Under the pieces are notes generated by a model. It saw nothing but the letters and a program-made list of their open reading frames with translations, was not told the DNA's origin and ran no database searches. This document shows, in pieces, positions 1 to 64,000 of a stretch of DNA of 64,000 nt. Positions within the stretch are counted from its first letter, which is position 1. Every line of letters starts with the position of its first letter. The stretch comes from a virus: positions 52,624 to 116,623 of the IMG/VR virus record IMGVR_UViG_3300031521_000021; one strand, given 5' to 3'. Both the position numbers and the translations under genes were made by a program.

Positions 1-388
1 TATACCGAGAAAACTAATGGATGGGAAAATAAAGAAGAAAATATGTGCGATAGATTATGTGGGGTATTTGCAGATAAAGAAACACTTGCTGGTATTATTG
101 AACTTTATAAATATAAAGTATCTAAAAAGAGCGAAATCCAAAATGTCAATGATTTAGAAAATGATATATGTTACACATGGGATTATCCAACCAAAAGGAC
201 AATTGGAATTAGTAATGTCACTGATAAAATGCTTTATAATGTACTAGATTACATGAAGAATTTTGTTGCAAACAGGTCTTAAAATATCTATTTTATGGTA
301 AAGTTGGGTTTGAAAAATAGGGCATAAACGAGATATGAAAGGTTAAAAATCCATTAAAACAAATTAAGATAAATATAAAAAATAAATA

Positions 389-417
389 TTGACATGATTT
401 GGTTAGTATGATAATAT
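389..417 (+). promoter_or_regulatory. sigmaA-type promoter
   Basis: TTGACA(389)-17 bp-TAATAT(412) with upstream TG. Confidence 0.7.
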
Positions 418-1015
418 AATGGTAACAAGTTAAATAAATTAATTGAATGGAGAGTGCTACATATGAGTATGTATAAATTTTTAAATAGTGAAGAAAAAAT
501 AGTAAAGGTAAATTTAAAATCTTTCAAGGAAGCAAAAGAGTATGCAGAAAAAAATAATTTAGTATCATTAACTATGGATTATGAAAATTTTATAAAAGCA
601 TTTGATGATAAGATTAATAAATTAAAAGAACATGAAAAATATAACGATTTATTAATAATCACAGAACAAGCAAAATCAGATAATACAATGGGAGGAAGTA
701 CTGCAATTATAGCTCATGACTTTATAAAAAGAATTATAACTATGCCACTAGAGTATATTAAAGGTTGGTTAGATGAAAAAAATAATCTTGAATGGTTAGC
801 AGACTACAAATAAAAAAATAATTTTGGTTGAAGTAGTATTACTTACCACTTGGTTTATAATCTTTCCAAGAGAATCGAAAAGATGTTTCTATACATAGGA
901 CAATCCTATTTGATATAGATTTAGAGTATAGTTCTAGAAAAAATAATTTTGGAATTATATTCTTTAAATAAAAAATATTAAAAATAAATTAAGAGAATGA
1001 AGGAGAAATGGAACT

Positions 1016-1624
1016 ATGAAAGAATTAATAATACCAGTGAAATTTGAAAAAGGTGATACAATTTATACAACAAAACAAGTTAAAGAAGAAAAGGTTTGTC
1101 ATATATGTGAAGGGAATAAGATAATTACATATAAGGATAAAGAAATGAGATGCCCTGAATGTAATGGACAAGGTGAAATTACTTTAAGCAAAATTACTAA
1201 TATAGTTATTGATGAACCATACGTAATATCATCAACTAAAATAAGCATGAGTAGTAGTGGTATTACTAATGTAAAATATCATGGTTATTGTGGTAGTACT
1301 AGACTAAACAGGTCTGATGTAAATTTATTTGCAACAAAAGAAGAAGCGCAGTCAAGATGTGACGAGTTAAATAAAGAAAAAATTTCTATCAATATTGCTG
1401 ATATTATAATTCAAGATTCATTTTCACAACCATCAATAGAAAAAATTTCTGATAGATTAAATTATTATAAAGAACATGGTAAATTTGAAAAAGATATTAC
1501 AATCAATAAAGAAAAAATATTATTGGATGGTTATATAACATATTTACTTTGCAAGCTATTAAATATTAGCAGTCCAGTTAGGGCAATAGTTGAAGAAACT
1601 CCAGTAATAGGTTGTAGAATATAA
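1016..1624 (+). CDS. Phage protein with DnaJ-type Zn-finger motifs and C-terminal ParB-like segment
   Basis: CHICEG and CPECNGQG repeats; C-terminal ILLDGY motif. Confidence 0.5.
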   Translation: MKELIIPVKFEKGDTIYTTKQVKEEKVCHICEGNKIITYKDKEMRCPECNGQGEITLSKITNIVIDEPYVISSTKISMSSSGITNVKYHGYCGSTRLNRSDVNLFATKEEAQSRCDELNKEKISINIADIIIQDSFSQPSIEKISDRLNYYKEHGKFEKDITINKEKILLDGYITYLLCKLLNISSPVRAIVEETPVIGCRI

Positions 1625-1719
1625 TATGTAGATTATATTTAAGAGTATATTTAGTTGGTACTCTTATGTAAGCATATTAAAAAATATGTTAATAAATTAA
1701 TAGATAGAAAGGAGACAAA

Positions 1720-3165
1720 ATGGGTAAAAAGAAAACTATTGAATTATCTGAAAATCAACTCGATAGTATTAAATCAGAAATATTAGAATGTAAAAGTAAT
1801 ATGGAAGATAATATATTAACTATTGGTAATTTACTTTTAAAAGTAAAATCAGCTTTAGGTCATGGATATTTTGGAGAATGGTTAGAAAATGAAGTAGAAT
1901 TTACACAAAGGTCAGCAAATAGATTTATGAAAACAGCAACAGAATTTTCAAATTCGCCAACGTTGTCTAATTTGGGAAAATCAAAAATGTTTGCTCTACT
2001 AGATATTAAAAAATATGATAGAGAAGATTTTATTAATGCAACCTATGAAATTGATGGAGAAGAAAAAACAGTGCAAGAAATGTCTGTAAGAGAACTAAAT
2101 CAAGTAATAAAAGAGTATAAACAAGCTAATAAAAAGACTAAAAAAGATGACCAAGAAGACATACAAACTCCAACCGATTTAATAATTCAGGAGGATATTT
2201 CTGATATTTGGGAAGATACAATAAGCTTAAATAAAGAATTACATATGAGAGTCGGCAGTGATGAAGACTTAGAAACAACTTTAATTGCTAGATATAATGC
2301 AAATGAAATAACACATCAACAATTAATAGATGTAGTTGCTAAAGAAAAATTAAATTTACCTATTTTCTTTTATAAAGATTCTTTAGAAGAATATTTAGAT
2401 AGAAAGGATTATTATTCAGATTATGAACATTATGGAGATAAAAAATATTATAGCTTATTTGTCAAAGAGTTTGAATGGCAAGAAGCTATAAAATGTTATG
2501 ATGAAAAAGAAGAAGATTCTATTGACTGGAGTAATAATAATCATGTAGGCAATAATTTATATCAACTTTCAGAAGCTTATGATGACAATGGATATGTGCA
2601 TCTTTGCATATATAGAGATTATAGGTTACAAGGTGCGTTTTTAGATGGAGATTTAGACAATATAAAGGCTTTATGTAATTATGACAATAACTTAGACTAT
2701 GAACAATTAAAAGTCTTATATGAACAGCTAGAACAACAAATAAAGGGATATAAAGAAAGAAATATTATAAGAGAAGCAAAAGAGCAACAAGGACGAGAAA
2801 AGAAATATAAAGAACAAGAAAAATATAGAGAAGTACAAGAAAACTGGAAGACTAATTATCAAGTGTGGGCTTTTGGAAAATGGACTTTTGAAAGCATATG
2901 GGATAAAAATGGTAATGTGTACGATTATAAAGCATGGAATGATATGTCAACTTTTGTAAATGAACAAAGAACAAAAGCTTATAAGGATACATGGTCAAAT
3001 ATGTTAGGTGGTTCTAATTCATTAGTTATATATAATGAGGAAGAAAAAAACGTTGCAATAAAAATGAAGAGATTACTTTTTCGAAACTTTCACCCTGATG
3101 TATTTAAAGATGGGAATGGTCAAGAGATTGATTTAATAAATAAAATATTTAAAAATATAGAATAA
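1720..3165 (+). CDS. DUF3102-like N-terminal domain protein with C-terminal HPD (J-domain-like) motif
   Basis: IGNLLLKVK..LGHGYFGEWL...FTQRSANRFM N-terminus; C-terminal FHPD. Confidence 0.6.
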   Translation: MGKKKTIELSENQLDSIKSEILECKSNMEDNILTIGNLLLKVKSALGHGYFGEWLENEVEFTQRSANRFMKTATEFSNSPTLSNLGKSKMFALLDIKKYDREDFINATYEIDGEEKTVQEMSVRELNQVIKEYKQANKKTKKDDQEDIQTPTDLIIQEDISDIWEDTISLNKELHMRVGSDEDLETTLIARYNANEITHQQLIDVVAKEKLNLPIFFYKDSLEEYLDRKDYYSDYEHYGDKKYYSLFVKEFEWQEAIKCYDEKEEDSIDWSNNNHVGNNLYQLSEAYDDNGYVHLCIYRDYRLQGAFLDGDLDNIKALCNYDNNLDYEQLKVLYEQLEQQIKGYKERNIIREAKEQQGREKKYKEQEKYREVQENWKTNYQVWAFGKWTFESIWDKNGNVYDYKAWNDMSTFVNEQRTKAYKDTWSNMLGGSNSLVIYNEEEKNVAIKMKRLLFRNFHPDVFKDGNGQEIDLINKIFKNIE

Positions 3166-3179
3166 AATAAAAAGGGGAA

Positions 3180-3998
3180 ATGAAAAAAATGAATAAACAA
3201 GTATTAAATGTGGAAAAGGAAACTGTAACAACGATAACAAGTGTGGAACTAGTAGAAATTATAAACGAATTTAGAATGATTGAAAATGAAGCTACTGGGA
3301 AAAAATATACTGAATTAAGACATGATAGTTTTATGACAAAAATAAAAAAAGAGTTAGAAGTATTGAAATCAGTAGGTTTAAGTGCCGACCAAAATATTTT
3401 GGAGGGCGAATATACTGATAAAAACAATCAATTAAGACCATGTTTCTTACTTAATGCAAGTGGGATGAGAACTATGTTAAATTCAGAATCAACAATTGTC
3501 AGGGCTAAAACGGAACAATACATAAACAAATTAGAAAAACAAATTGAAGAATTAACTCAAAAGGATAAATTATATATAGATTTAGGCAGAACTGGTGGAA
3601 GCAAAGCAATACTAATACATAAAGAATTAGCTGAAATTGAGATAAGTGAAGCAGTTGAAAAAGAAAAAGATGGGAATGATAGAATACTAAATGGGGGACA
3701 AGTTGTAAAAGAATTAAAAATACCTTATTTAAATACTACAATTTTAAACGAATGGTTCTCTATAAATAATTTCGGAACAATGGTTAAAATTAATGGATCT
3801 AAAAATAGAACATTCCAACCTAGTCAAAAATTCTTAGATATAATTGCAAAAAGTGGATATTGTTTAACTGGTAAAACACAAAAACAAGATAAAATAAAAG
3901 TTGTGTATACAAAAACTCTAGTAGATTATTTATTAGAAAATAGTATAGACAGTATTAAAAGATATACATTTGCTAAAACTGGAAAAGAAATTGCATAA
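3180..3998 (+). CDS. Rha/antirepressor-like phage regulatory protein
   Basis: ITSVELVEIIN...RHDSF...YTDKNNQLRPCF pattern typical of Rha-family N-termini. Confidence 0.6.
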   Translation: MKKMNKQVLNVEKETVTTITSVELVEIINEFRMIENEATGKKYTELRHDSFMTKIKKELEVLKSVGLSADQNILEGEYTDKNNQLRPCFLLNASGMRTMLNSESTIVRAKTEQYINKLEKQIEELTQKDKLYIDLGRTGGSKAILIHKELAEIEISEAVEKEKDGNDRILNGGQVVKELKIPYLNTTILNEWFSINNFGTMVKINGSKNRTFQPSQKFLDIIAKSGYCLTGKTQKQDKIKVVYTKTLVDYLLENSIDSIKRYTFAKTGKEIA

Positions 3999-4007
3999 AA
4001 AATATTA

Positions 4008-4050
4008 TCAAACAAACGTGAAAAATTATCAAAAATTCACGTTTGTTTGA
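4008..4050 (+). terminator. Long hairpin after the Rha-like gene
   Basis: TCAAACAAACGTGAA...TTCACGTTTGTTTGA inverted repeat. Confidence 0.6.
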
Positions 4051-4378
4051 ATACTAACTATTGATAAAACTTATATTTTAACAAATTAATAGGAGGTTAT
4101 AAAAATGAATTTTAATAATTTAGAAATAACATTAAATGATAAAAACAATATTGATTTTGGAATGGAGTTATTAAAAATAAATGATATTTTATGTCAACGA
4201 CTTGGTAAAAGGGTATTAGATAAAGCTATTAATAAAATTGTAAATAGTTTAGACAAAAATAATTGTATTGAAAATTATAGAGAAACAATATTGCCTATAA
4301 ATTATGTAAACATAAGATTAAGTAGTTTAAATTTAAATAGAGTATGTGAAAATATTAAATTATAAAGGAGTGATTAAG

Positions 4379-4603
4379 ATGTTAGTGGTAAAAGTATATT
4401 CAAATGATAAACCATATGGTTATCTTGACAAAGAAAGATGGGATATTACAGAAAATATGAGCAATGCAATGATATTTAATGATAAAGAAATAGAAGAAGC
4501 TAAATATACTGCTGAAAGATTTGCTGATTGTTTTGATAGTGATGAAGAATATTGGACTACATGTAAAGTGGCTAGATGGGAAGTAAAAGAAACTATAATT
4601 TGA
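4379..4603 (+). CDS. Hypothetical protein, paralog of 45420..45644
   Basis: RBS aaggag before ATG at 4379; near-identical protein at 45420. Confidence 0.75.
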   Translation: MLVVKVYSNDKPYGYLDKERWDITENMSNAMIFNDKEIEEAKYTAERFADCFDSDEEYWTTCKVARWEVKETII

Positions 4604-5570
4604 GAATATGTTTGCTTGTGTAATTATAAAGGAGGATTAATATGGACAATAAAGATTATGGATACATAGAAAAAGAATTTAAAAACCAAAAAGAGGATAA
4701 TATGAAACCAGTTAAATTTACTAAATCATTATTAGATGGTTTATTTAAGAAATTTAATACTTATGCTTATACTGAACTTTATTATGATTCGGAAGTAGAC
4801 GACGATGATAGAAGTTATAAAGGTGAAAATATGACTGATGAAGAATGGGAACAATATAAGAACAATTATGATTCTAGAAGATTTAATAATTGGTGTGACC
4901 CTTATGAAGAAGGTATCTGGGGATTTACTAATCAAAGAATTAAGAAATTAATTATATATGAATTAAACAATCTTAAAAAGTATCAATATATTAATTTAAA
5001 TGATATTAGATTTTATATGAATGAAACTGAAGAAAAAGTCAATATTTATTTTTATGGTAGAGATTTAGAAGACTTACAATGTGATTATTGGTTTTGTTTT
5101 TATAAGTCAGAATCTAACAAATGTTTAATCTGTAAGAAAGGTTCTTGTTGGAAACATTCAAGATGTGGTGATAAGAAAATAAAAATTTTAAATTAGAAGA
5201 TATAATAAAGGTTATTAAGATAAAAGGGAGCGAAAGTAATGAAAGTATATAGAATATGGATAGCTTATAAATCAAAAACTAACATTAATACTTTGATACC
5301 ATACAAAAGAAGACGTTTTGTGTTTCATAATGATGAAGAATGTGAGAATTATATAAGAAATAGAATTAAAAACGTTATAAAAGATGTTTGGCATTTTTCA
5401 AGTGCAAGTTATGCAATATTAACAGAAAATGACACATATATAATTGGAAGAATAGTTGAGTAAAAATATATTAAAACCACTTAAAATCTAAATTTGAAGT
5501 GGAATTGTTAAGGCTAGAGATAGCCTTATTTTTATGAATTAAAATATTTTATAATTCTATTAATTTGTTA

Positions 5571-5599
5571 TTGCAATAGTAAAAATACTATGATATACT
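5571..5599 (+). promoter_or_regulatory. sigmaA-type promoter with adjacent reversed operator-like motif (5555-5569)
   Basis: TTGCAA-17-TATACT with TG. Confidence 0.65.
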
Positions 5600-6420
5600 A
5601 AATACATACATAAGAGATATACATAAGAGATATACATAATTCAAACAAATTAATAAAATAAAGGAGTGTTAATTATGAATGAAATTGTTAAACTAAACAA
5701 TGAAAACTGTAATAAATGTCCTTTTAAACAATTAGAGATCGTATCTATCAATCCAGTTATAAAATCTTGTACCAGATGTAAGGAGAATTAATAAGTATGA
5801 CTGATTATGTAAGAAAAGTTCATCAAGTTTTAATAGAAGGAAAAGAAAAAATTATTATGGTTCATAAAAATATGTTATCTAAAGATGATATAAAATTAAT
5901 TAAAAAATTAGAAAAACTATATCATAAAAAGGTAAAATTAAGTTCATTACAAGAGATTATGAATAATAAAGACATTAATGTTTGTATAGTAGAATAAATC
6001 AATAGAAAGGGTGTTAGAATATGTTTTTAGGTGGGACAACTGAACAATGGATTCAATTATTACAATATTGTATTATAGTATTAGTTTTAGGAACAGGATC
6101 GGTTATATTTAGTTGTATATTGACTAATAAAATATTATATAAGAAAAGGAAAAATAATTTTAAGGCTAAGACTAAAAAGAAAAGCTATTTTATAGATGTT
6201 GCTTAGTTCTGTTAAAACAGGAACTTTAATAGATTTAAATATAATAAGTTTAGGAGGGATGACATGAATAAAAATAATATATATTTATTAATAATAGCAA
6301 TATGTGCCTTTTGTATGATATTTATTAATATGAAATAAAATACTCATATTATATGAATGTAGAATCGTCAGAGATGGCGATTTTTCTTTTACAAAATTTA
6401 AAAATATTTTCCAAAAACTA

Positions 6421-6449
6421 TTGATTTAATTCTATTAATTTGTTATACT
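6421..6449 (+). promoter_or_regulatory. sigmaA-type promoter with operator-like motif in the spacer
   Basis: TTGATT-17-TATACT; TTCTATTAATTTGTT at 6430-6444. Confidence 0.65.
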
Positions 6450-6630
6450 TAATTCAAGAAGTAAATCAAATCTAAGACGATTCAAGTTAGACATAATTTA
6501 TTAAGTTAGTGCAATACTAACACACATATTTAAAATAAAAACAAATTTAAAAATTTAGTTTATAATTGGTAAATATATAAAGTAATAAACTCACCAATAT
6601 GGGAGTTAAATATAGAGGAGTGTATTATAA

Positions 6631-6888
6631 ATGAATAATTTAGAATTAAACCAAATGAAAATTGATGGTGCTACAGAAAGATTAGTATCCAGTATTGAAA
6701 ATTTAATGAATAGATTAAATGAGGAATTAGATATGATAAAAATTAATAAAGAAAAAGGATTAGATTATCAACCAAATTCATTAGGAATAGTTCAAGATAA
6801 AGGAAGAGAGATAGATAATCTATGTGGACGTTTAGGTGGGTTATATGAAATGAAATCTATATTGGATGGTAGTAGTGATTTACTTTGA
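6631..6888 (+). CDS. Small helical protein, paralog of 16799..17047
   Basis: Shared LN.E...Y.PN....LYE...IL pattern. Confidence 0.6.
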   Translation: MNNLELNQMKIDGATERLVSSIENLMNRLNEELDMIKINKEKGLDYQPNSLGIVQDKGREIDNLCGRLGGLYEMKSILDGSSDLL

Positions 6889-9800
6889 TAAATAGTTGTT
6901 GGAGGAGATAATCCTCCTTACATAGATAAAATATTAAATAGAATTGGAGGAATGATTAGAATGAATATATTAAATCTATTTAAGAAAAAGAAAATTGTAG
7001 ATATACCAAAAGAAGATCAAGAGTTAATTAAAATGGCTGAAGAAATGTTATTAAACAAAACAATACGAGCTAATAATATGGGTGGTGGGTTTGATAAAGT
7101 TAAGTTAATAAAATGCACAGGAATAATTACTGATGAATATTCAGATACAACGAGTAAGGATAGAAGAGTAAGATTTGAAACTGATGATAGTTGGATAAAA
7201 GGTGTTTCTTATGAAGATTATGAAATCATAAAAATGTATAATAATTATTTAAATACTGGAAAAATAAATTAAAACAACTTAAAAATCAAATTTTAACAGG
7301 ATGGAGGAATAAAATTTTGGGTAAAAATTGGGTTAGAAACCAAATAAGAAAACAATATAAAAGAGATAAACATGATGAAGAATATCAATTTCCAATGTGT
7401 CATAAGTGTGAGCAACGTGAATTTGTTGTAGAAAGACATACTGACATATGTAAATCGTTGAATAAAGATATTGGACAATCTGTATTCGGTAGGAATAGTC
7501 CAAAGTGTTGTCCTAAAAGAAATGAGATTAATAGGGGTGTTAATAATGAAAATAGTAGAAGAATCTATTAATAAACAAATTATAGAAACATATAAAGATG
7601 AATTATTTCTATTCGCTGAAACTGAAGAAGATTTGAAGGACAAACATATTCTAAAAGTTATTGATGAATATAATGAAGTAGTTTCCATTGCAATGTATAG
7701 TAATTTAGACAATGAAGAATTAGAGTTATACATAGATGGTAGTAAACAAAATAATGTAAAAGATACAATATGCAAAGGAATCTATTTAGATGCTATCACA
7801 AGTCTAAAGAAAGGCTATAATGTATGTAAATATATTATTGGTTATCTAATGGATAAGAACAAAACTATTTGGTGTTATAGCTATTGTGATGCAGTTGAGT
7901 TTTGGAAGAATAAAATGAATTGGTTTGACTTAGGTGAAAATATTTTTGTTAATCAATTAAGTTAGGAGGAAGAAAAATGAAATATAATTTCTTTGAACAG
8001 ATAATGAAAGTTTGTGATAATTATAATATAAATGCCACTTTAAAGTTCATAGGTGATGTTAATACAAAGATTAATGAACTCATAGAACGTGGAATAAGTG
8101 AAAGTTGGATAAAAGAGAATATAGAAGTAATAGTTTTAAAATAAAAGTAAATAAATTAATAGAAACAGTATTGAAATTATAACTGGAATATGATATATTG
8201 ATAGTAGGAAATACATATCAAGTTAAGGAAGTTAATGTTAAAATAATATTTATGAGGATGGTGTGTTAAAATGAAAGTTAAATTTATAAGAGATGAAGAA
8301 TTTACACAAGAAACATGGTTAAATGAAAATGAAAAAGGACAAGTAATAACAATTCATAAAGGTGAGACTTTTAAAACTGGATCATGGGGATATGGTGGTA
8401 TAGAATCTGTTTTGACTAATAAAGGTGAATGGATTTGTGATGTAGATTGTAAAGAATTTAGTGAGTTATTCGAGATACTTGAAGAAGAAAGGTTAAGAAG
8501 TGAAGATGGTTATCACTATATAAAGCAAGGATTAAGAGAAGGTATTATTGGAATATATGAATTAGGTTGGAAAACATCTTGTGATTTTTATGATTTGACA
8601 GTTACGACAGTAGACGAAATTGTAAAAGGGTTAAAAGAAAAATATAATTTTGATGAAAATAAATCTTTAGTATTTATCAATGAAAACATAAAAATAATAG
8701 TAACTTAAAACAAGAGTTTTATTAACTCTTTGAAATCAATTATCAATTGAAAGGAGATGAGAAAGATGTTAAATAAAACAAAATACGAAAAACAATTAGA
8801 ATTAATTGAACAAGCATTAAAAGAAAAATTAGAAGAACTACATAAATAAAATAAAAAGAATGGAGATAAAGGAATGAACAAGAGAATTTATTATAAAAAA
8901 CTAAATAAATTTATTAGTGAAAATATTGATAAAAAGTTATATGGAAAAATTGTATATCATGATGTGTGTAAAAATTGCGAATATAAAGATCCCAATTGTA
9001 GAATGGATTGTGATGGTATGCCTAGATATTTTAATTTTCAATTTTATAATAAAGAATTTGATAAATTTATGACGAATGCATTAGGTAATACTATAGATTT
9101 TGACATTTCAGAAAAAAGAATAAATAATAAATTAATGCATTATGTATTAAGAGATAAAAATAAATATTTAAAAATAGTTTATAGTGAAGATTATATAACA
9201 GTTAAAAATAAATTTAGAATCAGTCCATTTGATTATGAAAAAGAATTAGTAGGTGTATTTGAAATTAAAGATAGAGGATGGAAACTATAAAATAAGGAGG
9301 TATGTTAATTATGAATGGTGAAGAAACAATAAGAAAAGATATTAAAGAAATAGAAAAATTATTATATCAAGCTGAACACAATTTAAGAGGATATTACTCA
9401 CTATTAGAGTGTATTGACGAAGCAGAAATGATAAAAGAAGAAATATTATCTTATGATTGCCATACTAATGAACACATAAAGCGTATAGATTTATTAATTG
9501 AAAAATATGAGACTTTATCAGATGCTGAAGATACATATTATCAGCTAGAAGAAGATGGTGTATTTGATGATTGGGATTAATTTAGAAAGAAGGTGAAAAT
9601 ATGAATTATAATTTAACACAAGAATTTGAAACTCTAGCTGATAACTATTCATACATAATTGATAGTAAAAATAATTTTATTGGATATATAAATGAATTTA
9701 TTTCAGTTAAAGTAGGTGGAACATCGGCTTTAATAGGTGAAGATAAAGTTATCTTTAAACAAGCTAAGACTAGAAAAACAGATAGTCAAGGGAGAAGTTA

Positions 9801-10753
9801 TAGACCTATAATAATAATATATGTAGATAAACAAATTAAAGATGATAATATTAAAAAAGTTTATAGAGATTATAATGGAAACTATTACTACTCTTATAAT
9901 GAAGAAGAAAATCCATATGTTTGTTCATTTGATGAATTACAATTGGGATATGGTAAATTACAAAAAAGAGAACTTGAAAAAACCGATAATATGGTTTTAG
10001 TTATTGGTCTTCAAGTTTGGGTATACTCAGAACGTTGGGACGATATTTTTCTAAATACAATTGAAAAAGTTGAATGCACTCAAATATATACAAGAGAATA
10101 TAAAAAAGCTATTCCAGTAAAATATATATTCCTAACTAAACAACAAGCAGATGAATTTAACAAAGATTATAAAATCAAGGTATATAATTCTTTGTTAAAT
10201 GATAATGAATGGTTATGGACGGCTGAAGCTTATATAAGAGGAAGTATAAAGATTAATAGATGCGAAAAAAGATCATTGTTAAAAATTATGGATAAAATAG
10301 ACAAGTCTACAATAACATTTAAAGAATATAAATTTGATAAAATATAGAACAAAAGGAGAATAAATAAATTATGGAAACTTTAATGGAAGAGTTTATATCA
10401 ACAATGCAAGATTTTGGTTTCAAATATACTATATCTGATAGAGATACTTTAACTAAGTATTTTTATAATAATAGAAAGTTTAAAATAACTGGAACAGAAG
10501 ATATTTGTATTCGCAATGAAATAGTCACAATAAAATTACAAGAGGATTATGACGAGATAGAGTTTGAAATAATAAGTGAAGATTGTAAAGAACGATTTAA
10601 TATAAGTAAAGAATGTACTATACATTATAATGTTGATAAGAGAGATATAGTTACTATTCAAATTTTCGATGTCTTTGAAAAGGGTTGTGAGCCAGATATG
10701 GAAATTACTTTTAGAAGATAGTATTATTTATATTTCAAAAGGAGGTGGTGATC

Positions 10754-10934
10754 ATGAAACAAGATGTTATAAGAGAAGACTTAAAAAACTACTTGAAAGA
10801 GAATGGAATAAAATCCAAATTTATTACTCAAAAAATTTGGTATTTCAGCAAGTATGATAAGTTACTTTGTCAATAGTAAAAAGAATTTATTAGCGAATAA
10901 ATTAAATCTAATTTCAAATATTATATACAAATAA
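10754..10934 (+). pseudogene. Frameshifted XRE-family HTH gene
   Basis: MKQDVIREDLKNYLKENGIKSKFITQKI joins GISASMISYFVNSKKNL... after removing one base near 10838; strong RBS ggaggtg. Confidence 0.65.
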
Positions 10935-10962
10935 AATAAATTATAAAAGGAGAAATACAACT

Positions 10963-12354
10963 ATGAAAAAAGAATTAATATTAAAACAATGGCAAAAAGA
11001 CATTGTAGAAGATGAATCTAAAATAATAATGGCTAATATAAGTCGAGGAGGTAGTAAGACTTTTATATTAGCTAATAAAGTATTATATGAAAAGCCCAAT
11101 ATTGTTTTATACATAAGTAATTCTAAAGAATTAAAATTATTTGAAGAGCAATTCAATGAAATATTTAAATTAGATGATGATATTAGAGAATCTGTAGAGT
11201 ATTTTGAATGCAACCCAACCCATATTCTTATAAGATTTAAAACTAAAGCAACAATTATGATTTATAAAGAAGATACAATTCCAAAGGATGTTGAAATAGA
11301 TATGGTATTATTTGATGATTGCTTGCCTCAATTGGATATTAAAGCAGATAACTATGTATCTATATTTACTATTAAATATCCTATAATGAATCTATTTAAT
11401 TGTAGAAAATATATTAGTTATTATGTTATAGGCATTAAAAAACTCGAAGAATCAGGATATTTAACCAAAGAGCAAATAAAAGATACTAAACAGGATATTG
11501 GAGAGTTAGATTTTGATAAATACTTTGACCTTTGTGATGAATATAAGAAAATGTTTGAAGAAAAGCCAGTTCGAGGATTAAGAAGAAAAGCTAATTTATA
11601 TGAAGAAAGTGCTGGAAATTTTAAACCTAATAATATTTACCTAAATCAAAAAGAAAGAGATGTTATAAAAATTCAAATGGAGCAAGTGTTATATAGTTTT
11701 GAAAACCAAGTAGATAGTTGTCTTAGAAAAAGTGAGTTACAACTAGCAAAAGTTAATCATAATGTGGTAGATACTACTAGAAGTATTTTAAATAAGTTTG
11801 AAATTGCTGATTGTGAAGAACCAAAAACTTTTAATTATTACTTAACTATGGACTTAAATAGAGATGGAGAAAATAAAGCTATATTATTTTATCAATATGA
11901 TAATGAATTAAAAATAGAAAAATTTATTTCTTTTGATGATAAAAAGTTGGGAGATATTGCACATAAACTTATTGATGAAATAAAGCCATATAAAAATGGT
12001 AAAATTATAATTCCTAATGTTGTATGGGGTCAGAATTTAATAGATTATATAAAAGCAGAAGGATTTGAAAATATTCTAGAATTAGATGGAAAAGATTTTA
12101 ATAAATGTAACATTTATAATTTAGAATTATTTAATAATAAAAATTTAATATATAATTTATCAGAAAATAATAGAAAAGATTTTGATTACTATGCTGAATT
12201 TTCACAATTGAAAAAACAATTAGATAATTTAGTAATAAGAAGTAATTCAGAAGGTAGTCATATTATGCTTGATAGAAAAGATAATAGCATTGATAAATAT
12301 TGGATTGTGATTGTATTTTTTACTTTTTATAAATTAGGCTTCAAAATAAAATAA
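10963..12354 (+). CDS. Divergent terminase-large-subunit-like protein (P-loop-like N-terminus, RNase H-like C-terminus)
   Basis: LKQWQ...ISRGGSKT, MVLFDD and YLTMD motifs. Confidence 0.4.
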   Translation: MKKELILKQWQKDIVEDESKIIMANISRGGSKTFILANKVLYEKPNIVLYISNSKELKLFEEQFNEIFKLDDDIRESVEYFECNPTHILIRFKTKATIMIYKEDTIPKDVEIDMVLFDDCLPQLDIKADNYVSIFTIKYPIMNLFNCRKYISYYVIGIKKLEESGYLTKEQIKDTKQDIGELDFDKYFDLCDEYKKMFEEKPVRGLRRKANLYEESAGNFKPNNIYLNQKERDVIKIQMEQVLYSFENQVDSCLRKSELQLAKVNHNVVDTTRSILNKFEIADCEEPKTFNYYLTMDLNRDGENKAILFYQYDNELKIEKFISFDDKKLGDIAHKLIDEIKPYKNGKIIIPNVVWGQNLIDYIKAEGFENILELDGKDFNKCNIYNLELFNNKNLIYNLSENNRKDFDYYAEFSQLKKQLDNLVIRSNSEGSHIMLDRKDNSIDKYWIVIVFFTFYKLGFKIK

Positions 12355-15300
12355 ATTAAAGAGAATATACAAAAGATAAAACCTCCTTGTGGGGTAATTC
12401 TAGTATATCTAATAGGTATTTTAGAATTAATTCACAAGTGAAAATCTCTGTGGATTATAAATATTATAGGTGACGACTGAGCGTCAAAAGGAGAATTTTT
12501 ATGTTAAATAATGAACAACAAATTAAAAAATTAAATTCACTAATTAATTTGGTGAAACCAGCTATGGAACAACATGATATTAAGAAAGTAAGGGATTTAA
12601 ACAAGCTTTATGTTGAAACTCTTAGTTCTATGAATTGTGCAGTACCTAAAGAAGAAACATGGATTAATACATATCATGAAGGTGTAGAAAGATGGTGTGA
12701 TAAAGAATTTATGGAAGTTTCAGAAAACCCAGATAAACATGGCGAATTTACAGTATCTTTGTTACAGGATTTAGAAAGAATTAAAAGAGATATAAAGGCA
12801 TTATGTAATAAATCCAGTATACCATTAGTTAAATCTTCATCAAATTATGAAATTGATTTTGGGGCAGAACTAGAAAAGAAAAGAGTTGCTAGGGATAAAA
12901 CACAAGAGATATTCAATGCCACAATATTATCAAATGTGCCTTTAATTGAAAAAATGTTGAGAAGCAGATTTAAAGTTATATCTGAAAATAAAAATGGATT
13001 TGAGGAATTAACTATTATTGAATATACTAATAATAGTTATACTCAAGAAATCAGGAAATATACTTTTAAATATGATGAAGTTCAATATAAATTAGGAGAA
13101 TTAGTTGATATCACTAAAAAAGAACTGATTAAATTTGTATTTAGATTTATATCTTTAGATAATGATTACATAGTTTAATGAAGTTAATTAAATTTACCGT
13201 TTTTATTAAATATCAGTTTATATAAGTCATAAATAAATTAGAACAATTAGTTAAATAAAATAAGAATCCTATGTTTAATTGAACATTTAGAGATGTTTAA
13301 CAATGATAATATGGGATTCTTATTTTATAAAATTATAATAGCAATATTAATAATAATTATGTATATATTTTACATTAAATGGTATAATAATAAATATATA
13401 AATTTGAAAGGGTGGATTTTATAATGGATATTAGTGTTTCTAGTGATAATACAGTTACTAACAGACATAAAGAAAGAGTAGAATGTTTACTAAATAAAGA
13501 GAATTTTAAATTAAAAAGTATTTCAGACAAGTGGTTTATTGGAACGTCTGATAGTCATACTGATAGGGTTTATATGGTTGATAAAAATACAAAGCAAGAA
13601 TACTCTATTTGCTTCTTTGATAAAAAATATGGTTATGAATATAAGGTGTTTAAAAGAGAGCCTTTACCAGATTATGTTTATGATAAGATGATAAAACAAC
13701 GTCCAGAATATAAGACAGGGGTTACTGAAATAGATAATGGAAATATAGAAATATTTATTCCAAGAAGAAAGAATTTATTTGAAGAAATTATTGAACAACA
13801 AAAGCTAGAAGATAAGATTTTTAATTCGGGATTGTTTATTTTAAATGTTACATCAATGGATGATATTGATAATAACTCAATTCAAGTAATTAATGGTATT
13901 CATAAATGTATTATAATAAAAATGATGACAAAAAGTGATATTGATGCAACAGTAACCCACTTTAATATATTACGAGAGAAATTCCCTGATATAGAAGTAT
14001 TCACATTGAAATGTAATTCATCTAAAGCAATAATTAGTGATGCATATGATTATTTAGAAAATAAGGGATATAATATTGAAACTGGAGTTAAACCAGTTAG
14101 TTTATAATAAAAATAGAAATGAGGCTATGTAAATGGAAAAGATAAAAACGTTAAGTTATAAAGAATGGGAAAAACTTAGTAATGCAAAAGATAAACAAGA
14201 AGAGTTTAAAAATATTCTAGGTTTAACGGGTAGATATATATTAGGTGATACCGCAGTATCAATTGAAAATTCTGAAATATTAGGAGCTTATAAACACAGA
14301 GAAAATGGCAGAGACTTTTATTATATAGTTGTAAATATACTTAGTAAAGAACATGCTTTTGCTTGGTCTTTATTTGAAGTATTGACTAATGGTGAACAAA
14401 GAGAAAGAGATAAACAAAATTAAGAAGGCTGAAATATGTCTTCTTTTCTTTATTATATGGTGTTAAATAACTTGTAATAAGCTTATAAAATCGGTATTTT
14501 AATAAAAAATATTTCTATTAATTTATTTAAAAAGTATTGCTTTATTGGTAAATAGTGCTATAATTATATTATCAGATAAGGTATAAGCCATTCGGCAGTA
14601 ACCAAAGAAAGCTATTCTTACTTTATAGCTGAATCAATACATATTTAATAAATTAATAGGTATATTAAAATAAGGAGAGTGAAATCATGGGATGGATAAA
14701 CAAAGAAAATTTAAAGGTTAAAGAATTAAATGATTTACATCCAGCAGGAAAATTATTTGAGGGTGTGAATTATGATAGTGTAAAATATTTTAAAGATGAT
14801 GATACAGATAAACTATGGGAAATTTCATTGTGTTCTGATGGAAGTTTTGATAAGAGGGTTAAACAATTAGAGAAGGCACAGAAGGTTAGCAGTTTATTGA
14901 AAAGTTTTGTATTATAAGAGGAGGAGGGATTATTATGGGATCATTTAAAGTAAAGAATAATGATAAATTAAAAGGCATATTTATTGGATTTGTTAAAGGT
15001 GAATATGTGGACTTGTTTACATACTGACAAAGAGTGAGATTAAATATTAATGATGTTGAACTAGTGGAGGTGTTATAAAATGTTAAAAAGAAAAATAGGA
15101 GACAACGTAAATATTAATCCATACACAAATATAACAGGAATAATTATAGATTCTAAAGAAATAACTCAACCTTTTAATTCAAACTATGATTATATTGTAA
15201 AGTTCAATTGTTTAGTTGATATGGGTTGGGGTTGGCAAGAACAAGAATATTATAAAGATGATGAATTAGATAAACTAGAAAAGAATTGGAATATAATTAA

Positions 15301-16798
15301 AGGAAGCAAGTAAAATATTGATATTAAGAGGAGTTGTAAATAATGGACAAAAAATAATAACAAATAATAAAGATAGTTGGAAATTATATTTAAATGGTGA
15401 ATTGATTGAAGATTATAAAACTGAACAGGAATTAAAGAATTTTTTAGCCAATCAAATTATCTATGAAGCTAAATTAATAGCCATTAAAGAATTAATGATG
15501 TATCCATGCAGATATAAGGTTAATGGAAAATATGATTACGAAATTAATAAGGATCAATTGTTAGTGTATAGTAATTGGTATCAAGAAACAATTGAGAATT
15601 GTAAAACGTATGAGAAATGGTGGAATAATATAGATGATAAATTAGAAGAGTTAATGAAATCATAATTTCATTGGAAGTGAGGTAGTAGAAATGAATAATC
15701 AAAAAAGACCACCTAAAAAGAAAAATCAAAAACCTATAACTGGCGAAATATTTTATCCAACTACAGAAGAAGGAAAAAGACTTTTTAATGAAAGTAGTTC
15801 AACAGTAATGTTTGATATTTTAGAAAATAAACTTGGATCAGATGGATTAGATAAGCTTATGAAATTATATAAAGAAAAGAAGGGAGTAAAATAAAATGAA
15901 TATAGATGATTTAGTAGTATATAATAATGATATAAGATTAAGGAAATTTGAAGATGGTAGAAAATACGCAATAATATTAGATGTATATAGAGTTATGTCT
16001 TTAGAAGAAGATAATGGTTATATAGATGTAATTGATATTAATACCAATAGACCAGTTAAAGCTAGAAAAGATTGTTTAATTAAAGTTTATGGAGGTAATT
16101 AAAAATGAATATTAATGAAGGTTATTTAGAACAAAGAAAAATATGTAAGGATATGTATAGTTATTTAAATCAACTTTTAGATAAATTAGATGAAGATACG
16201 TCCAAAGAAATAAATAAAAAACTAGATGAATTTTATCTTAGAATGCAAAATGCTTAACTGAAATAAGTTGTTAAAAACATTGGTTTATGGTAATAAAATA
16301 AATTAAATAATAAATGGAGGAATGAAAATGTTAAAAAATATTAAAACAATTAAATGTCCTATATGTGGGTGTGCTGACATAGTAGAAGAAAGTGTAGAAA
16401 CTAGTTCTCATACAGATGTTCTTACAATAAGAGAGCATTGTAATGGTACTAGATGGGAGTCTAGAAAATTCTTGTGTGGATATAAAACAAATTTCATACC
16501 AAATTTTTTAAGTGAAGAAAAAGATAAATATTGTGACTGTTCAAACGACCTTAAAGTTATTGCTAGAAAAGAGAAAGAAAAACAAGACAAAGAAAACTTT
16601 ATAAAGTTATTAAATGAAAATAATATTTCAGAATCAATAATTGAAAAAGTTAAAAGATATTGCTTGTAAAACTATCATTTTAATAATAAATTAGTGTTAG
16701 TTTTTAGAAAATATAACTTAAAAAGGGTTGTATTTTAGATGAGAATAGCATATAATTAGAATATAAACAAATTAATAAACATTTGGAGGTAATATATT

Positions 16799-17047
16799 AT
16801 GAATAAAAACAAACAAGAAAATAAAAAGAATATTGATGAAATTATTTTTAAATTGTTTGAAACTATGGGGAAATTACAAGGTGATTTAAATAAAGAGATG
16901 AATAAAATAGAAAAGTATGTAAAGAATAGAGAAGAATATAATCCAAATTTAGATTATGTAGAAAGAATGGGAAGCGATATAATTTCTTTAGGAAAAGGAC
17001 TTAATGAACTATATGAAATTAGAGATATATTAAATAGTGAAAAATAA
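16799..17047 (+). CDS. Small helical protein, paralog of 6631..6888
   Basis: Sequence similarity by eye; own promoter TTGTAT(16728)-17-TATAAT. Confidence 0.6.
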   Translation: MNKNKQENKKNIDEIIFKLFETMGKLQGDLNKEMNKIEKYVKNREEYNPNLDYVERMGSDIISLGKGLNELYEIRDILNSEK

Positions 17048-17151
17048 AATTAGTATTAACTTTTTGGCAATATAAGTAAAAAAATACTTGTATTGCTTGG
17101 AAAATTAATATATAATATAGATATAAACAAATTAATATAACAAAGAAAGGG

Positions 17152-18078
17152 TTGATTAATATGAAAGCTAGAACAAATAAGTTACATGAATCAGCAGAAA
17201 ACTTTTTAGATTATTTACATATGAAGAATTCAAGCGAAGGAACTGTGAAGGGTTATAGAAGCAACTTAAATATTTTCTTCGACTTTATAAAGACTTACAA
17301 AAAAGTAAGAATTATTGATAATGAAATAATTGAAAATATAAAACTAACTGACCTACATGCATTTCTTAACTATGCTGAGAAAGAGTTGGCAAATAGTCCA
17401 GCTACTCGTGCAAGAAAAGTTGCTTGTTTGCAATCTTATTACAATTATATATACAAGAAAGCGAAAATAGTAAGTGAAAATGTAGCTGAAGAATTAGATA
17501 GAATAAAAATTCCAGAAAAAGAAGTAATATATTTAAACAAGGAACAATCAAAAAAATTATTAGAATCAGTAACTAAAGCTAATCGAAACTATATTAGAGA
17601 CTTATGTGTATTGACAATATTTTTAAATACAGGTTTAAGATTATCTGAATTACAAGGATTAAGAATTGATATGATAAAAGGGGATCAGCTTATTATTATA
17701 GGTAAAGGTATGAAAAAACGAGAAGTATTTTTAAATGATGAATGTTTAAATTCAATCAACAACTACTTAGAGAATAGAGATGAATATGATGTATCGGATG
17801 AAGATAAGAAATATTTATTTTTATCAATAAAAAAACGCAGAATGGCAAAAAATAGTATTGAAACCATGGTTAAAAAATATTTAAAAATGTCAGGATTTGG
17901 AGAAGAATATCATACACATACTTTGAGAGCGAGTTTTTGTACTAATGTATATAATAGTGGAAAAGTAGGAATAAAAACTGTGCGTGACCTTATGGGACAT
18001 TCTAGTATATCTACTACACAAAAATATTTAGGGGTTACAGACGAAGATAAGAGAAATGCAGTCAAGAATATATATTAA
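17152..18078 (+). CDS. XerC/XerD-family tyrosine recombinase, catalytically intact
   Basis: SAM-like N-terminus; GLRLSE (R), GKG (K), HTLR (HxxR), MGH and TQKY (Y). Confidence 0.92.
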   Translation: MINMKARTNKLHESAENFLDYLHMKNSSEGTVKGYRSNLNIFFDFIKTYKKVRIIDNEIIENIKLTDLHAFLNYAEKELANSPATRARKVACLQSYYNYIYKKAKIVSENVAEELDRIKIPEKEVIYLNKEQSKKLLESVTKANRNYIRDLCVLTIFLNTGLRLSELQGLRIDMIKGDQLIIIGKGMKKREVFLNDECLNSINNYLENRDEYDVSDEDKKYLFLSIKKRRMAKNSIETMVKKYLKMSGFGEEYHTHTLRASFCTNVYNSGKVGIKTVRDLMGHSSISTTQKYLGVTDEDKRNAVKNIY

Positions 18079-21016
18079 GATAGAAAGGAGAATTATATGA
18101 ATATCAAAGAAAGCGTTGAACAAGGAAAATTAATGAGATACTGTGCAACAAGTATACATGGTTATGTAGATATATTTGATAGAATTGAAGATATATATAT
18201 GGGGTATCATTTTGCTTACTATGATAAGATTGAAGCTGAAGAATATAGTTATAAACTTGAAGAAAAATATCAAGATAACTTAAAATAAATCTTTTATTTG
18301 GATATAATAGGAAAATAAAATTATGATATAATAATAGAATGAGGGGGTGAATATTTAATGTTAAAACCAATAAAAATAAATCCTTATACATTACATTATG
18401 ATAATGGATTTTCAAAGGTAAAAGAAATCAATGAAGAAGAACGATTATACTATAAAGAATGTAATGATAGATTTGGATTTACTTATGTAATATATAATAC
18501 AATCAGTCATGAAATTATAATTGATGGTGACGAGTATACAATAGTAAATGAAAATAATGTGGATATAATTAAAGCCATTGAAAAATGGGCAGATGTAAAA
18601 ATAGAAGAACTAAAAGGGAAAAAGTATTTAACTAAAATAATAAATGGAGAAAAATGTGCCTTATTTTAAAATTAAGGGAGGATAATAAAGTGCTTACAAA
18701 TATAATTAAAAAACAAATAACAATAGACTATATCGAAGAATGCTTTTTTCAACGAAAAGCAGAATGGGAATATTTAAAAGAATATGATATAATATTTGAC
18801 AATATCTTAGTAAATGCTATAAATATGATAAGACTAAAAAATCCTGAAGGATCACTTTCAGAAAATATTCAAGATTATATTACAAATAAATTTTATAAAA
18901 ATACTCATGGAGTTAGTAAAAGATACTCAAATAAAAATAAGAAAGTAAAATAGGAATTTTAAATGGAATATTATGGTATAATTAAGGTTATAATATTAAA
19001 AAAATATATGGAGGTTATACAGATGTTAGATAAAAGCACATTGAAATATTTAATTGATTCAAGCTTAATTATGTTTGCCAAGGAATTATTAAGAGATAGT
19101 AATGAAATTTTTAAAGATTATAATGAAGGAGATTCTATTCCTGATTTACTAGAAGAAAATGAGACATTATCAACACTTGTATCGGATTTAGAAGAAGTTA
19201 TAGATGGATTAGAGAATTTGGATAATTGTGAATTATATACTGAACATACCGAAGAGTTATATCATATAAGTCAAGACCTTGAGTTTGATAGAATTGAAGA
19301 TAAAAATGACTTTGAAGAGACTTTAAATGAATTGATTTCAGCATTAAGAAAAATAGATATATAATAAATAGGAGGGGATTTAAAATGAAAGTATATGAAG
19401 CGAAGGCATGGTTTAATAACATTGAGATTAGAAATTATGAAGTTACAAAAGATACTGAAAAACAAATAAGATTTGAAAATGGAAGAACTTTAAATAAATC
19501 TGTAATTGGGAATTGTGATAGTGTTGGAACTGGTTACGGTTATACATTAGATGAAGCAGTACAATCAGTTAAAAATAATATAATCAATGAAATATCGGAA
19601 TGCGAAGCTAAAATAAAAAGATTAAAAAAAAAATTAGAACTTCCAATAATGGAGAAATAGTTTTGACTTAAAAATCTGATTTTAAAGCATTATTGAAAAT
19701 AATTATCAATTAATAGGAGGAGATAATAAATGAATCATGAAAAAGGTAAATATTATAAAATTATACTGGATTTAATGGGAGTAAATTCAATAACTATAGA
19801 AGGTGGTATACCTTATCTATTTAAAGAACAGATTAAAGGGATATATAAATCTGTAGCTCATTATTTCAAAGAACCTCATAGAGTAGATATTGAAGAGTTT
19901 AAGTTTTCAATGAGATGGGCTTTAGCTGATGTATTTGGTGGAGGGTGTGAAGTTGAAGAACCTATAGATTTATTTGATGATATTAATAATGAAGATGATA
20001 AACGTTGTGACTTTTGTTTAAAAGAACCTAGAAACAATAAATTAAGTGATACTGTGGTGAATGGAAGCAACTTTAAAATATGTGATGAATGTCTAATAAA
20101 ACAAAAGAGCTTTTAAAATCTTAGATTTATTGATAGTTATTATCAATTAGAAAGGAGAAAATGAAAATGATTATATATGTAGCAAGTAATGGGGAATATG
20201 AGGGAAGATATAATAGTTACGTTGGAGAAGATATAAAACAGGCAATACAAGTATTAGTTAATGAATCAGAGGACATGGATAGAATTGAAGCTTGGGAAAA
20301 TGGTAGACAAATATGGGAGTACTGGTGTATTGGAATCACAAAAAAATCATCTATAGATGAAATCCTAAAAGATATTGATAAAAATATATAGCTTTAAAAT
20401 GTTACTTTCATTCAAACTAAAATATCCTTTCTTTAATAATTAATAGACATACATAATAAATTAAAAGAAATTAACATTATGTGAAAGAGGAAATTAAAAT
20501 GATAAATAATATAGTAAACTTGAAAATGAATAATGGAATCAATGTAAAGGTAGATAAGGGAGATATAAAAGTAAGTCAGTATGAAATTCAAGAGCATATT
20601 GAGGATTTGTTCAAGCATAAAAAACGATACAAATCAAAAGAAATCATAAGGCTTAGTGATATATGTGATTGTATGTGGAATATAATGTTTTGTGGTATAA
20701 ATAAAGAGAATAGAGAAATGTCCTTTAAACTATGTTAGAATATAGAAAATATATTTTGCGAGGAGATTAATTATGATACGAGAAGGTACAAAAGTAGAAG
20801 GCATAAATATGAATGGTATTCAAATTGAAGTCACAGTAGAAAATGTGTTAAATATGTTTCAAGTAGCAATTGTAAAAACTGGTGAAGATAGAACTAAAAC
20901 AACTGAGACATATATTAGCGAACTAGAAGAAATAGAGTAGATTTAAATGAATATTTTATCTACAATTAGGAAATAAGCTAGAGACGTTAAAATTTTCTCT
21001 AGCTTTTTAAATTTAA

Positions 21017-21310
21017 TTAAATATAAAATTCAAAATGTTCTTGAGCTACATCTTCATAATTCACTTTATTTTTCTTCATACAATTATTTATTTCACAATA
21101 ATTGCATGAATGAAAGAGAATATCTTTTGGACAGATATTCAATGCAATAGCAATATCTAATAAGGTAGATAGTCTAGGAGAACGATTACGAACTATATTA
21201 TCAGCTTCTAGCATTGCGATATATTGTTGACTTACTCCTATTTTTTCTGCAAGTTGAGATTGTGTCATTCTTCTTAATATTCTATATTTTTTTATATACA
21301 ATATATACAT
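21017..21310 (-). CDS. XRE-family HTH regulator with Cys-rich tail
   Basis: MTQSQLAEKIGVSQQYIAMLE...PRLSTL..IA.AL; C-terminal CxxCxxxxC. Confidence 0.88.
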   Translation of the reverse strand: MYILYIKKYRILRRMTQSQLAEKIGVSQQYIAMLEADNIVRNRSPRLSTLLDIAIALNICPKDILFHSCNYCEINNCMKKNKVNYEDVAQEHFEFYI

Positions 21311-21322
21311 AACATCACCACT

Positions 21323-21373
21323 TTCGACAATATTCTATGGTTAAAAATAGTATATCATGAATAAAATGTCGAA
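21323..21373. promoter_or_regulatory. Pair of Spo0A boxes upstream of the XRE gene
   Basis: TTCGACA at 21323-21329 and TGTCGAA at 21367-21373 match TGNCGAA. Confidence 0.55.
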
Positions 21374-21540
21374 TCAAGTGGAAAATACAACCAATTATGA
21401 AAAATACAAATAACATTACAACGGCTGGTTGTACTATAGAGTACAAAATAGGTATATAATGAATATAGTGTTAAAAAAATAACAGGATGATAATGAAAAT
21501 ATACAGATAAAGAAATATCATAAATACCGATAAAAATAAC

Positions 21541-21597
21541 TTTACAGAACAAACGTTTGGTAGTAAAATATAATTAAGGATATAGAACAGACATTCG
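21541..21597 (+). promoter_or_regulatory. Putative LexA-repressed promoter
   Basis: TTTACA-17-TAAAAT with GAAC-AAAC-GTTT in the spacer (21547) and GAAC-AGAC-ATTC at 21585. Confidence 0.6.
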
Positions 21598-21649
21598 TAT
21601 TAAATTATGGAAATAAAAAAGACTAGATATTAATATTAATATCCAATCT

Positions 21650-21859
21650 TTATGGCATATCTTTTTTAAATTGTATTAAGTCACAAACATCACAATTAAA
21701 ATATGTACAAAGTATATTTATATGTTCTCTTACTAAATGTTTAAAAGTATTACTCGCATAGCTACTTATCGTTCCTTGTCTTATTCCAGTAGCTTTAGCT
21801 AATTCTTTTTGATTTAGTTCATATTCTGCTATTAAAATATGAAGTCGCATTTTAACCAT
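21650..21859 (-). CDS. Small Cro/C1 (XRE) HTH regulator
   Basis: LNQKELAKATGIRQGTISSY...LCTYFNCDVCDLI. Confidence 0.88.
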   Translation of the reverse strand: MVKMRLHILIAEYELNQKELAKATGIRQGTISSYASNTFKHLVREHINILCTYFNCDVCDLIQFKKDMP

Positions 21860-22444
21860 TCGTTTGATTTCAACTCCTTTATATCTATTTTAAACTATAT
21901 TGGATAATCTTTACACCAGTTTACAAAACCTAATCCGATTATCGTATAAAATATCCGAATAATGGATTGAATTATAAATAATAATAAAGAAAATATAGGT
22001 ATGAATATTATGGGAATATAGTTTAAAAATAACTTGACTATTTATATTAATTTGTTATACAATGAAATTACAAGAAAGTTATATGCATTAATTTGTTTAT
22101 ATAAATATTAAAAATAAAAGGGAGAGATTAGTATATGGAAATGAGAATTGAAAAAATGGGACAAGAATTAGGACAAGTAATAAGTATGGATGAATTTGAG
22201 TCCTTTCTATGGGGTAGTGAATTGGGAATACGAGTAATAAAGGAAAACAATATACCAAAAGAAATAGAAGTTGAAGAAATTATGGATAAATTAAATTTAG
22301 ATACAATTCAAGAAATTTATTACATAAAAGAAAACAATTCAGTTAAAATTTTATTCGTAAATGGTTGTATTCATGAACTTGAAAGAGTATAATTTAATTA
22401 AAGAAAATAAATTAAGCAAAGATTAAAATATCTTTGCTTTTTTG

Positions 22445-22473
22445 TTGCAATTATTTTTAATTTGTTATATAAT
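22445..22473 (+). promoter_or_regulatory. Promoter of the DGQHR-like / recombinase-fold operon
   Basis: TTGCAA-17-TATAAT with TTAATTTGTT in the spacer. Confidence 0.6.
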
Positions 22474-22530
22474 ATAATCATAGAAATAAATTATTTGAAA
22501 ATAACAAAATTTAATAGAGGTGAATTAATT

Positions 22531-23928
22531 ATGGAAGTAAAAACAATTAAAGAACTAATACCAGAAGAAAAACAATTTGATGTAATAGATAAAATAGTAG
22601 AAGAAGAATATGGAAATCAAAAATTAATAGATGCATTGATGGTTAAATTTAAAGAAAAGGGATTCCAAATTAGAATGGCTACAGCTTTACTAAGTGGAGA
22701 TAAGCAATGGAGTGATATTCCTGAACTTGTTAAAGTAGCCTTTGTTGAAAGTGCAAAAGAAGGTTTAGAATGGGAAATACTAGATGCAAACAAATGGTTT
22801 ACAAATGATATATTGGCAAGTTATGATACAACAATAAATGATGAACCTAAGAAAGATGTATTAAGTTTTAAAAATGCAATAAAAATAGATGACTTTAATT
22901 ATCTAATATATTGGGATTTAAAAAGTATATATGTTGGATTTAATAATGAATTATATATTTATAATTATGAAACTCAACGTGAGCCAGAATATAAAACAAT
23001 AGGAACGAGAAAAAAACCTATAATGACTTATTCATTAAATCCAAAAGCCGTGGATGAGATAGCTAGAGATATAATTAGTGGCGAATATGAAGAAGATATG
23101 TTAATATATAATGTTCTTTTAAAGAATCAAAAAATAACACCACAAGTAAGTATTAAAGAAACAAAACAAGAAGGAATTGTTGATATTGAAGTTGTTCCCA
23201 ATTATCAAAGAAATTCTAAAAACTATACAATTGTAAACCCTTTGGATGGATGGCACAGAACTCAAGCTGGAATTAGGGCATATGGAATAGCATTAAAGCA
23301 AGGTATTGAATTGAAAAGAGGATTTCCATTAAAGTTAGTAATGAGAGATTTAAAAGGTGCAAAACATATCGTAGACCAAATATTCAAAAGAAATGATACC
23401 AGTAGACAATGGACTCACAATTTGGCTAGTACTGATTATAATGAATTTATAGAATTATTAATTAATTCATCTAAAATACTTCAAGGTAAAGTTGTTACAA
23501 CATATGATGAATACATGGCAATTCCTAGCATAACTTATTCTTATATATTAAGTGTTGCTACAGAAAGATTTACAACTATTCCTGTAAATAGTAAACTTCA
23601 AAGAAAAATGGTTGCAGAAGGCATTGCTAATATTATTGATATGATTTTTGATTATCTATTGATGAAATATAAAGATATGAAAAATTTGATAGAACAGACT
23701 CATCTTGTAGAACCGAATGTTTTTGTAGGTTATTTAGCTATAGCCGAACAAGTAAGAGAGCATGAAGACAAGTATGAAGATTATGTAATTAAAATAGGTG
23801 AAAAATTATGTTTATTAACAGAAGAACAACTAAAACCATTAAAATTAACATATAAAAATTTTAATTCTCAAGATGTGTATAAATTTTTTGAAAAAATTGC
23901 TAAAGAGGTGATTAATAGTGAAGAATAA
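22531..23928 (+). CDS. DGQHR/DndB (ParB-Srx fold) protein, SPbeta YopQ-like by context
   Basis: YETQRE and PLDGWHRT motifs; RBS gaggtg before ATG 22531; coupled to recombinase-fold gene. Confidence 0.6.
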   Translation: MEVKTIKELIPEEKQFDVIDKIVEEEYGNQKLIDALMVKFKEKGFQIRMATALLSGDKQWSDIPELVKVAFVESAKEGLEWEILDANKWFTNDILASYDTTINDEPKKDVLSFKNAIKIDDFNYLIYWDLKSIYVGFNNELYIYNYETQREPEYKTIGTRKKPIMTYSLNPKAVDEIARDIISGEYEEDMLIYNVLLKNQKITPQVSIKETKQEGIVDIEVVPNYQRNSKNYTIVNPLDGWHRTQAGIRAYGIALKQGIELKRGFPLKLVMRDLKGAKHIVDQIFKRNDTSRQWTHNLASTDYNEFIELLINSSKILQGKVVTTYDEYMAIPSITYSYILSVATERFTTIPVNSKLQRKMVAEGIANIIDMIFDYLLMKYKDMKNLIEQTHLVEPNVFVGYLAIAEQVREHEDKYEDYVIKIGEKLCLLTEEQLKPLKLTYKNFNSQDVYKFFEKIAKEVINSEE

Positions 23929-25081
23929 ATATTTTGTAGGAAAAGAATATCACACATTAAAAGAAAAAAATGACATTTTAGAAAGTTATGATAAACTATA
24001 TAAAAATAAACTAGATTTTTTAAATGAATTATATGATAATCAAAATACTTTGAAAAGATTATGGTCTACTTATATAAGACATATTCATCAACATGAATTA
24101 TTATTAGAAAAAGATGCTATGTTTTTTGATGAAAATGAAGTAGATGAAGTTATAGCAAGCAAATTTACCTATTCATCTTCAACTAAACAAGGAATGTTAT
24201 TCTTCATTAAAACTTATAAAACTTGGGGAATGGACAGAGGAGATATCCAAGGAAATAGTGCCGAAACATTAAATAAGAAAAATACAACTAAAACTTCAAA
24301 GAAAATTTTAGAAAATAAGTTATGGGGATTAGGAGAATTTTATAATCTATTGGTAGAAATAGAAAAGAAATCTACTTTTATTGGTGGAATAGCATTTCTT
24401 TTAGTTAGATATGGAATCGCAGGAAAACAATTAATTTATACTAGAAATGTTAGATGGGAAGATATTGATTATGAAAAAAAACAAGTTCATATAATTAATG
24501 AGAATGAGAAACTTGTTAGAATCGTTGATGTAGATGATAGATTTTTAGAATGGATAGATAAATATAAGAATGAAAAGTATCCAGCAGGTATTTCTTCAGG
24601 ACGTATAATAGAAAAATCAAAACATTCTAGAAATGGAGATATAATTGAAAATTATAATACTATGAATAATAGAACTTTTAAAATTGCTAAAGATTTAATG
24701 ATACCTAGAATATCTTTTGGAGATGTATTTAAATCAAGATATATGGATATGTTATTAGAAATTAGAGCAACTAGAAGATTAACCACAGATGACTTTGAAT
24801 GGGTGTTAATGAATTTTAGTGATAAATCTGCTAATATGACGATATATAATCTAAGAGAAATGTATGAGACAATAGCAAAAGAAGATGTTATAATGAAAAA
24901 TAATTTAAGTCAGCCAACAAAATCACTTAAAGATCCCCATGCAAAAGAATTTGTAGAGAAATTACGCAAAGAAATGGGATATGAGGAATTTATAAATGGT
25001 GAAGATAAGTTTAACAACAAAGAAATAGAGTCAGAAGTACAAAAAGAAGTAAGTGCTGATTTAGATAAGGTTGAAAATTAG
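23918..25081 (+). CDS. Tyrosine-recombinase-fold protein with degenerate active site; candidate master repressor (YopR/MrpR-like)
   Basis: LLVRYGIAGKQL..VRWEDIDYEKKQVHI integrase-like segment; no canonical HxxR/GH/Y set visible. Confidence 0.6.
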   Translation: MKNKYFVGKEYHTLKEKNDILESYDKLYKNKLDFLNELYDNQNTLKRLWSTYIRHIHQHELLLEKDAMFFDENEVDEVIASKFTYSSSTKQGMLFFIKTYKTWGMDRGDIQGNSAETLNKKNTTKTSKKILENKLWGLGEFYNLLVEIEKKSTFIGGIAFLLVRYGIAGKQLIYTRNVRWEDIDYEKKQVHIINENEKLVRIVDVDDRFLEWIDKYKNEKYPAGISSGRIIEKSKHSRNGDIIENYNTMNNRTFKIAKDLMIPRISFGDVFKSRYMDMLLEIRATRRLTTDDFEWVLMNFSDKSANMTIYNLREMYETIAKEDVIMKNNLSQPTKSLKDPHAKEFVEKLRKEMGYEEFINGEDKFNNKEIESEVQKEVSADLDKVEN

Positions 25082-25191
25082 GTTGGAGCAAGTATCCATC
25101 CTTTTTTTGTTTGATTATATGGCTTAAACACTAGATTTGTGAGGGTATTAAAATAAATTAATATAAATATGAATTATTTTTAGAAAAAGTG

Positions 25192-25398
25192 TTGACAATA
25201 TATTCCGTAGGGTGTAATATAGAGTCATGGAAGAGATAAAAACAAATTAATAGAGAAACAAAAAAACATTTGAAAAAGTATTGACAGACTTGGAAACAAG
25301 TAGTAAACTAATATTCATAGGGAACAAGTTAATAAATTAAAACAATAAAAGAAAAAATATAAAAAAGTATTGACAGTGTTACCAAGTAGTGGTAAGAT
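25192..25398 (+). promoter_or_regulatory. Three tandem sigmaA promoters, 89-bp period
   Basis: TTGACA at 25192, 25281 and 25370, each 17 bp from TAATAT, TAAACT and TAAGAT. Confidence 0.8.
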
Positions 25399-25481
25399 AA
25401 GATTATAGAAATGAAATAGATTAATAGAAATAAAAAAGTAATTTTAAAGGGAAATTAAAAAAATTTATTAATTAAAGGAAG

Positions 25482-26258
25482 GTGGTCAGTATGTTAGATT
25501 TTAAAGAGCAACTGATGGCAATTAAGACAGAAATGGATAAAAAAGAATTAAAGAGTGATAAAATAATAGAAACAAAAGAAATTGTACATAGTAACATTAA
25601 TAATCATAAAACTATGTATAATACTGAAAATAAAAAGATAATAGTTCGTCGTGCTGAGGTATACTGGAGTGACCTTCAAGGGTCTCAAGGATCAGAACAG
25701 GGAGGAGAAAGACCAGTTTTAATAATTCAAAATGATGTTGGTAATACATACAGTCCAACTACAATAGTAGCTGTTATCACATCTCAATTAACTAAAGCAA
25801 AACTTCCTGTACATGTAGAATTGCAGAAAGAAATAAATAATATGCCACAAGATTCAGTAATATTATTTGAGCAAATAAGAACATTAGATAAGAGAAGATT
25901 AAAAGATAAAATATGTGAATTAGATGAATTAATGATGAAAAAAATTGACAAGGCAATAGGAACTTCTTTGGGTATAAAAGTAGCTGAACCAGAACAGGAA
26001 AAAACTTCAAAAACAGAAAAGGCTCCATTAGAAAAATTACATGAAAAATTGAGAAATAAAATTGAAGAAATGTTAGATGATATATATACTTATGAAAAGG
26101 CTTTATGTAAAACAAGAAACGAAAGTTTAAGAAATAATTTAATTGAACAAAGAGAAGCGTTTTTATGGTTACTACAAAATTTTTGTGAAAATAATAAATT
26201 AAACTATAGAGATTATTATAAAAAATATAATCCAGAAAGAGAGACAGTTGCTATGTAA
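25482..26258 (+). CDS. mazF: MazF/PemK (NdoA/EndoA-like) endoribonuclease with N- and C-terminal extensions
   Basis: RRAEVYWSDL..SQGSEQGGERPVLIIQNDVGN.YSPTTIVAVIT...KAKLPVHVEL...DSVILFEQIRTLDKRRL. Confidence 0.93.
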   Translation: MVSMLDFKEQLMAIKTEMDKKELKSDKIIETKEIVHSNINNHKTMYNTENKKIIVRRAEVYWSDLQGSQGSEQGGERPVLIIQNDVGNTYSPTTIVAVITSQLTKAKLPVHVELQKEINNMPQDSVILFEQIRTLDKRRLKDKICELDELMMKKIDKAIGTSLGIKVAEPEQEKTSKTEKAPLEKLHEKLRNKIEEMLDDIYTYEKALCKTRNESLRNNLIEQREAFLWLLQNFCENNKLNYRDYYKKYNPERETVAM

Positions 26259-26286
26259 AATAAAAATATGAAGTGGGTGCAATAAG

Positions 26287-26949
26287 ATGAAAACAAAGAG
26301 AACTATAAAAAAGAGGGTTTTGATAGATATATTTGATATATGGGATGATAAAATTAATGGCGGTGTTTATATTGCAAGAGATAAATTAAAAAAAATGTTT
26401 ATGACAGAATACCCATTTTTAAAATACGAAGAAATTGAAGAAAAAAGGTTAATACTTCATAATTTAACTGTGGCAGAAATAGATATTGGAAAAGAAAAAG
26501 GATTGAAAATTTATGAAATGGAATCTGTAAAATTATATACATCAATATTAAAAAACGAAATGGATAAAGTCGAAGGATATAAAGAAGGGGATACAGGTTT
26601 TTTATATGTGGGAGTTTTAAATAATTATACTGAAAGCCACAAAAAAGAATTAACAAAAAAAGAATTAATAGAAAATTATACAACATGTTATAAAATATAT
26701 GAAAAATATGAAAAGGAGAATGAATATGGACATTTATATAAATTAATAGCGAAATTTAATATCAATCTAGTAAAAGGAAATTTTTCCATACTTCTCAATA
26801 TACTTGAGGAGTTGATACATAATAATGATGATACTGAATATAAAAGAAGTTTTAATGAATTAGAAAGGGAATTAAAAGAAACAAATAGCTTATTATATCA
26901 AAGAGTATCAACATTATTAAAACTAAATAAAAAATTGGAAATAATATAA
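26287..26949 (+). CDS. Helical (possibly TPR-like) protein; candidate peptide receptor or antitoxin
   Basis: Amphipathic helical composition; lies between mazF and the secreted peptide gene. Confidence 0.45.
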   Translation: MKTKRTIKKRVLIDIFDIWDDKINGGVYIARDKLKKMFMTEYPFLKYEEIEEKRLILHNLTVAEIDIGKEKGLKIYEMESVKLYTSILKNEMDKVEGYKEGDTGFLYVGVLNNYTESHKKELTKKELIENYTTCYKIYEKYEKENEYGHLYKLIAKFNINLVKGNFSILLNILEELIHNNDDTEYKRSFNELERELKETNSLLYQRVSTLLKLNKKLEII

Positions 26950-26955
26950 GACAAA

Positions 26956-27026
26956 TCTTTCATATATGTATCAATTAATATAGATGTAATTAAAAAAATC
27001 TATATTAACAATACATATATGAAAGA
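26956..27026 (+). repeat. Long inverted repeat overlapping the peptide RBS region
   Basis: TCTTTCATATATGTAT / ATACATATATGAAAGA (16 bp) plus inner TTAATATAGAT / ATCTATATTAA (11 bp). Confidence 0.85.
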
Positions 27027-27036
27027 GGTGAAACGA

Positions 27037-27141
27037 ATGAAAAAAAGAACTATAAAGGCAACCTTAATAGTAATAGCTATATATGCAACTATGATTTTAT
27101 CAACAATTGTTGCAAGCGCTGGTAGTATAGGGAGAGGATAA
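27037..27141 (+). CDS. 34-aa secreted signalling pre-peptide (AimP/Phr-like), predicted mature GSIGRG
   Basis: MKKRTIKATLIVIAIYATMILSTIVASA|GSIGRG*; RBS gaggtg; basic n-region, hydrophobic h-region, A-x-A cleavage site. Confidence 0.8.
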   Translation: MKKRTIKATLIVIAIYATMILSTIVASAGSIGRG

Positions 27142-27159
27142 TTAAGTACATAAGACAAA

Positions 27160-27195
27160 AAAGAGTAGACAGATAGTTTTGTCTACTCTTTAAAA
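27160..27195 (+). terminator. Intrinsic terminator after the peptide gene
   Basis: AAAGAGTAGACA-loop-TGTCTACTCTTT. Confidence 0.75.
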
Positions 27196-27233
27196 TTACA
27201 AATAAATTAATAAAAATATTTGTAATAATTCTA

Positions 27234-27262
27234 TTGACTTCTTAAAGTGGTAGGATTATACT
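27234..27262 (+). promoter_or_regulatory. sigmaA promoter downstream of the peptide gene
   Basis: TTGACT-17-TATACT, flanked by AATAAATTAA motifs. Confidence 0.7.
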
Positions 27263-27456
27263 ATCAATATAAATAAATTAACAGAAATGAGGTGAAATGA
27301 AATGATAAAAGTTATAATATTTACATTTGGATTAATGGTATTAAACAACTTGGTAAAAATACATATGAAATCGGATATAATTGAACAAGCTATATTAGAT
27401 GAACTTAAGATAATAAAGTAGCAGTTAACGAATTAAAGAAAAAACTAGGAGGATAT

Positions 27457-28707
27457 ATGGATAATACAGACTATAAAAAACTCTATAATGAAGTAAAAAA
27501 AGAATTACAATTAAATAAGAGAACAATAGAAAAATCAAATCTTAAATTAAATAAGTATTATAATGATAATAAGGAAAGAGATGATTTTATTCAAAATTTA
27601 AAAGCAGAGATTACAAATCTAAATAAAATCATAGAGGACAAAGATAATTACAATAAAATAAAAGATGTGAAAATTATTGAATTATCAAGTATGAATCAAG
27701 GGATAGATACTATAATTGTAAGTAATAATAAGTTAAAAAAAGAAATAAATAAACAACAACATGTAATTGATAAATTACAATCTGAAAGCAAGAAAATTAA
27801 TATATTAAGCAATGATGATAAAGATAAATTAAAAAAGATCATTAATCAAAATAAAAGTCTATCAAATGAAATATTAGGATTAAAAAATAAGAATGAGTCA
27901 TTGAAAAACTCATTAGAGGAACTGTTAAAAGAAAAAGATAGCTTTATAAATGTTCATACGAAAAAATTTAATAATTCTATATCTAGAATAATACATATGC
28001 TAAATTACAATCTGTCAATCAATAATGTTGAAGGTTATAGAAATATTAACTCTTTAGCAAGAAGGGTTGAAATATTTTTAGAAAGAAAAGATAAATATAA
28101 GCAAACCACAGATAATAATTTTACTGAAATAAGTAAAGAAGTATTGTTTGGATATGTATTTGAGGATTATAACAAAGCAACTTTTATAGATGTTGAAGGA
28201 AATAAATATTTAATTAGAGAATTAATTGGAAAAGTAAATATGGATGTTCCTGCGAAAGCAATATTAACAAGCGAAAATAGTGTAATTATAAAAGAATTTT
28301 ACAATGGAGATGTTATTGATATAAGTACAGATATTAAAAAATATAAAAAAGATGATAAGAATAAAACCGAAGAAGAAATACTTGATAAAATAAAAGAAGA
28401 TATAGTTCCAATTAATGATTGTAGTGTATTAATTGTTACTGGAAGAAATGAAAAACATTATAAAAAGTATTTAGAATTATATGGTTTAAATATAACAACT
28501 TTTAATCCATTTGAGGAAAATATAAATTTGTTACCTGAAAAGATTAAATCACAAGATGTTATAATTATAATGAAGAATGCAGTATCTCATGATGTTATGA
28601 AAAAGATAGATATATCTGATAATAAAATTCAAGTAATAGGAAGAGATAATATAAAATATATAGTTGCTAGAATAAGATACTATATAATAAACAATAAATT
28701 AATATAA
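27457..28707 (+). CDS. Coiled-coil protein with C-terminal DUF2325-like domain
   Basis: Heptad-rich N-half; VLIVTG...DVIIIMKNAVSHD C-terminus. Confidence 0.55.
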   Translation: MDNTDYKKLYNEVKKELQLNKRTIEKSNLKLNKYYNDNKERDDFIQNLKAEITNLNKIIEDKDNYNKIKDVKIIELSSMNQGIDTIIVSNNKLKKEINKQQHVIDKLQSESKKINILSNDDKDKLKKIINQNKSLSNEILGLKNKNESLKNSLEELLKEKDSFINVHTKKFNNSISRIIHMLNYNLSINNVEGYRNINSLARRVEIFLERKDKYKQTTDNNFTEISKEVLFGYVFEDYNKATFIDVEGNKYLIRELIGKVNMDVPAKAILTSENSVIIKEFYNGDVIDISTDIKKYKKDDKNKTEEEILDKIKEDIVPINDCSVLIVTGRNEKHYKKYLELYGLNITTFNPFEENINLLPEKIKSQDVIIIMKNAVSHDVMKKIDISDNKIQVIGRDNIKYIVARIRYYIINNKLI

Positions 28708-31700
28708 CAAAGTTAACTTAAAATTGAGAATTTACTCAAAAACACATTGAAGGGAGGTGATAGTACATGATTATAGATATTCTAAAGAAGCAAATTGAGA
28801 AACTATATCTAGGTTCAAAGAAAGTATATACAGATGATAGTTGGTTAACTCAAGATGAAATTGATAGGATAATTGAAATAGCTAATAAGTTACAAAAATA
28901 ATACTCTGAAAGGAGGAGGATGAAATAAACAGAAACACTAAAGGTGAATACCCATTATGGGTTAGTTTGAGGATATATGGATGGTATCTTGAAATTAGCC
29001 TATAAGGATTAAAATACAAATAAATTAAGACAAAAATAAATAAAAGAAGGATGATTAAAATGAATCAATTAGAAAGAATAGGAAGAATACTAGGAATAAG
29101 TACAAATATGGACGAAAGCAGATTATGTCTAACAATTCAAGATAAGATTAAAGAAAAAGATAGTAAACTTAAGGAGAAAGATTTTTGTTATTATATGGTT
29201 AAGGCAAAAAATGAGAGATTAGAAAGTCAAGTACATAATTTAAAGAATGAATATGCTGAGAGTATAGGAATACAAGAGCATATGATGTTAAAGAATTCTC
29301 ATGAAAGTTTGAAAAAGAATAATAAAAACCTTTTAGAAGAAAATTATAATTTAAGAACATCTATTGAACAGTATAGAGAAAATGACTTAAAAGATAGAAT
29401 AAAGAAAATTCAGGGAGTGAGATAGATAAATGGAGGAAGGAACGTGTTTAAGAGATTGTATAGCTTATTTATTCAATATCCCTCAAGAAAATATTGAAAA
29501 CTTTATTGAATATGATGATTGGTTAGATAGATTAGAAACTTTTGTTAAATCGTTAGGATACAAAATGATAAAACATGATTATATTAATGAACTTGAAATT
29601 CCAGCAGATAAATATTTAGTTTGGGGAAAATCTGTAAGAGGTAATTATCATTCAGTAGTTCATAGTAAAGGACATTTGGCATTTGACTTTTTAGAAATTG
29701 GAGATAAGGCTAATGAATTTATAATTGATTATTATCATAAGGAATGTGACAAGTGGATACATGGAGTTAAAGATATTTACCAATATGTGTGGTTTGAAAC
29801 AATAAAGGAGTGAGATAAAGATGGCAATTAGAGAAAGAACAAAGAAAAGAAGAAGTAAAATTTTTAAATGAAGTTGTATTTGATGAGAGAAAGATTGATA
29901 AAGTAATTGAAGAAGTTGGGAAATATATACAAGATGATAAAAAGATAAAAGATGAATATATGACAAAATAATATTTAAAGAATGGCTTAAATAGGGACTT
30001 TAGGAAGTGGAATATTATGTTAAAAGGTGAATTTTAAAAGAAAATAAATTAATAGAAACGAGGAAAATAATTATGCAAAATATATTTTATTGTCCTAAAT
30101 GTGGCAAGTATGAAGAGAATTTTAAATTTGAGAATCCAAGACAAGAAAGAGAGTTGACTACATGGGTTAACCTTAGAGATGGTTATGGTAGACATATAAT
30201 GCATATTATATGTCCAAGTTGTAATAATGTATTAGCTGGAATTATGGACGTAACAGGATTTGATGAGGATGATATATGGTATGCTAAAACAACAATAGAT
30301 AAATATAATAAAGAATCAAAAGATAAAGGATATATTACAGATGGTAAATTAGAATGGTTGATTAATGATATTAAAAGCAAGAAAGGAATTGAATAAGATG
30401 AAAAGAGAATTAAGAGATAAACAAAGATTTTATGAAGATTATTCAGGATATAGTGAAGAAGAACTAGATAATAAGTTAAAAGAATTAGGAATAGATATTG
30501 ATAATTTTTCTGAATACAATAGATATATGCCAATACATGAAGTTAAATCAATTATTATACAAAATGAATTATTTGAATTAAGAGATAAAGGATAAATTAA
30601 TAGAAGCAAATAAAATAAATGGAGGAATGTAAAAATGAAAAAAGAATTTGAAATGATATTAGAACAATCTAAAGAGGCACATAAAATAAATAAGGCAATA
30701 CATAAACAAAGATTAGAACAGGAAAAATTAGATAAGCAATTAAAAGAAAAAGAGATAGAAGCTAAAAGGGAAAATAAAATTACTATAATTAACTATGAAA
30801 CGGAGTGTTATTCTAAAGAATTATTAGAATTAATCAAGCAATATAAATTTAGCATTGAATCTTATGAAAGATTTGAAGATATAGATTATGATGATTATTG
30901 TCCAACCTTAGAAATATACTATTGTAATTTTGGTAATTGGAATTTTGAAATTAAAAACTTTAGTGATGTGGATATAGAAGAAGGTATATTTGCAATTGGA
31001 AAAGTAAAAAATATAACAACTAATGAAGAATTAGAGTTTTATTGTGATTTAGGTTGTAGAAATACTGGAAAAGATAAATTAAATCATTTCCTAGATTTTA
31101 TTACATATAACTCTTTACAAGAATATATTAGTGAAAAATATGAAAAATATGTTAAATTACCTAAGTTGCTCAAAGAACAAGATTATAATATTGAAGAAAT
31201 AAATTATTCATTCAAATTAAATGAACCACAAGGATATTTAAAACTAGGTGATAAATTATTTGTAAAAGTGTATAGAGCTTGGAGAGACGATTTTAAATTA
31301 GTTGTCACAAATGATTATAAATGGGACGTAAATTCTGCTAATGACAGTATAAAAAATATCTGGAGCAAGAAAGCATATTTCTTTAATTATAACTCAATAG
31401 ACGATATAAATGAACTTTGTAAATGTATTGAATCTTTTAAAGATGATCAAGCTGGTAGAATCGGCTATATTGAAGATAATTTATATTATAACAATAATAA
31501 TGTAATAAGATTTTTTGATGGACTAAAAACCGAAAAGAATAGAGAAGCATTTAATACTTATTTGATACAAATAGAGAATCAAAATTATTGGGATAAAAGA
31601 GGATATGATGAAGATAATTCTCTAATAACAAATAAATATAAAGGTTTAGAAATGTATGTAAAAACAGAATTAACATTTAACGATGCACGTTCTTGGTCTG

Positions 31701-33074
31701 AGGGAAATTTAGTTAATAAATCAATTTTTACTGTTGAATATGATAAACGTAAAAATGCAGACAAAATAAAATTATCTATAGATAATTACATATATGAATC
31801 AGAGGATGATATTTTAGAGTTTGATAATGATTCAGAAGAATGTAAACACAAGCCATCAGAAAGTACTATTGAGATATATGGTAATTTTACAGAGATATAC
31901 TTAGTATTGGAAGAATATGTACATACTATGTTTAAAATTCATGAAATTGAAATTTAGAAATGGGGCTATTACTTAGTTATAGCCATTGAATATTACCATA
32001 AAATGGCTATTTTACCTAAATATTTTTCATAGTCTTTAGAACATTTTCTAACTTTTAATAGTATAAAATTAACAATATATGGTATAATATATTAAGATTA
32101 AATTTTATTAGGGGTGTTTATATGGAAGATATAAGATATTTTTATATGTACAATAATGAAACTGAAAGTAGTTGTCCTTATTGTGGGAAAGAACTTAACG
32201 ATTTAATTCCTAGTGGAGATGTAAATGATTTTTACAGATGTCCAAATTGTAAAGAAGACTTTAGAGTTATTAGACAAGAAGAAGATTAAATATAAAATCC
32301 CCAATATTGGGGGATTTGAAAGGACGAAATAAATATGATAAATTTTAAAAAGGAATTAATTGAAAAGAGAAAAGTTTTAGATGGTAATGTAAAAATATAC
32401 AATTCTGTTGTAAGAGAGAATTTAGACGATATTAAAAAATTATTTAAAGATTCGGGATTTAAGATTAGTACAGAAAGAAAAAATAATAATAGCCTTACAT
32501 TGCAATTAGGAACACATCAATATATTGATGAAAAATTTAAAAGATGAGAAAAAAGAAATGTTAAATAAATTTATAGAAAGTACTTTTAATGGATTAAAAA
32601 ATGAATTGTTTCAAGAAGTATTAAAGAATAATTTAAATATTTCAGAAATTAGAAATAAATTAATAAAACTAAAATAACTTAAAAGAAGACTTTAAAGGGA
32701 TTTTAAAATAATATGAGGAGGATTTACAATGAATATTAAATTAGAAGTAATTAGACTATATACAGAAGAAGAGAAGAAAAGTAATCCTATGTTTATAGGA
32801 GAAGAAGTTTTAATAGATACTTTTGAAGACATAAAAAATAATTACGAGATAAGACTTATCGATGAAAAGACTAAAAATAGCGTTGTAATCAGCAGAGAGG
32901 GTTTAAAGAATTGTTATATTAGTTATGATAGTAGTTATTTTTTAAATAACAAAGATAAATTATAAGTAATAGCATAATATAAAATCTCGTTTTTAAAGCC
33001 TTTTGGACAAGTAGAATAAGCAATGTGGGGAAGTTTAGGCTTCCCTTGAATTTGAAAATATAAGGAGAAAAACA

Positions 33075-33530
33075 ATGAAATTAAAAGATGTAGAAGATTT
33101 AGAATATCAAGGAAAATTAAGAGATTATATAAGTAAAACTGACACTTTTATGGGACATATAAAAGAATATATGAACAATTTCAATATAGATGATATAGTA
33201 GATGACTTTAAAGAAAATTACAACTCTAATAAAATTATAAGTATTTCAGCTTACATTAGAAGTCTTAATGATAAAGTTGAGAATTATGAAAATATAAATG
33301 GGAACAAAATTCATAAAATATTATTTGAACATGGAGTTACTTATTTAGACGAAAAATTAAATAAGAAAAGAGTTAAACAACAATTTATAGACAAAGGTTA
33401 CTTTATAGAAAGCGATTTTATGCCAATAAAAGATAAAGACGCTGGGATACAAACTATAAGAACAACAATAACTAAAGAAGGACAAGAATGGTTGTTGGGT
33501 AGATTAAAAGAATTTAAATATGTTAAATAA
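33075..33530 (+). CDS. Phage antirepressor KilAC/ANT-like protein
   Basis: QQFIDKGYF...TTITKEGQEWL C-terminus. Confidence 0.7.
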   Translation: MKLKDVEDLEYQGKLRDYISKTDTFMGHIKEYMNNFNIDDIVDDFKENYNSNKIISISAYIRSLNDKVENYENINGNKIHKILFEHGVTYLDEKLNKKRVKQQFIDKGYFIESDFMPIKDKDAGIQTIRTTITKEGQEWLLGRLKEFKYVK

Positions 33531-33546
33531 ATTAATAGAAATAGTG

Positions 33547-33575
33547 TTGACAATAAGAAAATATAGGAATATAAT
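33547..33575 (+). promoter_or_regulatory. Consensus sigmaA promoter
   Basis: TTGACA-17-TATAAT, preceded by AATAAATTAATAGAA (33526-33540). Confidence 0.85.
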
Positions 33576-33728
33576 AATAAATGTAGACAAGTTAACAAAT
33601 TAATATAAAGAAGGGAGATTAAAATGTTGAGTTGCAAAGGTTGTATGAATATACATAGAATATGAAGGTAGAAAATTAAAACAAGATTCAGGATATTGGA
33701 GAATAGGAAGAAAAAGTGATAGGAGGAA

Positions 33729-34220
33729 GTGTTAATGAGTAAGGAAGTAAATATTAGTGATGAAAAAATTGACTACATAGAAACAAATTACTTAAAAAAA
33801 TCTGATAAAGAATTAGCTGTTGAATTAGGATTGACAGAATCAACAGTGAAAAGTACAAGATATAAATGTGGATTTAAAAAACAGAGACAGACTTCAAATA
33901 ATCAGTTAATAACAGAAGATGGTAAAAAGTGGTGTTGGTATTGCAATGAGTTCCATAATTTAAGTATGTTTAATAAAAACAAAAGTAAACCAAGTGGATA
34001 TCAAGATGAATGTAAAATTGCAAACAAACAAATTACAATTGAAAGAAAACAAAAGAAAAATAAATTAAATAATGATATAAAATATAAAATATGTGAAGAT
34101 TGTGAAGAAGAATTACCAATTAATATGTTTATAAAAAATGTAAGCACAAGAGATGGATATTCTAATAAATGTAAAGTATGTTTAAATAAAGATTCAAATA
34201 AAAAATTTAAAATAAATTAA
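33729..34220 (+). CDS. HTH plus two Zn-finger modules
   Basis: SDKELAVELGLTESTV; CWYC...F...GY...C and CEDC...F...DGY...CKVC. Confidence 0.6.
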   Translation: MLMSKEVNISDEKIDYIETNYLKKSDKELAVELGLTESTVKSTRYKCGFKKQRQTSNNQLITEDGKKWCWYCNEFHNLSMFNKNKSKPSGYQDECKIANKQITIERKQKKNKLNNDIKYKICEDCEEELPINMFIKNVSTRDGYSNKCKVCLNKDSNKKFKIN

Positions 34221-34242
34221 AATATTTTTGTAGGTAGAAAAA

Positions 34243-35037
34243 ATGAACAATGATAATATAGCATCAATAATTTATTCAACAATGGAGTATGATAAATTTA
34301 AATTTATAAAATCAAATAGAGGAATCAATAGAAATAATGTAGAAAACTTAAAAGAAAGTATGAGTAAAAAAGCATTACCAATTGCAGTAATAGTTAATGA
34401 GAAATATGAAATGATTGATGGGCAACATAGTTTTACATCTAGAAAAGAATTAGGGCTTCCCATCTTATATCAAATAGTAGAAGGTGCAGGAGAAGAAGAA
34501 ATGATAACTTTAAATGTAAACAAGGCTAATTGGAAACCTGCCGATTATTTAAACTATTTTTGTAATAATCATTTTCCAGAATATAAAAATTTTCAAAGAA
34601 TTAGAAATGAATATGGTGTTCAGATATCAGATTTACTAACCATTATAGATGAATTGAGTGATAATCCAATAGGCGAAAATGCTATAGGAAGAAAATTTAA
34701 AGAAGGTAACTTAGATATGTCTCAAGAACAAAAAATATTAAACTTTTTACATGATCTACAATTATTCAAAGAGTCAGAAAATTATTTAAGTACATATTTT
34801 ATAAGAGCATTCTTGAGATTATATGTTTCTGATTTTTATGATAGTGAATTTATAGAATATAGAACAGGAATATGTATTGATAGGATTAAAAATAATGAAA
34901 AGGGATATACTGATAAACAGTGTAGATTTTTAGCTGATATATACTCTTCTCCAAGAAAAGAAGTATTAGTAGCATACAATGAGAATATAAAATCATTTTT
35001 TAAAATTGGAAAAAGTAAGAAAAGAAACATTCAATAA
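34243..35037 (+). CDS. ParB/Srx-like N-terminal domain protein
   Basis: NRGIN...PIAVIVNEKYEMIDGQHSF. Confidence 0.7.
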   Translation: MNNDNIASIIYSTMEYDKFKFIKSNRGINRNNVENLKESMSKKALPIAVIVNEKYEMIDGQHSFTSRKELGLPILYQIVEGAGEEEMITLNVNKANWKPADYLNYFCNNHFPEYKNFQRIRNEYGVQISDLLTIIDELSDNPIGENAIGRKFKEGNLDMSQEQKILNFLHDLQLFKESENYLSTYFIRAFLRLYVSDFYDSEFIEYRTGICIDRIKNNEKGYTDKQCRFLADIYSSPRKEVLVAYNENIKSFFKIGKSKKRNIQ

Positions 35038-36531
35038 AGGAGATGTGTAAATATGGGGTACTGGGCAAACCAACCAATGGCAGGAGATTATCCTGAAGAT
35101 ATACAGGGAAATTTTAGAGATAGGTTATTAAATTTATTAAATAAAGAACTACTAGATAAATTTAATAGTGATATTCAAGATTTTGAAGTAGGTAAAATAT
35201 ATAACATGAGTGAAATGAATATTGATAAGTATGAAGAAAATATAAATGAATTTATAAATTGGTTACAAAATCAATGTGACACTAATGACGAAAATATCTT
35301 AAATGAAATTGCTAGTATTTATATAGAATCTGCTACAGAGAATGGATTTCATGGTGCAGATAAAAACCATATGGCATTTATATTACCATTATCATTTTTA
35401 GATTGGGATATTAAATTAAATCCAAAATCAAAATTATCTAAATTCTTATTAAGAGTATTAAAATGTACAGATGGGGGTTCTGAAAACAGAGGATATCCAA
35501 TAGAAGAAAATGCTTATCCGAAAGGTATAAATACTCCTAGCGACTTTATCAGAACCTATATAGACAAATGGGACGATTTAGTCAGTGGCAAAGTTGTAAT
35601 GAGAGATATTAAATCTACTAGCAATATTAAAGATATAAAGTTTGGAAATTTATTAAATACAAGATAATTGAGAAGACATTTATGTGTCTTCTTTTACTAT
35701 ATTCAAATCCCAATAAAACTCACATGTTAAAGGGTTTGTTAATAAATTAATGGAATAATACTTGCAATGTATTTTCTGATATGTTATACTTATATCAGAA
35801 ATCAAGAACAAATTAAAAAATCAAAGGAGTTGTTAATAATGAATAATTGGATACATACAGGAGAAACTGAAACAGGCTTAGAAATTTGGGTTAAACAAGA
35901 AATATTAGATAGTGTAAAATATTTAAAGTATCAATATAGGGATTCTTATGGAAAGATATTTTGCAGTCATGAAATAAGTTTTAACCAAGTTAGATTATTG
36001 AATAGTTTAGTAGATACTATAGAATCTGAAAACGGGAAGTAATTTAAGTATATAAAAAATTAATATAAATAAAAAGGATATTGATTAAAATGATAAAAAT
36101 ATTAATATTAAATGAAATGACACAAGGAGTAACAGAAAATAGTATCTATGATGTAATAATAACTGAATACTCTGATTCTGAAGGTCAACAATATGATAAA
36201 GATATCGCAGAAGATGAGACATTTTATTATATAGATGATGATAATAATGAAGGTTATGATTATAGAAATATTAAAACTAAAGAATGTAATGTAGAAGGAA
36301 ATGATTTTAAAATATTTGAATCTGATTTAGAAGTTGCTGAATATCTAATAAAGAAATATAAGTTAAATGTAGCAGTAACTTTAAGTAAAACTAACGTTTA
36401 AAAATAATTTAAAAGGGGTAATTAGAAGACTTTAATTAGTCTTCTTTTTTATTGCTTATGATACACTTATATATTATACTAATATGGGTATAATAATATT
36501 AATATTATAGAATAAACTAAGGACGGATATT

Positions 36532-37344
36532 ATGGATAATAGGATCAAAAGAAAAATGTTTTACGAAGTTCTTCCACAAACATCAACAAACAAAACAAAT
36601 TGGGAAAAAGCTATAGGTTATAATGTACACTTTATTTTTCATGAATTTGAAGGTGATGTTAAAATTATTGATTGTATACAAAATCAACAAGTGATTATTT
36701 TTGAATATGAGGGTAATGATTATGATTTGAATTATTATAGTTTTATGAATTGCACTCTTAGTAAAATATTTGGATATGAATATAGAGATGGTAAAAGTGA
36801 AAGACAATTAAGAGAAAAGAAAAAAAGAAAACAATCACTACAAATAAAAATAGGAGATATATTAAAAGATGATACTAGAGATATTAAAATTATAGATGAA
36901 TGTTTAAAAACAAGAAAAAATGGAATAAAAGAAAATTTTCAATATTATAAATTTCATTGCAATATTTGTGAATATGAAGATTGGAGAGTAAAGATATCTT
37001 TAATAAATAATAAATGCAAATGCCCAAACTGTAAAAAGGTTTTATCAAAAGAAAACAGAAAGTTAAATATAGAAAAATATAAAAACAAAAAAAAGATATT
37101 TCTTGAAAATTTGCCTAGATTGGAACAAGGTACACATAAAGGGAAAATTAATTGGGAAAAATCTGTAGGATATATGGTGCATTTTATATACAACGAATTT
37201 GAAGGAGATATTAAGATATTGAAATATAAAGTAAAAGAACAAGAGTTAATTATTAGATATAATGATAAAGAGTTTGAAATAAAACTAAACAGCATGAGAA
37301 GTTGTGCAATAGGTAAAATCTTTGAAAACTTAAAGAAGGTATAA
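36532..37344 (+). CDS. Zn-ribbon protein with duplicated NWEK-GY-VHF domain (homing-endonuclease-associated type)
   Basis: NWEKAIGYNVHFIF / NWEKSVGYMVHFIY; CNIC...CPNC. Confidence 0.55.
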   Translation: MDNRIKRKMFYEVLPQTSTNKTNWEKAIGYNVHFIFHEFEGDVKIIDCIQNQQVIIFEYEGNDYDLNYYSFMNCTLSKIFGYEYRDGKSERQLREKKKRKQSLQIKIGDILKDDTRDIKIIDECLKTRKNGIKENFQYYKFHCNICEYEDWRVKISLINNKCKCPNCKKVLSKENRKLNIEKYKNKKKIFLENLPRLEQGTHKGKINWEKSVGYMVHFIYNEFEGDIKILKYKVKEQELIIRYNDKEFEIKLNSMRSCAIGKIFENLKKV

Positions 37345-37485
37345 AACCCTTCTTTTTCTGCATTATAAAGCATTAAGAAACCAAATAAAATTTGCAATTT
37401 ATGGGAATATTTTATTGCATGTTAATCGAAAATGTATAAACCTTAAATAATAGATAATACTATTACTGTGAGGTGAAAATATATT

Positions 37486-38100
37486 ATGAAAGAAAAATGT
37501 AAGGCAGATAATTGTAATAAAGAACGATATGGTTTAAAGGAATATTGTAGAAAGCACTATTTGCAAATAAAGAATCATGGCAGACTAACTCCTGAATTAG
37601 AAGTAAACCCCATTATTAAAGATAGTAGATGTTCTATTGATGGTTGTGATAAAAATGTTTACTCTAAAACCCTTTGTAAATATCATTATAATAAACAAAG
37701 ATTTAAAAATCTAGAATTAAAGAATGAATTAGGGAATGACAATATTTCTATCTGTAAAGTAGAAGGGTGCAATGATATAATTTTAGCTAAAGAATATTGC
37801 ATAAGACATTATCATCAGTATTTAAACCATGGGAAGATAACACTTATTGAAAGAAGAATAAAATATCCAACAATTTGTAAAGTAAGTAGTTGCAATGAAA
37901 AATCTTATGGTAATGGTTACTGTAGAAGTCATTATAATAAATGGTATAATCATGGAGATACTTTGTATTCTAATGATGTTAAAATAAAACATTGTAATAT
38001 TAACGAATGTGACAGAAAATATTATGCTAAAGGATATTGTAGGAAACATTATTTAGAATTTATAATGAAGCCAAAAGAAATTAAGTTGAAAGAAAATTAA
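37486..38100 (+). CDS. Protein with five tandem Cys/His Zn-binding repeats
   Basis: Cx4C...[YL]Cx2HY repeated five times. Confidence 0.7.
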   Translation: MKEKCKADNCNKERYGLKEYCRKHYLQIKNHGRLTPELEVNPIIKDSRCSIDGCDKNVYSKTLCKYHYNKQRFKNLELKNELGNDNISICKVEGCNDIILAKEYCIRHYHQYLNHGKITLIERRIKYPTICKVSSCNEKSYGNGYCRSHYNKWYNHGDTLYSNDVKIKHCNINECDRKYYAKGYCRKHYLEFIMKPKEIKLKEN

Positions 38101-41100
38101 TTAAGCAAGGAAGTAAAATAATACTTCCTTATTTTTATAAAATATTTAAATAAATTAATAGAATTACTATTGCATTGATTGGCAGTTTATGCTAATATTA
38201 GTTTAGACAAACAAATTAATATAAGAATGAAAGGAAAGTGTTAAAAATGAAAACTATTTATTTAATTAAAGAATTATGTCCTATGTGGAATGATGGAACT
38301 GGTGTTGATTATAAGGTAATTAAACCATATGTTTTTGTAAAACAAGAAGAAGCCGAAGAATGTAGATGGGATTATGAATACATATCTGCTGATAGAGTCT
38401 TATGTACTGAATATGAATTAATTAGTTTAGAAGTAGATGATGAAAATGAATTAAAAGAAATTATTGTTGAAGGTGAATTAATTAAAATTTGGCAAATTAT
38501 TAATGGAGATTACGAGAAAGAATTTAGATATGATATTCATTCATGGGAACAATTAGATTCAGCAGGAAGATTGAATTTTGAAAGTGATAATTCCGAAGAT
38601 GAAGCTATTAGTAGATTAGAAGAATTAGATTATTTATATAGTGGAAGTGAATTTTATTAAAAGTGATGTATTAAATGAAGTTAGGAGGATTAAAATAATG
38701 GATAATGCAATGAAATCAATTATAGATAGAAGAACAGGTCACGCAGATATTTGGGAATGTAGCTTAGAAGAATTTGTTAAAAAGGTATTGCAGGAATGTA
38801 ATAAACAACAAAAAGAAAATAATATAACTTATAAGATAATGAAACTATGTGCAAGTTTTTTAAGAATGAAATTCAATGGAAAAGAATTAAAAGGAACGAT
38901 AGAATATGAAGTTGCAAAAGCAATTGAAGAGTCAATGATATATTATACAAATGTATTAGGTGAAGATGACTAATTATTAGAAAGGAAGGTTGAATTTTTA
39001 TGTTAACACAAGAACAATTTAATAAAACAGAATTAGAACATGGTTGTGGATATTGGAATTTATGTTGGGAACATTCGTGTCCTTGTGCAATAACAACAGA
39101 AAGTGAAGCTATCTATAACAGTTTTATTGAAGAAAATAAAAGAATAGCAGAAGGATATGACACTTTTGATTATGATGATATGATACATTATGAAAGATGC
39201 AGAGAATGTGGCAATTTACAAGAAGAAAATAATTTAATAGACGGGTTATGCTATTCTTGTTATGATGATTTAAGAGAAGAATTAAATGAAATTGATGAAG
39301 ATAATTAATTGTAAAATATTGTTAAAAGACGTGTTTTAACTGAAAATTATTATCAATTAGAAAGGAGAAAGTTAAATGAAAGAGTATGATAATTATTATA
39401 AGACAAAATCTAAAATGTTGTTAAATGTACACAAAGCAGTAATTAGGAGTTTGATTAATCATGGAGTATTAGAACAAGATGATAATATAAATAATGCTTT
39501 AAAAATTCTTGATGATGAAATAGAATTGAAAAAGAATGAAAATATTGATAAATTCAAACTAGAATATGATTGTATTTTAAGCAAGGAGGAAAATTAATGG
39601 ATTTTAAAAAATTAAGAGAATTCACAGATACACATAATGCTGAAATATTAAAAATGTCTAACTTATATAATGTAGATGAAAAATATTTAAAAAGATTGTG
39701 TCAAGAAATAGGATTTCAAACTAAATATACTTATTCAGATGCTATTATTTTAGTTAATGATGACTTAGGAAATGGATTGAATATTAATCAAATAATTATT
39801 AAATATGGGTTAGATAAAGAATTAATTTAAGGAGCGAAGTTTAATGGAATGTATTAATTGTCCTAAATATAAAGAATGGAGTTCTGATTCAGATATAGGA
39901 AATGAATGTTATTTATTAGGATTTTCTAATTTTAAAAAGTGGGAAAATTGTATATACATAAATGATGATGGAACTATAAACCAAGAAGAATTAGATAAAT
40001 GTCCATATTAATAAAACAAATTAACAGAAATAAATATAGACAAGCTAAAAGAAAAGTTGTAAGATATGATTAAGGAGGTAAAATTTATGAAGTTTACATA
40101 CGAAATGAATGAACAAGAGAAAAAGGAATATATAGAAAAGAAAGGTAAGCAAAGAGCATATAATAAAATGAATGACAAATTAAAATACATAATGAAGGAG
40201 AAGATGGGCTATGAGAGAGTATAGTTTACAAGAAGTTTTTAATGAAGAAGAAGGAACAGAATTTAAGGTAAAATATGAAAAGGGGAGTTGTAATAGAGCA
40301 ACAGTTAAATTGGTAGAAAAAGAAAAGGAATTTTTAAATAATCATACAAAATTAGTATGGAATAATGGTCAAGATATTCAAATGAAAGAAGAATTTGTAA
40401 CAGCTAAATTTATAAAAGTTCAAGAACCAGTATCTTTTAATGATGTAATTAATTCAAATAAGAAATGCAGTGTTGAATTTAATGATTATCAACCAAATCA
40501 TTATGAAACTCTTAGAGATATTATATTAATCTTAATTGACAGTTATGGAGAAACAGGATTGAAAAAAGCTATTAGAGAAGGAAAATGGTATTTAGAAAAA
40601 GAGTAATTGATAACAACTCTCAATAAATTACTGATTTTAACTGAAACTTAGCTTTGAAAATCGAAGCATAAGTGAGTATTTGGAAGTATGAGAGAGTTTA
40701 AATTTATAAAAAAGGAGAATGGATTGTAATGGGAAGATGTAATGTAGAACATAATGGTAAGTGGGCTTCTTTTTCATCTGTAATAGATGCTTTTATAACA
40801 GAGTTTATGGACAAGTCAAAATATGAGGAATGGAGAAAATTAGAATATGGTAAAAATCTTAGACCAATAGAATTTAATGTAAAAACAATAAATGATGTTG
40901 CATTCTCAATACGTTTAAATAGAACACATGATGATGCTATGGAATGTTTAGCTGAAAGTGGTTTGTCAAAGAAAGAATGTGAGCAATTAATGTATGACAT
41001 AGAAACGGAATATTATGTTCCTATTGTAAAAGCTGGTGAAAAATTTGAATGTCCAAATTGTCATAAAGAAATAGAAAAAGGACAGATTGAATGTAAAGAT

Positions 41101-41519
41101 GATAGTTGCTGTTTGGAATTTGTTTGGAGAGATTAAAATAAATTAATAGAAAGAAGGTAAAAGAAATGATAAAGAAACTGTTATTGAAGTACAAGTTATA
41201 TAGGAATAGTTATAAATGGTTTAAAGTAGATAAAAAAATAATTAATGAATATAGGAATACAACCAATAAGAATCGAGAATTAGATAATTTTTCTATACAT
41301 ATGAAACTTGTAAGATCTGTTCATTCTGGTCATATAACATCAATTAGAAATAATATAATGATTGTATTTTATGGATATTTAATGTTAGAGATAGATTTGA
41401 ATAAAAATAAGATTACAAATATAAATAACAATAAAGTAAACAAAAATGGTCATATAGATTTTAAGGTAAAAAAAGATATTACTAAAATATACAAGAGCGT
41501 ATATGGAGGTGAAATTTAA

Positions 41520-42137
41520 ATGGCTAGGATATTAACTATTACAGGTGCTAGTTCTTCGGGTAAAGATGCAATTTTTAGTAGACTATTAAATAAAACTAAT
41601 ATATATCCCATTATATCTACGACTAATAGACCTATGAGACAAGGAGAAGAACAAGGAGTTCAATATAATTTTGTAAATAATAATGAAATAGAATATATGT
41701 TAGATAATAATGAATTTATTGAATCAAGAGAATACAAGGTTGCAAGTGGACAAACTTGGTATTATGGAATTACTAAAAACGCAATAGACTTAAATAGTAG
41801 AAAAATATATGTAGTTATAGTGGATTTACAAGGTTTAAAACAATTAGAAAAATATATAGAAGAGCAAGGTCTAAAAAAAGATAAAACTATATTTTCTATA
41901 TATATAAAAACTTCAGCACAAGAAAGATTAAAAAGGTCTTTAAATAGAGAAGGAAATCTAACAGATGGGCAATGTAATGAAATAGCTAGAAGATACTTAG
42001 ATGATAATATTAATGTGATTTCAGCAGAGAGTTATTGTAAAGAAATATTTTACAATGAAAAACTAGAAGACTTAGATTATAGTGATAGATGGATCAAAAC
42101 AGAAATAAATAGATGGATTAAAGATACGGAGGAATAA
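41520..42137 (+). CDS. gmk: Guanylate kinase-like protein
   Basis: GASSSGKD P-loop, TTNRPMRQGEEQGVQYNFV, WYYG. Confidence 0.88.
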   Translation: MARILTITGASSSGKDAIFSRLLNKTNIYPIISTTNRPMRQGEEQGVQYNFVNNNEIEYMLDNNEFIESREYKVASGQTWYYGITKNAIDLNSRKIYVVIVDLQGLKQLEKYIEEQGLKKDKTIFSIYIKTSAQERLKRSLNREGNLTDGQCNEIARRYLDDNINVISAESYCKEIFYNEKLEDLDYSDRWIKTEINRWIKDTEE

Positions 42138-43385
42138 GAAGTGGAATTTACAATTTACCAAATGATTAGTTTTCTAAATAAAATAGAAAATAAGAACAGA
42201 AAATTTAAAAGGGTTGGAGATGATAAATTTATAGTCTTTAGAGGCGGATATAATGATTTATTAATTCAAGTAGGTGAAATAATCAGGGTATTTCCTATAT
42301 TTAACTACACACAAGATAAATGGACATTAGAGGAAGAATAATGCAAGCAATAATATTTTCTGTAGGAGTTCCAGTAATTTTATTTTTGATAGTACATTTT
42401 ACAGAAAGACATAAATAAATTAAGATAACAATATAAATATGAAGGAGAATGATTGATATGAATAAAGAATTAAGAGATGGATTAAAAAGAAATATAGTAG
42501 TAGGGTTACAAAGTTTTAAGTCTATTAATGAGGTATTAGAGGCTGATTATGAAAGGTATAAAACAAAAGGTCAAGGATTTGGAACATCAGTATATAGAGG
42601 GAAAATAATATTATTAGATATTGAAAATGAACTAGATAAAGACTATGTTGATGATGAAAATGAAAGTCTATATGGTAATGTTTTAAAACAAATAATAGCG
42701 ATAAATGAAATGTTGGATGGTGAGTAATTATGGCAAGAGAGATTAAAGAGATTGAATTCACTAATATTGGGGACTATAATACATGGATTGGAAATCAGTA
42801 TAATTTCAATGATGCGTTTAGAATGATAAAACTTGATATTAAAGATGATGGAACTGTAAACGCACAATACATAGAACTATATTAAAGGTGATTATATGAA
42901 AGTAATAGCATATGTAGGATTAGAGAGTACTACACCATTTGAAGTTGAAGTTACTGAAGAAGATATTAAGCAAGGTTATGGTTTTGTTCCTTGCTTTGAA
43001 TGTGAAGGTATAGGAATATGGGATTATTATCTTGAAGATTATTTTGATTATGAAAAAGAAATTCCAACAGGAAAAGAATTTCAATGTATAAATTGTAAAG
43101 GTACTGGGAAAGTATTAATAAATTGTTAGAGGAGAGATTTGAAATGAATAATTATGAAAAATTAGAAAGAATATATAAATTAATATTAAGTTACAAAGAT
43201 GAATATGAAGATAAAATATCGCTGGAGACATTAAAAGTATCAAATGATATAAGAGAAATTAAAACTGTAGATGATTTATTAGAGGATTTAGAAAATAATA
43301 AACCTGACTAAAAGCACTTAAAAAGTTAATTTAATTGGGTTTTAAATAAATTATATAAATAAAAAAGGAGCGTATAAATTAAAAT

Positions 43386-43949
43386 ATGGGGAAAATTTTT
43401 ACTAAAAATGAATATATAGAATATGATACCTATACAATATTAAAAATTGTAAGTGTTAAGCATGGAACTTTTGAAATATTATTAGATGATGAAGATGTAG
43501 AAAAAGTAAAACAATTACATTGGAATATTAATAAATTTAATCATGCTATGAAAAGAAATTATTTTTATGTAGTAAATAGGGATGGATTATTATTACATAG
43601 ATACATAATGAATGCACCAAAAGGATTGGTTGTTGACCATATAAATGGAGATAAACTAGATAATAGAAAACAAAATTTACAAATCTGTACAGTCAAAAAA
43701 AACTCACGTAAATCTCAATTCAGACTAACCAATAAAAGTGGTCATTCAGGAGTCTTTTGGTATTATTACAACAATGTAAACAAATGGGTAGCTCAAATAA
43801 TAGTAGATTATAAAACCATTCATCTAGGATACTATGATGACATAAAAGATGCCATTAAAGCAAGAGAAAAAGCTGAGATTAAGTATTTTGGAGACTTTAA
43901 ACCAATAAGTAATTGTCCAGAGAATGCAGGAAATGCTATAAATACATAA
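43386..43949 (+). CDS. HNH homing endonuclease with AP2 domain
   Basis: LHRYIM...VDHINGDKLDNRKQNL; SGHSGV...HLGYY...AIKAR. Confidence 0.9.
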   Translation: MGKIFTKNEYIEYDTYTILKIVSVKHGTFEILLDDEDVEKVKQLHWNINKFNHAMKRNYFYVVNRDGLLLHRYIMNAPKGLVVDHINGDKLDNRKQNLQICTVKKNSRKSQFRLTNKSGHSGVFWYYYNNVNKWVAQIIVDYKTIHLGYYDDIKDAIKAREKAEIKYFGDFKPISNCPENAGNAINT

Positions 43950-44016
43950 AAAACAAATTACCATCAAAGGTTGAATTTAAGGTGAGTTAATAAATTAATG
44001 TAAAAAAAGAAAGAAG

Positions 44017-44658
44017 GTGAATTATATTAAGTATTTAGATGAACTTATAATTGATAATAATAAATTTGGTGTAAAGGGAAGAATGTTACATAATAAACTA
44101 CAAATAAAAACAGAATATGCCAAATGGATAAAAAGAAAAATTGAAAAATATAAATTCATTGAAAATAAAGACTTTACCACATTTTATAATTTTGTAAATC
44201 GTGAAAACAGCAACTTAAAAAGTAAAACTACAGAATATAATATAACTTTAGAAATGGCAAAACAATTATGTATAAAAGAACAAAGTAATTGTATTGCTCC
44301 ATTAATTTTAAAAGAATTGTTAGAATTAAATAATGATAACTTATATATTATAGAATTAAAACGTCCAGAGTTGGTGTTTATTGACAAGCTAGAACATTCA
44401 TTAAAACCATTTAATATAAAAGGGATGAAACAATTTACAATTTTGTCATATAGAATAGATTATTACATAAAAGATTTAAATATAGCAATTGAATATGATG
44501 AGAATGAGCATAAAAATTATACATATGAACAACAAGAATTAAGACAAGCTGAAATTGAAAAAGAGTTAGGATGCAGATTTATTAGAGTTAGTGATAAAAA
44601 TTCAGACGAATATAATATTGGATTGATAATTAAAGAATTATTTCAAATAGCTTGTTAA
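44017..44658 (+). CDS. AntA/AntB antirepressor domain fused to DUF559/Vsr-like endonuclease
   Basis: GRMLH..L.IKT.Y.KW.KR.I..Y.F.ENKDF...TLEMAKQL; YRIDYY...IAIEYDE.EH. Confidence 0.8.
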   Translation: MNYIKYLDELIIDNNKFGVKGRMLHNKLQIKTEYAKWIKRKIEKYKFIENKDFTTFYNFVNRENSNLKSKTTEYNITLEMAKQLCIKEQSNCIAPLILKELLELNNDNLYIIELKRPELVFIDKLEHSLKPFNIKGMKQFTILSYRIDYYIKDLNIAIEYDENEHKNYTYEQQELRQAEIEKELGCRFIRVSDKNSDEYNIGLIIKELFQIAC

Positions 44659-45419
44659 ATACATAATAAATTAACAAAAAAATATTCATTTAAAATATGG
44701 ATTTTACTGGTAGTTAATAAATTAAAAAGAAAGAAGGAGAGAATAAAATGGAATTAAGATTATTTAAAAAAGATAAAGAAGAGTATACAAGAATTAAATT
44801 ATCAAATAAATCAGAAAGACCAGCAATAGTTGAAATAGCTTGTATGTTAGGAGAACCAATAAAAACAAGTAAAACATATACTTACTTTGAAACTAAAGGT
44901 GATATTTCAGCTACAAGTAAATTATTAGGATTGAGATAGGAGGTATAGTTATGCATAACTGTTTATTATGTGGACATTGTAGTAATGATAGTGATGATGA
45001 ATATGGATTATCTAGTTGTTATATTTATTATAAAAGAGAACTAGATAATGATACTAGATTTCCTTATAGAAATACTAGATGTAAGTATTACAAAAATGAT
45101 ACTGATTTAACTAGTTTAACAGTCAAAGGCATAGGTAAAGAATTATTTGATTCAATAGATTGGAAAATAAGTGATTATTAAAAACACGATAGATATGTTA
45201 GTTTAACAGGTTTTGAAAGGAGGATTTAAAAATGTATGATATTCAAATAAATAATTATATTAGTGTTACTGATATAAATGGCAACGAAGTTTTACATATA
45301 GAATTAGATGAAGATATGCAATCAATATCTGAAAAGCTAGAAGATTTTATTGGAGAGGTTAATAATCATAATTTTTAGATAAATTAAATGTTTGATTGGA
45401 AGTTGAAAGGAGATATATT

Positions 45420-45644
45420 ATGTTAGTAGTAAAAGTATATTCAAATGATGAGCCTTATGGATATTTAGATAAAGAAAAATGGGACATAACAGAAAAGATG
45501 AGCAATGCTAGGATATTTTCAGATAATGAAATAGATGATGCTAAATATACAGCAGAGAGATTTGCCGATTGTTTCGATAGTGATGAAGAATATTGGACTA
45601 CATGTAAAGTGGCTAGATGGGAAGTAAAAGAAACATTACTTTAA
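45420..45644 (+). CDS. Hypothetical protein, paralog of 4379..4603
   Basis: Near-identical protein; 59-bp identical DNA block. Confidence 0.75.
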   Translation: MLVVKVYSNDEPYGYLDKEKWDITEKMSNARIFSDNEIDDAKYTAERFADCFDSDEEYWTTCKVARWEVKETLL

Positions 45645-46551
45645 AATTCTAATTTTAGATAGTAAATAAATTAATGTAAAGAAAGGAGATATATAAATGA
45701 CTAATTATGAGAAAATTAAGAGTCTATCCATTCAAGAATTAGCCGAGGAACTTAAATTAATAGCCAACTGGAATAGAAAAGAAGTAAAGAAAACTAATAA
45801 GATTGATAATTTTTATGTAGATTATTTAAATTCTGAAAGTAAAAACTAAATAGCCCTAACATCAAAGTTTCTAGCAGAGAATAAATTTGTTAGAAACTTT
45901 TTATATATTTTAAATAAATTAATAGAAATACTATTGACTTATTAGGTTGGAAGATTTATACTAATATTAACAGTTAAGAGTGACAGATACATAAAAAATA
46001 GGATATAATTAAATAATGAAATGGAGTGGAATTAATGGATAGAAAATTAGATTTAAAGGTAGGTCAAGAAGTTGTAGTAAGAATTATAGTTGGTAGCAAT
46101 GCATCAAGACGAGAAAAAATGACATTGGATAATATAGATAATTGGTGTTTTGCTGGTGAAGTAACTAAAATTGGTAGAAAATATATTACTGCTAAATTCA
46201 ATAATTGGCAAGAATATCAGTTTGAAATTGAAAGTGATTATAGAAATAAATATACTTATGGTGGAGCTGATTATCAATTATATTTAAGTAAAGATGAGGT
46301 AGTTAAGGAAATGGAAGCAGAAGAGTTATTTAGTGAATTAAGAAATCATTTTGGAGGTTGGGGAAAAAACGCTAATAAGTTTAGTTTAAACCAATTGCAA
46401 AGAATTATAAGTATTGTTAATGAAAATAAAGAAAGCAAGTAAAAACTATATTTGATTGGAATTTCAATTAGTTCCAATCAAATGTTAATTAATAAATTAA
46501 AATAACTAAGAACTATAAAATAATAAATTAATAAAAGAAAGAAGGAATTAG

Positions 46552-47076
46552 ATGAGCTATATTGAAACAACAGAAGAATATGGTATAATAAATATTAACA
46601 GTCCCACGCATGGACATTTTAAAGTATTGATTAATTTAGAAGATGTAGTGAAGTGTGATGAAATAACATGGTGTATTTTAAAAAGTGTTAGTGGAAAAGA
46701 TAAAGAATACATAGAATATTATGCAACTAGTGCAAAAGTAGGGTTGTTACATAGGTTTATTATGGATGCGACCGAAAAGAGCCAAGTAGTAGACCATAAA
46801 AATGGAGATACGATGAATAACAGAAAATATAATTTAAGAAAATGTTCATCCAGTGAAAATTCTATGAATCAAAAGAAGAGAAAATCCAAAAGTGGGATAA
46901 GAGGTGTCATATGGCATGAAAACTCAAACTCATGGATGGCATATATGAAAATGAATAATAAATTTAAAAATTTAGGCTATTATCATGATGTAGAAGATGC
47001 TATCAAAGCACGTAAATTAGCAGAAGAAACATATTTTGGTGAATATATGAGACAAGATAATACATATAATTTATAA
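46552..47076 (+). CDS. HNH homing endonuclease with AP2 domain
   Basis: LHRFIM...VVDHKNGDTMNNRKYNLR; SGIRGV...NLGYY...AIKAR. Confidence 0.9.
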   Translation: MSYIETTEEYGIININSPTHGHFKVLINLEDVVKCDEITWCILKSVSGKDKEYIEYYATSAKVGLLHRFIMDATEKSQVVDHKNGDTMNNRKYNLRKCSSSENSMNQKKRKSKSGIRGVIWHENSNSWMAYMKMNNKFKNLGYYHDVEDAIKARKLAEETYFGEYMRQDNTYNL

Positions 47077-48592
47077 ATTCAAATAAACTCTATCTTTTAA
47101 TAAAACATGAAGGAGGTGCGTATAATGATATCAATAAATAATTATAGAAAATGTGGTATAGCAATTAATTTATTAAAAATACTAAACAATGAAGCACCAG
47201 ATGGGATTATTATGTGGGATACGTCTTTATCAGATGTTCAACATGTAATTTATGGAATATGTAATGTAAGAGCTGGATATGAAGGTTCTATTAATAATAG
47301 AGAAGGGCAACTTCATATAGTTGAAGTAAATAAACATAAAAAATCAGAAATTGAAACTAGAAAACATTTAGAAGATATAGTTAAAAAATTAGGTGATGAA
47401 TATTATGAACAAGTAAAAATATACGAATCTATATTTAAAGAGTAAATAAGTGAGGTGTTTAGTAACAATGATAAAGATATTAACTCATAAAGACGATTAT
47501 AAAAAATATAAAGATGCAGTAGAACAAATATATGATTGTCTTGAAGACTGGGATTATATTATAATACTAGACAAACAAGTAGATAATGATTATGCTTCAG
47601 AAAGAATAGCAGATAAACTTGAGGTAAGTGAAAATAAATATTATAAGACAAGTGATGGTGAGCAATTTATTGTAGTCTATCATTAAAGAAAGGAGAATAA
47701 TTATGAGTATTCGTAGAGAATTAAAAAAACTCAAAGATGGTTATTATATATGTCCTTATTGTGAAGGAAAAGTCGAGTGGTTTGGATATGATGACGAAGG
47801 TGGAGAATATCAATGTTCTAAGTGTCATGAAGTTTGGGGAGAAAATAGAAAAGTGATAAGAGACAAATAAATATTAAAGAAGCGGTGATTTTAAGATGAA
47901 AGGAAGATGTAAAATGAATATAAATATGAGCAATTATAACCTTGAATGTGGAAATTCAACAGGAGTATATTTAAATGATTATGAATTAAAAACAGGGGAT
48001 GAAGTAAAAGTATTTACATTTAATAGTAGTTATTTAGTTTGGACATATAGAAGTTTAGGAGTGGTAGAAAAGATAGAAGATGGTTTTGTAAGAATTGTTA
48101 CTAATAAAGAAACTACAAAATTATGTAATGATGATGTTTCAAAAAATGATAGAATTAAATTATCAAAAAAACAATATGATTATAAAAAAGGTGAAATGGT
48201 AGCAAAAGGAAAGATACATGATGGATTTATTGTAGAATAAAAATGAGAATAATAGAGGAGTGTTAATGAAATAATGAAAGCAGGAAATTTTGTAAAAGCA
48301 AAAGAATTAATCCAATTACAAGGATTTAATTTCTTTAATAGAGACTTTATTGCTAAAGATGAAGTTATAAAGATAGGAGGAGAAGTTCAAGCGAATCAAT
48401 TTCGTATAATTACGACTATAAATCATTATAATGACAATCCTATTATTATAGATAAATATACCTTGGAAAATAAATTTGAAATTTGTGATAAGCCGATTAT
48501 ATAAAAGAGCCATTTTATGGTAATATTATAAAATTAGAATGGCATGAATAGGGACTTTAGAGGGTGAAAAAAAGTTATAAGGAGTTGATATT

Positions 48593-49072
48593 ATGAGGAA
48601 CATATCTGAATTTAAAATAGAAATAGGAACTCATTATAAGGACAACAAAAGAGATATCGTCATCACAGATAAAGAATATAGAAAAGTATATAACAAAGAT
48701 GGTATATTTAAACAAAACCAAAAATGGTATAAATACAAATGCAACATCTGTACATGGGAAGAAGGTTGGATAGATGAAGCTAGTTTATTAAGTGGAATTG
48801 GGTGTTCTGTTTGTACAGGTAAAACTGTAGTAGAAGGAATAAATTCAATTGTAAATACTGATAAATGGTTAATTCCATATTTCCAAGGAGGATATGATGA
48901 GGCTAAGTTATATAGTGCTAAAAGTGGAAAGAAAATATTTCCTAAATGTCCGATATGTGGAATGGTAAAGCGTAAACAAATGTCTATTAAAACCATATAC
49001 TATCAAAAGTCTACTGGATGTAAATGCACTCCAAAACGTGATTATAAGAAATTTATAAATACCATCAAATGA
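48593..49072 (+). CDS. Zinc-ribbon protein (endonuclease-associated type, no nuclease domain seen)
   Basis: CNIC, GCSVC, CPICG motifs. Confidence 0.55.
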   Translation: MRNISEFKIEIGTHYKDNKRDIVITDKEYRKVYNKDGIFKQNQKWYKYKCNICTWEEGWIDEASLLSGIGCSVCTGKTVVEGINSIVNTDKWLIPYFQGGYDEAKLYSAKSGKKIFPKCPICGMVKRKQMSIKTIYYQKSTGCKCTPKRDYKKFINTIK

Positions 49073-52000
49073 AGAATTGATGGTGTTTTAGAAAGGAGTG
49101 AAAATATGAAACAAGAAACATTAGAGATTTTGAGAAATGATTTGAATAAAAATAAAAAGTATGAAGAAAGTTGGGAAAAGAATAAAGACTTTTTTTATGA
49201 ATTTGAATATCTACCCGTTTTAACTAAAAGAGATAAAGATGGCATACTACAAGAAGTTACTCATAGTAGTAATAGATTATTATTTATAAGTGAGAAAGGC
49301 GAATAAATTAATAGAAACAAATTGACAATATAAAATAATAAGAGTAATATTATGGTAATAATAAATTAATAAAGAGGTAGATAAAAATGAATAAAGCAAA
49401 AATGTCAGAACAATTTAAATTATTCTTGCAGTTACAAAGAATGGACATTAATAAATATGAATACATATCAAAAGATTGTACGGATTATAAGGTTAAAAAT
49501 ATTCAAACTGGTATAGTAGGTTATATTAGATATTAAGGAGGAAATAGAAATGTTACAAGAAGTAGAAGTAAAATGTCCATATTGTGAAAGTAAAGAAAAA
49601 GATGTAAGTATGTTTGGTGCTGATTTATTTGAGTATAAATGTTTAAAGTGTAAAGAATATTATCAAGTACAATATGCACGTATTCCAGTTGAAGTAAAGA
49701 AATTAAGCCAAGATAAAGTTAAGAAAAGAAAAGAGTTTTGGAATGATTTAAATAATAAATAAAGGCTTTAAAGTTGTCATTTTAAGGTAATAAATAAATT
49801 AACAGAAATGGAGTGGATGTTTAAATGTGTGAAATCAAACAAGAAGTAAAAACATATATAATAAATAAAACTTGTGATAAATGCAATAATGGAATCATGA
49901 AACAAATAAAAGTTAATATTATAGAAGAACCGATAACTTATACTCATAAATGTAATAATTGTGGGCATGAAGAGATATTAAATCAAAGTTATCCTAGAAT
50001 TGAATATGAATACATTAATAAGGAGGCTTAAACAATATGTTTAAAGTAAAGTTAAGTAAATTAGCAGATATAACAGATACTTATATCTATGGTGGCGATA
50101 GTTATGAGTTAAAAATCACTATAGAAGATGGGGAAAAATATATTGAAGTTTCCGAGAAATCAGAAATAAATAAAGATAGGATTGAAGAACTAAAGTCGCT
50201 TATCATAGAAGATAAAGCATTATTTCAAAATACAGTAAATAGATATGTTTGTACTCTTGATGATATGGACGGAAGTGCGGTAGAACAGTATTTAAAGAGA
50301 TTAAGATATCATGTTCAAGAATTAAATACAAAGCTAGTGATCTAAGACATAGATACTACATATGGAGAGATATAAGAAAAGGTTATATTGATAAAGATGG
50401 ATCACCACTAAAATGTCACAAGTGTAATTCTAAAGAGTTAGAAGAGTATGGACAGTATTATGAAGAACATTATTGTATTGAATATGGTGTAAAGTGTAAA
50501 CATTGTGGTCAGAAATTAGGATATTGGGCATATGGTAATTGGGGAATGTAAAAAGCCATTAAGTTACTTCTTTTATCTTAACTTGATAAATTAAAAATAA
50601 TATAAATATATAATATGAAAGGAATTGAATAATAATGAATTATAAAAATATAAAAGAATTACAAGAATCTTTACATAAAGAAATTAATGAGGTTTTAAAA
50701 GTAAATACAGAACAAACATATAAAGATTTAAAAGAAATTGCCAATAATATAATTAAAGAATATGAATTAGAAGCTAAAAGATTTGAAAAGAAAGAAAAAC
50801 TAAAAAGAGATATAAAAATAATACCAGCGTTTGATTACTTATTAACTGATGAGGGTGATAAGAAGTATGGTAGGAGTTCAGCGTATATGTTATGTAGTGT
50901 TGAAGGAGAATTGGGCAAAGTTGTATTAGAAGTTAACACAAAATGGTTTTTGCCTATTACATCGGATTATATGTGGAAAAGTGAAGTCGTAGAAAGAAGA
51001 GGTCAATTTGGATTAGATTGTACATATAGGTGTTGGTATAATGGAGCAAGTTCTCATATATTTTATATATTAACAGATAAAGAGCTTGATTTAATGCATA
51101 TAGGTGGAAGTAATGAATATCAAAATGGATATGTACCATATGCTACAACTAAAGAACAGGAATTCGTTGATATATTAATACATGATGGTAGTAATAAACT
51201 ATTTGAAGAACTAGAGAAAGTTTATTTTGGATCACTAAACCACTAAAATATTACTTTTAAAATAAATTTAATTAAATAGGTGAAAATATGGGTTTTGGAT
51301 TTATGAAAACTATGGAATTGGAAAAAGAATTATTAGATAGAGATTTAAAAAGATTAAAAGAAGATAATGAATTGGCAATGATAGGTAGACAAGAAGCCTT
51401 GCAGTTGAGAGATAGATATAATTTATCTAATGAACTATTAAAACAAGGTTTATTGTCAGGTATATCAGTTGAAGAAATGGAGTATATATTAAATAAAGTT
51501 AAAAATAGTGACATAGATATAGATTATAATATTGCACTTGAAGTATTTTTAACTTATAAAGATTTAGAAAAGAGAGTTAATAAGAATAAATTAATTAAAG
51601 GAGGATATTATGGACATAAGAGAGATATTAAAAAATGGTGATATATGTGAACTTAAATATTATGAAGGGATAACATTTGGTTTATATATGGATGGATATT
51701 TATATAAGAATCAAGATAATGATGTCATGTGTCAAATAGGCGGATTTGAACCAATGGTAATTAGAGTTATGAGACCATCTTCGATGAGAAATGCATTTGA
51801 ATTATTTAGATATGCAGATAATTATAATTGGAGTTATAAAGAATATGGTCAATTCGATGTTGCATACGAGAAATAAAATAATAAAGGAGTTTTTGTTAAA
51901 TGGAAGAGATAAATGTAAAAGGTATAGTACAAAGAGAATCTGGAATAGGTTGGCGTTTAAAAGATATTGAAAAAGAATATAAATATTATGATGTAGAAAT

Positions 52001-53509
52001 TATAAGAGGTATTAATGATTTATTTAATAGAAATTATAAAGAAATTTATTTGCGTGAAGGTGACGAAGTTGAAATTTCTATTAAAATAAAAAAGAAAGTT
52101 GAGGAAGAATAATGTTTTATGTATATAGTAAAAGTCCAGAAACTTATATGGATGAAGCATTAAGCACTAGAAAGAAAAAGAAAGTATATTCCGTTCAATA
52201 TAAACATGGTTATCCGTTCTTTACTTTCTATGAGAACGAGAAATGGGTGACTAGAAGTGCTAAATATTATGTACCAACAGAAAATTAATAGATAGGAGAG
52301 TTAATATAAATGGATAATATTAAAAAATTACTAAAAATGCTAAACAATATTTGTGACAACAGTAAAGATTTATATATGGGTTGTTCAGTTTGTCCCAATC
52401 ATAATTGTTGTAATAAAGGAGTATGGGAAAATGCTTATAAAGAGTTAGAAGAACTTGAACAATTAACATCTAAATAAAAATTTAATTTTAAAGGATTGGA
52501 GGTTTAAAGATGAGAAATGCTATTATAGGGAAAATAGAGGATTTCAGAATAACAAAAGGCAAAGCTTTATACACTGATAAATCTTATTGTAAATATTTAA
52601 AACGTGTTAAAAACAGAAATAAACTATATGATAAATTAAGAAAGCTAGGGAGATAATATATTTAAAACAAATTAATAGAAATAAACTATTGACAATTGTA
52701 AATGGAAGATGTAACATAATATTGTAAGTATTAATAAATTAATAGAAGAAAGGAAATGATAAATGATGAAATCAACAAATGAACTTAAAAATAGTAAACA
52801 ATTAAAATTACAACAAAGATTAAAAGAGAATACTGAGCGAATAAATATGGAATTAGTTGAAATTGAGAAAGCTCAAAATAAGTGGGAGTCAGATTTAGAT
52901 GATTCTAAACAATATTTTGAAATTCCAATAATAATAAAAACCCAAGAAGTAAAAGACTTATTACATAATCAGGGATACATAATTGATAGAATTAGCAACG
53001 ATATAAAAGTAAACACAAGTAGAATATATACAGATAAAGAGGCTTATAGACTAGCAGTTCATAAGAGATATACTGGTAGCGATAATAAACAACAAGCAAA
53101 TTTAAAAAATAATTCTACAAGCAATGATGAGTATCAATATTATCCTTTAAAAGAAAATTATTTTGATTTATTAACTATGATTAGTAAAAAATTAAATAGT
53201 ATTAATCAATAAGATAAATTAAGAGGAGATGATTAAACAAATAAAATTATAAGGAGAGAAAAATAATGAATGAACAATCTTTAATAAAATTAATTGAAGA
53301 CTATTGCAAAGAAAATGATTTAAAAGTAAATGATATCTATAATAAAATAGCAGAACTTTATCAAGATAAGGAATATGGTGTTAATCCCAATGTTGAAAAA
53401 GATACTTACTGTAAAAACAATGGACTAGATTACATAAGCATAACAGGTTGGCTACAAGAATTAAATATAGTAGATAGGTATGTAACAATTTTTAATAAGA
53501 TGGTAAGAG

Positions 53510-54088
53510 GTGAATATAATATTGGATGAGGAAATTTGGAAAGATATCGAAGGATATGAAGATTATTATCAAGTAAGTAATATGGGGCGTGTAAAAGGCT
53601 TAAGTAGAATTATAGAATGTAAAAATGGATTTAGGCAATTAAAAGAAAGAATACTGACATTTATGAAAGATAGGGATGGTTATCTTAAATTGAGTTTATC
53701 CAAAGATGGAATATCAAAACAATATATAGTACATAGATTAGTCGCTGAGGCTTTTATATTAAATCCAAAAAAATTACCACAAGTTAATCATAAAAATGAA
53801 TTTGAAAAATGGAATAATACAGTTGAAAACTTAGAATGGGTAACAGAAAAGGAAAACATAAATTATGGAACGGGTTTAAAAAGAAGAGCTGATAAAAGGT
53901 CTAAAAGGGTTTATCAATATTCAAAAGATTATGAATTAATTAAAGTTTGGAAGTCAGCAACAGATACAAAAAAGAATGGATATAATGCAAAGCATGTGTC
54001 AGCTTGTTGTAATTTAAAAAGAAAAACTCATAAAAACTTTATATGGAGTTTTGAATTAATCAATACAGATGAGAGGAAAATAATATGA
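53510..54088 (+). CDS. NUMOD4-HNH-NUMOD1 homing endonuclease
   Basis: EIWKDIEGYEDYYQVSNMGRVK; VHRLVAEAF..NP..LPQVNH...NLEW. Confidence 0.92.
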   Translation: MNIILDEEIWKDIEGYEDYYQVSNMGRVKGLSRIIECKNGFRQLKERILTFMKDRDGYLKLSLSKDGISKQYIVHRLVAEAFILNPKKLPQVNHKNEFEKWNNTVENLEWVTEKENINYGTGLKRRADKRSKRVYQYSKDYELIKVWKSATDTKKNGYNAKHVSACCNLKRKTHKNFIWSFELINTDERKII

Positions 54089-54972
54089 AAAGAAATATAA
54101 TATTACATTTGTTTCAGTGGAAATTACAAGATATAATATCACAATTAAAAATTATATCTGAGCAAGGATTTAATAAGATACAAATAAGTCCTATACAATT
54201 TTGTAAGGAAGGAGAAGAATGGTGGAAATGTTATCAACCATTTGGATTTAAAATAGGAAACAATTATGGTTCAAAAGAAGATTTAATTGAATTATGTAAG
54301 ATGAGTAAATTATATGATATTGATATTATATGTGATGTTATAGTTAATCATATGGCAGGAAGTGATGATGCTAGCATAAAACCACATGAGAAAGTAGACC
54401 AAAGGTTAGTAAGTAATCCTGAATTTTGGAGACCATGTCAACCAATTGATAACTGGGACGATAGATGTCAAGTAATTACTAGATGTGATGGACTACCTAC
54501 TTTAAGACTAGAGAGATATGATATTCAAAATTTAATAATTATGTTTTTAAATGAATTAATAGATTGTGGAGTTGGTGGTTTAAGATTTGATAGTGGAAAA
54601 TCAATTGCTTTACCAGAAGAAAATTCAAACTTTTGGATAAGAGTAATGGATAATTTACATCGCAAAGAGGAATTATTCAATTATGCTGAAGTGATATTTG
54701 CTGATAAGGACTTATTGGACAAATATAATAAATACATAAATGTAGTTACAAATTCATGGAGCAGTTCTAAAGCCAATATGGTTACGTATTGTGAATCGCA
54801 CGATAGCTACTTAGGTATAGGGTATACAAGAAAAATGACAGATGAAATGTTAGTTAAAGAATGGGAAGTGTTACTTAAAAATAGAGAGTGGAGCGTTTTA
54901 TTTTTTGCACGTCCTTGGAGTGATTTATGGTGCAGTGATAGAATTAAGAATATTAATAATACATATAAATAA
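54085..54972 (+). CDS. GH13 alpha-amylase-family glycosidase, short, no signal peptide
   Basis: QISP, WW..YQP, DVIVNH, GLRFDSGK, YAEV, ESHD conserved regions. Confidence 0.88.
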   Translation: MKRNIILHLFQWKLQDIISQLKIISEQGFNKIQISPIQFCKEGEEWWKCYQPFGFKIGNNYGSKEDLIELCKMSKLYDIDIICDVIVNHMAGSDDASIKPHEKVDQRLVSNPEFWRPCQPIDNWDDRCQVITRCDGLPTLRLERYDIQNLIIMFLNELIDCGVGGLRFDSGKSIALPEENSNFWIRVMDNLHRKEELFNYAEVIFADKDLLDKYNKYINVVTNSWSSSKANMVTYCESHDSYLGIGYTRKMTDEMLVKEWEVLLKNREWSVLFFARPWSDLWCSDRIKNINNTYK

Positions 54973-57900
54973 ATTAATAGAAAGAAGTGATGAATTAAAA
55001 TGGTATTGTATTTAGAACATATTTTAAGTGGGAAAACACAAACATTGAATAATATTATATCTGTATCAGAAAAGGAAAGTATAATTGAAGTAACTACAAC
55101 AACAGAAACTTTTAAAATTGATACAAATAAAGTTAAATTTACATTAACTGTTTCTATAAATACAAGAGATAAATTGATGGATGAACTAAATATAAGAATG
55201 GATGAGTTATTAGAAAAACAAAGAAATAATCAAATAACAGATGGGCTACAAGATGTTGAAAATATAAAGGATTTTATTAAAAATTATACAGGAGTTAGTG
55301 AACATGATAAGAATGAATTAATTGCGCAAATTAATTTACTTGCATTTGAAGTTATTATGAAGAAAAAACTTAGTGAATAAATGTAAACAATTGGCTTAAA
55401 ATGGAAATTTAAAAAGCTTATTGAAAGGAGCAATATTAAATGGAAGTAAAAATGATAAGATGTATTTGTACTGAGAATGGGCGACTAGAAATAACAATAA
55501 ATAGAGAATACATAGTGAATAAAGAGGATTTAAATTCTTACAGGATAAAAAATGATATAGGAAAGTATTTATGGTATAACAAGGAATATTTTATAGACAT
55601 GGAAGAAAAGAAAGACCTAAATATTATTGAAGCAAGCAATTTGCCTTATGGTACTGAGTTTAAAGTTAAAATTGACCACTATTATAAATATGATGATGCT
55701 TGTAGAATTAGGGATAATACAAAATTAATAGCAGTCAATACTCAAAGTGGAATTAAATTTAAAGAATATGCTGATATTGAAAGGGCATCAAAAACACTTA
55801 TTAATGCTAAGTTTGTTCCAATTCAATCTTCAGTAACTTTTGAAGAAGTAAAGAAAGAATATAGAGAAAATAAGAAACCCATACAAAGTTGTGTTAGTGA
55901 AAGAATATTTAGAAATGGAGTAGATGTTGAAATAGGATTTTCTGAAATAGAAGGTCAATGGATAGTATTAGATTAAAAAGTTGATAAGATCTTGAATTTA
56001 TCGTAATTTGAATAAATTAATATAAGAATAAAATATAAAGGAGAATAAACAATGAATGATTTAATAGAGTTAATAAACAAATTTGTTAATTATGAAAATT
56101 TTAGCATACAAGATTTTAAATATATAAAAGAAGATTTAGAATTAAATAAATTAGACACAAAAGAAATGGAGAAATTTATCAGAGATATCAGTGAGAGATG
56201 TTCACAATTTATAACAGAATTATCTGAACAATTCAATTCTTTATCTGAAGACCAAGTAAAAAGTATAGATATATTAAATAAGAATAACATTAAATGGGAA
56301 TTAAAAAGTGATTGGAATTTTAACAAACAAGGCTATACATATAAGGTTGTAGTTGATAGTAAAGAGGAGGCTAAATAAATGGAGAAAGCATTTAGAATTG
56401 AAAGCGATGCAGAATATTATATAGATTTAGAAAAATATATAACTAACGCAGATGAACAAAGAAGATTAGTGAATGAGTTTCTTAAAGATCACAATATAGA
56501 AGCTAATAAGTATTGTGTGGGTGGAAGTGGTTTTGTAAATAAACCATTTAAAGAATTTAATAAAGATGAAATTATACTAGATATATTACCTACAGAAAAA
56601 GATAAAGAAAACTTTGGTAAAATGCTAAAAAAGGAAAATGATTATGGTTTATGTGGTTTTAAAAAGAAAAGCAAAATTAGTAAAGAATTTCAAGACTATT
56701 GTATAGAGACTAATATGATTATAAATATAAATGAGCCAGATTTAAGAGATTATTTGAAGTCTTTAGATTGGTATAAATATAGTAGAAGTTTAATTAAACA
56801 TGAAGACATATACTATTTAAAAGTACAAAGTGATTTATTAAAAGATGATGATATTCCTGAAGGATTTACTGAAATTAAAATAAGTGAATTTTATAAAATA
56901 GTTGAAGAAAGCAAGGAGAATAAATAATATGACAGAAATTGAAAAACAATTATTAGAAATAAAGAATTCAAAATATGGTTTTGATTTTATGAAATATTTA
57001 GTGAATTTATTAATTCAACAAGACGAAAATAACAGAACTATAATAGAATCAGAAGTGCGTAATACAATAGAAAAAGAACACAGAGAATATATGGAGGGAC
57101 TTAGAAAAGCAACTGAAGATTCTAAGAATTGGAATTTAAAGAATACAGATTATATAGGTGGACAATTCTATTCAAATAATGATTATGCATGGTTTAGGTA
57201 AAATAATGTTTTTATGGTATTTAGGAGGTGAATTAAAATGAAATTAAAAGAAATGATTATACCAACAAAACAATTCATTGCTGATGTATTAATTCTAACA
57301 GGTTTGACATATTTATTAAAAGCATTTTGGGACGAACTAGAAATTCTGTTTGATGGAGGAATACAAGAAAGTATATCTGATACAGTGATAGCTATTATTA
57401 TAATTTGGTTTGTATGGTATAAAATAAGACAATGGATAGTCATTAAATAAGTTTGAATAAATGGAATATATTAAAGGAAGTTGAGGAGTGAATTATTATG
57501 AAACCAGCTTATATAAAACCAATTAGCAATAATGCGTATAATTGCATAAATGCGAATGGTAATGGAAAGATTGTAGGAGTAGTATTTTTCAATCTATTTC
57601 CACATTACAAAATAGAATATGATATGTTTGACATAAGAGATGAATCAAAACATCGTGCTGTATTTGGATTTATTCCAGTATCAGAAGTTGATAGTGGAAT
57701 GTATGAAATTGTAGATTATGAGTTTTAGTTTTTAAACATAAAATGAGATATTTAACAGGAGGTAGATTATGAACAATAAACTAATAAAAATTATTCATGG
57801 TGAAGATTTTAATAAAATAGAAATTATCATAAATAAAAACAAAGAAATAGAATTTTCATGTATGGATTCATATTGGAATAAAAGTTATGTTGAATTAAAT

Positions 57901-59396
57901 ATAGATAAAGCAAAAGAATTAGTAGAAGCAATTAATACAGCCATTACTAAAATAGAGGAGGAAATAAATAATGAAAATTAAATATAGATTAGATTTTGTA
58001 ATAGATGCAATATTAGAACTTAATGAGGATGATTTAACAGAAGAAACATTAACTGCAATGAAGAATGGAGAACCTTTTGTGACTGATAAAGATAGGGAAA
58101 ATATGATTGAGGATATAGCTTTTAAAATGGGAATTAAACCTAGTGAAATTAAAATAGAAAATGAAGATATTAGAGTTATAGAAAAAGTTGAGGAGGAAAA
58201 GAAAGATGTATAAAAGATGTATTAATGGACAAGTAGATGGAGTGTCTGAAAATAGAATATATAAGATAAGTGAAAATAATATAAAAGTTGGAACAGATGG
58301 TATCTCTAGATATTGGATATTAGATGATTATGGTGTTTACAATGAATTTAGAGCAGATAGATTTATTGATGTTGAAAAATATTACTTTCAATTATGGCAT
58401 TGTTTAGATTTAGATGACTTAGACTTAAATAAGCAAGCAAAAGATATTATTGACAAATTAGATTGTCATTATGGTGGTTATCAAGTAGACGATGAAGAAT
58501 TGTTAAAAGCGGACTTAATTTTATTTGATATTAAGGAGATAATGGATTTAAGTTGTGAATTAGATGATGATATGGTTATGTATGGTTGTAATTATGAATA
58601 TTTAATGACTAAGGAAACTATGAATAAATTAGGATTAAGTTAGCTCGTTTTAAAATATTAGTTTTATCAAGAAAAGGAGGAATAATGAAATGGATAGGAT
58701 AGAGTTAGAAAATGGTTCAATAATTGAAAGTATAGATAATATTGGAGAAAATACTAGAAGTAAAAGAGGACAAGAACAAGTAGATAAAATTATAAAAAAT
58801 AATGAAATACCCAAAAGAAGGAAAGGCGGAAGTATCGAAGAAAGTGCTAGAATGGAAGAATGTATAAAATCACAAATGAAAAAGGATAAAACAATGAAAA
58901 GTTTAGAATGTACTAGAACAGATTGTGAATATTTTTATGAAAATTATTGTTTAGCTGATAGAAAAATATTTATCAATGAAGATGGTTGTAAAACTTTTAA
59001 AGAAGGAACAAATATTTTATATAAAGGTAAAATTGATATATGTAATTGGTGTAAACATAAGCCATTTTATAATTGTGATGTTAATTCGAGAGACATCGAA
59101 ATTGCAAAAGGAATAGGGATTATAAAATGTAAGGAGTATGAGGAATTATGAAGATAAGGATATATGAAAGTGAGATTGAAGAAGAAATTGTAAAAGCTTT
59201 AGTTAATGAAGACACTAAGCAATTAATAATGAATGGTGATTATTATCATGACAAGATAACTGAGAAAATACAGGGATTTTTACAAGGGTTAGATTATACA
59301 AAATTTGGATATGAATGGTTAGAAACTAAAGTTATTAGTGAAGATGATGACATGTATTCTATTTGTAGATTTGATATGTTATAGGAGGGCGTAAAT

Positions 59397-60077
59397 ATGA
59401 ATAAATCAATATGTTTAAAAACTGATGAAGTTAGATATATATTAGATGATAAAAAGAAAACTATAAGAATACCAATTAAAAGAACTCCATCAAACGATGA
59501 ACCTTGTGGTTATGGATTTTGGAAAGCTTATGAAGAACGTGATGGTAGATGGTATATTAAAGATTATACTCATTCTCCTGTGTGGTGGACATTAGAAGAA
59601 TACATAGATAAATATAGTAAATATCGTGTAGGAGATGTTATTTGGGTAAAAGAAACTTGGACATTTTGTAATGGATTAAAGTTGTGTAAACCTAGTACTA
59701 TGAGTAAGAATGCAATTGTTAATCAAAAGAATGAAAATTTAGTATGGTATAAAGCTGATGATAATGAAGAAATTCCTGATAATTTAATCGTTGGAGAAAA
59801 ACTAATGAGCAGAGATAAATGGAAATCATCCGTTCATATGCCTAAAGAATTATCAAGAATATTTTTAGAAATTGTTGATATAAAGATTGAAAGACTTCAA
59901 AAGATGAATACAGAAGATTTTTTAAATGAGGGAGTTAGAGAATATACAAAAGAACCGAAAGAAGCCTATATAAAATACTGGAATGGTTCTTTGAGTAAGA
60001 ATAAGAAAGATATGTATAGTTGGGAACAGAACCCTTATGTATGGGTAATTGAATTTAAAAGAATAAACAAACTATAG
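59397..60077 (+). CDS. ASCH/PUA-like conserved phage protein
   Basis: ILD.KKT.R...GDVIWVKETW...WKSSVHMPK..SRI.LEI...NPYVWVIEF. Confidence 0.75.
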   Translation: MNKSICLKTDEVRYILDDKKKTIRIPIKRTPSNDEPCGYGFWKAYEERDGRWYIKDYTHSPVWWTLEEYIDKYSKYRVGDVIWVKETWTFCNGLKLCKPSTMSKNAIVNQKNENLVWYKADDNEEIPDNLIVGEKLMSRDKWKSSVHMPKELSRIFLEIVDIKIERLQKMNTEDFLNEGVREYTKEPKEAYIKYWNGSLSKNKKDMYSWEQNPYVWVIEFKRINKL

Positions 60078-60378
60078 GAGGAGATGATTATACTTGATAA
60101 AAATATTACATGACTTTGAAGATTTAAATGATAAAACAATAAAATATTATGAAAAATGGAATATGTTTGTGACTAATAATAAAGAAATATTAATACATAA
60201 AATAGAATATGAATACGATGAATCTTACAAATATGGAGTTTTGGAATTTGAAAATGAATGTGAAATAAAATCACTAATTGTTTTAGATGAAAATTTTAGA
60301 AAAATACTATTACAAGAAGGTGTGATTAATCAAGAATATATAAATAAAATATCAAATGAAAGAAGGTTAATTAAGTAA

Positions 60379-60882
60379 ATGAATTTTATAAATAATGAAA
60401 ATGTAATAATTCAAAATAGTTTGTTAATACCATTATCAGAAGAATGCAATAAATATGTATTTCAAAATTGTAGAAATAAATGGATTACTAAAGATGGAAT
60501 AGAAATAGAAGTAAAAGATATGAGTACAAAACATATAGAGAATTCGATTGCTATGATTGATAATATATGTTCTAAAGAATGTATCAGTGTAAATAGTCAT
60601 GAAATTTATAATATTCTAAATGAAGAATTAATAAGAAGAAAAATAAATGCGAATAAAGTTAATGAATGGATTTTAAAAGAAAATAAGTTGCCACAACAAG
60701 ATACAGTAATTTTAGTAACAATAAAAGACGATAAAGGCGAAAATTATGTTAGGTCAGCACAATATTGGAATGACCATAGATTTCATACCCTTAACAACTT
60801 TGGTTTTGCTTCTGATATTACAGATGATGTTATAGCATGGCAATTATTACCTAAACCATATAATGAAAATATTCATTCATAA
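60379..60882 (+). CDS. Protein with C-terminal DUF551-like domain
   Basis: WI....KLP...VIAWQLLPKPY. Confidence 0.65.
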   Translation: MNFINNENVIIQNSLLIPLSEECNKYVFQNCRNKWITKDGIEIEVKDMSTKHIENSIAMIDNICSKECISVNSHEIYNILNEELIRRKINANKVNEWILKENKLPQQDTVILVTIKDDKGENYVRSAQYWNDHRFHTLNNFGFASDITDDVIAWQLLPKPYNENIHS

Positions 60883-63100
60883 AAAAGATAGCATGGTTTA
60901 AATATATTGAGTATAATATAAAGAGATATGAATAATTAAATGATTATATTGAGTTATAGGAGTGTGTAAATAATGGATAATGAAAATATTTATGATGACC
61001 AAATATGTGAAGCATGTGGCAACGAAGTAAATGGAGATGAAGCAGATACTTATGGCGGATTATGCAAACATTGTTATGATAATTATGATGAAGATTTATT
61101 AAATAATACAAACATAAAGTGTACTACCGAATGTGACTTACTGTGTACTAAAAATTCTAGAAGTATAGGTATTAATTTTCCTGGAAAGGGAGAACATTTT
61201 TCAGATTATAGTCAAGGTTGTGCAGATTATAATAGTGTTATAATTAATACTGTAGATAACTTTGGACAGAGCATTAAAAGGAGAAGATAGAATGTTAAAA
61301 AGTAATATTGTTAGTTATATAAAATTAAGAGATAACATGAACATGAAAGAAATAGAAAAAGACCAAGCTTTATGTGAAGCTGATGTTTATATATTAGAAA
61401 TCGGATATCAATTATATTTAAAAAAGATATCCTTAGATGTGATACTAGAAGATATTAAATTGGGAAGTAAAAATATTTTAGTTAATTCTAAATTAGAAGA
61501 GATATTGAGAGATATTAATCATTCTGGATGTGTAATACATCAAAATATATTAAAACAAAATATAATAGATAAAGAATTAAATAATATAGGAATCCAAGTA
61601 TCAAAAGGTATTGATTTAATAAAGAATATATAATTGAGTATTAAGGAGGAAGAAAAGTAATGAGAATGGTTTTAGAAGATATAAAATCAAAAGCAGAAGA
61701 AAGAGGCTATAAATTTTATATAAGAAATATGGATAATTCAGAATTATATTATACCAAGAATAACATTATCTTAATTCTATATCCAAAATGTGGAGGATTC
61801 GCTTTTAATTTTTATATAGATGAATCAGTAAATTTAGAAACTATTCAACATGGTTCATTTATGGATGATGAGCATTTTAAAAGTATAGAAAGTAATTTTA
61901 TTAAATATGTTGGTATGATTGAAAAAGGAAATAAATTAAATAATAAATGATTAAGAGGTGGTAAATTATGAAGATAATAAAAGTAGATAATTATGATAGA
62001 GAGTTATATGATGATAATCTAATTGCTGAAAATATTGTTAATGTATATTATGAAAAATTAATCGTAGATGTATTAAATAGCGAGTCTAAAAGAAGTGACG
62101 AGGATTATTTTAGACTTGTAGAAGACGATTATACACTATTTAAAAGAGATTATTAAAAATAGATAAAATATTAAAACAATATATAATCTATAGTTAAGGG
62201 GAGGATTAATATGAGTCGAGGAATTAACTGGTTTAAAGATTTTAAAATAGAGGAAGAAATTATTGATAATATATTTGGACAAGATATTACATACAGTGTG
62301 GAATTCTTAGATGGTGATAGTACATCTTTTAGCGAAGGCAATATAACCAAGTATCAAGATGCCTTTAAGAAGTATGGGAATATATCAATTCCTTATGTAG
62401 AATATGAATATTATTCAAAGCCTAGATATCTAAAAGAAAGATTTATTGAACCTAAAACATTATCAGAAGTTTGTAGTAAAATTTTATCTAATTGTATTTT
62501 AGATAAATATGATATCAAAAGCAGAATTGAATGGTTTAAAGAAATGTCTGATAAAGGATATTATTTTAGCTTTGATGCGTTTTAGATTATTTAAAATATT
62601 TATAAGGAGAGTGAATTTTAATAAAGATAGAATTTGAAAATGGAACAATAATTGAATCAATTAAAAATGTCGAACATAACAAACGAAGTATTAAAAGGCA
62701 AACCTTCAAAGTATCAGATGATTTTTGCAAAAGAAATATAAAATGTAAAACTTTAATATTGTTCAAAAATGAAAATAATTTGGAAACTTGTTTTGAAAAA
62801 TTAAAAGATGATGTTGATTCAATTAAAAAAGTATCATATTCAAAATATAGATTTGAAATTGAATTTTTTGATAACATTATAATTTATGGCATAGTCTACA
62901 ATGGTTCTATATCAAAAGCCTGTTGGGTTAATAATATATATGTAGACAGTGAATTAAATTTAAATGAGGATGATTTTAATGTCTTATATTCAATGATTTT
63001 AGATTTAGAACCACACAATCGGATTATAAGTTTTAAAATAAGTAGTTAAAAAATGTATTTTAATTAAATGTTAATAAATTAATAGAAGGAGAATATATAA

Positions 63101-63688
63101 ATGGGATCATTAAAAGGAATATCAATGTCTTTATCTGGACGTAAAAGAGATGATGGAATAGATTTTTATGCAACACCAGAATGGGCAACAGAAGAATTAT
63201 TAAAGAAGGAAAGTTTTAAAGGTGATATATTAGAACCTTGTAGTGGATCAGGTGCAATAAGTAAGGTATTAGAAAAGTCTGGATATAATGTAATTTCATC
63301 TGATTTACGAGAAGATGAGGGTGTATATGGCTATGGAGGTATAGACTTATTTGAAATTGAAAAAACAGAAGCTACTAATATAATCAGTAATCCACCATTC
63401 TTCTGTGCTACAGAAGTAATAGAAAAATGTATTGATTTAATTCCTGAAGGTGGTAACGTAGCTATGATATTAAAATTGTCTTTTCTTGAAAGTGCTAGGA
63501 GATATCCATTTTGGAAGGGAACACCTTTAAAGAAAGTATACATATTTTGCAAAAGAGTTGTATTTTGGAATGAGATATTGCAATTAGATGATGGTAAACG
63601 AGGAAAACATAATGGAACTATACCGTTTGCTTGGTACATATGGGAAAAGGGGTATAAAGGTGAACCAATTATAGATTGGATTTTGTAA
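63101..63688 (+). CDS. SAM-dependent amino (N6-adenine type) DNA methyltransferase
   Basis: DFYATPEW, ILEPCSGSGAI, ISNPPF. Confidence 0.82.
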   Translation: MGSLKGISMSLSGRKRDDGIDFYATPEWATEELLKKESFKGDILEPCSGSGAISKVLEKSGYNVISSDLREDEGVYGYGGIDLFEIEKTEATNIISNPPFFCATEVIEKCIDLIPEGGNVAMILKLSFLESARRYPFWKGTPLKKVYIFCKRVVFWNEILQLDDGKRGKHNGTIPFAWYIWEKGYKGEPIIDWIL

Positions 63689-64000
63689 ATATACATAAAA
63701 TAAATTAATACAAATATAGATAAGTATTGTTTTATATTTTATTAATTGATATAATATTATTAATAGATAAAAATTTATATAATAAATATGGAGGAAAGTA
63801 ATTATGTTTAAAACAGAAAAAAGAGATTTTAAAAAAGGAGATATAATAGTATTTTGTGATGAAGAATATGAAGTAATGGAGAACTACGGGACTTCAGGAA
63901 AAGTAAAAGAAAATTATCCTAATGGGACAGTTATAGATACTTTCTACTGGGTTTATGGTAATAGTGAATGTACTCTTAAAGAAAAGTGATTTTAAATAAT

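Follow-up and report, generated by a model that had tools for sequence, protein, structure and literature searches.

Copies of the palindrome TAAAA-N6-TTTTA that lie between the genes of a clostridial phage related to SPbeta and c-st appear to be addressed crossover joints for module exchange, served by a candidate recombinase-fold protein, a reading to which we give somewhat better than even credence. The window analyzed here, a stretch of 64,000 nucleotides, belongs to the 116.6-kb record of this phage. Same-spacer copies are collinear in two relatives while the genes between them have been replaced, and the sites are therefore most likely numbered joints for module swapping.

A palindrome that marks the SPbeta-like family

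The window holds 22 exact copies of TAAAA-N6-TTTTA, versus a mean of 2.51 (s.d. 1.70, maximum 9) in 100 dinucleotide shuffles, none of which reached 22. In the whole 116,623-base record (25% GC), 33 exact copies compare with two of the same pattern read backwards, our control, and among spacers of 2–11 bases only a spacer of 6 is enriched (33 copies versus 2–7), which bears out the fixed 6-bp spacer described in an earlier sequence-only reading of the window. Placement is equally restricted, with 31 of the 33 copies intergenic and the other two on gene edges. The wholly non-coding copies number 30, against a mean of 1.88 (maximum 6) in 300 simulations under a first-order Markov null built from non-coding DNA alone, and the enrichment over background on which that reading depended thus holds under both nulls. 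When all 5-N(4–8)-5 palindromes are counted without bias, TAAAA-N6-TTTTA ranks first in eight of eight related genomes.

Of 138 gene junctions, 42 hold a copy that is exact or has a single mismatch. The upstream gene ends with the left-arm TAA as its stop codon at nine of the 22 exact copies (starting at 280, 8706, 16667, 45642, 48502, 51244, 52475, 57199 and 63047) and at the one-mismatch copy at 20114 (gene 19730–20116), an arrangement already described as frequent. The 20 exact copies listed earlier are all exact, and two more, at 18946–18961 and 25431–25446, had been missed; the latter, together with an intergenic one-mismatch copy at 20943, lies in the 20.5–28.7-kb region from which copies were mistakenly thought to be absent. 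Among 20 further sites listed with one or two mismatches, 16 have one and three have two (43964, 50560 and 55985), but 49065 has three. By our own crude gene calls, 24 one-mismatch copies are intergenic: one at 37386–37401 and 23 others, within 811–57754, that start at 811, 5482, 6213, 6336, 10877, 16272, 17077, 20114, 20395, 20943, 28719, 32680, 35714, 37342, 38658, 40046, 40624, 43319, 46440, 47084, 49769, 55397 and 57739.

The strict 6-bp center, together with arms that reach ~11 bp with dyad symmetry in SPbeta, where the extended site is a 28-bp dyad (TYTNRA-TAAAA-N6-TTTTA-WWYARA), fits the geometry of tyrosine-recombinase cores. In the window, the longer palindrome reported at 5477 (CCACTT...AAGTGG) is present, but arm extension, said to be common, is weak as a rule. 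Two features of the site count against a joint. First, the strongly conserved part of the arm spans only 5 bp per side, which is short for a tyrosine recombinase. Second, there is a weak asymmetry with respect to gene direction (T at the last spacer base in 3 of 108 cases, and a better-conserved downstream flank), which hints at a tie to transcription.

The palindrome is a mark of the whole SPbeta-like phage family and is specific to phage DNA. Copies outnumber the backwards control in SPbeta (34 versus 2), phi3Ts (30 versus 2), c-st (31 versus 7) and the relatives G002 (43 versus 11), G003, a 137-kb provirus (48 versus 3), and G004 (32 versus 5), whereas a 5-Mb Bacillaceae host genome shows no enrichment (117 copies versus 137 for the control). 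Phages of Bacillus and of Clostridium share identical arms, whereas their other operators have diverged (SPBRE versus M2, discussed below). Identical arms across the family would require an unusually conserved binding specificity, a further point against the joint reading.

Conserved centers between unrelated flanks

We scored as landmarks the identical 16-mers, spacer included, that this record (G000) shares with a relative. G000 and G004 share 16 sites (from 33 and 32 copies; 0.98 expected by chance), G000 and G002 share 17 (1.27 by chance), G002 and G004 share 14, and SPbeta and phi3Ts share 21 (0.82 by chance). In each of these close pairs, none of 5,000 simulations matched the observed sharing; distant genome pairs share 16-mers at chance level (0, 1, 1 and 3). 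Order and orientation are kept at all shared sites, after rotation of G002. Landmarks shared with both G002 and G004 lie at 4065–4080, where neither flank is homologous, 7280–7295, 18281–18296, directly 3′ of the XerC-like gene, 25431–25446, 31999–32014, where the flanks are not homologous, and 52475–52490. Sites at 8706–8721 and 58651–58666 are landmarks with G002, and those at 280–295, 19669–19684, 39323–39338, 48502–48517, 51244–51259 and 63047–63062 with G004. The remaining exact copies are found at 14486–14501, ahead of a reverse M2 motif and a promoter-like site, 16667–16682, 18946–18961, 30021–30036, 32980–32995, 44691–44706, ahead of a forward M2 motif and a ribosome-binding site (RBS), 45642–45657 and 57199–57214.

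The DNA around these landmarks is often unrelated. With 700 bp of each flank compared by blastn and tblastx, homology is found on neither side at 8 of 16 G000–G004 sites (one side at seven, both at one), 7 of 17 G000–G002 sites (one side at six, both at four) and 8 of 14 G002–G004 sites (one side at three, both at three). Identity beyond the motif mostly ends within 0–3 bases; for example, in 10 of the 11 G000–G004 pairs whose outer flank windows are less than 60% identical, exact identity stops 0–2 bases beyond the 16-mer on each side. Between consecutive landmarks, tblastx coverage is below 5% in 12 of 30 intervals and never exceeds 53%. The 1.37 kb at 18281–19669 has no homology to the corresponding 1.52 kb of G004, and the same is true of 1.2 kb at 51244–52475 and 1.3 kb of G004.

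Where the surrounding DNA is homologous but diverged, the centers do not change. Across 15 aligned pairs, which include some sites counted repeatedly because they occur in three genomes, changes affect 0 of 90 spacer positions, 3 of 150 arm positions and 141 of 773 flank positions (18%). For example, the copy at 25431 keeps its spacer between flanks of 72–85% identity, and the G002 counterpart of the copy at 30021 has the same spacer and one arm change. No spacer is repeated inside any of six genomes, versus ~6 repeats expected (P = 0.003, for genomes that are not independent). The sequence-only reading had proposed integron-like sites for cassette shuffling. The cassette idea survives in that the sites, with the same spacers in collinear order between unrelated flanks, mark gene-exchange joints; the integron analogy does not, as a foldable attC-type structure is absent and spacers that are unique per genome and hold position across relatives imply slot-for-slot exchange rather than shuffling into one attI.

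Comparison of related genomes also placed several ends of homology blocks at the edge of the motif. SPbeta–phi3Ts homology blocks start or end at a motif edge at 83687, 86899, 87603, 92392, 92747, 113536 and 113654. Megablast searches against natural SPbeta relatives gave, for one query, 11 distinct internal alignment ends, of which 4 coincide with motif edges; for another, three records end at one same edge. In the window, the copy at 37386 forms the exact left edge of an 839-bp patch (37386–38224) that is 99.3% identical to G002 within diverged DNA; the right edge of the patch is an M2 motif. Other results weigh against the joint reading. The excess of block ends is modest, with 5 of 24 non-coding SPbeta–phi3Ts ends at most 10 nt from a copy versus 7.2% expected (P = 0.026, under a null limited to non-coding DNA), and the majority of block ends are found away from the copies, frequently at an RBS or start codon. 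The metagenome contigs examined contain no clean joints at motif sites. Moreover, 15 of 16 recombination sites described for laboratory phi3Ts × SPbeta crosses fall in ordinary homology (preprint 10.1101/2020.05.06.055103).

Alternative roles for the palindrome

The copies could instead be repeated binding sites for a conserved dimeric phage DNA-binding protein (for example, a catalytically dead recombinase-fold paralog of MrpR such as YopP or YomM) that affects gene expression or the architecture of the DNA, serving for instance as a roadblock, silencer or insulator between genes, exchange then being a by-product of sequence identity. We regard this explanation as unlikely but deserving of serious weight. 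It would account for the dyad symmetry, in which the half-sites are spaced by one helical turn, the absence of hairpin potential, the location after a stop codon and before the following RBS within co-oriented gene strings, the weak asymmetry in line with gene direction and, as judged by eye, a constant gap of ~34–37 nt between the site and the −35 box of several early promoters and of SPbeta PaimR. The second catalytic arginine may also be missing from SPbeta YomM and YopP, where a low-confidence alignment places HxxK instead of the expected HxxR. However, a spacer that the protein does not contact would be expected to drift, and yet it is invariant where 18% of flank positions change, survives replacement of both flanks and is never repeated within a genome. 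In addition, a sigma-A-like promoter follows just 2 of the 22 window copies, and the MrpR peaks reported for SPbeta include none at motif-only sites (PMC10516654).

Two mycobacteriophage systems offer precedents for such a protein-binding role. Cluster O phages carry more than 30 invariant dyad repeats of unknown function that are 17 bp long, mostly intergenic, spread genome-wide with greater density in one arm and without a promoter tie (PMC4351075). Their centers are 3 bp, usually TTT or AAA, and few if any are involved in insertions, deletions or rearrangements according to the authors (PMC4351075), whereas the palindrome has joint-specific centers and coincides with replacements. Cluster A stoperators are also short, number in the dozens and occupy small gaps between genes across a temperate phage genome, but they are described as asymmetric sites that follow the direction of transcription and are recognized by the immunity repressor (PMC4351075; PMC9283540); the palindrome has a symmetric core, and the master repressor of SPbeta maps elsewhere.

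Alternatively, the copies could be passive short-homology linkers, with homologous recombination, either ordinary or encoded by the phage (Sak4/YorG-type annealing), acting on 16–28 identical bases and no dedicated site-specific enzyme needed, a proposal that we consider rather improbable. Mosaic junctions do occur at other short conserved elements (M2 motifs, RBSs and start codons), and SPbeta has a Sak4-like annealing protein according to its record annotation. However, the identical stretch at shared sites is only 16–19 bp, which is very short for homologous exchange. Linkers would not need universal arms, which would also favor ectopic deletions; M2 repeats, being far more common, would make better substrates; and invariant spacers in homologous contexts would be left unexplained. 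The model for this proposal is the promoter-early stem-loop (PeSL) cassette of T4-type phages, a short intergenic motif that recurs among small, non-essential early genes and marks places where related phages shuffle modules (PMC2839356; PMC4122927), with recombination between the repeated promoter and stem-loop cassettes (PMC2839356). PeSLs are working promoters and terminator hairpins that recombine via homology between repeats (PMC2839356; PMC4122927), whereas the palindrome has neither a regular promoter nor a stable hairpin and shares ten fixed bases plus a joint-specific center.

The sequence-only reading had also suggested operators of a recombinase-fold repressor, which we now find very improbable. 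The protein in question (23918–25081, + strand) has a weak match to the MrpR N-terminal domain (E = 0.00082; 20.4 bits, under the 27-bit cut-off) and is preceded by a YopQ-like gene (22531–23928), the same arrangement as MrpR in SPbeta. However, ChAP-seq of MrpR in SPbeta is reported to give ten peaks, every one at SPBRE (PMC10516654), versus 34 palindromes in that phage. SPBRE, which we recovered 5′ of nine of ten named SPbeta genes, has the core AATATGTATA, unlike the palindrome, and identity of the two was rejected. Like the palindrome, SPBRE recurs between genes in this phage family, and it is bound by a recombinase-fold protein, but it is present in about ten copies that overlap or abut early promoters (PMC10516654); at PaimR, the two stand side by side as separate elements. 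The counterpart of SPBRE in the window is a second motif, M2, AAYAAATTAATAGAA, whose core occurs 84 times in forward and 43 times in reverse orientation, and the MrpR-like protein probably binds M2 rather than TAAAA-N6-TTTTA. Identity of the palindrome as a YonO promoter was likewise rejected (PMC5467207). Finally, RNA hairpins acting as intrinsic terminators or processing sites, suggested by placement after stop codons and by SPbeta copies 2629 and 116415 within annotated stem-loops, are scarcely credible, as 28-nt stretches at the 22 window copies form no stable fold (mean −1.2 kcal/mol versus −0.6 shuffled, with 6 of 22 lacking any fold), pairing at spacer ends (7 of 22) and flanking positions (6 of 22) is near chance, the arm sequence is invariant without covariation, and some SPbeta copies come after a terminator but before the following promoter.

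A model for slot-for-slot module exchange

In the addressed-joint model that we favor, the palindrome would act as a double-stranded DNA site wherever one exchangeable gene module meets the next. The arms are universal across joints and phages, whereas the 6-bp center is specific to one joint in each genome and kept at the equivalent joint in relatives. Crossovers would take place within the site, between co-resident related phages or prophages, and would need matching centers, as at lox, FRT and dif cores. The enzyme could be an XerC/XerD-like tyrosine recombinase of 305 residues encoded here at 17161–18078 (+ strand), or YomM or YopP in SPbeta. The XerC-like protein is intact, as the earlier reading held, with a complete XerD-type catalytic set (R, K, HxxR, H and Y), and has orthologs in G002 and G004. 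PF00589 proteins were found in all five related records searched. Nevertheless, the candidate recombinases are poorly conserved across the family (for example, 21% identity between the XerC-like protein and a YomM-like region of G003), which counts against this model, as does the HxxK tentatively aligned in SPbeta YomM and YopP.

A close analogy is recombinase-mediated cassette exchange at heterospecific lox or FRT sites, which have universal inverted arms and a short center whose identity sets pairing. Two different sites flanking a cassette allow position-preserving replacement in engineered uses of Cre and Flp, with 13-bp arms and 8-bp centers. By comparison, the phage palindromes would constitute a natural array of 30–50 addresses with 6-bp centers.

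Among natural systems, the pdif sites that bound dif modules in Acinetobacter plasmids share the 28-bp layout (11-bp arm, 6-bp center and 11-bp arm) and recur many times on one replicon, on either side of accessory gene modules; they are concentrated in accessory regions and missing from the backbone (PMC6449649). [quoted passage not shown] In contrast, the phage palindrome has symmetric, phage-specific arms that are not enriched in a host genome, and centers that are unique and hold their positions. Modules would be swapped slot for slot, leaving gene order unscrambled, and unique centers that hold position imply that in these phages the slots are conserved while their contents change.

Abundance, geometry and spread of the palindrome

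The window holds 22 exact copies of the palindrome TAAAA-N6-TTTTA (2.5 expected). This number is reached in 0 of 100 shuffles, and the motif is thus enriched over shuffled background, the check that a sequence-only reading of the window had named. All 20 exact copies listed in that reading are exact and two more had been missed; one of these, at 25431, lies inside a core zone (20.5-28.7 kb) that had been described as empty. Among 20 further copies called one- or two-mismatch, 16 have one mismatch and three have two, but one has three. The left TAA, said to be frequently the upstream stop codon, is so at 9 of the 22 exact copies. Over the whole source record, an IMG/VR phage record of 116,623 bases rated 47% complete (G000; the window is its bases 52624-116623), there are 33 copies compared with two of the reversed pattern, and 31 of the 33 are intergenic. 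A non-coding-only background gives 1.9 copies where 30 are observed, and about 42 of 138 gene junctions hold a copy with at most one mismatch. The spacer is fixed at 6 bp, as had been noticed: enrichment is limited to this length both in the record (33 copies vs 2-7 for spacers of 2 to 11) and in SPbeta (34 vs 0-3 for other spacers).

The longer SPbeta form of the site is a 28-bp dyad, TYTNRA-TAAAA-N6-TTTTA-WWYARA, in which 11-bp arms enclose a 6-bp centre and the symmetric extension reaches positions -6 and +21. The clostridial group uses the same outer arm positions more weakly, and in the window the strong part is the inner 5 bp of each arm. The 11-6-11, 28-bp layout is that of Xer/dif-type core sites, including pdif. 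Sites of this type also have arms similar to the dif site of the host, to which host XerC/XerD bind. T is the last spacer base in just 3 of 108 oriented copies from the record and its relatives G002 and G004, and the first spacer base has no mirror bias, so the site is slightly asymmetric with respect to gene direction. Long arms are present at the sole copy inspected by eye for them, a one-mismatch copy surrounded by a longer palindrome, CCACTTAAAA-TCTAAA-TTTGAAGTGG, which spans 5477-5502 and might fold.

We drew the kinship of the phage from its portal protein and from PHROG and Pfam scans. The portal is ~40% identical to those of the Clostridium phages c-st and D-1873 and of Bacillus SPbeta-like phages. 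A 935-residue protein, encoded on the minus strand at 16628-19435 of the record (outside the window), matches the single-chain SPbeta RNA polymerase YonO at 24.5% identity; together with a TubZ/PhuZ-like protein (27473-28588 of the record, also outside the window), it suggests a plasmid-prophage lifestyle like that of c-st. The record outside the window further codes for the portal, terminase, exonuclease, an FtsK-like protein and a replication initiator. The window itself (25% G+C, with strong purine skew and genes nearly all on the plus strand) holds a YopQ-like and MrpR-like pair, a MazF-like gene and a XerC-like recombinase. Judged by portal identity, the YonO-like protein, the YopQ/MrpR pair and other gene content, the phage is a clostridial member of the SPbeta/c-st group. 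Parts of the record gave no match to GenBank phages by megablast or blastn, and no IMG/VR relatives of the MrpR-like protein or of a 440-residue protein at 30635 were confirmed; a profile search of genome contigs with the portal alignment confirmed at least one locus. Relatives G002-G006 were found in IMG/VR as records with several matches to a composite pattern of the palindrome and M2, a second repeated motif of the record; matches to this pattern are mostly single and arise by chance. The segment 44001-54000 is present, whole or in part, in 24 peat-metagenome runs from 23 studies, with at least half of its sampled words in six of these runs, and relatives of the phage appear widespread in this habitat.

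A scan made without prior assumption ranks the motif as the top 5-N-5 palindrome in eight of eight related genomes, with the same arms and spacing. Copies number 34 in SPbeta (vs 2 for the backwards control), 30 in phi3Ts (vs 2), 31 in c-st (vs 7), 48 in G003, a complete 137-kb provirus of 30% G+C (vs 3), 43 in G002 (vs 11), 32 in G004 (vs 5), 11 in G005 (vs 4) and 13 in G006 (vs 3). The 5-Mb genome of a Bacillaceae host with an SPbeta-like portal shows no enrichment (117 copies vs 137 in the control), and for this reason we dropped the idea of a host-wide signal or host factor.

Conserved joints, replaced flanks and breakpoints

Many copies are common to related phages as identical 16-mers, spacer included, which we call landmarks. 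G002 and G004 are mosaic relatives whose DNA in common with the record is limited to patches of 72-99% identity; among the record's 33 copies, 17 recur as landmarks in G002 and 16 in G004, whereas chance would give about one per close pair. G002 and G004 have 14 in common, and SPbeta and phi3Ts have 21. The observed numbers were reached in 0 of 5000 simulations, and distant genome pairs stay at chance level. Landmarks are fully collinear and keep their orientation, G002 being a rotated circle, and they include 14 of the 22 exact window copies.

The 700-bp flanks of these sites, compared between the record and G004 at the DNA and protein levels, lack similarity on either side at 8 of 16 sites, and are similar on one side at seven and on both at one; other pairs resemble this pattern. 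Among 11 pairs of sites from the two genomes whose outer flank windows are less than 60% identical, exact identity ends 0-2 bases beyond the 16-mer on each side in 10. Intervals between consecutive landmarks are covered by tblastx to 53% at most, and 12 of 30 to less than 5%. For example, neither 18281-19684 nor 51244-52490 has any homology to its G004 counterpart, a segment of comparable length delimited by the same pair of landmarks. Isolated shared 16-mers served as a control: between the record and G004, the 819 matches are swamped by chance in such AT-rich genomes, and SPbeta-phi3Ts, the sole pair usable for this purpose, has the full motif in 6 of 40.

Across 15 aligned site pairs in homologous but diverged DNA, spacers have changed at 0 of 90 positions and arms at 3 of 150, compared with 141 of 773 in the flanking 25 + 25 bases; because some pairs represent a single site compared across three genomes, fewer observations are independent. 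Spacers are never repeated within a genome in either orientation (0 repeats in six genomes vs about six expected, P = 0.003, the true significance being weaker because the genomes are related). Spacer invariance and the absence of repeats indicate a centre that varies between joints, is fixed at each joint and is unique within a genome.

Alignment of related phages had been proposed as a check on whether breakpoints fall at the motif. Block ends do lie at several motif edges, but in modest excess only. Homology blocks between SPbeta and phi3Ts begin or end at a motif edge at 83687, 86899, 87603 (after the left arm), 92392, 92747, 113536 and 113654. At SPbeta 87599-88415, two copies surround yoqH-yoqI where phi3Ts has one; the context to the left of that single copy is that of the first SPbeta copy, and its spacer is that of the second. 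Megablast alignments to natural relatives of SPbeta end at query positions 536, 551, 1487 and 1889, all motif edges, which make up 4 of the 11 distinct internal alignment ends of that query; with another query, one motif edge is an alignment end for three records. In the window, an 839-bp patch (37386-38224) that is 99.3% identical to G002 amid otherwise diverged DNA starts exactly at the one-mismatch copy at 37386 and stops just past an M2 motif, and looks like a recent single-gene exchange. Under a non-coding-only null, 5 of 24 non-coding block ends between SPbeta and phi3Ts fall within 10 nt of a copy vs 7.2% expected (P = 0.026), and many ends elsewhere lie at ribosome-binding sites or inside genes. 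For laboratory hybrids of phi3Ts and SPbeta, the available part of one report places one non-homologous junction ‘following yosA’ (10.1101/2020.05.06.055103). The SPbeta copy at 116415 adjoins yosA, and the hybrids Hyb2 and Hyb3 are pure SPbeta throughout the region of this copy. Peat contigs from four runs give many joints whose sides, at less than 30 letters, are too unreliable to weigh for or against the motif; one joint, 51171 to 51264, is near a copy, and a few of the loose ends listed are near copies, at 52481 (inside a spacer) and 45663.

Proposed crossover joints, candidate enzymes and rival readings

Universal arms, a strict, joint-specific centre that is conserved and unrepeated, and identity that stops at the site edges are what crossovers within the site would leave if they needed matching centres, and we lean slightly towards reading the motif copies as addressed crossover joints. 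Strands would exchange inside the site only where centres match, as with heterospecific lox, FRT or dif-type cores. The 6-bp centre would serve as a positional address through which related phages could exchange modules slot for slot, and joint-specific centres would keep gene order and avoid deletions within a genome. A fuller version, in which SPbeta-like phages from Bacillus to Clostridium have a natural cassette-exchange system in which a recombinase-fold protein would act, in each genome, on 30-50 heterospecific sites of 28 bp with the centre as address, is tentative, and we regard it as possible rather than probable. The nearest known system is that of the pdif sites and dif modules of Acinetobacter plasmids which, in the available part of their description, are 28-bp 11-6-11 sites that occur in many copies and flank accessory modules (PMC6449649).

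The XerC-like recombinase at 17161-18078 is a candidate enzyme. It aligns with XerD at E = 5e-25 and retains the catalytic R, K, HxxR, H and Y; G002 and G004 encode orthologues of 43-44% identity at the equivalent position, but identity to the YomM-like region of G003 is only 21%. We are doubtful that this protein acts on the sites. PF00589 proteins occur in five of five relatives searched, which says little because such proteins are frequent in temperate elements. In a low-confidence MAFFT alignment with the XerC-like protein, the products of SPbeta yomM and yopP (40301-41302 and 78691-79767 of NC_001884) have HxxK in place of the HxxR that would contain the second catalytic arginine; YomM and YopP may be DNA binders rather than enzymes, like MrpR. 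A phmmer search of both against solved structures gave no matches.

The sequence-only reading had suggested that the copies could be integron-like sites of the XerC-like enzyme. An integron attC is a long, imperfectly palindromic site that folds in single-stranded form, and IntI works at one attI with a common promoter. The motif does not fit this description, being 16-28 bp long, with negligible folding energy and with sites at fixed positions genome-wide. The recombinase, too, matches XerD at 5e-25 vs IntI4 at 2.5e-9 over 72 residues only.

Alternatively, the palindrome could be bound by a conserved dimeric protein with a regulatory or architectural role, exchange being a side effect. The placement of copies between stop codon and ribosome-binding site and the weak orientation bias agree with such a protein, but the invariant, unique centres are left unexplained, and we consider this account somewhat improbable. 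The HU-like protein YonN, a possible binder in view of its family-wide conservation, was set aside on the geometry of IHF/HU complexes.

It seems distinctly unlikely that the copies are passive short-homology linkers in the manner of the PeSL cassettes of T4-type phages, the next nearest known system after pdif (PMC2839356, available part). Like PeSL, the motif borders insertions, deletions and replacements that distinguish related phages. Unlike PeSL, it has no strong sigma-70-type promoter and terminator stem-loop: a sigma-A-like site follows 2 of 22 copies, and the 28-nt stretch folds with a mean energy of -1.2 kcal/mol.

Very little speaks for the palindrome as an operator of MrpR, or of the recombinase-fold repressor at 23918, as had also been proposed. 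ChAP-seq of MrpR in SPbeta gives ten peaks, all at the operator SPBRE, according to the available part of that study (PMC10516654). We recovered the SPBRE core, AATATGTATA with ACAAAT upstream, 5' of 9 of the 10 named target genes; TAAAA-N6-TTTTA does not match this 15-bp motif, and the sequences are unrelated. SPBRE overlaps early promoters, and at the SPbeta promoter PaimR the order is terminator, palindrome, SPBRE, -35 box. M2 (AAYAAATTAATAGAA; for example at 25152-25166, 25241-25255 and 25331-25345) is far commoner than the palindrome, its core occurring 84 times forward and 43 times in reverse in the record. M2 copies of either orientation lie ~10 nt 5' of TTGACA -35 boxes, and others immediately precede ribosome-binding sites. 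M2 follows the palindrome within 60 nt at just 5 of 22 window copies. Since M2 resembles SPBRE (ACAAAT..AATAT) and occupies its place, it is probably the SPBRE counterpart and the operator of the MrpR-like protein. That protein (387 residues, 53% identical in G002), whose Pfam MrpR_N_CB match of 20.4 bits is under the cut-off, is the second of a gene pair at 22531-25081 with the synteny of SPbeta yopQ-yopR; the first is YopQ-like (465 residues, 58% identical in G002). Three successive M2-plus-promoter units lie 5' of the MazF-like gene (25491-26258). Residues 53-159 of its 255-residue product form a MazF/PemK-like toxin domain, extended at both the N and the C terminus; a 220-residue protein without a Pfam family comes next.

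Function as an RNA hairpin is scarcely credible, and a DNA hairpin fits no better, because the stem has five A-T pairs only, 6 of 22 copies have no fold at all, and pairing continues just inside the arms in seven of 22 and just outside in six, about the chance level. An intrinsic terminator, which has a G+C-rich stem and then a U run, was rejected as well, the stem here being A/T only. So was a YonO promoter: transcription of the late operon by YonO begins at a single mapped position, in the available part of the source (PMC5467207).

Dispersed repeats and the joining of phage modules

Dispersed intergenic phage repeats are already a known kind, represented by the Cluster O mycobacteriophage repeats and by stoperators (PMC4351075, available part). 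Stoperators are asymmetric, follow the direction of transcription and bind the prophage repressor; by contrast, the core of the motif is symmetric, and the MrpR peaks described in the available text lie at SPBRE only (PMC10516654). A full-text literature search with spellings of the motif found no description of it, and term searches of an SPbeta review, a comparative SPbeta preprint and the MrpR paper found no mention, the 1999 SPbeta genome paper being outside their scope. The novelty is that universal arms specific to phages, a positional centre that is conserved, and slot-for-slot replacement are combined across a family spanning Bacillus and Clostridium.

More broadly, it is an old open question whether the modules of phage mosaics are joined at dedicated linkers, or randomly and then selected. 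Here, a whole phage family has a defined joint sequence, whose arms are universal and whose centre is specific to its position and outlasts the neighbouring genes. SPbeta, the model phage of Bacillus subtilis, belongs to this family, as do the large c-st-type plasmid-prophages of clostridia. Standard B. subtilis genetics would allow a direct test of the joint idea. If an enzyme is found, it would explain how accessory and anti-defence genes turn over in these large phages while gene order is kept, and would provide a natural set of mutually exclusive recombination sites.

Follow-up and report, generated by a model that had tools for sequence, protein, structure and literature searches.

The arbitrium systems described so far come from phages of Bacillales and use receptors of the AimR family, and a 2026 review likewise places arbitrium-like systems in Bacillales (PMC13389391). 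According to work on phi3T, arbitrium controls the host MazF, which promotes lysogeny (PMC10769878), and the phage transcripts of SPbeta-type arbitrium phages are reported to be rich in MazF sites (PMC10769878; 10.1101/2023.04.27.537455). This link between arbitrium and MazF is a recent find, and it runs via several small phage proteins and a host toxin-antitoxin pair. Rap proteins (~380 aa, with an N-terminal helix bundle) offer a further comparison; they are TPR receptors without a DNA-binding domain, which inhibit a protein target and are freed by an imported C-terminal oligopeptide. Rap-Phr pairs are reported to occur in phages too (PMC10075063).

Here we describe a locus from an uncultured phage of peat metagenomes, with 25% GC and a genome of ~250 kb, represented by a record of 116.6 kb (47% complete); the 64-kb stretch of this record that was analysed is referred to as the window. 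Positions 25491-27191 hold an operon with a MazF/PemK RNase gene, a gene for a 220-aa protein, a 34-aa signal-peptide ORF and then a terminator (Table 1), and every feature that the original prediction had described for this gene set is present. The three-gene operon, mazF-TPR-peptide, looks like a compact, new arbitrium-type system of phage-to-phage signalling. Our preferred reading, to which we assign a probability of roughly 0.5, is that the 220-aa protein, a TPR protein resembling Rap and gated by the peptide, controls the MazF of the phage itself and steers lysis versus lysogeny, an arbitrium-like logic carried by different parts. Literature searches returned no published account of such a system; the tables of RRNPP_detector and of arbitrium databases could list related loci.

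As in arbitrium, the predicted signal consists of the C-terminal six residues of its precursor and has an R-G motif (GSIGRG here, SAIRGA for phi3T AimP), the module lies beside yopQ/yopR (sroE/sroF)-like genes, a terminator and then a small ORF lie 3' of the peptide gene, the transcripts are rich in MazF sites, and MazF is the lysogeny-promoting effector, here as a proposal. Unlike in arbitrium, the candidate receptor has 220 aa rather than 378 aa, without an HTH and without sequence relation to AimR; the precursor has 34 aa rather than 43 aa and no pro-region; MazF is phage-encoded with a C-terminal handle; the module is downstream, not upstream, of the sro-like genes; and the phage differs in the GC content, genome size and peat origin given above. 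No homologue of MazE, AimX or YosL was identified in this phage. With Rap-Phr the locus shares a candidate TPR receptor without a DNA-binding domain and, in the mechanism proposed below, inhibition of a protein target and release by an imported C-terminal oligopeptide. It differs in that no sequence similarity was found, that Phr precursors have a pro-region and that the protein presumed to be targeted in this phage is an RNase toxin.

Table 1 Features of the operon and its surroundings, with positions in the window
Feature	Position	Strand	Basis or remark
yopQ/sroE-like ParB/DndB-type protein	22462..23928	+	phrog_5732, E 6.6e-26; lysogeny-module context
yopR/sroF (MrpR)-like integrase-fold protein, candidate repressor	23918..25081	+	phrog_5830 integrase, E 7e-12
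Three tandem promoter-like modules before mazF	25152..25429	+	89-bp period; -35 TTGACA at 25192, 25281, 25370
MazF/PemK endoribonuclease, 255 aa	25491..26258	+	PF02452; PDB MazF/EndoA/PemK matches; AlphaFold2
220-aa protein built of TPRs only; candidate receptor for the peptide and regulator of MazF	26287..26949	+	AlphaFold2 fold; structural matches
71-nt two-tier hairpin	26956..27026	+	16-bp and 11-bp perfect arms; ends in 5' part of peptide-gene Shine-Dalgarno
34-aa signal-peptide precursor	27037..27141	+	n-h-c architecture; orthologous ORFs in other loci
Predicted released hexapeptide GSIGRG	27121-27138	+	last six residues of precursor
TACATAAGA, holding MazF site UACAUA	27147..27155	+	between peptide stop codon and terminator
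Terminator hairpin closing operon	27160..27191	+	12-bp stem, 4 GC pairs
Conserved 39-aa ORF	27302..27421	+	own promoter-like site 27234-27262; place aimX occupies in phi3T

The mazF ORF was called at 25482-26258 from a GTG start; the ATG at 25491, behind AAGGAAGGTGG, is the better start and gives 255 aa. Residues 56-162 match PF02452 (PemK_toxin; E 2.8e-31, 108 bits against a cut-off of 23.1), and residues 51-162 span the whole of the solved structures of S. aureus MazF and of PemK/EndoA from Bacillus (E 3e-38). When aligned to 4hke and 7bxy, the protein retains both the GG-x-RP and the I-T-S/A segment, in which EndoA has its catalytic Arg and Thr; judged from its sequence, the core of the phage MazF is intact. 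The core is closely related to that of the type II toxin-antitoxin system MazEF (B. subtilis EndoA/EndoAI; E 3e-38), whereas the absence of an upstream MazE, the extra N- and C-terminal regions of the toxin and the TPR protein as downstream partner set the locus apart. The protein consists of an N-terminal helix and variable linker (1-49), the PemK core (50-162), a further linker and a conserved C-terminal helical hairpin (~178-255, encoded at 26022-26255), in which AlphaFold2 places helices at 185-207 and 211-234 with pLDDT 80-90. All six relatives of this C-extension are PemK fusions, and a protein-atlas search with it returned generic helical-hairpin look-alikes only. The original prediction was right that the phage encodes its own MazF; it had pictured a plain MazF, and the protein has three parts (N-helix, PemK core and C-terminal hairpin), with a core that is exchanged between lineages. 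The lack of MazE that had been claimed is borne out by a 400-nt spacer 5' of mazF (25082-25481) with no ORF of at least 27 aa on the + strand, and by the 116.6-kb record, 47% complete, in which PF04014 has no match. In species-representative genomes scanned with the MazF alignment, none of 118 pattern matches was confirmed.

The 220-aa ORF begins 28 nt 3' of mazF. Its AlphaFold2 model (10 helices, pLDDT 90.1) is an all-TPR solenoid without an HTH and has the size of the PlcR TPR domain; the earlier description had likewise pictured a protein much shorter than AimR and without an evident HTH. A TPR-like fold, which the original prediction had proposed to look for, was found with AlphaFold2, Foldseek and VIA. 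VIA matched the model to 4y6w (TPR; Z 12.7) and, as the best RRNPP structure, to PlcR-PapR 2qfc (Z 11.2; 178 residues aligned to PlcR 104-286, the TPR part only, at 7% identity), and Z-scores of 11-13 are within the range that helical repeats attain without a common function. In PlcR-PapR, too, the signal comes from the C terminus of a small precursor that is secreted, as predicted for this phage; PlcR, however, is a transcription factor and bears an HTH at its N terminus. The best Foldseek rows are mostly TPR proteins (KLC, NASP, BamD, MamA) amid other helical repeats, at E 0.06 or weaker, and a protein-atlas feature match to a ComR_TPR cluster (0.90, rank 23) is a lead only.

Searches with the sequence of the 220-aa protein gave chance-level RhoGAP and DiSB matches alone in Pfam at E ≤0.1, with no TPR or RRNPP model, nothing in PHROG, NCBIfam or PADLOC, and chance-level rows alone in a PDB profile search (E 0.25 and 0.51). 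There was no tblastn match among named phages and plasmids, and 0 of 27 pattern matches were confirmed in species-representative genomes scanned with the TPR alignment. We found 16 relatives and 22 representative clusters, and residues R54, N59, Y98, Y107, Y114, N158 and H178 are invariant. Compared by hhalign with phi3T AimR, the 32-sequence family profile scored a probability of 0.04%, with no detectable relation; by this comparison, the module is not a member of the AimR family. The default receptor window of RRNPP_detector is given as 250-500 aa (PMC10075063), and the 220-aa protein falls below it. As for the traits that define RRNPP(A) systems, a TPR-type peptide-binding domain is present at the level of the modelled fold, and an adjacent same-strand propeptide gene carries a predicted export signal. 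Fold and context together make the 220-aa protein a candidate peptide receptor.

The peptide gene starts at an inner ATG, 7 nt past a GAGGTG Shine-Dalgarno sequence. Consistent with the signal-peptide architecture, A-x-A site and six-residue tail originally noticed, the precursor has an n-region with four K/R, an 18-residue hydrophobic core, ASA and then GSIGRG, so that by the -3/-1 AxA rule we infer cleavage after ASA and release of GSIGRG. In the six frames of the window there are 269 sub-ORFs of 25-60 aa that start with Met; a pattern of a K/R n-region, 15-24 hydrophobic residues, AxA and a tail of 4-10 residues is fitted by a single ORF among them (with two nested starts). Because this is the sole match in the window and an ORF of the same architecture is found in every related locus, the small ORF is not a product of chance. 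The orthologous precursors end AMA|GTSTRG, AWA|TGSPRG and AFA|TTGSGRG; the tails vary and all finish RG. Across the four loci the precursor has 2-4 K/R, an 18-residue h-region, AxA and a tail of 6-7 residues (an AxA cut in L005 would leave seven residues, not six), it is the single + strand ORF of 25-60 aa ending RG-stop in its locus, and it starts at an inner, Shine-Dalgarno-preceded ATG 69-87 nt past the stop of the receptor gene. The hairpin just before the peptide gene has a predicted RNA fold of -29.9 kcal/mol (z -9.0), and hairpins of unlike sequence stand at the same spot in the other loci (L002 z -7.9, L003 z -3.8, L005 z -5.8). UACAU within this hairpin was considered as a conserved MazF target and rejected; the hairpins of the window and of L002 contain TACATA, those of L003 and L005 do not.

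Four distinct loci were inspected, namely the window, L002, L003 and L005 (which L004 nearly duplicates). All four keep the order sroE-like gene, sroF-like gene, mazF with C-extension, TPR gene and signal-peptide ORF, the mazF-to-TPR gap is 9-28 nt in each, and identity to the TPR protein of the window goes down to 34%. The conserved mazF-ORF-peptide synteny with varying peptides, proposed earlier as a check, is therefore seen throughout. In IMG/VR, scans with the TPR and the MazF alignments yield the same three other contigs, and a scan with the sroF-like alignment finds the same lineage only (two loci from 156 pattern matches). The metagenome scan gave one locus among the 591 stretches listed, and more loci may exist. 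In four peat DNA runs we found fragmented contigs and related strains only, with no variant informative for the peptide.

All six C-extension proteins come from contigs equal in size to contigs of TPR homologues, and the pairing of four further MazF and TPR proteins was inferred from such equal sizes. Between loci that share 42-79% identity in the C-extension and 30-71% in the TPR protein, the MazF cores are 91-100% identical. In a set of 28 pairs, TPR identity correlates with C-extension identity (Spearman 0.87) far more than with core identity (0.26). Read from these identities, the MazF core is swapped between lineages, with the C-extension co-diverging with the TPR protein. However, such co-divergence would also follow from adjacent DNA and a recombination point in the MazF linker. 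The cores of L002 and L005 are only 37-38% identical to that of the window, and they could cut another site.

The cut site of the phage MazF is presumed, by analogy with Gram-positive MazFs, to be UACAUA, described as the site conserved among Bacillota MazFs (10.64898/2026.08.06.743204). We counted UACAUA on the sense strand in this phage (G000) and two relatives (G001, G002), with expectations from codon-order shuffles, and found 95 sites against 51.7 expected (z 6.1, rank 1 of 1404 hexamers), 164 against 91.7 (z 8.9, rank 1 of 2053) and 200 against 100.5 (z 10.5, rank 1 of 2133), respectively. It is thus the most over-represented sense-strand hexamer in all three, at 1.8-2.0x. The excess tracks the direction of transcription in + and - genes, and the reverse complement shows no enrichment. 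Enrichment in phi3T/SPbeta has been reported (10.1101/2023.04.27.537455), and our counts for phi3T (28 versus 13.9 expected) and Perkons (49 versus 23.1) are high as well, whereas lytic phage K, used as a control, avoids the site (2 versus 24.3, z -4.6); the enrichment in this phage and its two relatives is a new observation. The sroE/sroF-like genes have no sense-strand TACATA in any of the four loci (10.5 kb in total), and the ~1.7 kb of mazF, TPR gene and peptide-terminator stretch has 3-5 sites per locus. We gave no weight to the single TACATA per TPR gene, since residue conservation may account for it (in the window, the I-H-N codons ATA CAT AAT). L002, L003, L004 and L005 carry TACATAAGA in the corresponding position. 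The enrichment fits a MazF-based lysogeny switch; it is no proof that the phage's own MazF is the enzyme, because it also occurs in SPbeta-like phages relying on host MazF.

The neighbouring genes were originally described as a yopQ/yopR-like repressor pair; in line with the likeness to yopQ and yopR, the sroE-like protein has a tblastn match to phi3T_96, the yopQ homologue (22% identity, E 4e-6), and the sroF-like protein a BLASTP match to phi3T_97 (E 6e-4, N-terminal part only). The latter protein also matches PF22822 (MrpR_N_CB; E 8e-4) at 20.4 bits, under the curated cut-off of 27.

From these data we infer secretion and processing of the peptide, its binding to the TPR protein, binding of the TPR protein to MazF, and the direction of the switch. 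In the phage, taken to be temperate, the tandem promoters would drive mazF, TPR gene and peptide gene as one operon, and the 34-aa precursor would be exported by Sec and cut after AxA to give the hexapeptide GSIGRG. As infections accumulate, the peptide would be re-imported and bind the 220-aa TPR protein. Given that this protein has no DNA-binding domain, we reasoned that it acts on a protein, as Rap proteins do. The likeliest target would be the phage's own MazF, gripped via its conserved C-terminal hairpin, which would make the TPR protein a peptide-releasable antitoxin. The freed MazF would cut UACAUA, which is abundant in sense transcripts, present in its own operon and absent from the sroE/sroF-like genes; with its lytic programme halted in this way, the phage would tend towards lysogeny. 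Gene set, fold, synteny, variable peptides and UACAUA content partly support the compact quorum-controlled RNase switch originally proposed. A predicted complex of MazF (8-row alignment) and TPR protein (17-row alignment) scored 0.11 and 0.02 and speaks neither for nor against binding. We are more tentative about a host-independent, quorum-gated RNase switch in which the TPR protein, an antitoxin of a new kind, grips the MazF handle until the hexapeptide releases it, and the genome has been selected as substrate with the repressor genes kept UACAUA-free. Peptide concentration would then set global cleavage of lytic mRNA and hence lysogeny, and with such a handle lineages could exchange MazF cores and leave the sensor as it is.

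The peptide and the TPR protein might also be a true quorum pair directed at something else, in Rap-Phr fashion: the sroF-like repressor, the sroE-like protein or a host (e.g. sporulation) regulator, with MazF as a separately controlled effector, anti-competitor or defence gene that does no more than share the operon. A receptor without an HTH needs a protein partner; moreover, the locus abuts the sroE/sroF-like genes, and MazF cores are exchanged freely between lineages, as accessory cargo would be. We nevertheless consider this possibility doubtful, because the C-extended MazF and the TPR gene are adjacent in every locus inspected, because all six C-extension proteins are on contigs size-matched to those of TPR homologues, and because an intact toxin needs a neutraliser and the operon holds no other candidate inhibitor. 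The layout, with a second gene close behind that of the toxin, would also suit a toxin-antitoxin or superinfection-exclusion module without signalling, in which the TPR protein serves as an antitoxin of unusual type or as a chaperone and the small ORF encodes a membrane peptide (type-I-toxin-like or holin-like). Its product is indeed mainly one hydrophobic helix, and the PHROGs class for phage MazF is 'moron, auxiliary metabolic gene and host takeover'. However, a conserved AxA at -3/-1 would be superfluous in a simple membrane helix, as would a short polar tail that varies in its other residues yet always ends RG, TPR proteins beside such ORFs are described as the RRNPP signature (PMC10075063), and the gain of UACAUA across the genome points to transcripts of the phage itself as the substrate; we regard such a module as unlikely.

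The better conservation of the pre-peptide hairpin than of the ORF between the window and L002 would be expected if hairpin and ORF were a non-coding regulatory RNA (an attenuator or operator palindrome) and the peptide a by-product of AT-rich sequence. This we consider very improbable, since the reading frame, strong Shine-Dalgarno sequence, n-h-c architecture, 18-residue core and AxA are kept across four loci despite DNA diverged beyond alignment. In addition, the 64-kb window has no second ORF of this kind, and the antisense ORF is not retained in the other loci.

The locus suggests that the logic leading from a hexapeptide via MazF to lysogeny has been built twice, here from unrelated, smaller parts in a very different phage. 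If the preferred reading, control of the phage's own MazF by a peptide-gated TPR protein, is true, the locus is a minimal, portable three-gene system for testing how MazF drives lysogeny, the first case of a peptide-regulated antitoxin, and an instance of a class of TPR receptors missed by present detectors, which use a 250-500 aa window and TPR HMMs. UACAUA content would likewise be a genomic read-out of the relation between phage and MazF, enriched in temperate SPbeta-like phages and the present lineage and avoided by lytic phage K.

In L002, L003 and L005, too, a hairpin lies 3' of the peptide gene. A terminator and then the 39-aa ORF follow in three of the four distinct loci (the ORF is absent from L005), an order resembling that of aimX in arbitrium, but the ORF has its own promoter-like site, and the candidate receptor, whose arbitrium counterpart overrides the terminator, has no nucleic-acid-binding domain. 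All three copies of the ORF end LKIIK. Promoter-like arrays precede mazF elsewhere too, with three modules in L003, three in L005 and two in L002.

The mazF operon and the identities of its genes are very probably correct as assigned. The original prediction placed mazF, a partner ORF close behind it, a small ORF and a terminator in this order, and all of them are present, as is the signal-peptide architecture proposed for the small ORF, with an AxA site and a six-residue tail: its 34-aa product is predicted from its sequence to have four K/R residues, a hydrophobic core of 18 residues and ASA followed by GSIGRG. Among the 269 Met-started sub-ORFs of 25–60 aa in the six frames of the window, it alone fits the pattern of a signal peptide plus a short tail. 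The probable start of mazF is the ATG at 25491, giving a 255-aa product.

Coordinates of features in the window and at the same positions of three related loci (each in its own coordinates)
Feature	Window	L002	L003	L005	Details
Tyrosine recombinase	17152-18078				PF00589, E 5e-37; ~7.5 kb upstream of the module
Tandem promoter-like modules	25152-25429	4042-4160	3725-3940	3831-4066	before mazF
mazF ORF	25482-26258				PF02452 PemK/MazF, E 2.8e-31, residues 56-162; phrog_1936 'MazF-like growth inhibitor'
220-aa ORF	26287-26949				starts 28 nt past mazF
Two-tier hairpin	26956-27026	same position	same position	same position	
34-aa ORF	27037-27141				87-nt spacer after the 220-aa ORF
9-mer TACATAAGA	27147-27155	5828-5836	5756-5764	5819-5827	includes a MazF site
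Terminator	27160-27191				12-bp stem
39-aa ORF	27302-27421	5938-6057	5859-5978		directly behind the terminator

Besides the window, we inspected the loci reachable by pattern scans, which were L002 (IMG/VR, 194 kb), L003 (metagenome, 28.6 kb), L005 (IMG/VR, 218 kb) and L004; the last has one mismatch to L005 across ~5 kb around the locus, leaving four distinct loci. All four have the same gene order: a yopQ-like gene (sroE-like), a yopR (MrpR)-like candidate repressor gene (sroF-like), a spacer of ~260-400 nt, mazF with a C-terminal extension, the TPR protein gene and the small ORF. The TPR proteins of L002, L003 and L005 are 61%, 54% and 34% identical to that of the window. Each relative's small ORF encodes two to four K/R residues and an 18-residue core, and ends in AMA-GTSTRG (L002), AWA-TGSPRG (L003) or AFA-TTGSGRG (L005); at every locus it is the only plus-strand ORF of 25–60 aa that ends in RG-stop. 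The DNA of this region in the window and L002 can no longer be aligned with that in L003 and L005, with frame, Shine-Dalgarno sequence and architecture retained. Synteny with varying peptides had been anticipated, as had a TPR-like partner lacking an HTH, and both expectations held. Signalling peptides of one family, in which each lineage has its own code, would be expected to show this combination of a constant export part, a variable tail and a constant C-terminal RG. We put the probability of peptide signalling via the TPR protein at roughly 0.65-0.7.

The 220-aa protein had no match in Pfam, PHROGs, NCBIfam or PADLOC. AlphaFold2, with a 17-sequence alignment, modelled ten helices (pLDDT 90.1, pTM 0.85), and the best Foldseek rows were mostly TPR proteins (kinesin light chain, NASP, BamD, MamA) amid other helical repeats, with weak E-values of 0.06-0.3 and TM of at most 0.56. 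An exhaustive structural search gave Z 12.7 to a KLC-like TPR and Z 11.2 to PlcR-PapR, scores of a size that helical repeats easily reach; they establish the fold class and not the function. The PlcR alignment places 178 residues on PlcR 104-286, which is the TPR domain and not the HTH, and the protein is too short to hold a DNA-binding domain as well. Members of its family are few and uniform: a set of 5.8 billion proteins contained 16 relatives of 207-229 aa, and a set of 1.84 billion contained 22 representative clusters. The family is absent from named phages, plasmids and 185,579 species-representative genomes.

Solved structures of Bacillus PemK/EndoA and of S. aureus MazF match MazF residues 51-162 over their whole length (E 3e-38), and the GG-x-RP and I-T-S segments, which hold the catalytic Arg and Thr of EndoA, are retained. 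In the AlphaFold2 model (8 sequences, mean pLDDT 69.5), the PemK core lies between two disordered linkers, the first of them variable; a helix precedes this part at the N-terminus, and a helical hairpin (185-207 and 211-234, pLDDT 80-90) forms the C-terminus. A search with this C-terminal extension alone returned six proteins of 255-279 aa, every one a PemK fusion, and all six appear to pair with TPR homologues, judging by the equal lengths of their contigs. Scans of IMG/VR for the TPR protein and for MazF yielded the same three other contigs.

Across eight MazF/TPR pairs, the cores fall into mosaic groups. The window and contig c4582 have identical cores (100%) and TPR proteins that are 71% identical; contig c12582 and L005 are 91% identical in the core, 42% in the extension and 30% in the TPR protein. 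Overall, cores that are 91-100% identical carry extensions that are only 42-79% identical, and over the 28 pairs the Spearman correlation with TPR identity was 0.87 for the extension and 0.26 for the core. Since the extension tracks the TPR protein whereas the core does not, we infer that the extension travels as one unit with the TPR gene, and with the peptide gene as judged by its position, while nuclease cores are swapped in. Such mosaic cores imply recombination in the linker that joins core to extension. These sequence patterns fit an extension that serves as a docking handle for the TPR protein; simple linkage would also give their co-inheritance.

One study of phi3T describes AimR-AimP controlling AimX, AimX together with YosL inactivating host MazF, and MazF activity promoting lysogeny (PMC10769878). 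Whereas phi3T uses the host's MazF, here the phage supplies it, and the sole conserved candidate in the operon for restraining it is the TPR protein, which lacks a DNA-binding domain. A Rap-like mechanism is the simplest model, in which the TPR protein would sequester MazF through the C-terminal handle, and the putative secreted hexapeptide would bind the TPR protein and release MazF. Released MazF would then cleave UACAUA-rich phage mRNAs as well as its own operon mRNA, giving negative feedback, and would spare the repressor genes, such that lysogeny follows. Direct control of MazF by the TPR protein is a tentative proposal, and the odds that the whole forms a lysis-lysogeny device are about even.

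MazFs of the Bacillota B. subtilis, L. monocytogenes and S. aureus cut U^ACAUA, according to a recent report (10.64898/2026.08.06.743204). We counted all sense-strand hexamers in greedy ORFs of at least 50 aa against shuffles of codon order within each gene, ranking those expected 15 or more times. TACATA was observed 95 times in this phage (expected 51.7, z 6.1, rank 1 of 1404; an independent run ranked it second of 1406, behind AAAGAA), and 164 times (expected 91.7, z 8.9, rank 1 of 2053) and 200 times (expected 100.5, z 10.5, rank 1 of 2133) in two relatives, G001 and G002. The excess follows the direction of transcription, being 1.67x and 2.22x for plus- and minus-strand genes of G002 and 1.44x and 2.02x for those of G001. 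Neither the reverse complement (z -2.3 to 1.4) nor the one-letter variants TACATT (z -2.4), TACATG (0.0) and TACAAA (-2.6) were enriched. Positions 1-50 kb of phi3T gave 28 sites against 13.9 expected (z 4.1), reproducing the enrichment published by Guler et al. for both phi3T and SPbeta (10.1101/2023.04.27.537455), and 40-90 kb of the SPbeta-like phage Perkons gave 49 against 23.1 (z 5.8). Our single control, 60-110 kb of the strictly lytic Staphylococcus phage K, had two against 24.3 (z -4.6), with 34 of the reverse complement against 26.6. Sense-strand UACAUA content could thus be a general genomic marker of a Bacillota phage's relation to MazF. At a genome-wide sense density of ~1 per kb, sites are missing from the sroE-like and sroF-like genes at all four loci (10.5 kb together) and each mazF-TPR-peptide unit has 3-5, counting genes and the peptide-terminator stretch; these loci are kin and not four independent trials.

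Each locus has two or three of the promoter-like modules, spaced ~88-103 bp apart and each with AAAWAGTDTTGACA; they contain TTGACA behind AAAWAGT and an upstream AAYAAATTAA box. Because it reaches 10-40x the contig depth of genes in peat runs, the module may recur elsewhere. The strong, long two-tier hairpin ends within the 5′ portion of the Shine-Dalgarno sequence of the peptide gene at all four loci, with differing sequences (-29.9, -27.7, -24.7 and -29.1 kcal/mol; z -9.0 to -3.8), and may act in translation control, as a processing or stability element, or as a palindromic operator. Logan contigs end at this hairpin. All loci share a hairpin terminator 3′ of the peptide gene and have TACATAAGA after the stop codon of the peptide gene and before the terminator, overlapping the terminator's 5′ arm in L003 and L005; cleavage there could strip the 3′ hairpin off the operon mRNA, a possible feedback. 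The product of the conserved 39-aa ORF, which is missing from L005, has a hydrophobic helix at its N-terminus and the invariant residues LKIIK at its C-terminus. The ORF has a promoter-like site of its own at 27234-27262; aimX occupies the equivalent position in phi3T.

The module would work like arbitrium, but its candidate receptor falls outside AimR: phi3T AimR showed no relation to a 32-member profile of the 220-aa family (hhalign probability 0.04%). AimP of phi3T has a C-terminal SAIRGA, which likewise contains an R-G motif. The logic is similar to that of Rap-Phr and the fold to that of PlcR, and the TPR protein lies outside every described RRNPP subfamily. RRNPP_detector would skip it, because its default receptor criteria require 250-500 aa and a TPR HMM hit (PMC10075063). 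A 2026 review places arbitrium-like systems in Bacillales phages (PMC13389391). We found no description of the mazF-TPR-peptide arrangement in full-text searches on arbitrium, RRNPP and phage-encoded MazF with tetratricopeptide.

The window spans positions 52624-116623 in an IMG/VR virus record of 116,623 bp (47% complete by CheckV); its GC content is 24.8%, gene orientation is nearly uniform and no tRNAs were found. From the sizes and completeness of two related records (193,897 bp, 78%; 218,173 bp, 88%), we estimate a genome of ~250 kb. All four related records carry at least one tyrosine recombinase gene, which fits a temperate or plasmid-prophage lifestyle; in the window it lies at about 17533-18042, inside 17152-18078. 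Near-identical DNA occurs in DNA runs of peat metagenomes from many studies, and no RNA run is listed for it. Shortly after the module, 27457-28707 encodes a 416-aa protein with a coiled-coil-like N-terminus and a C-terminal DUF2325 (PF10087, E 2e-9).
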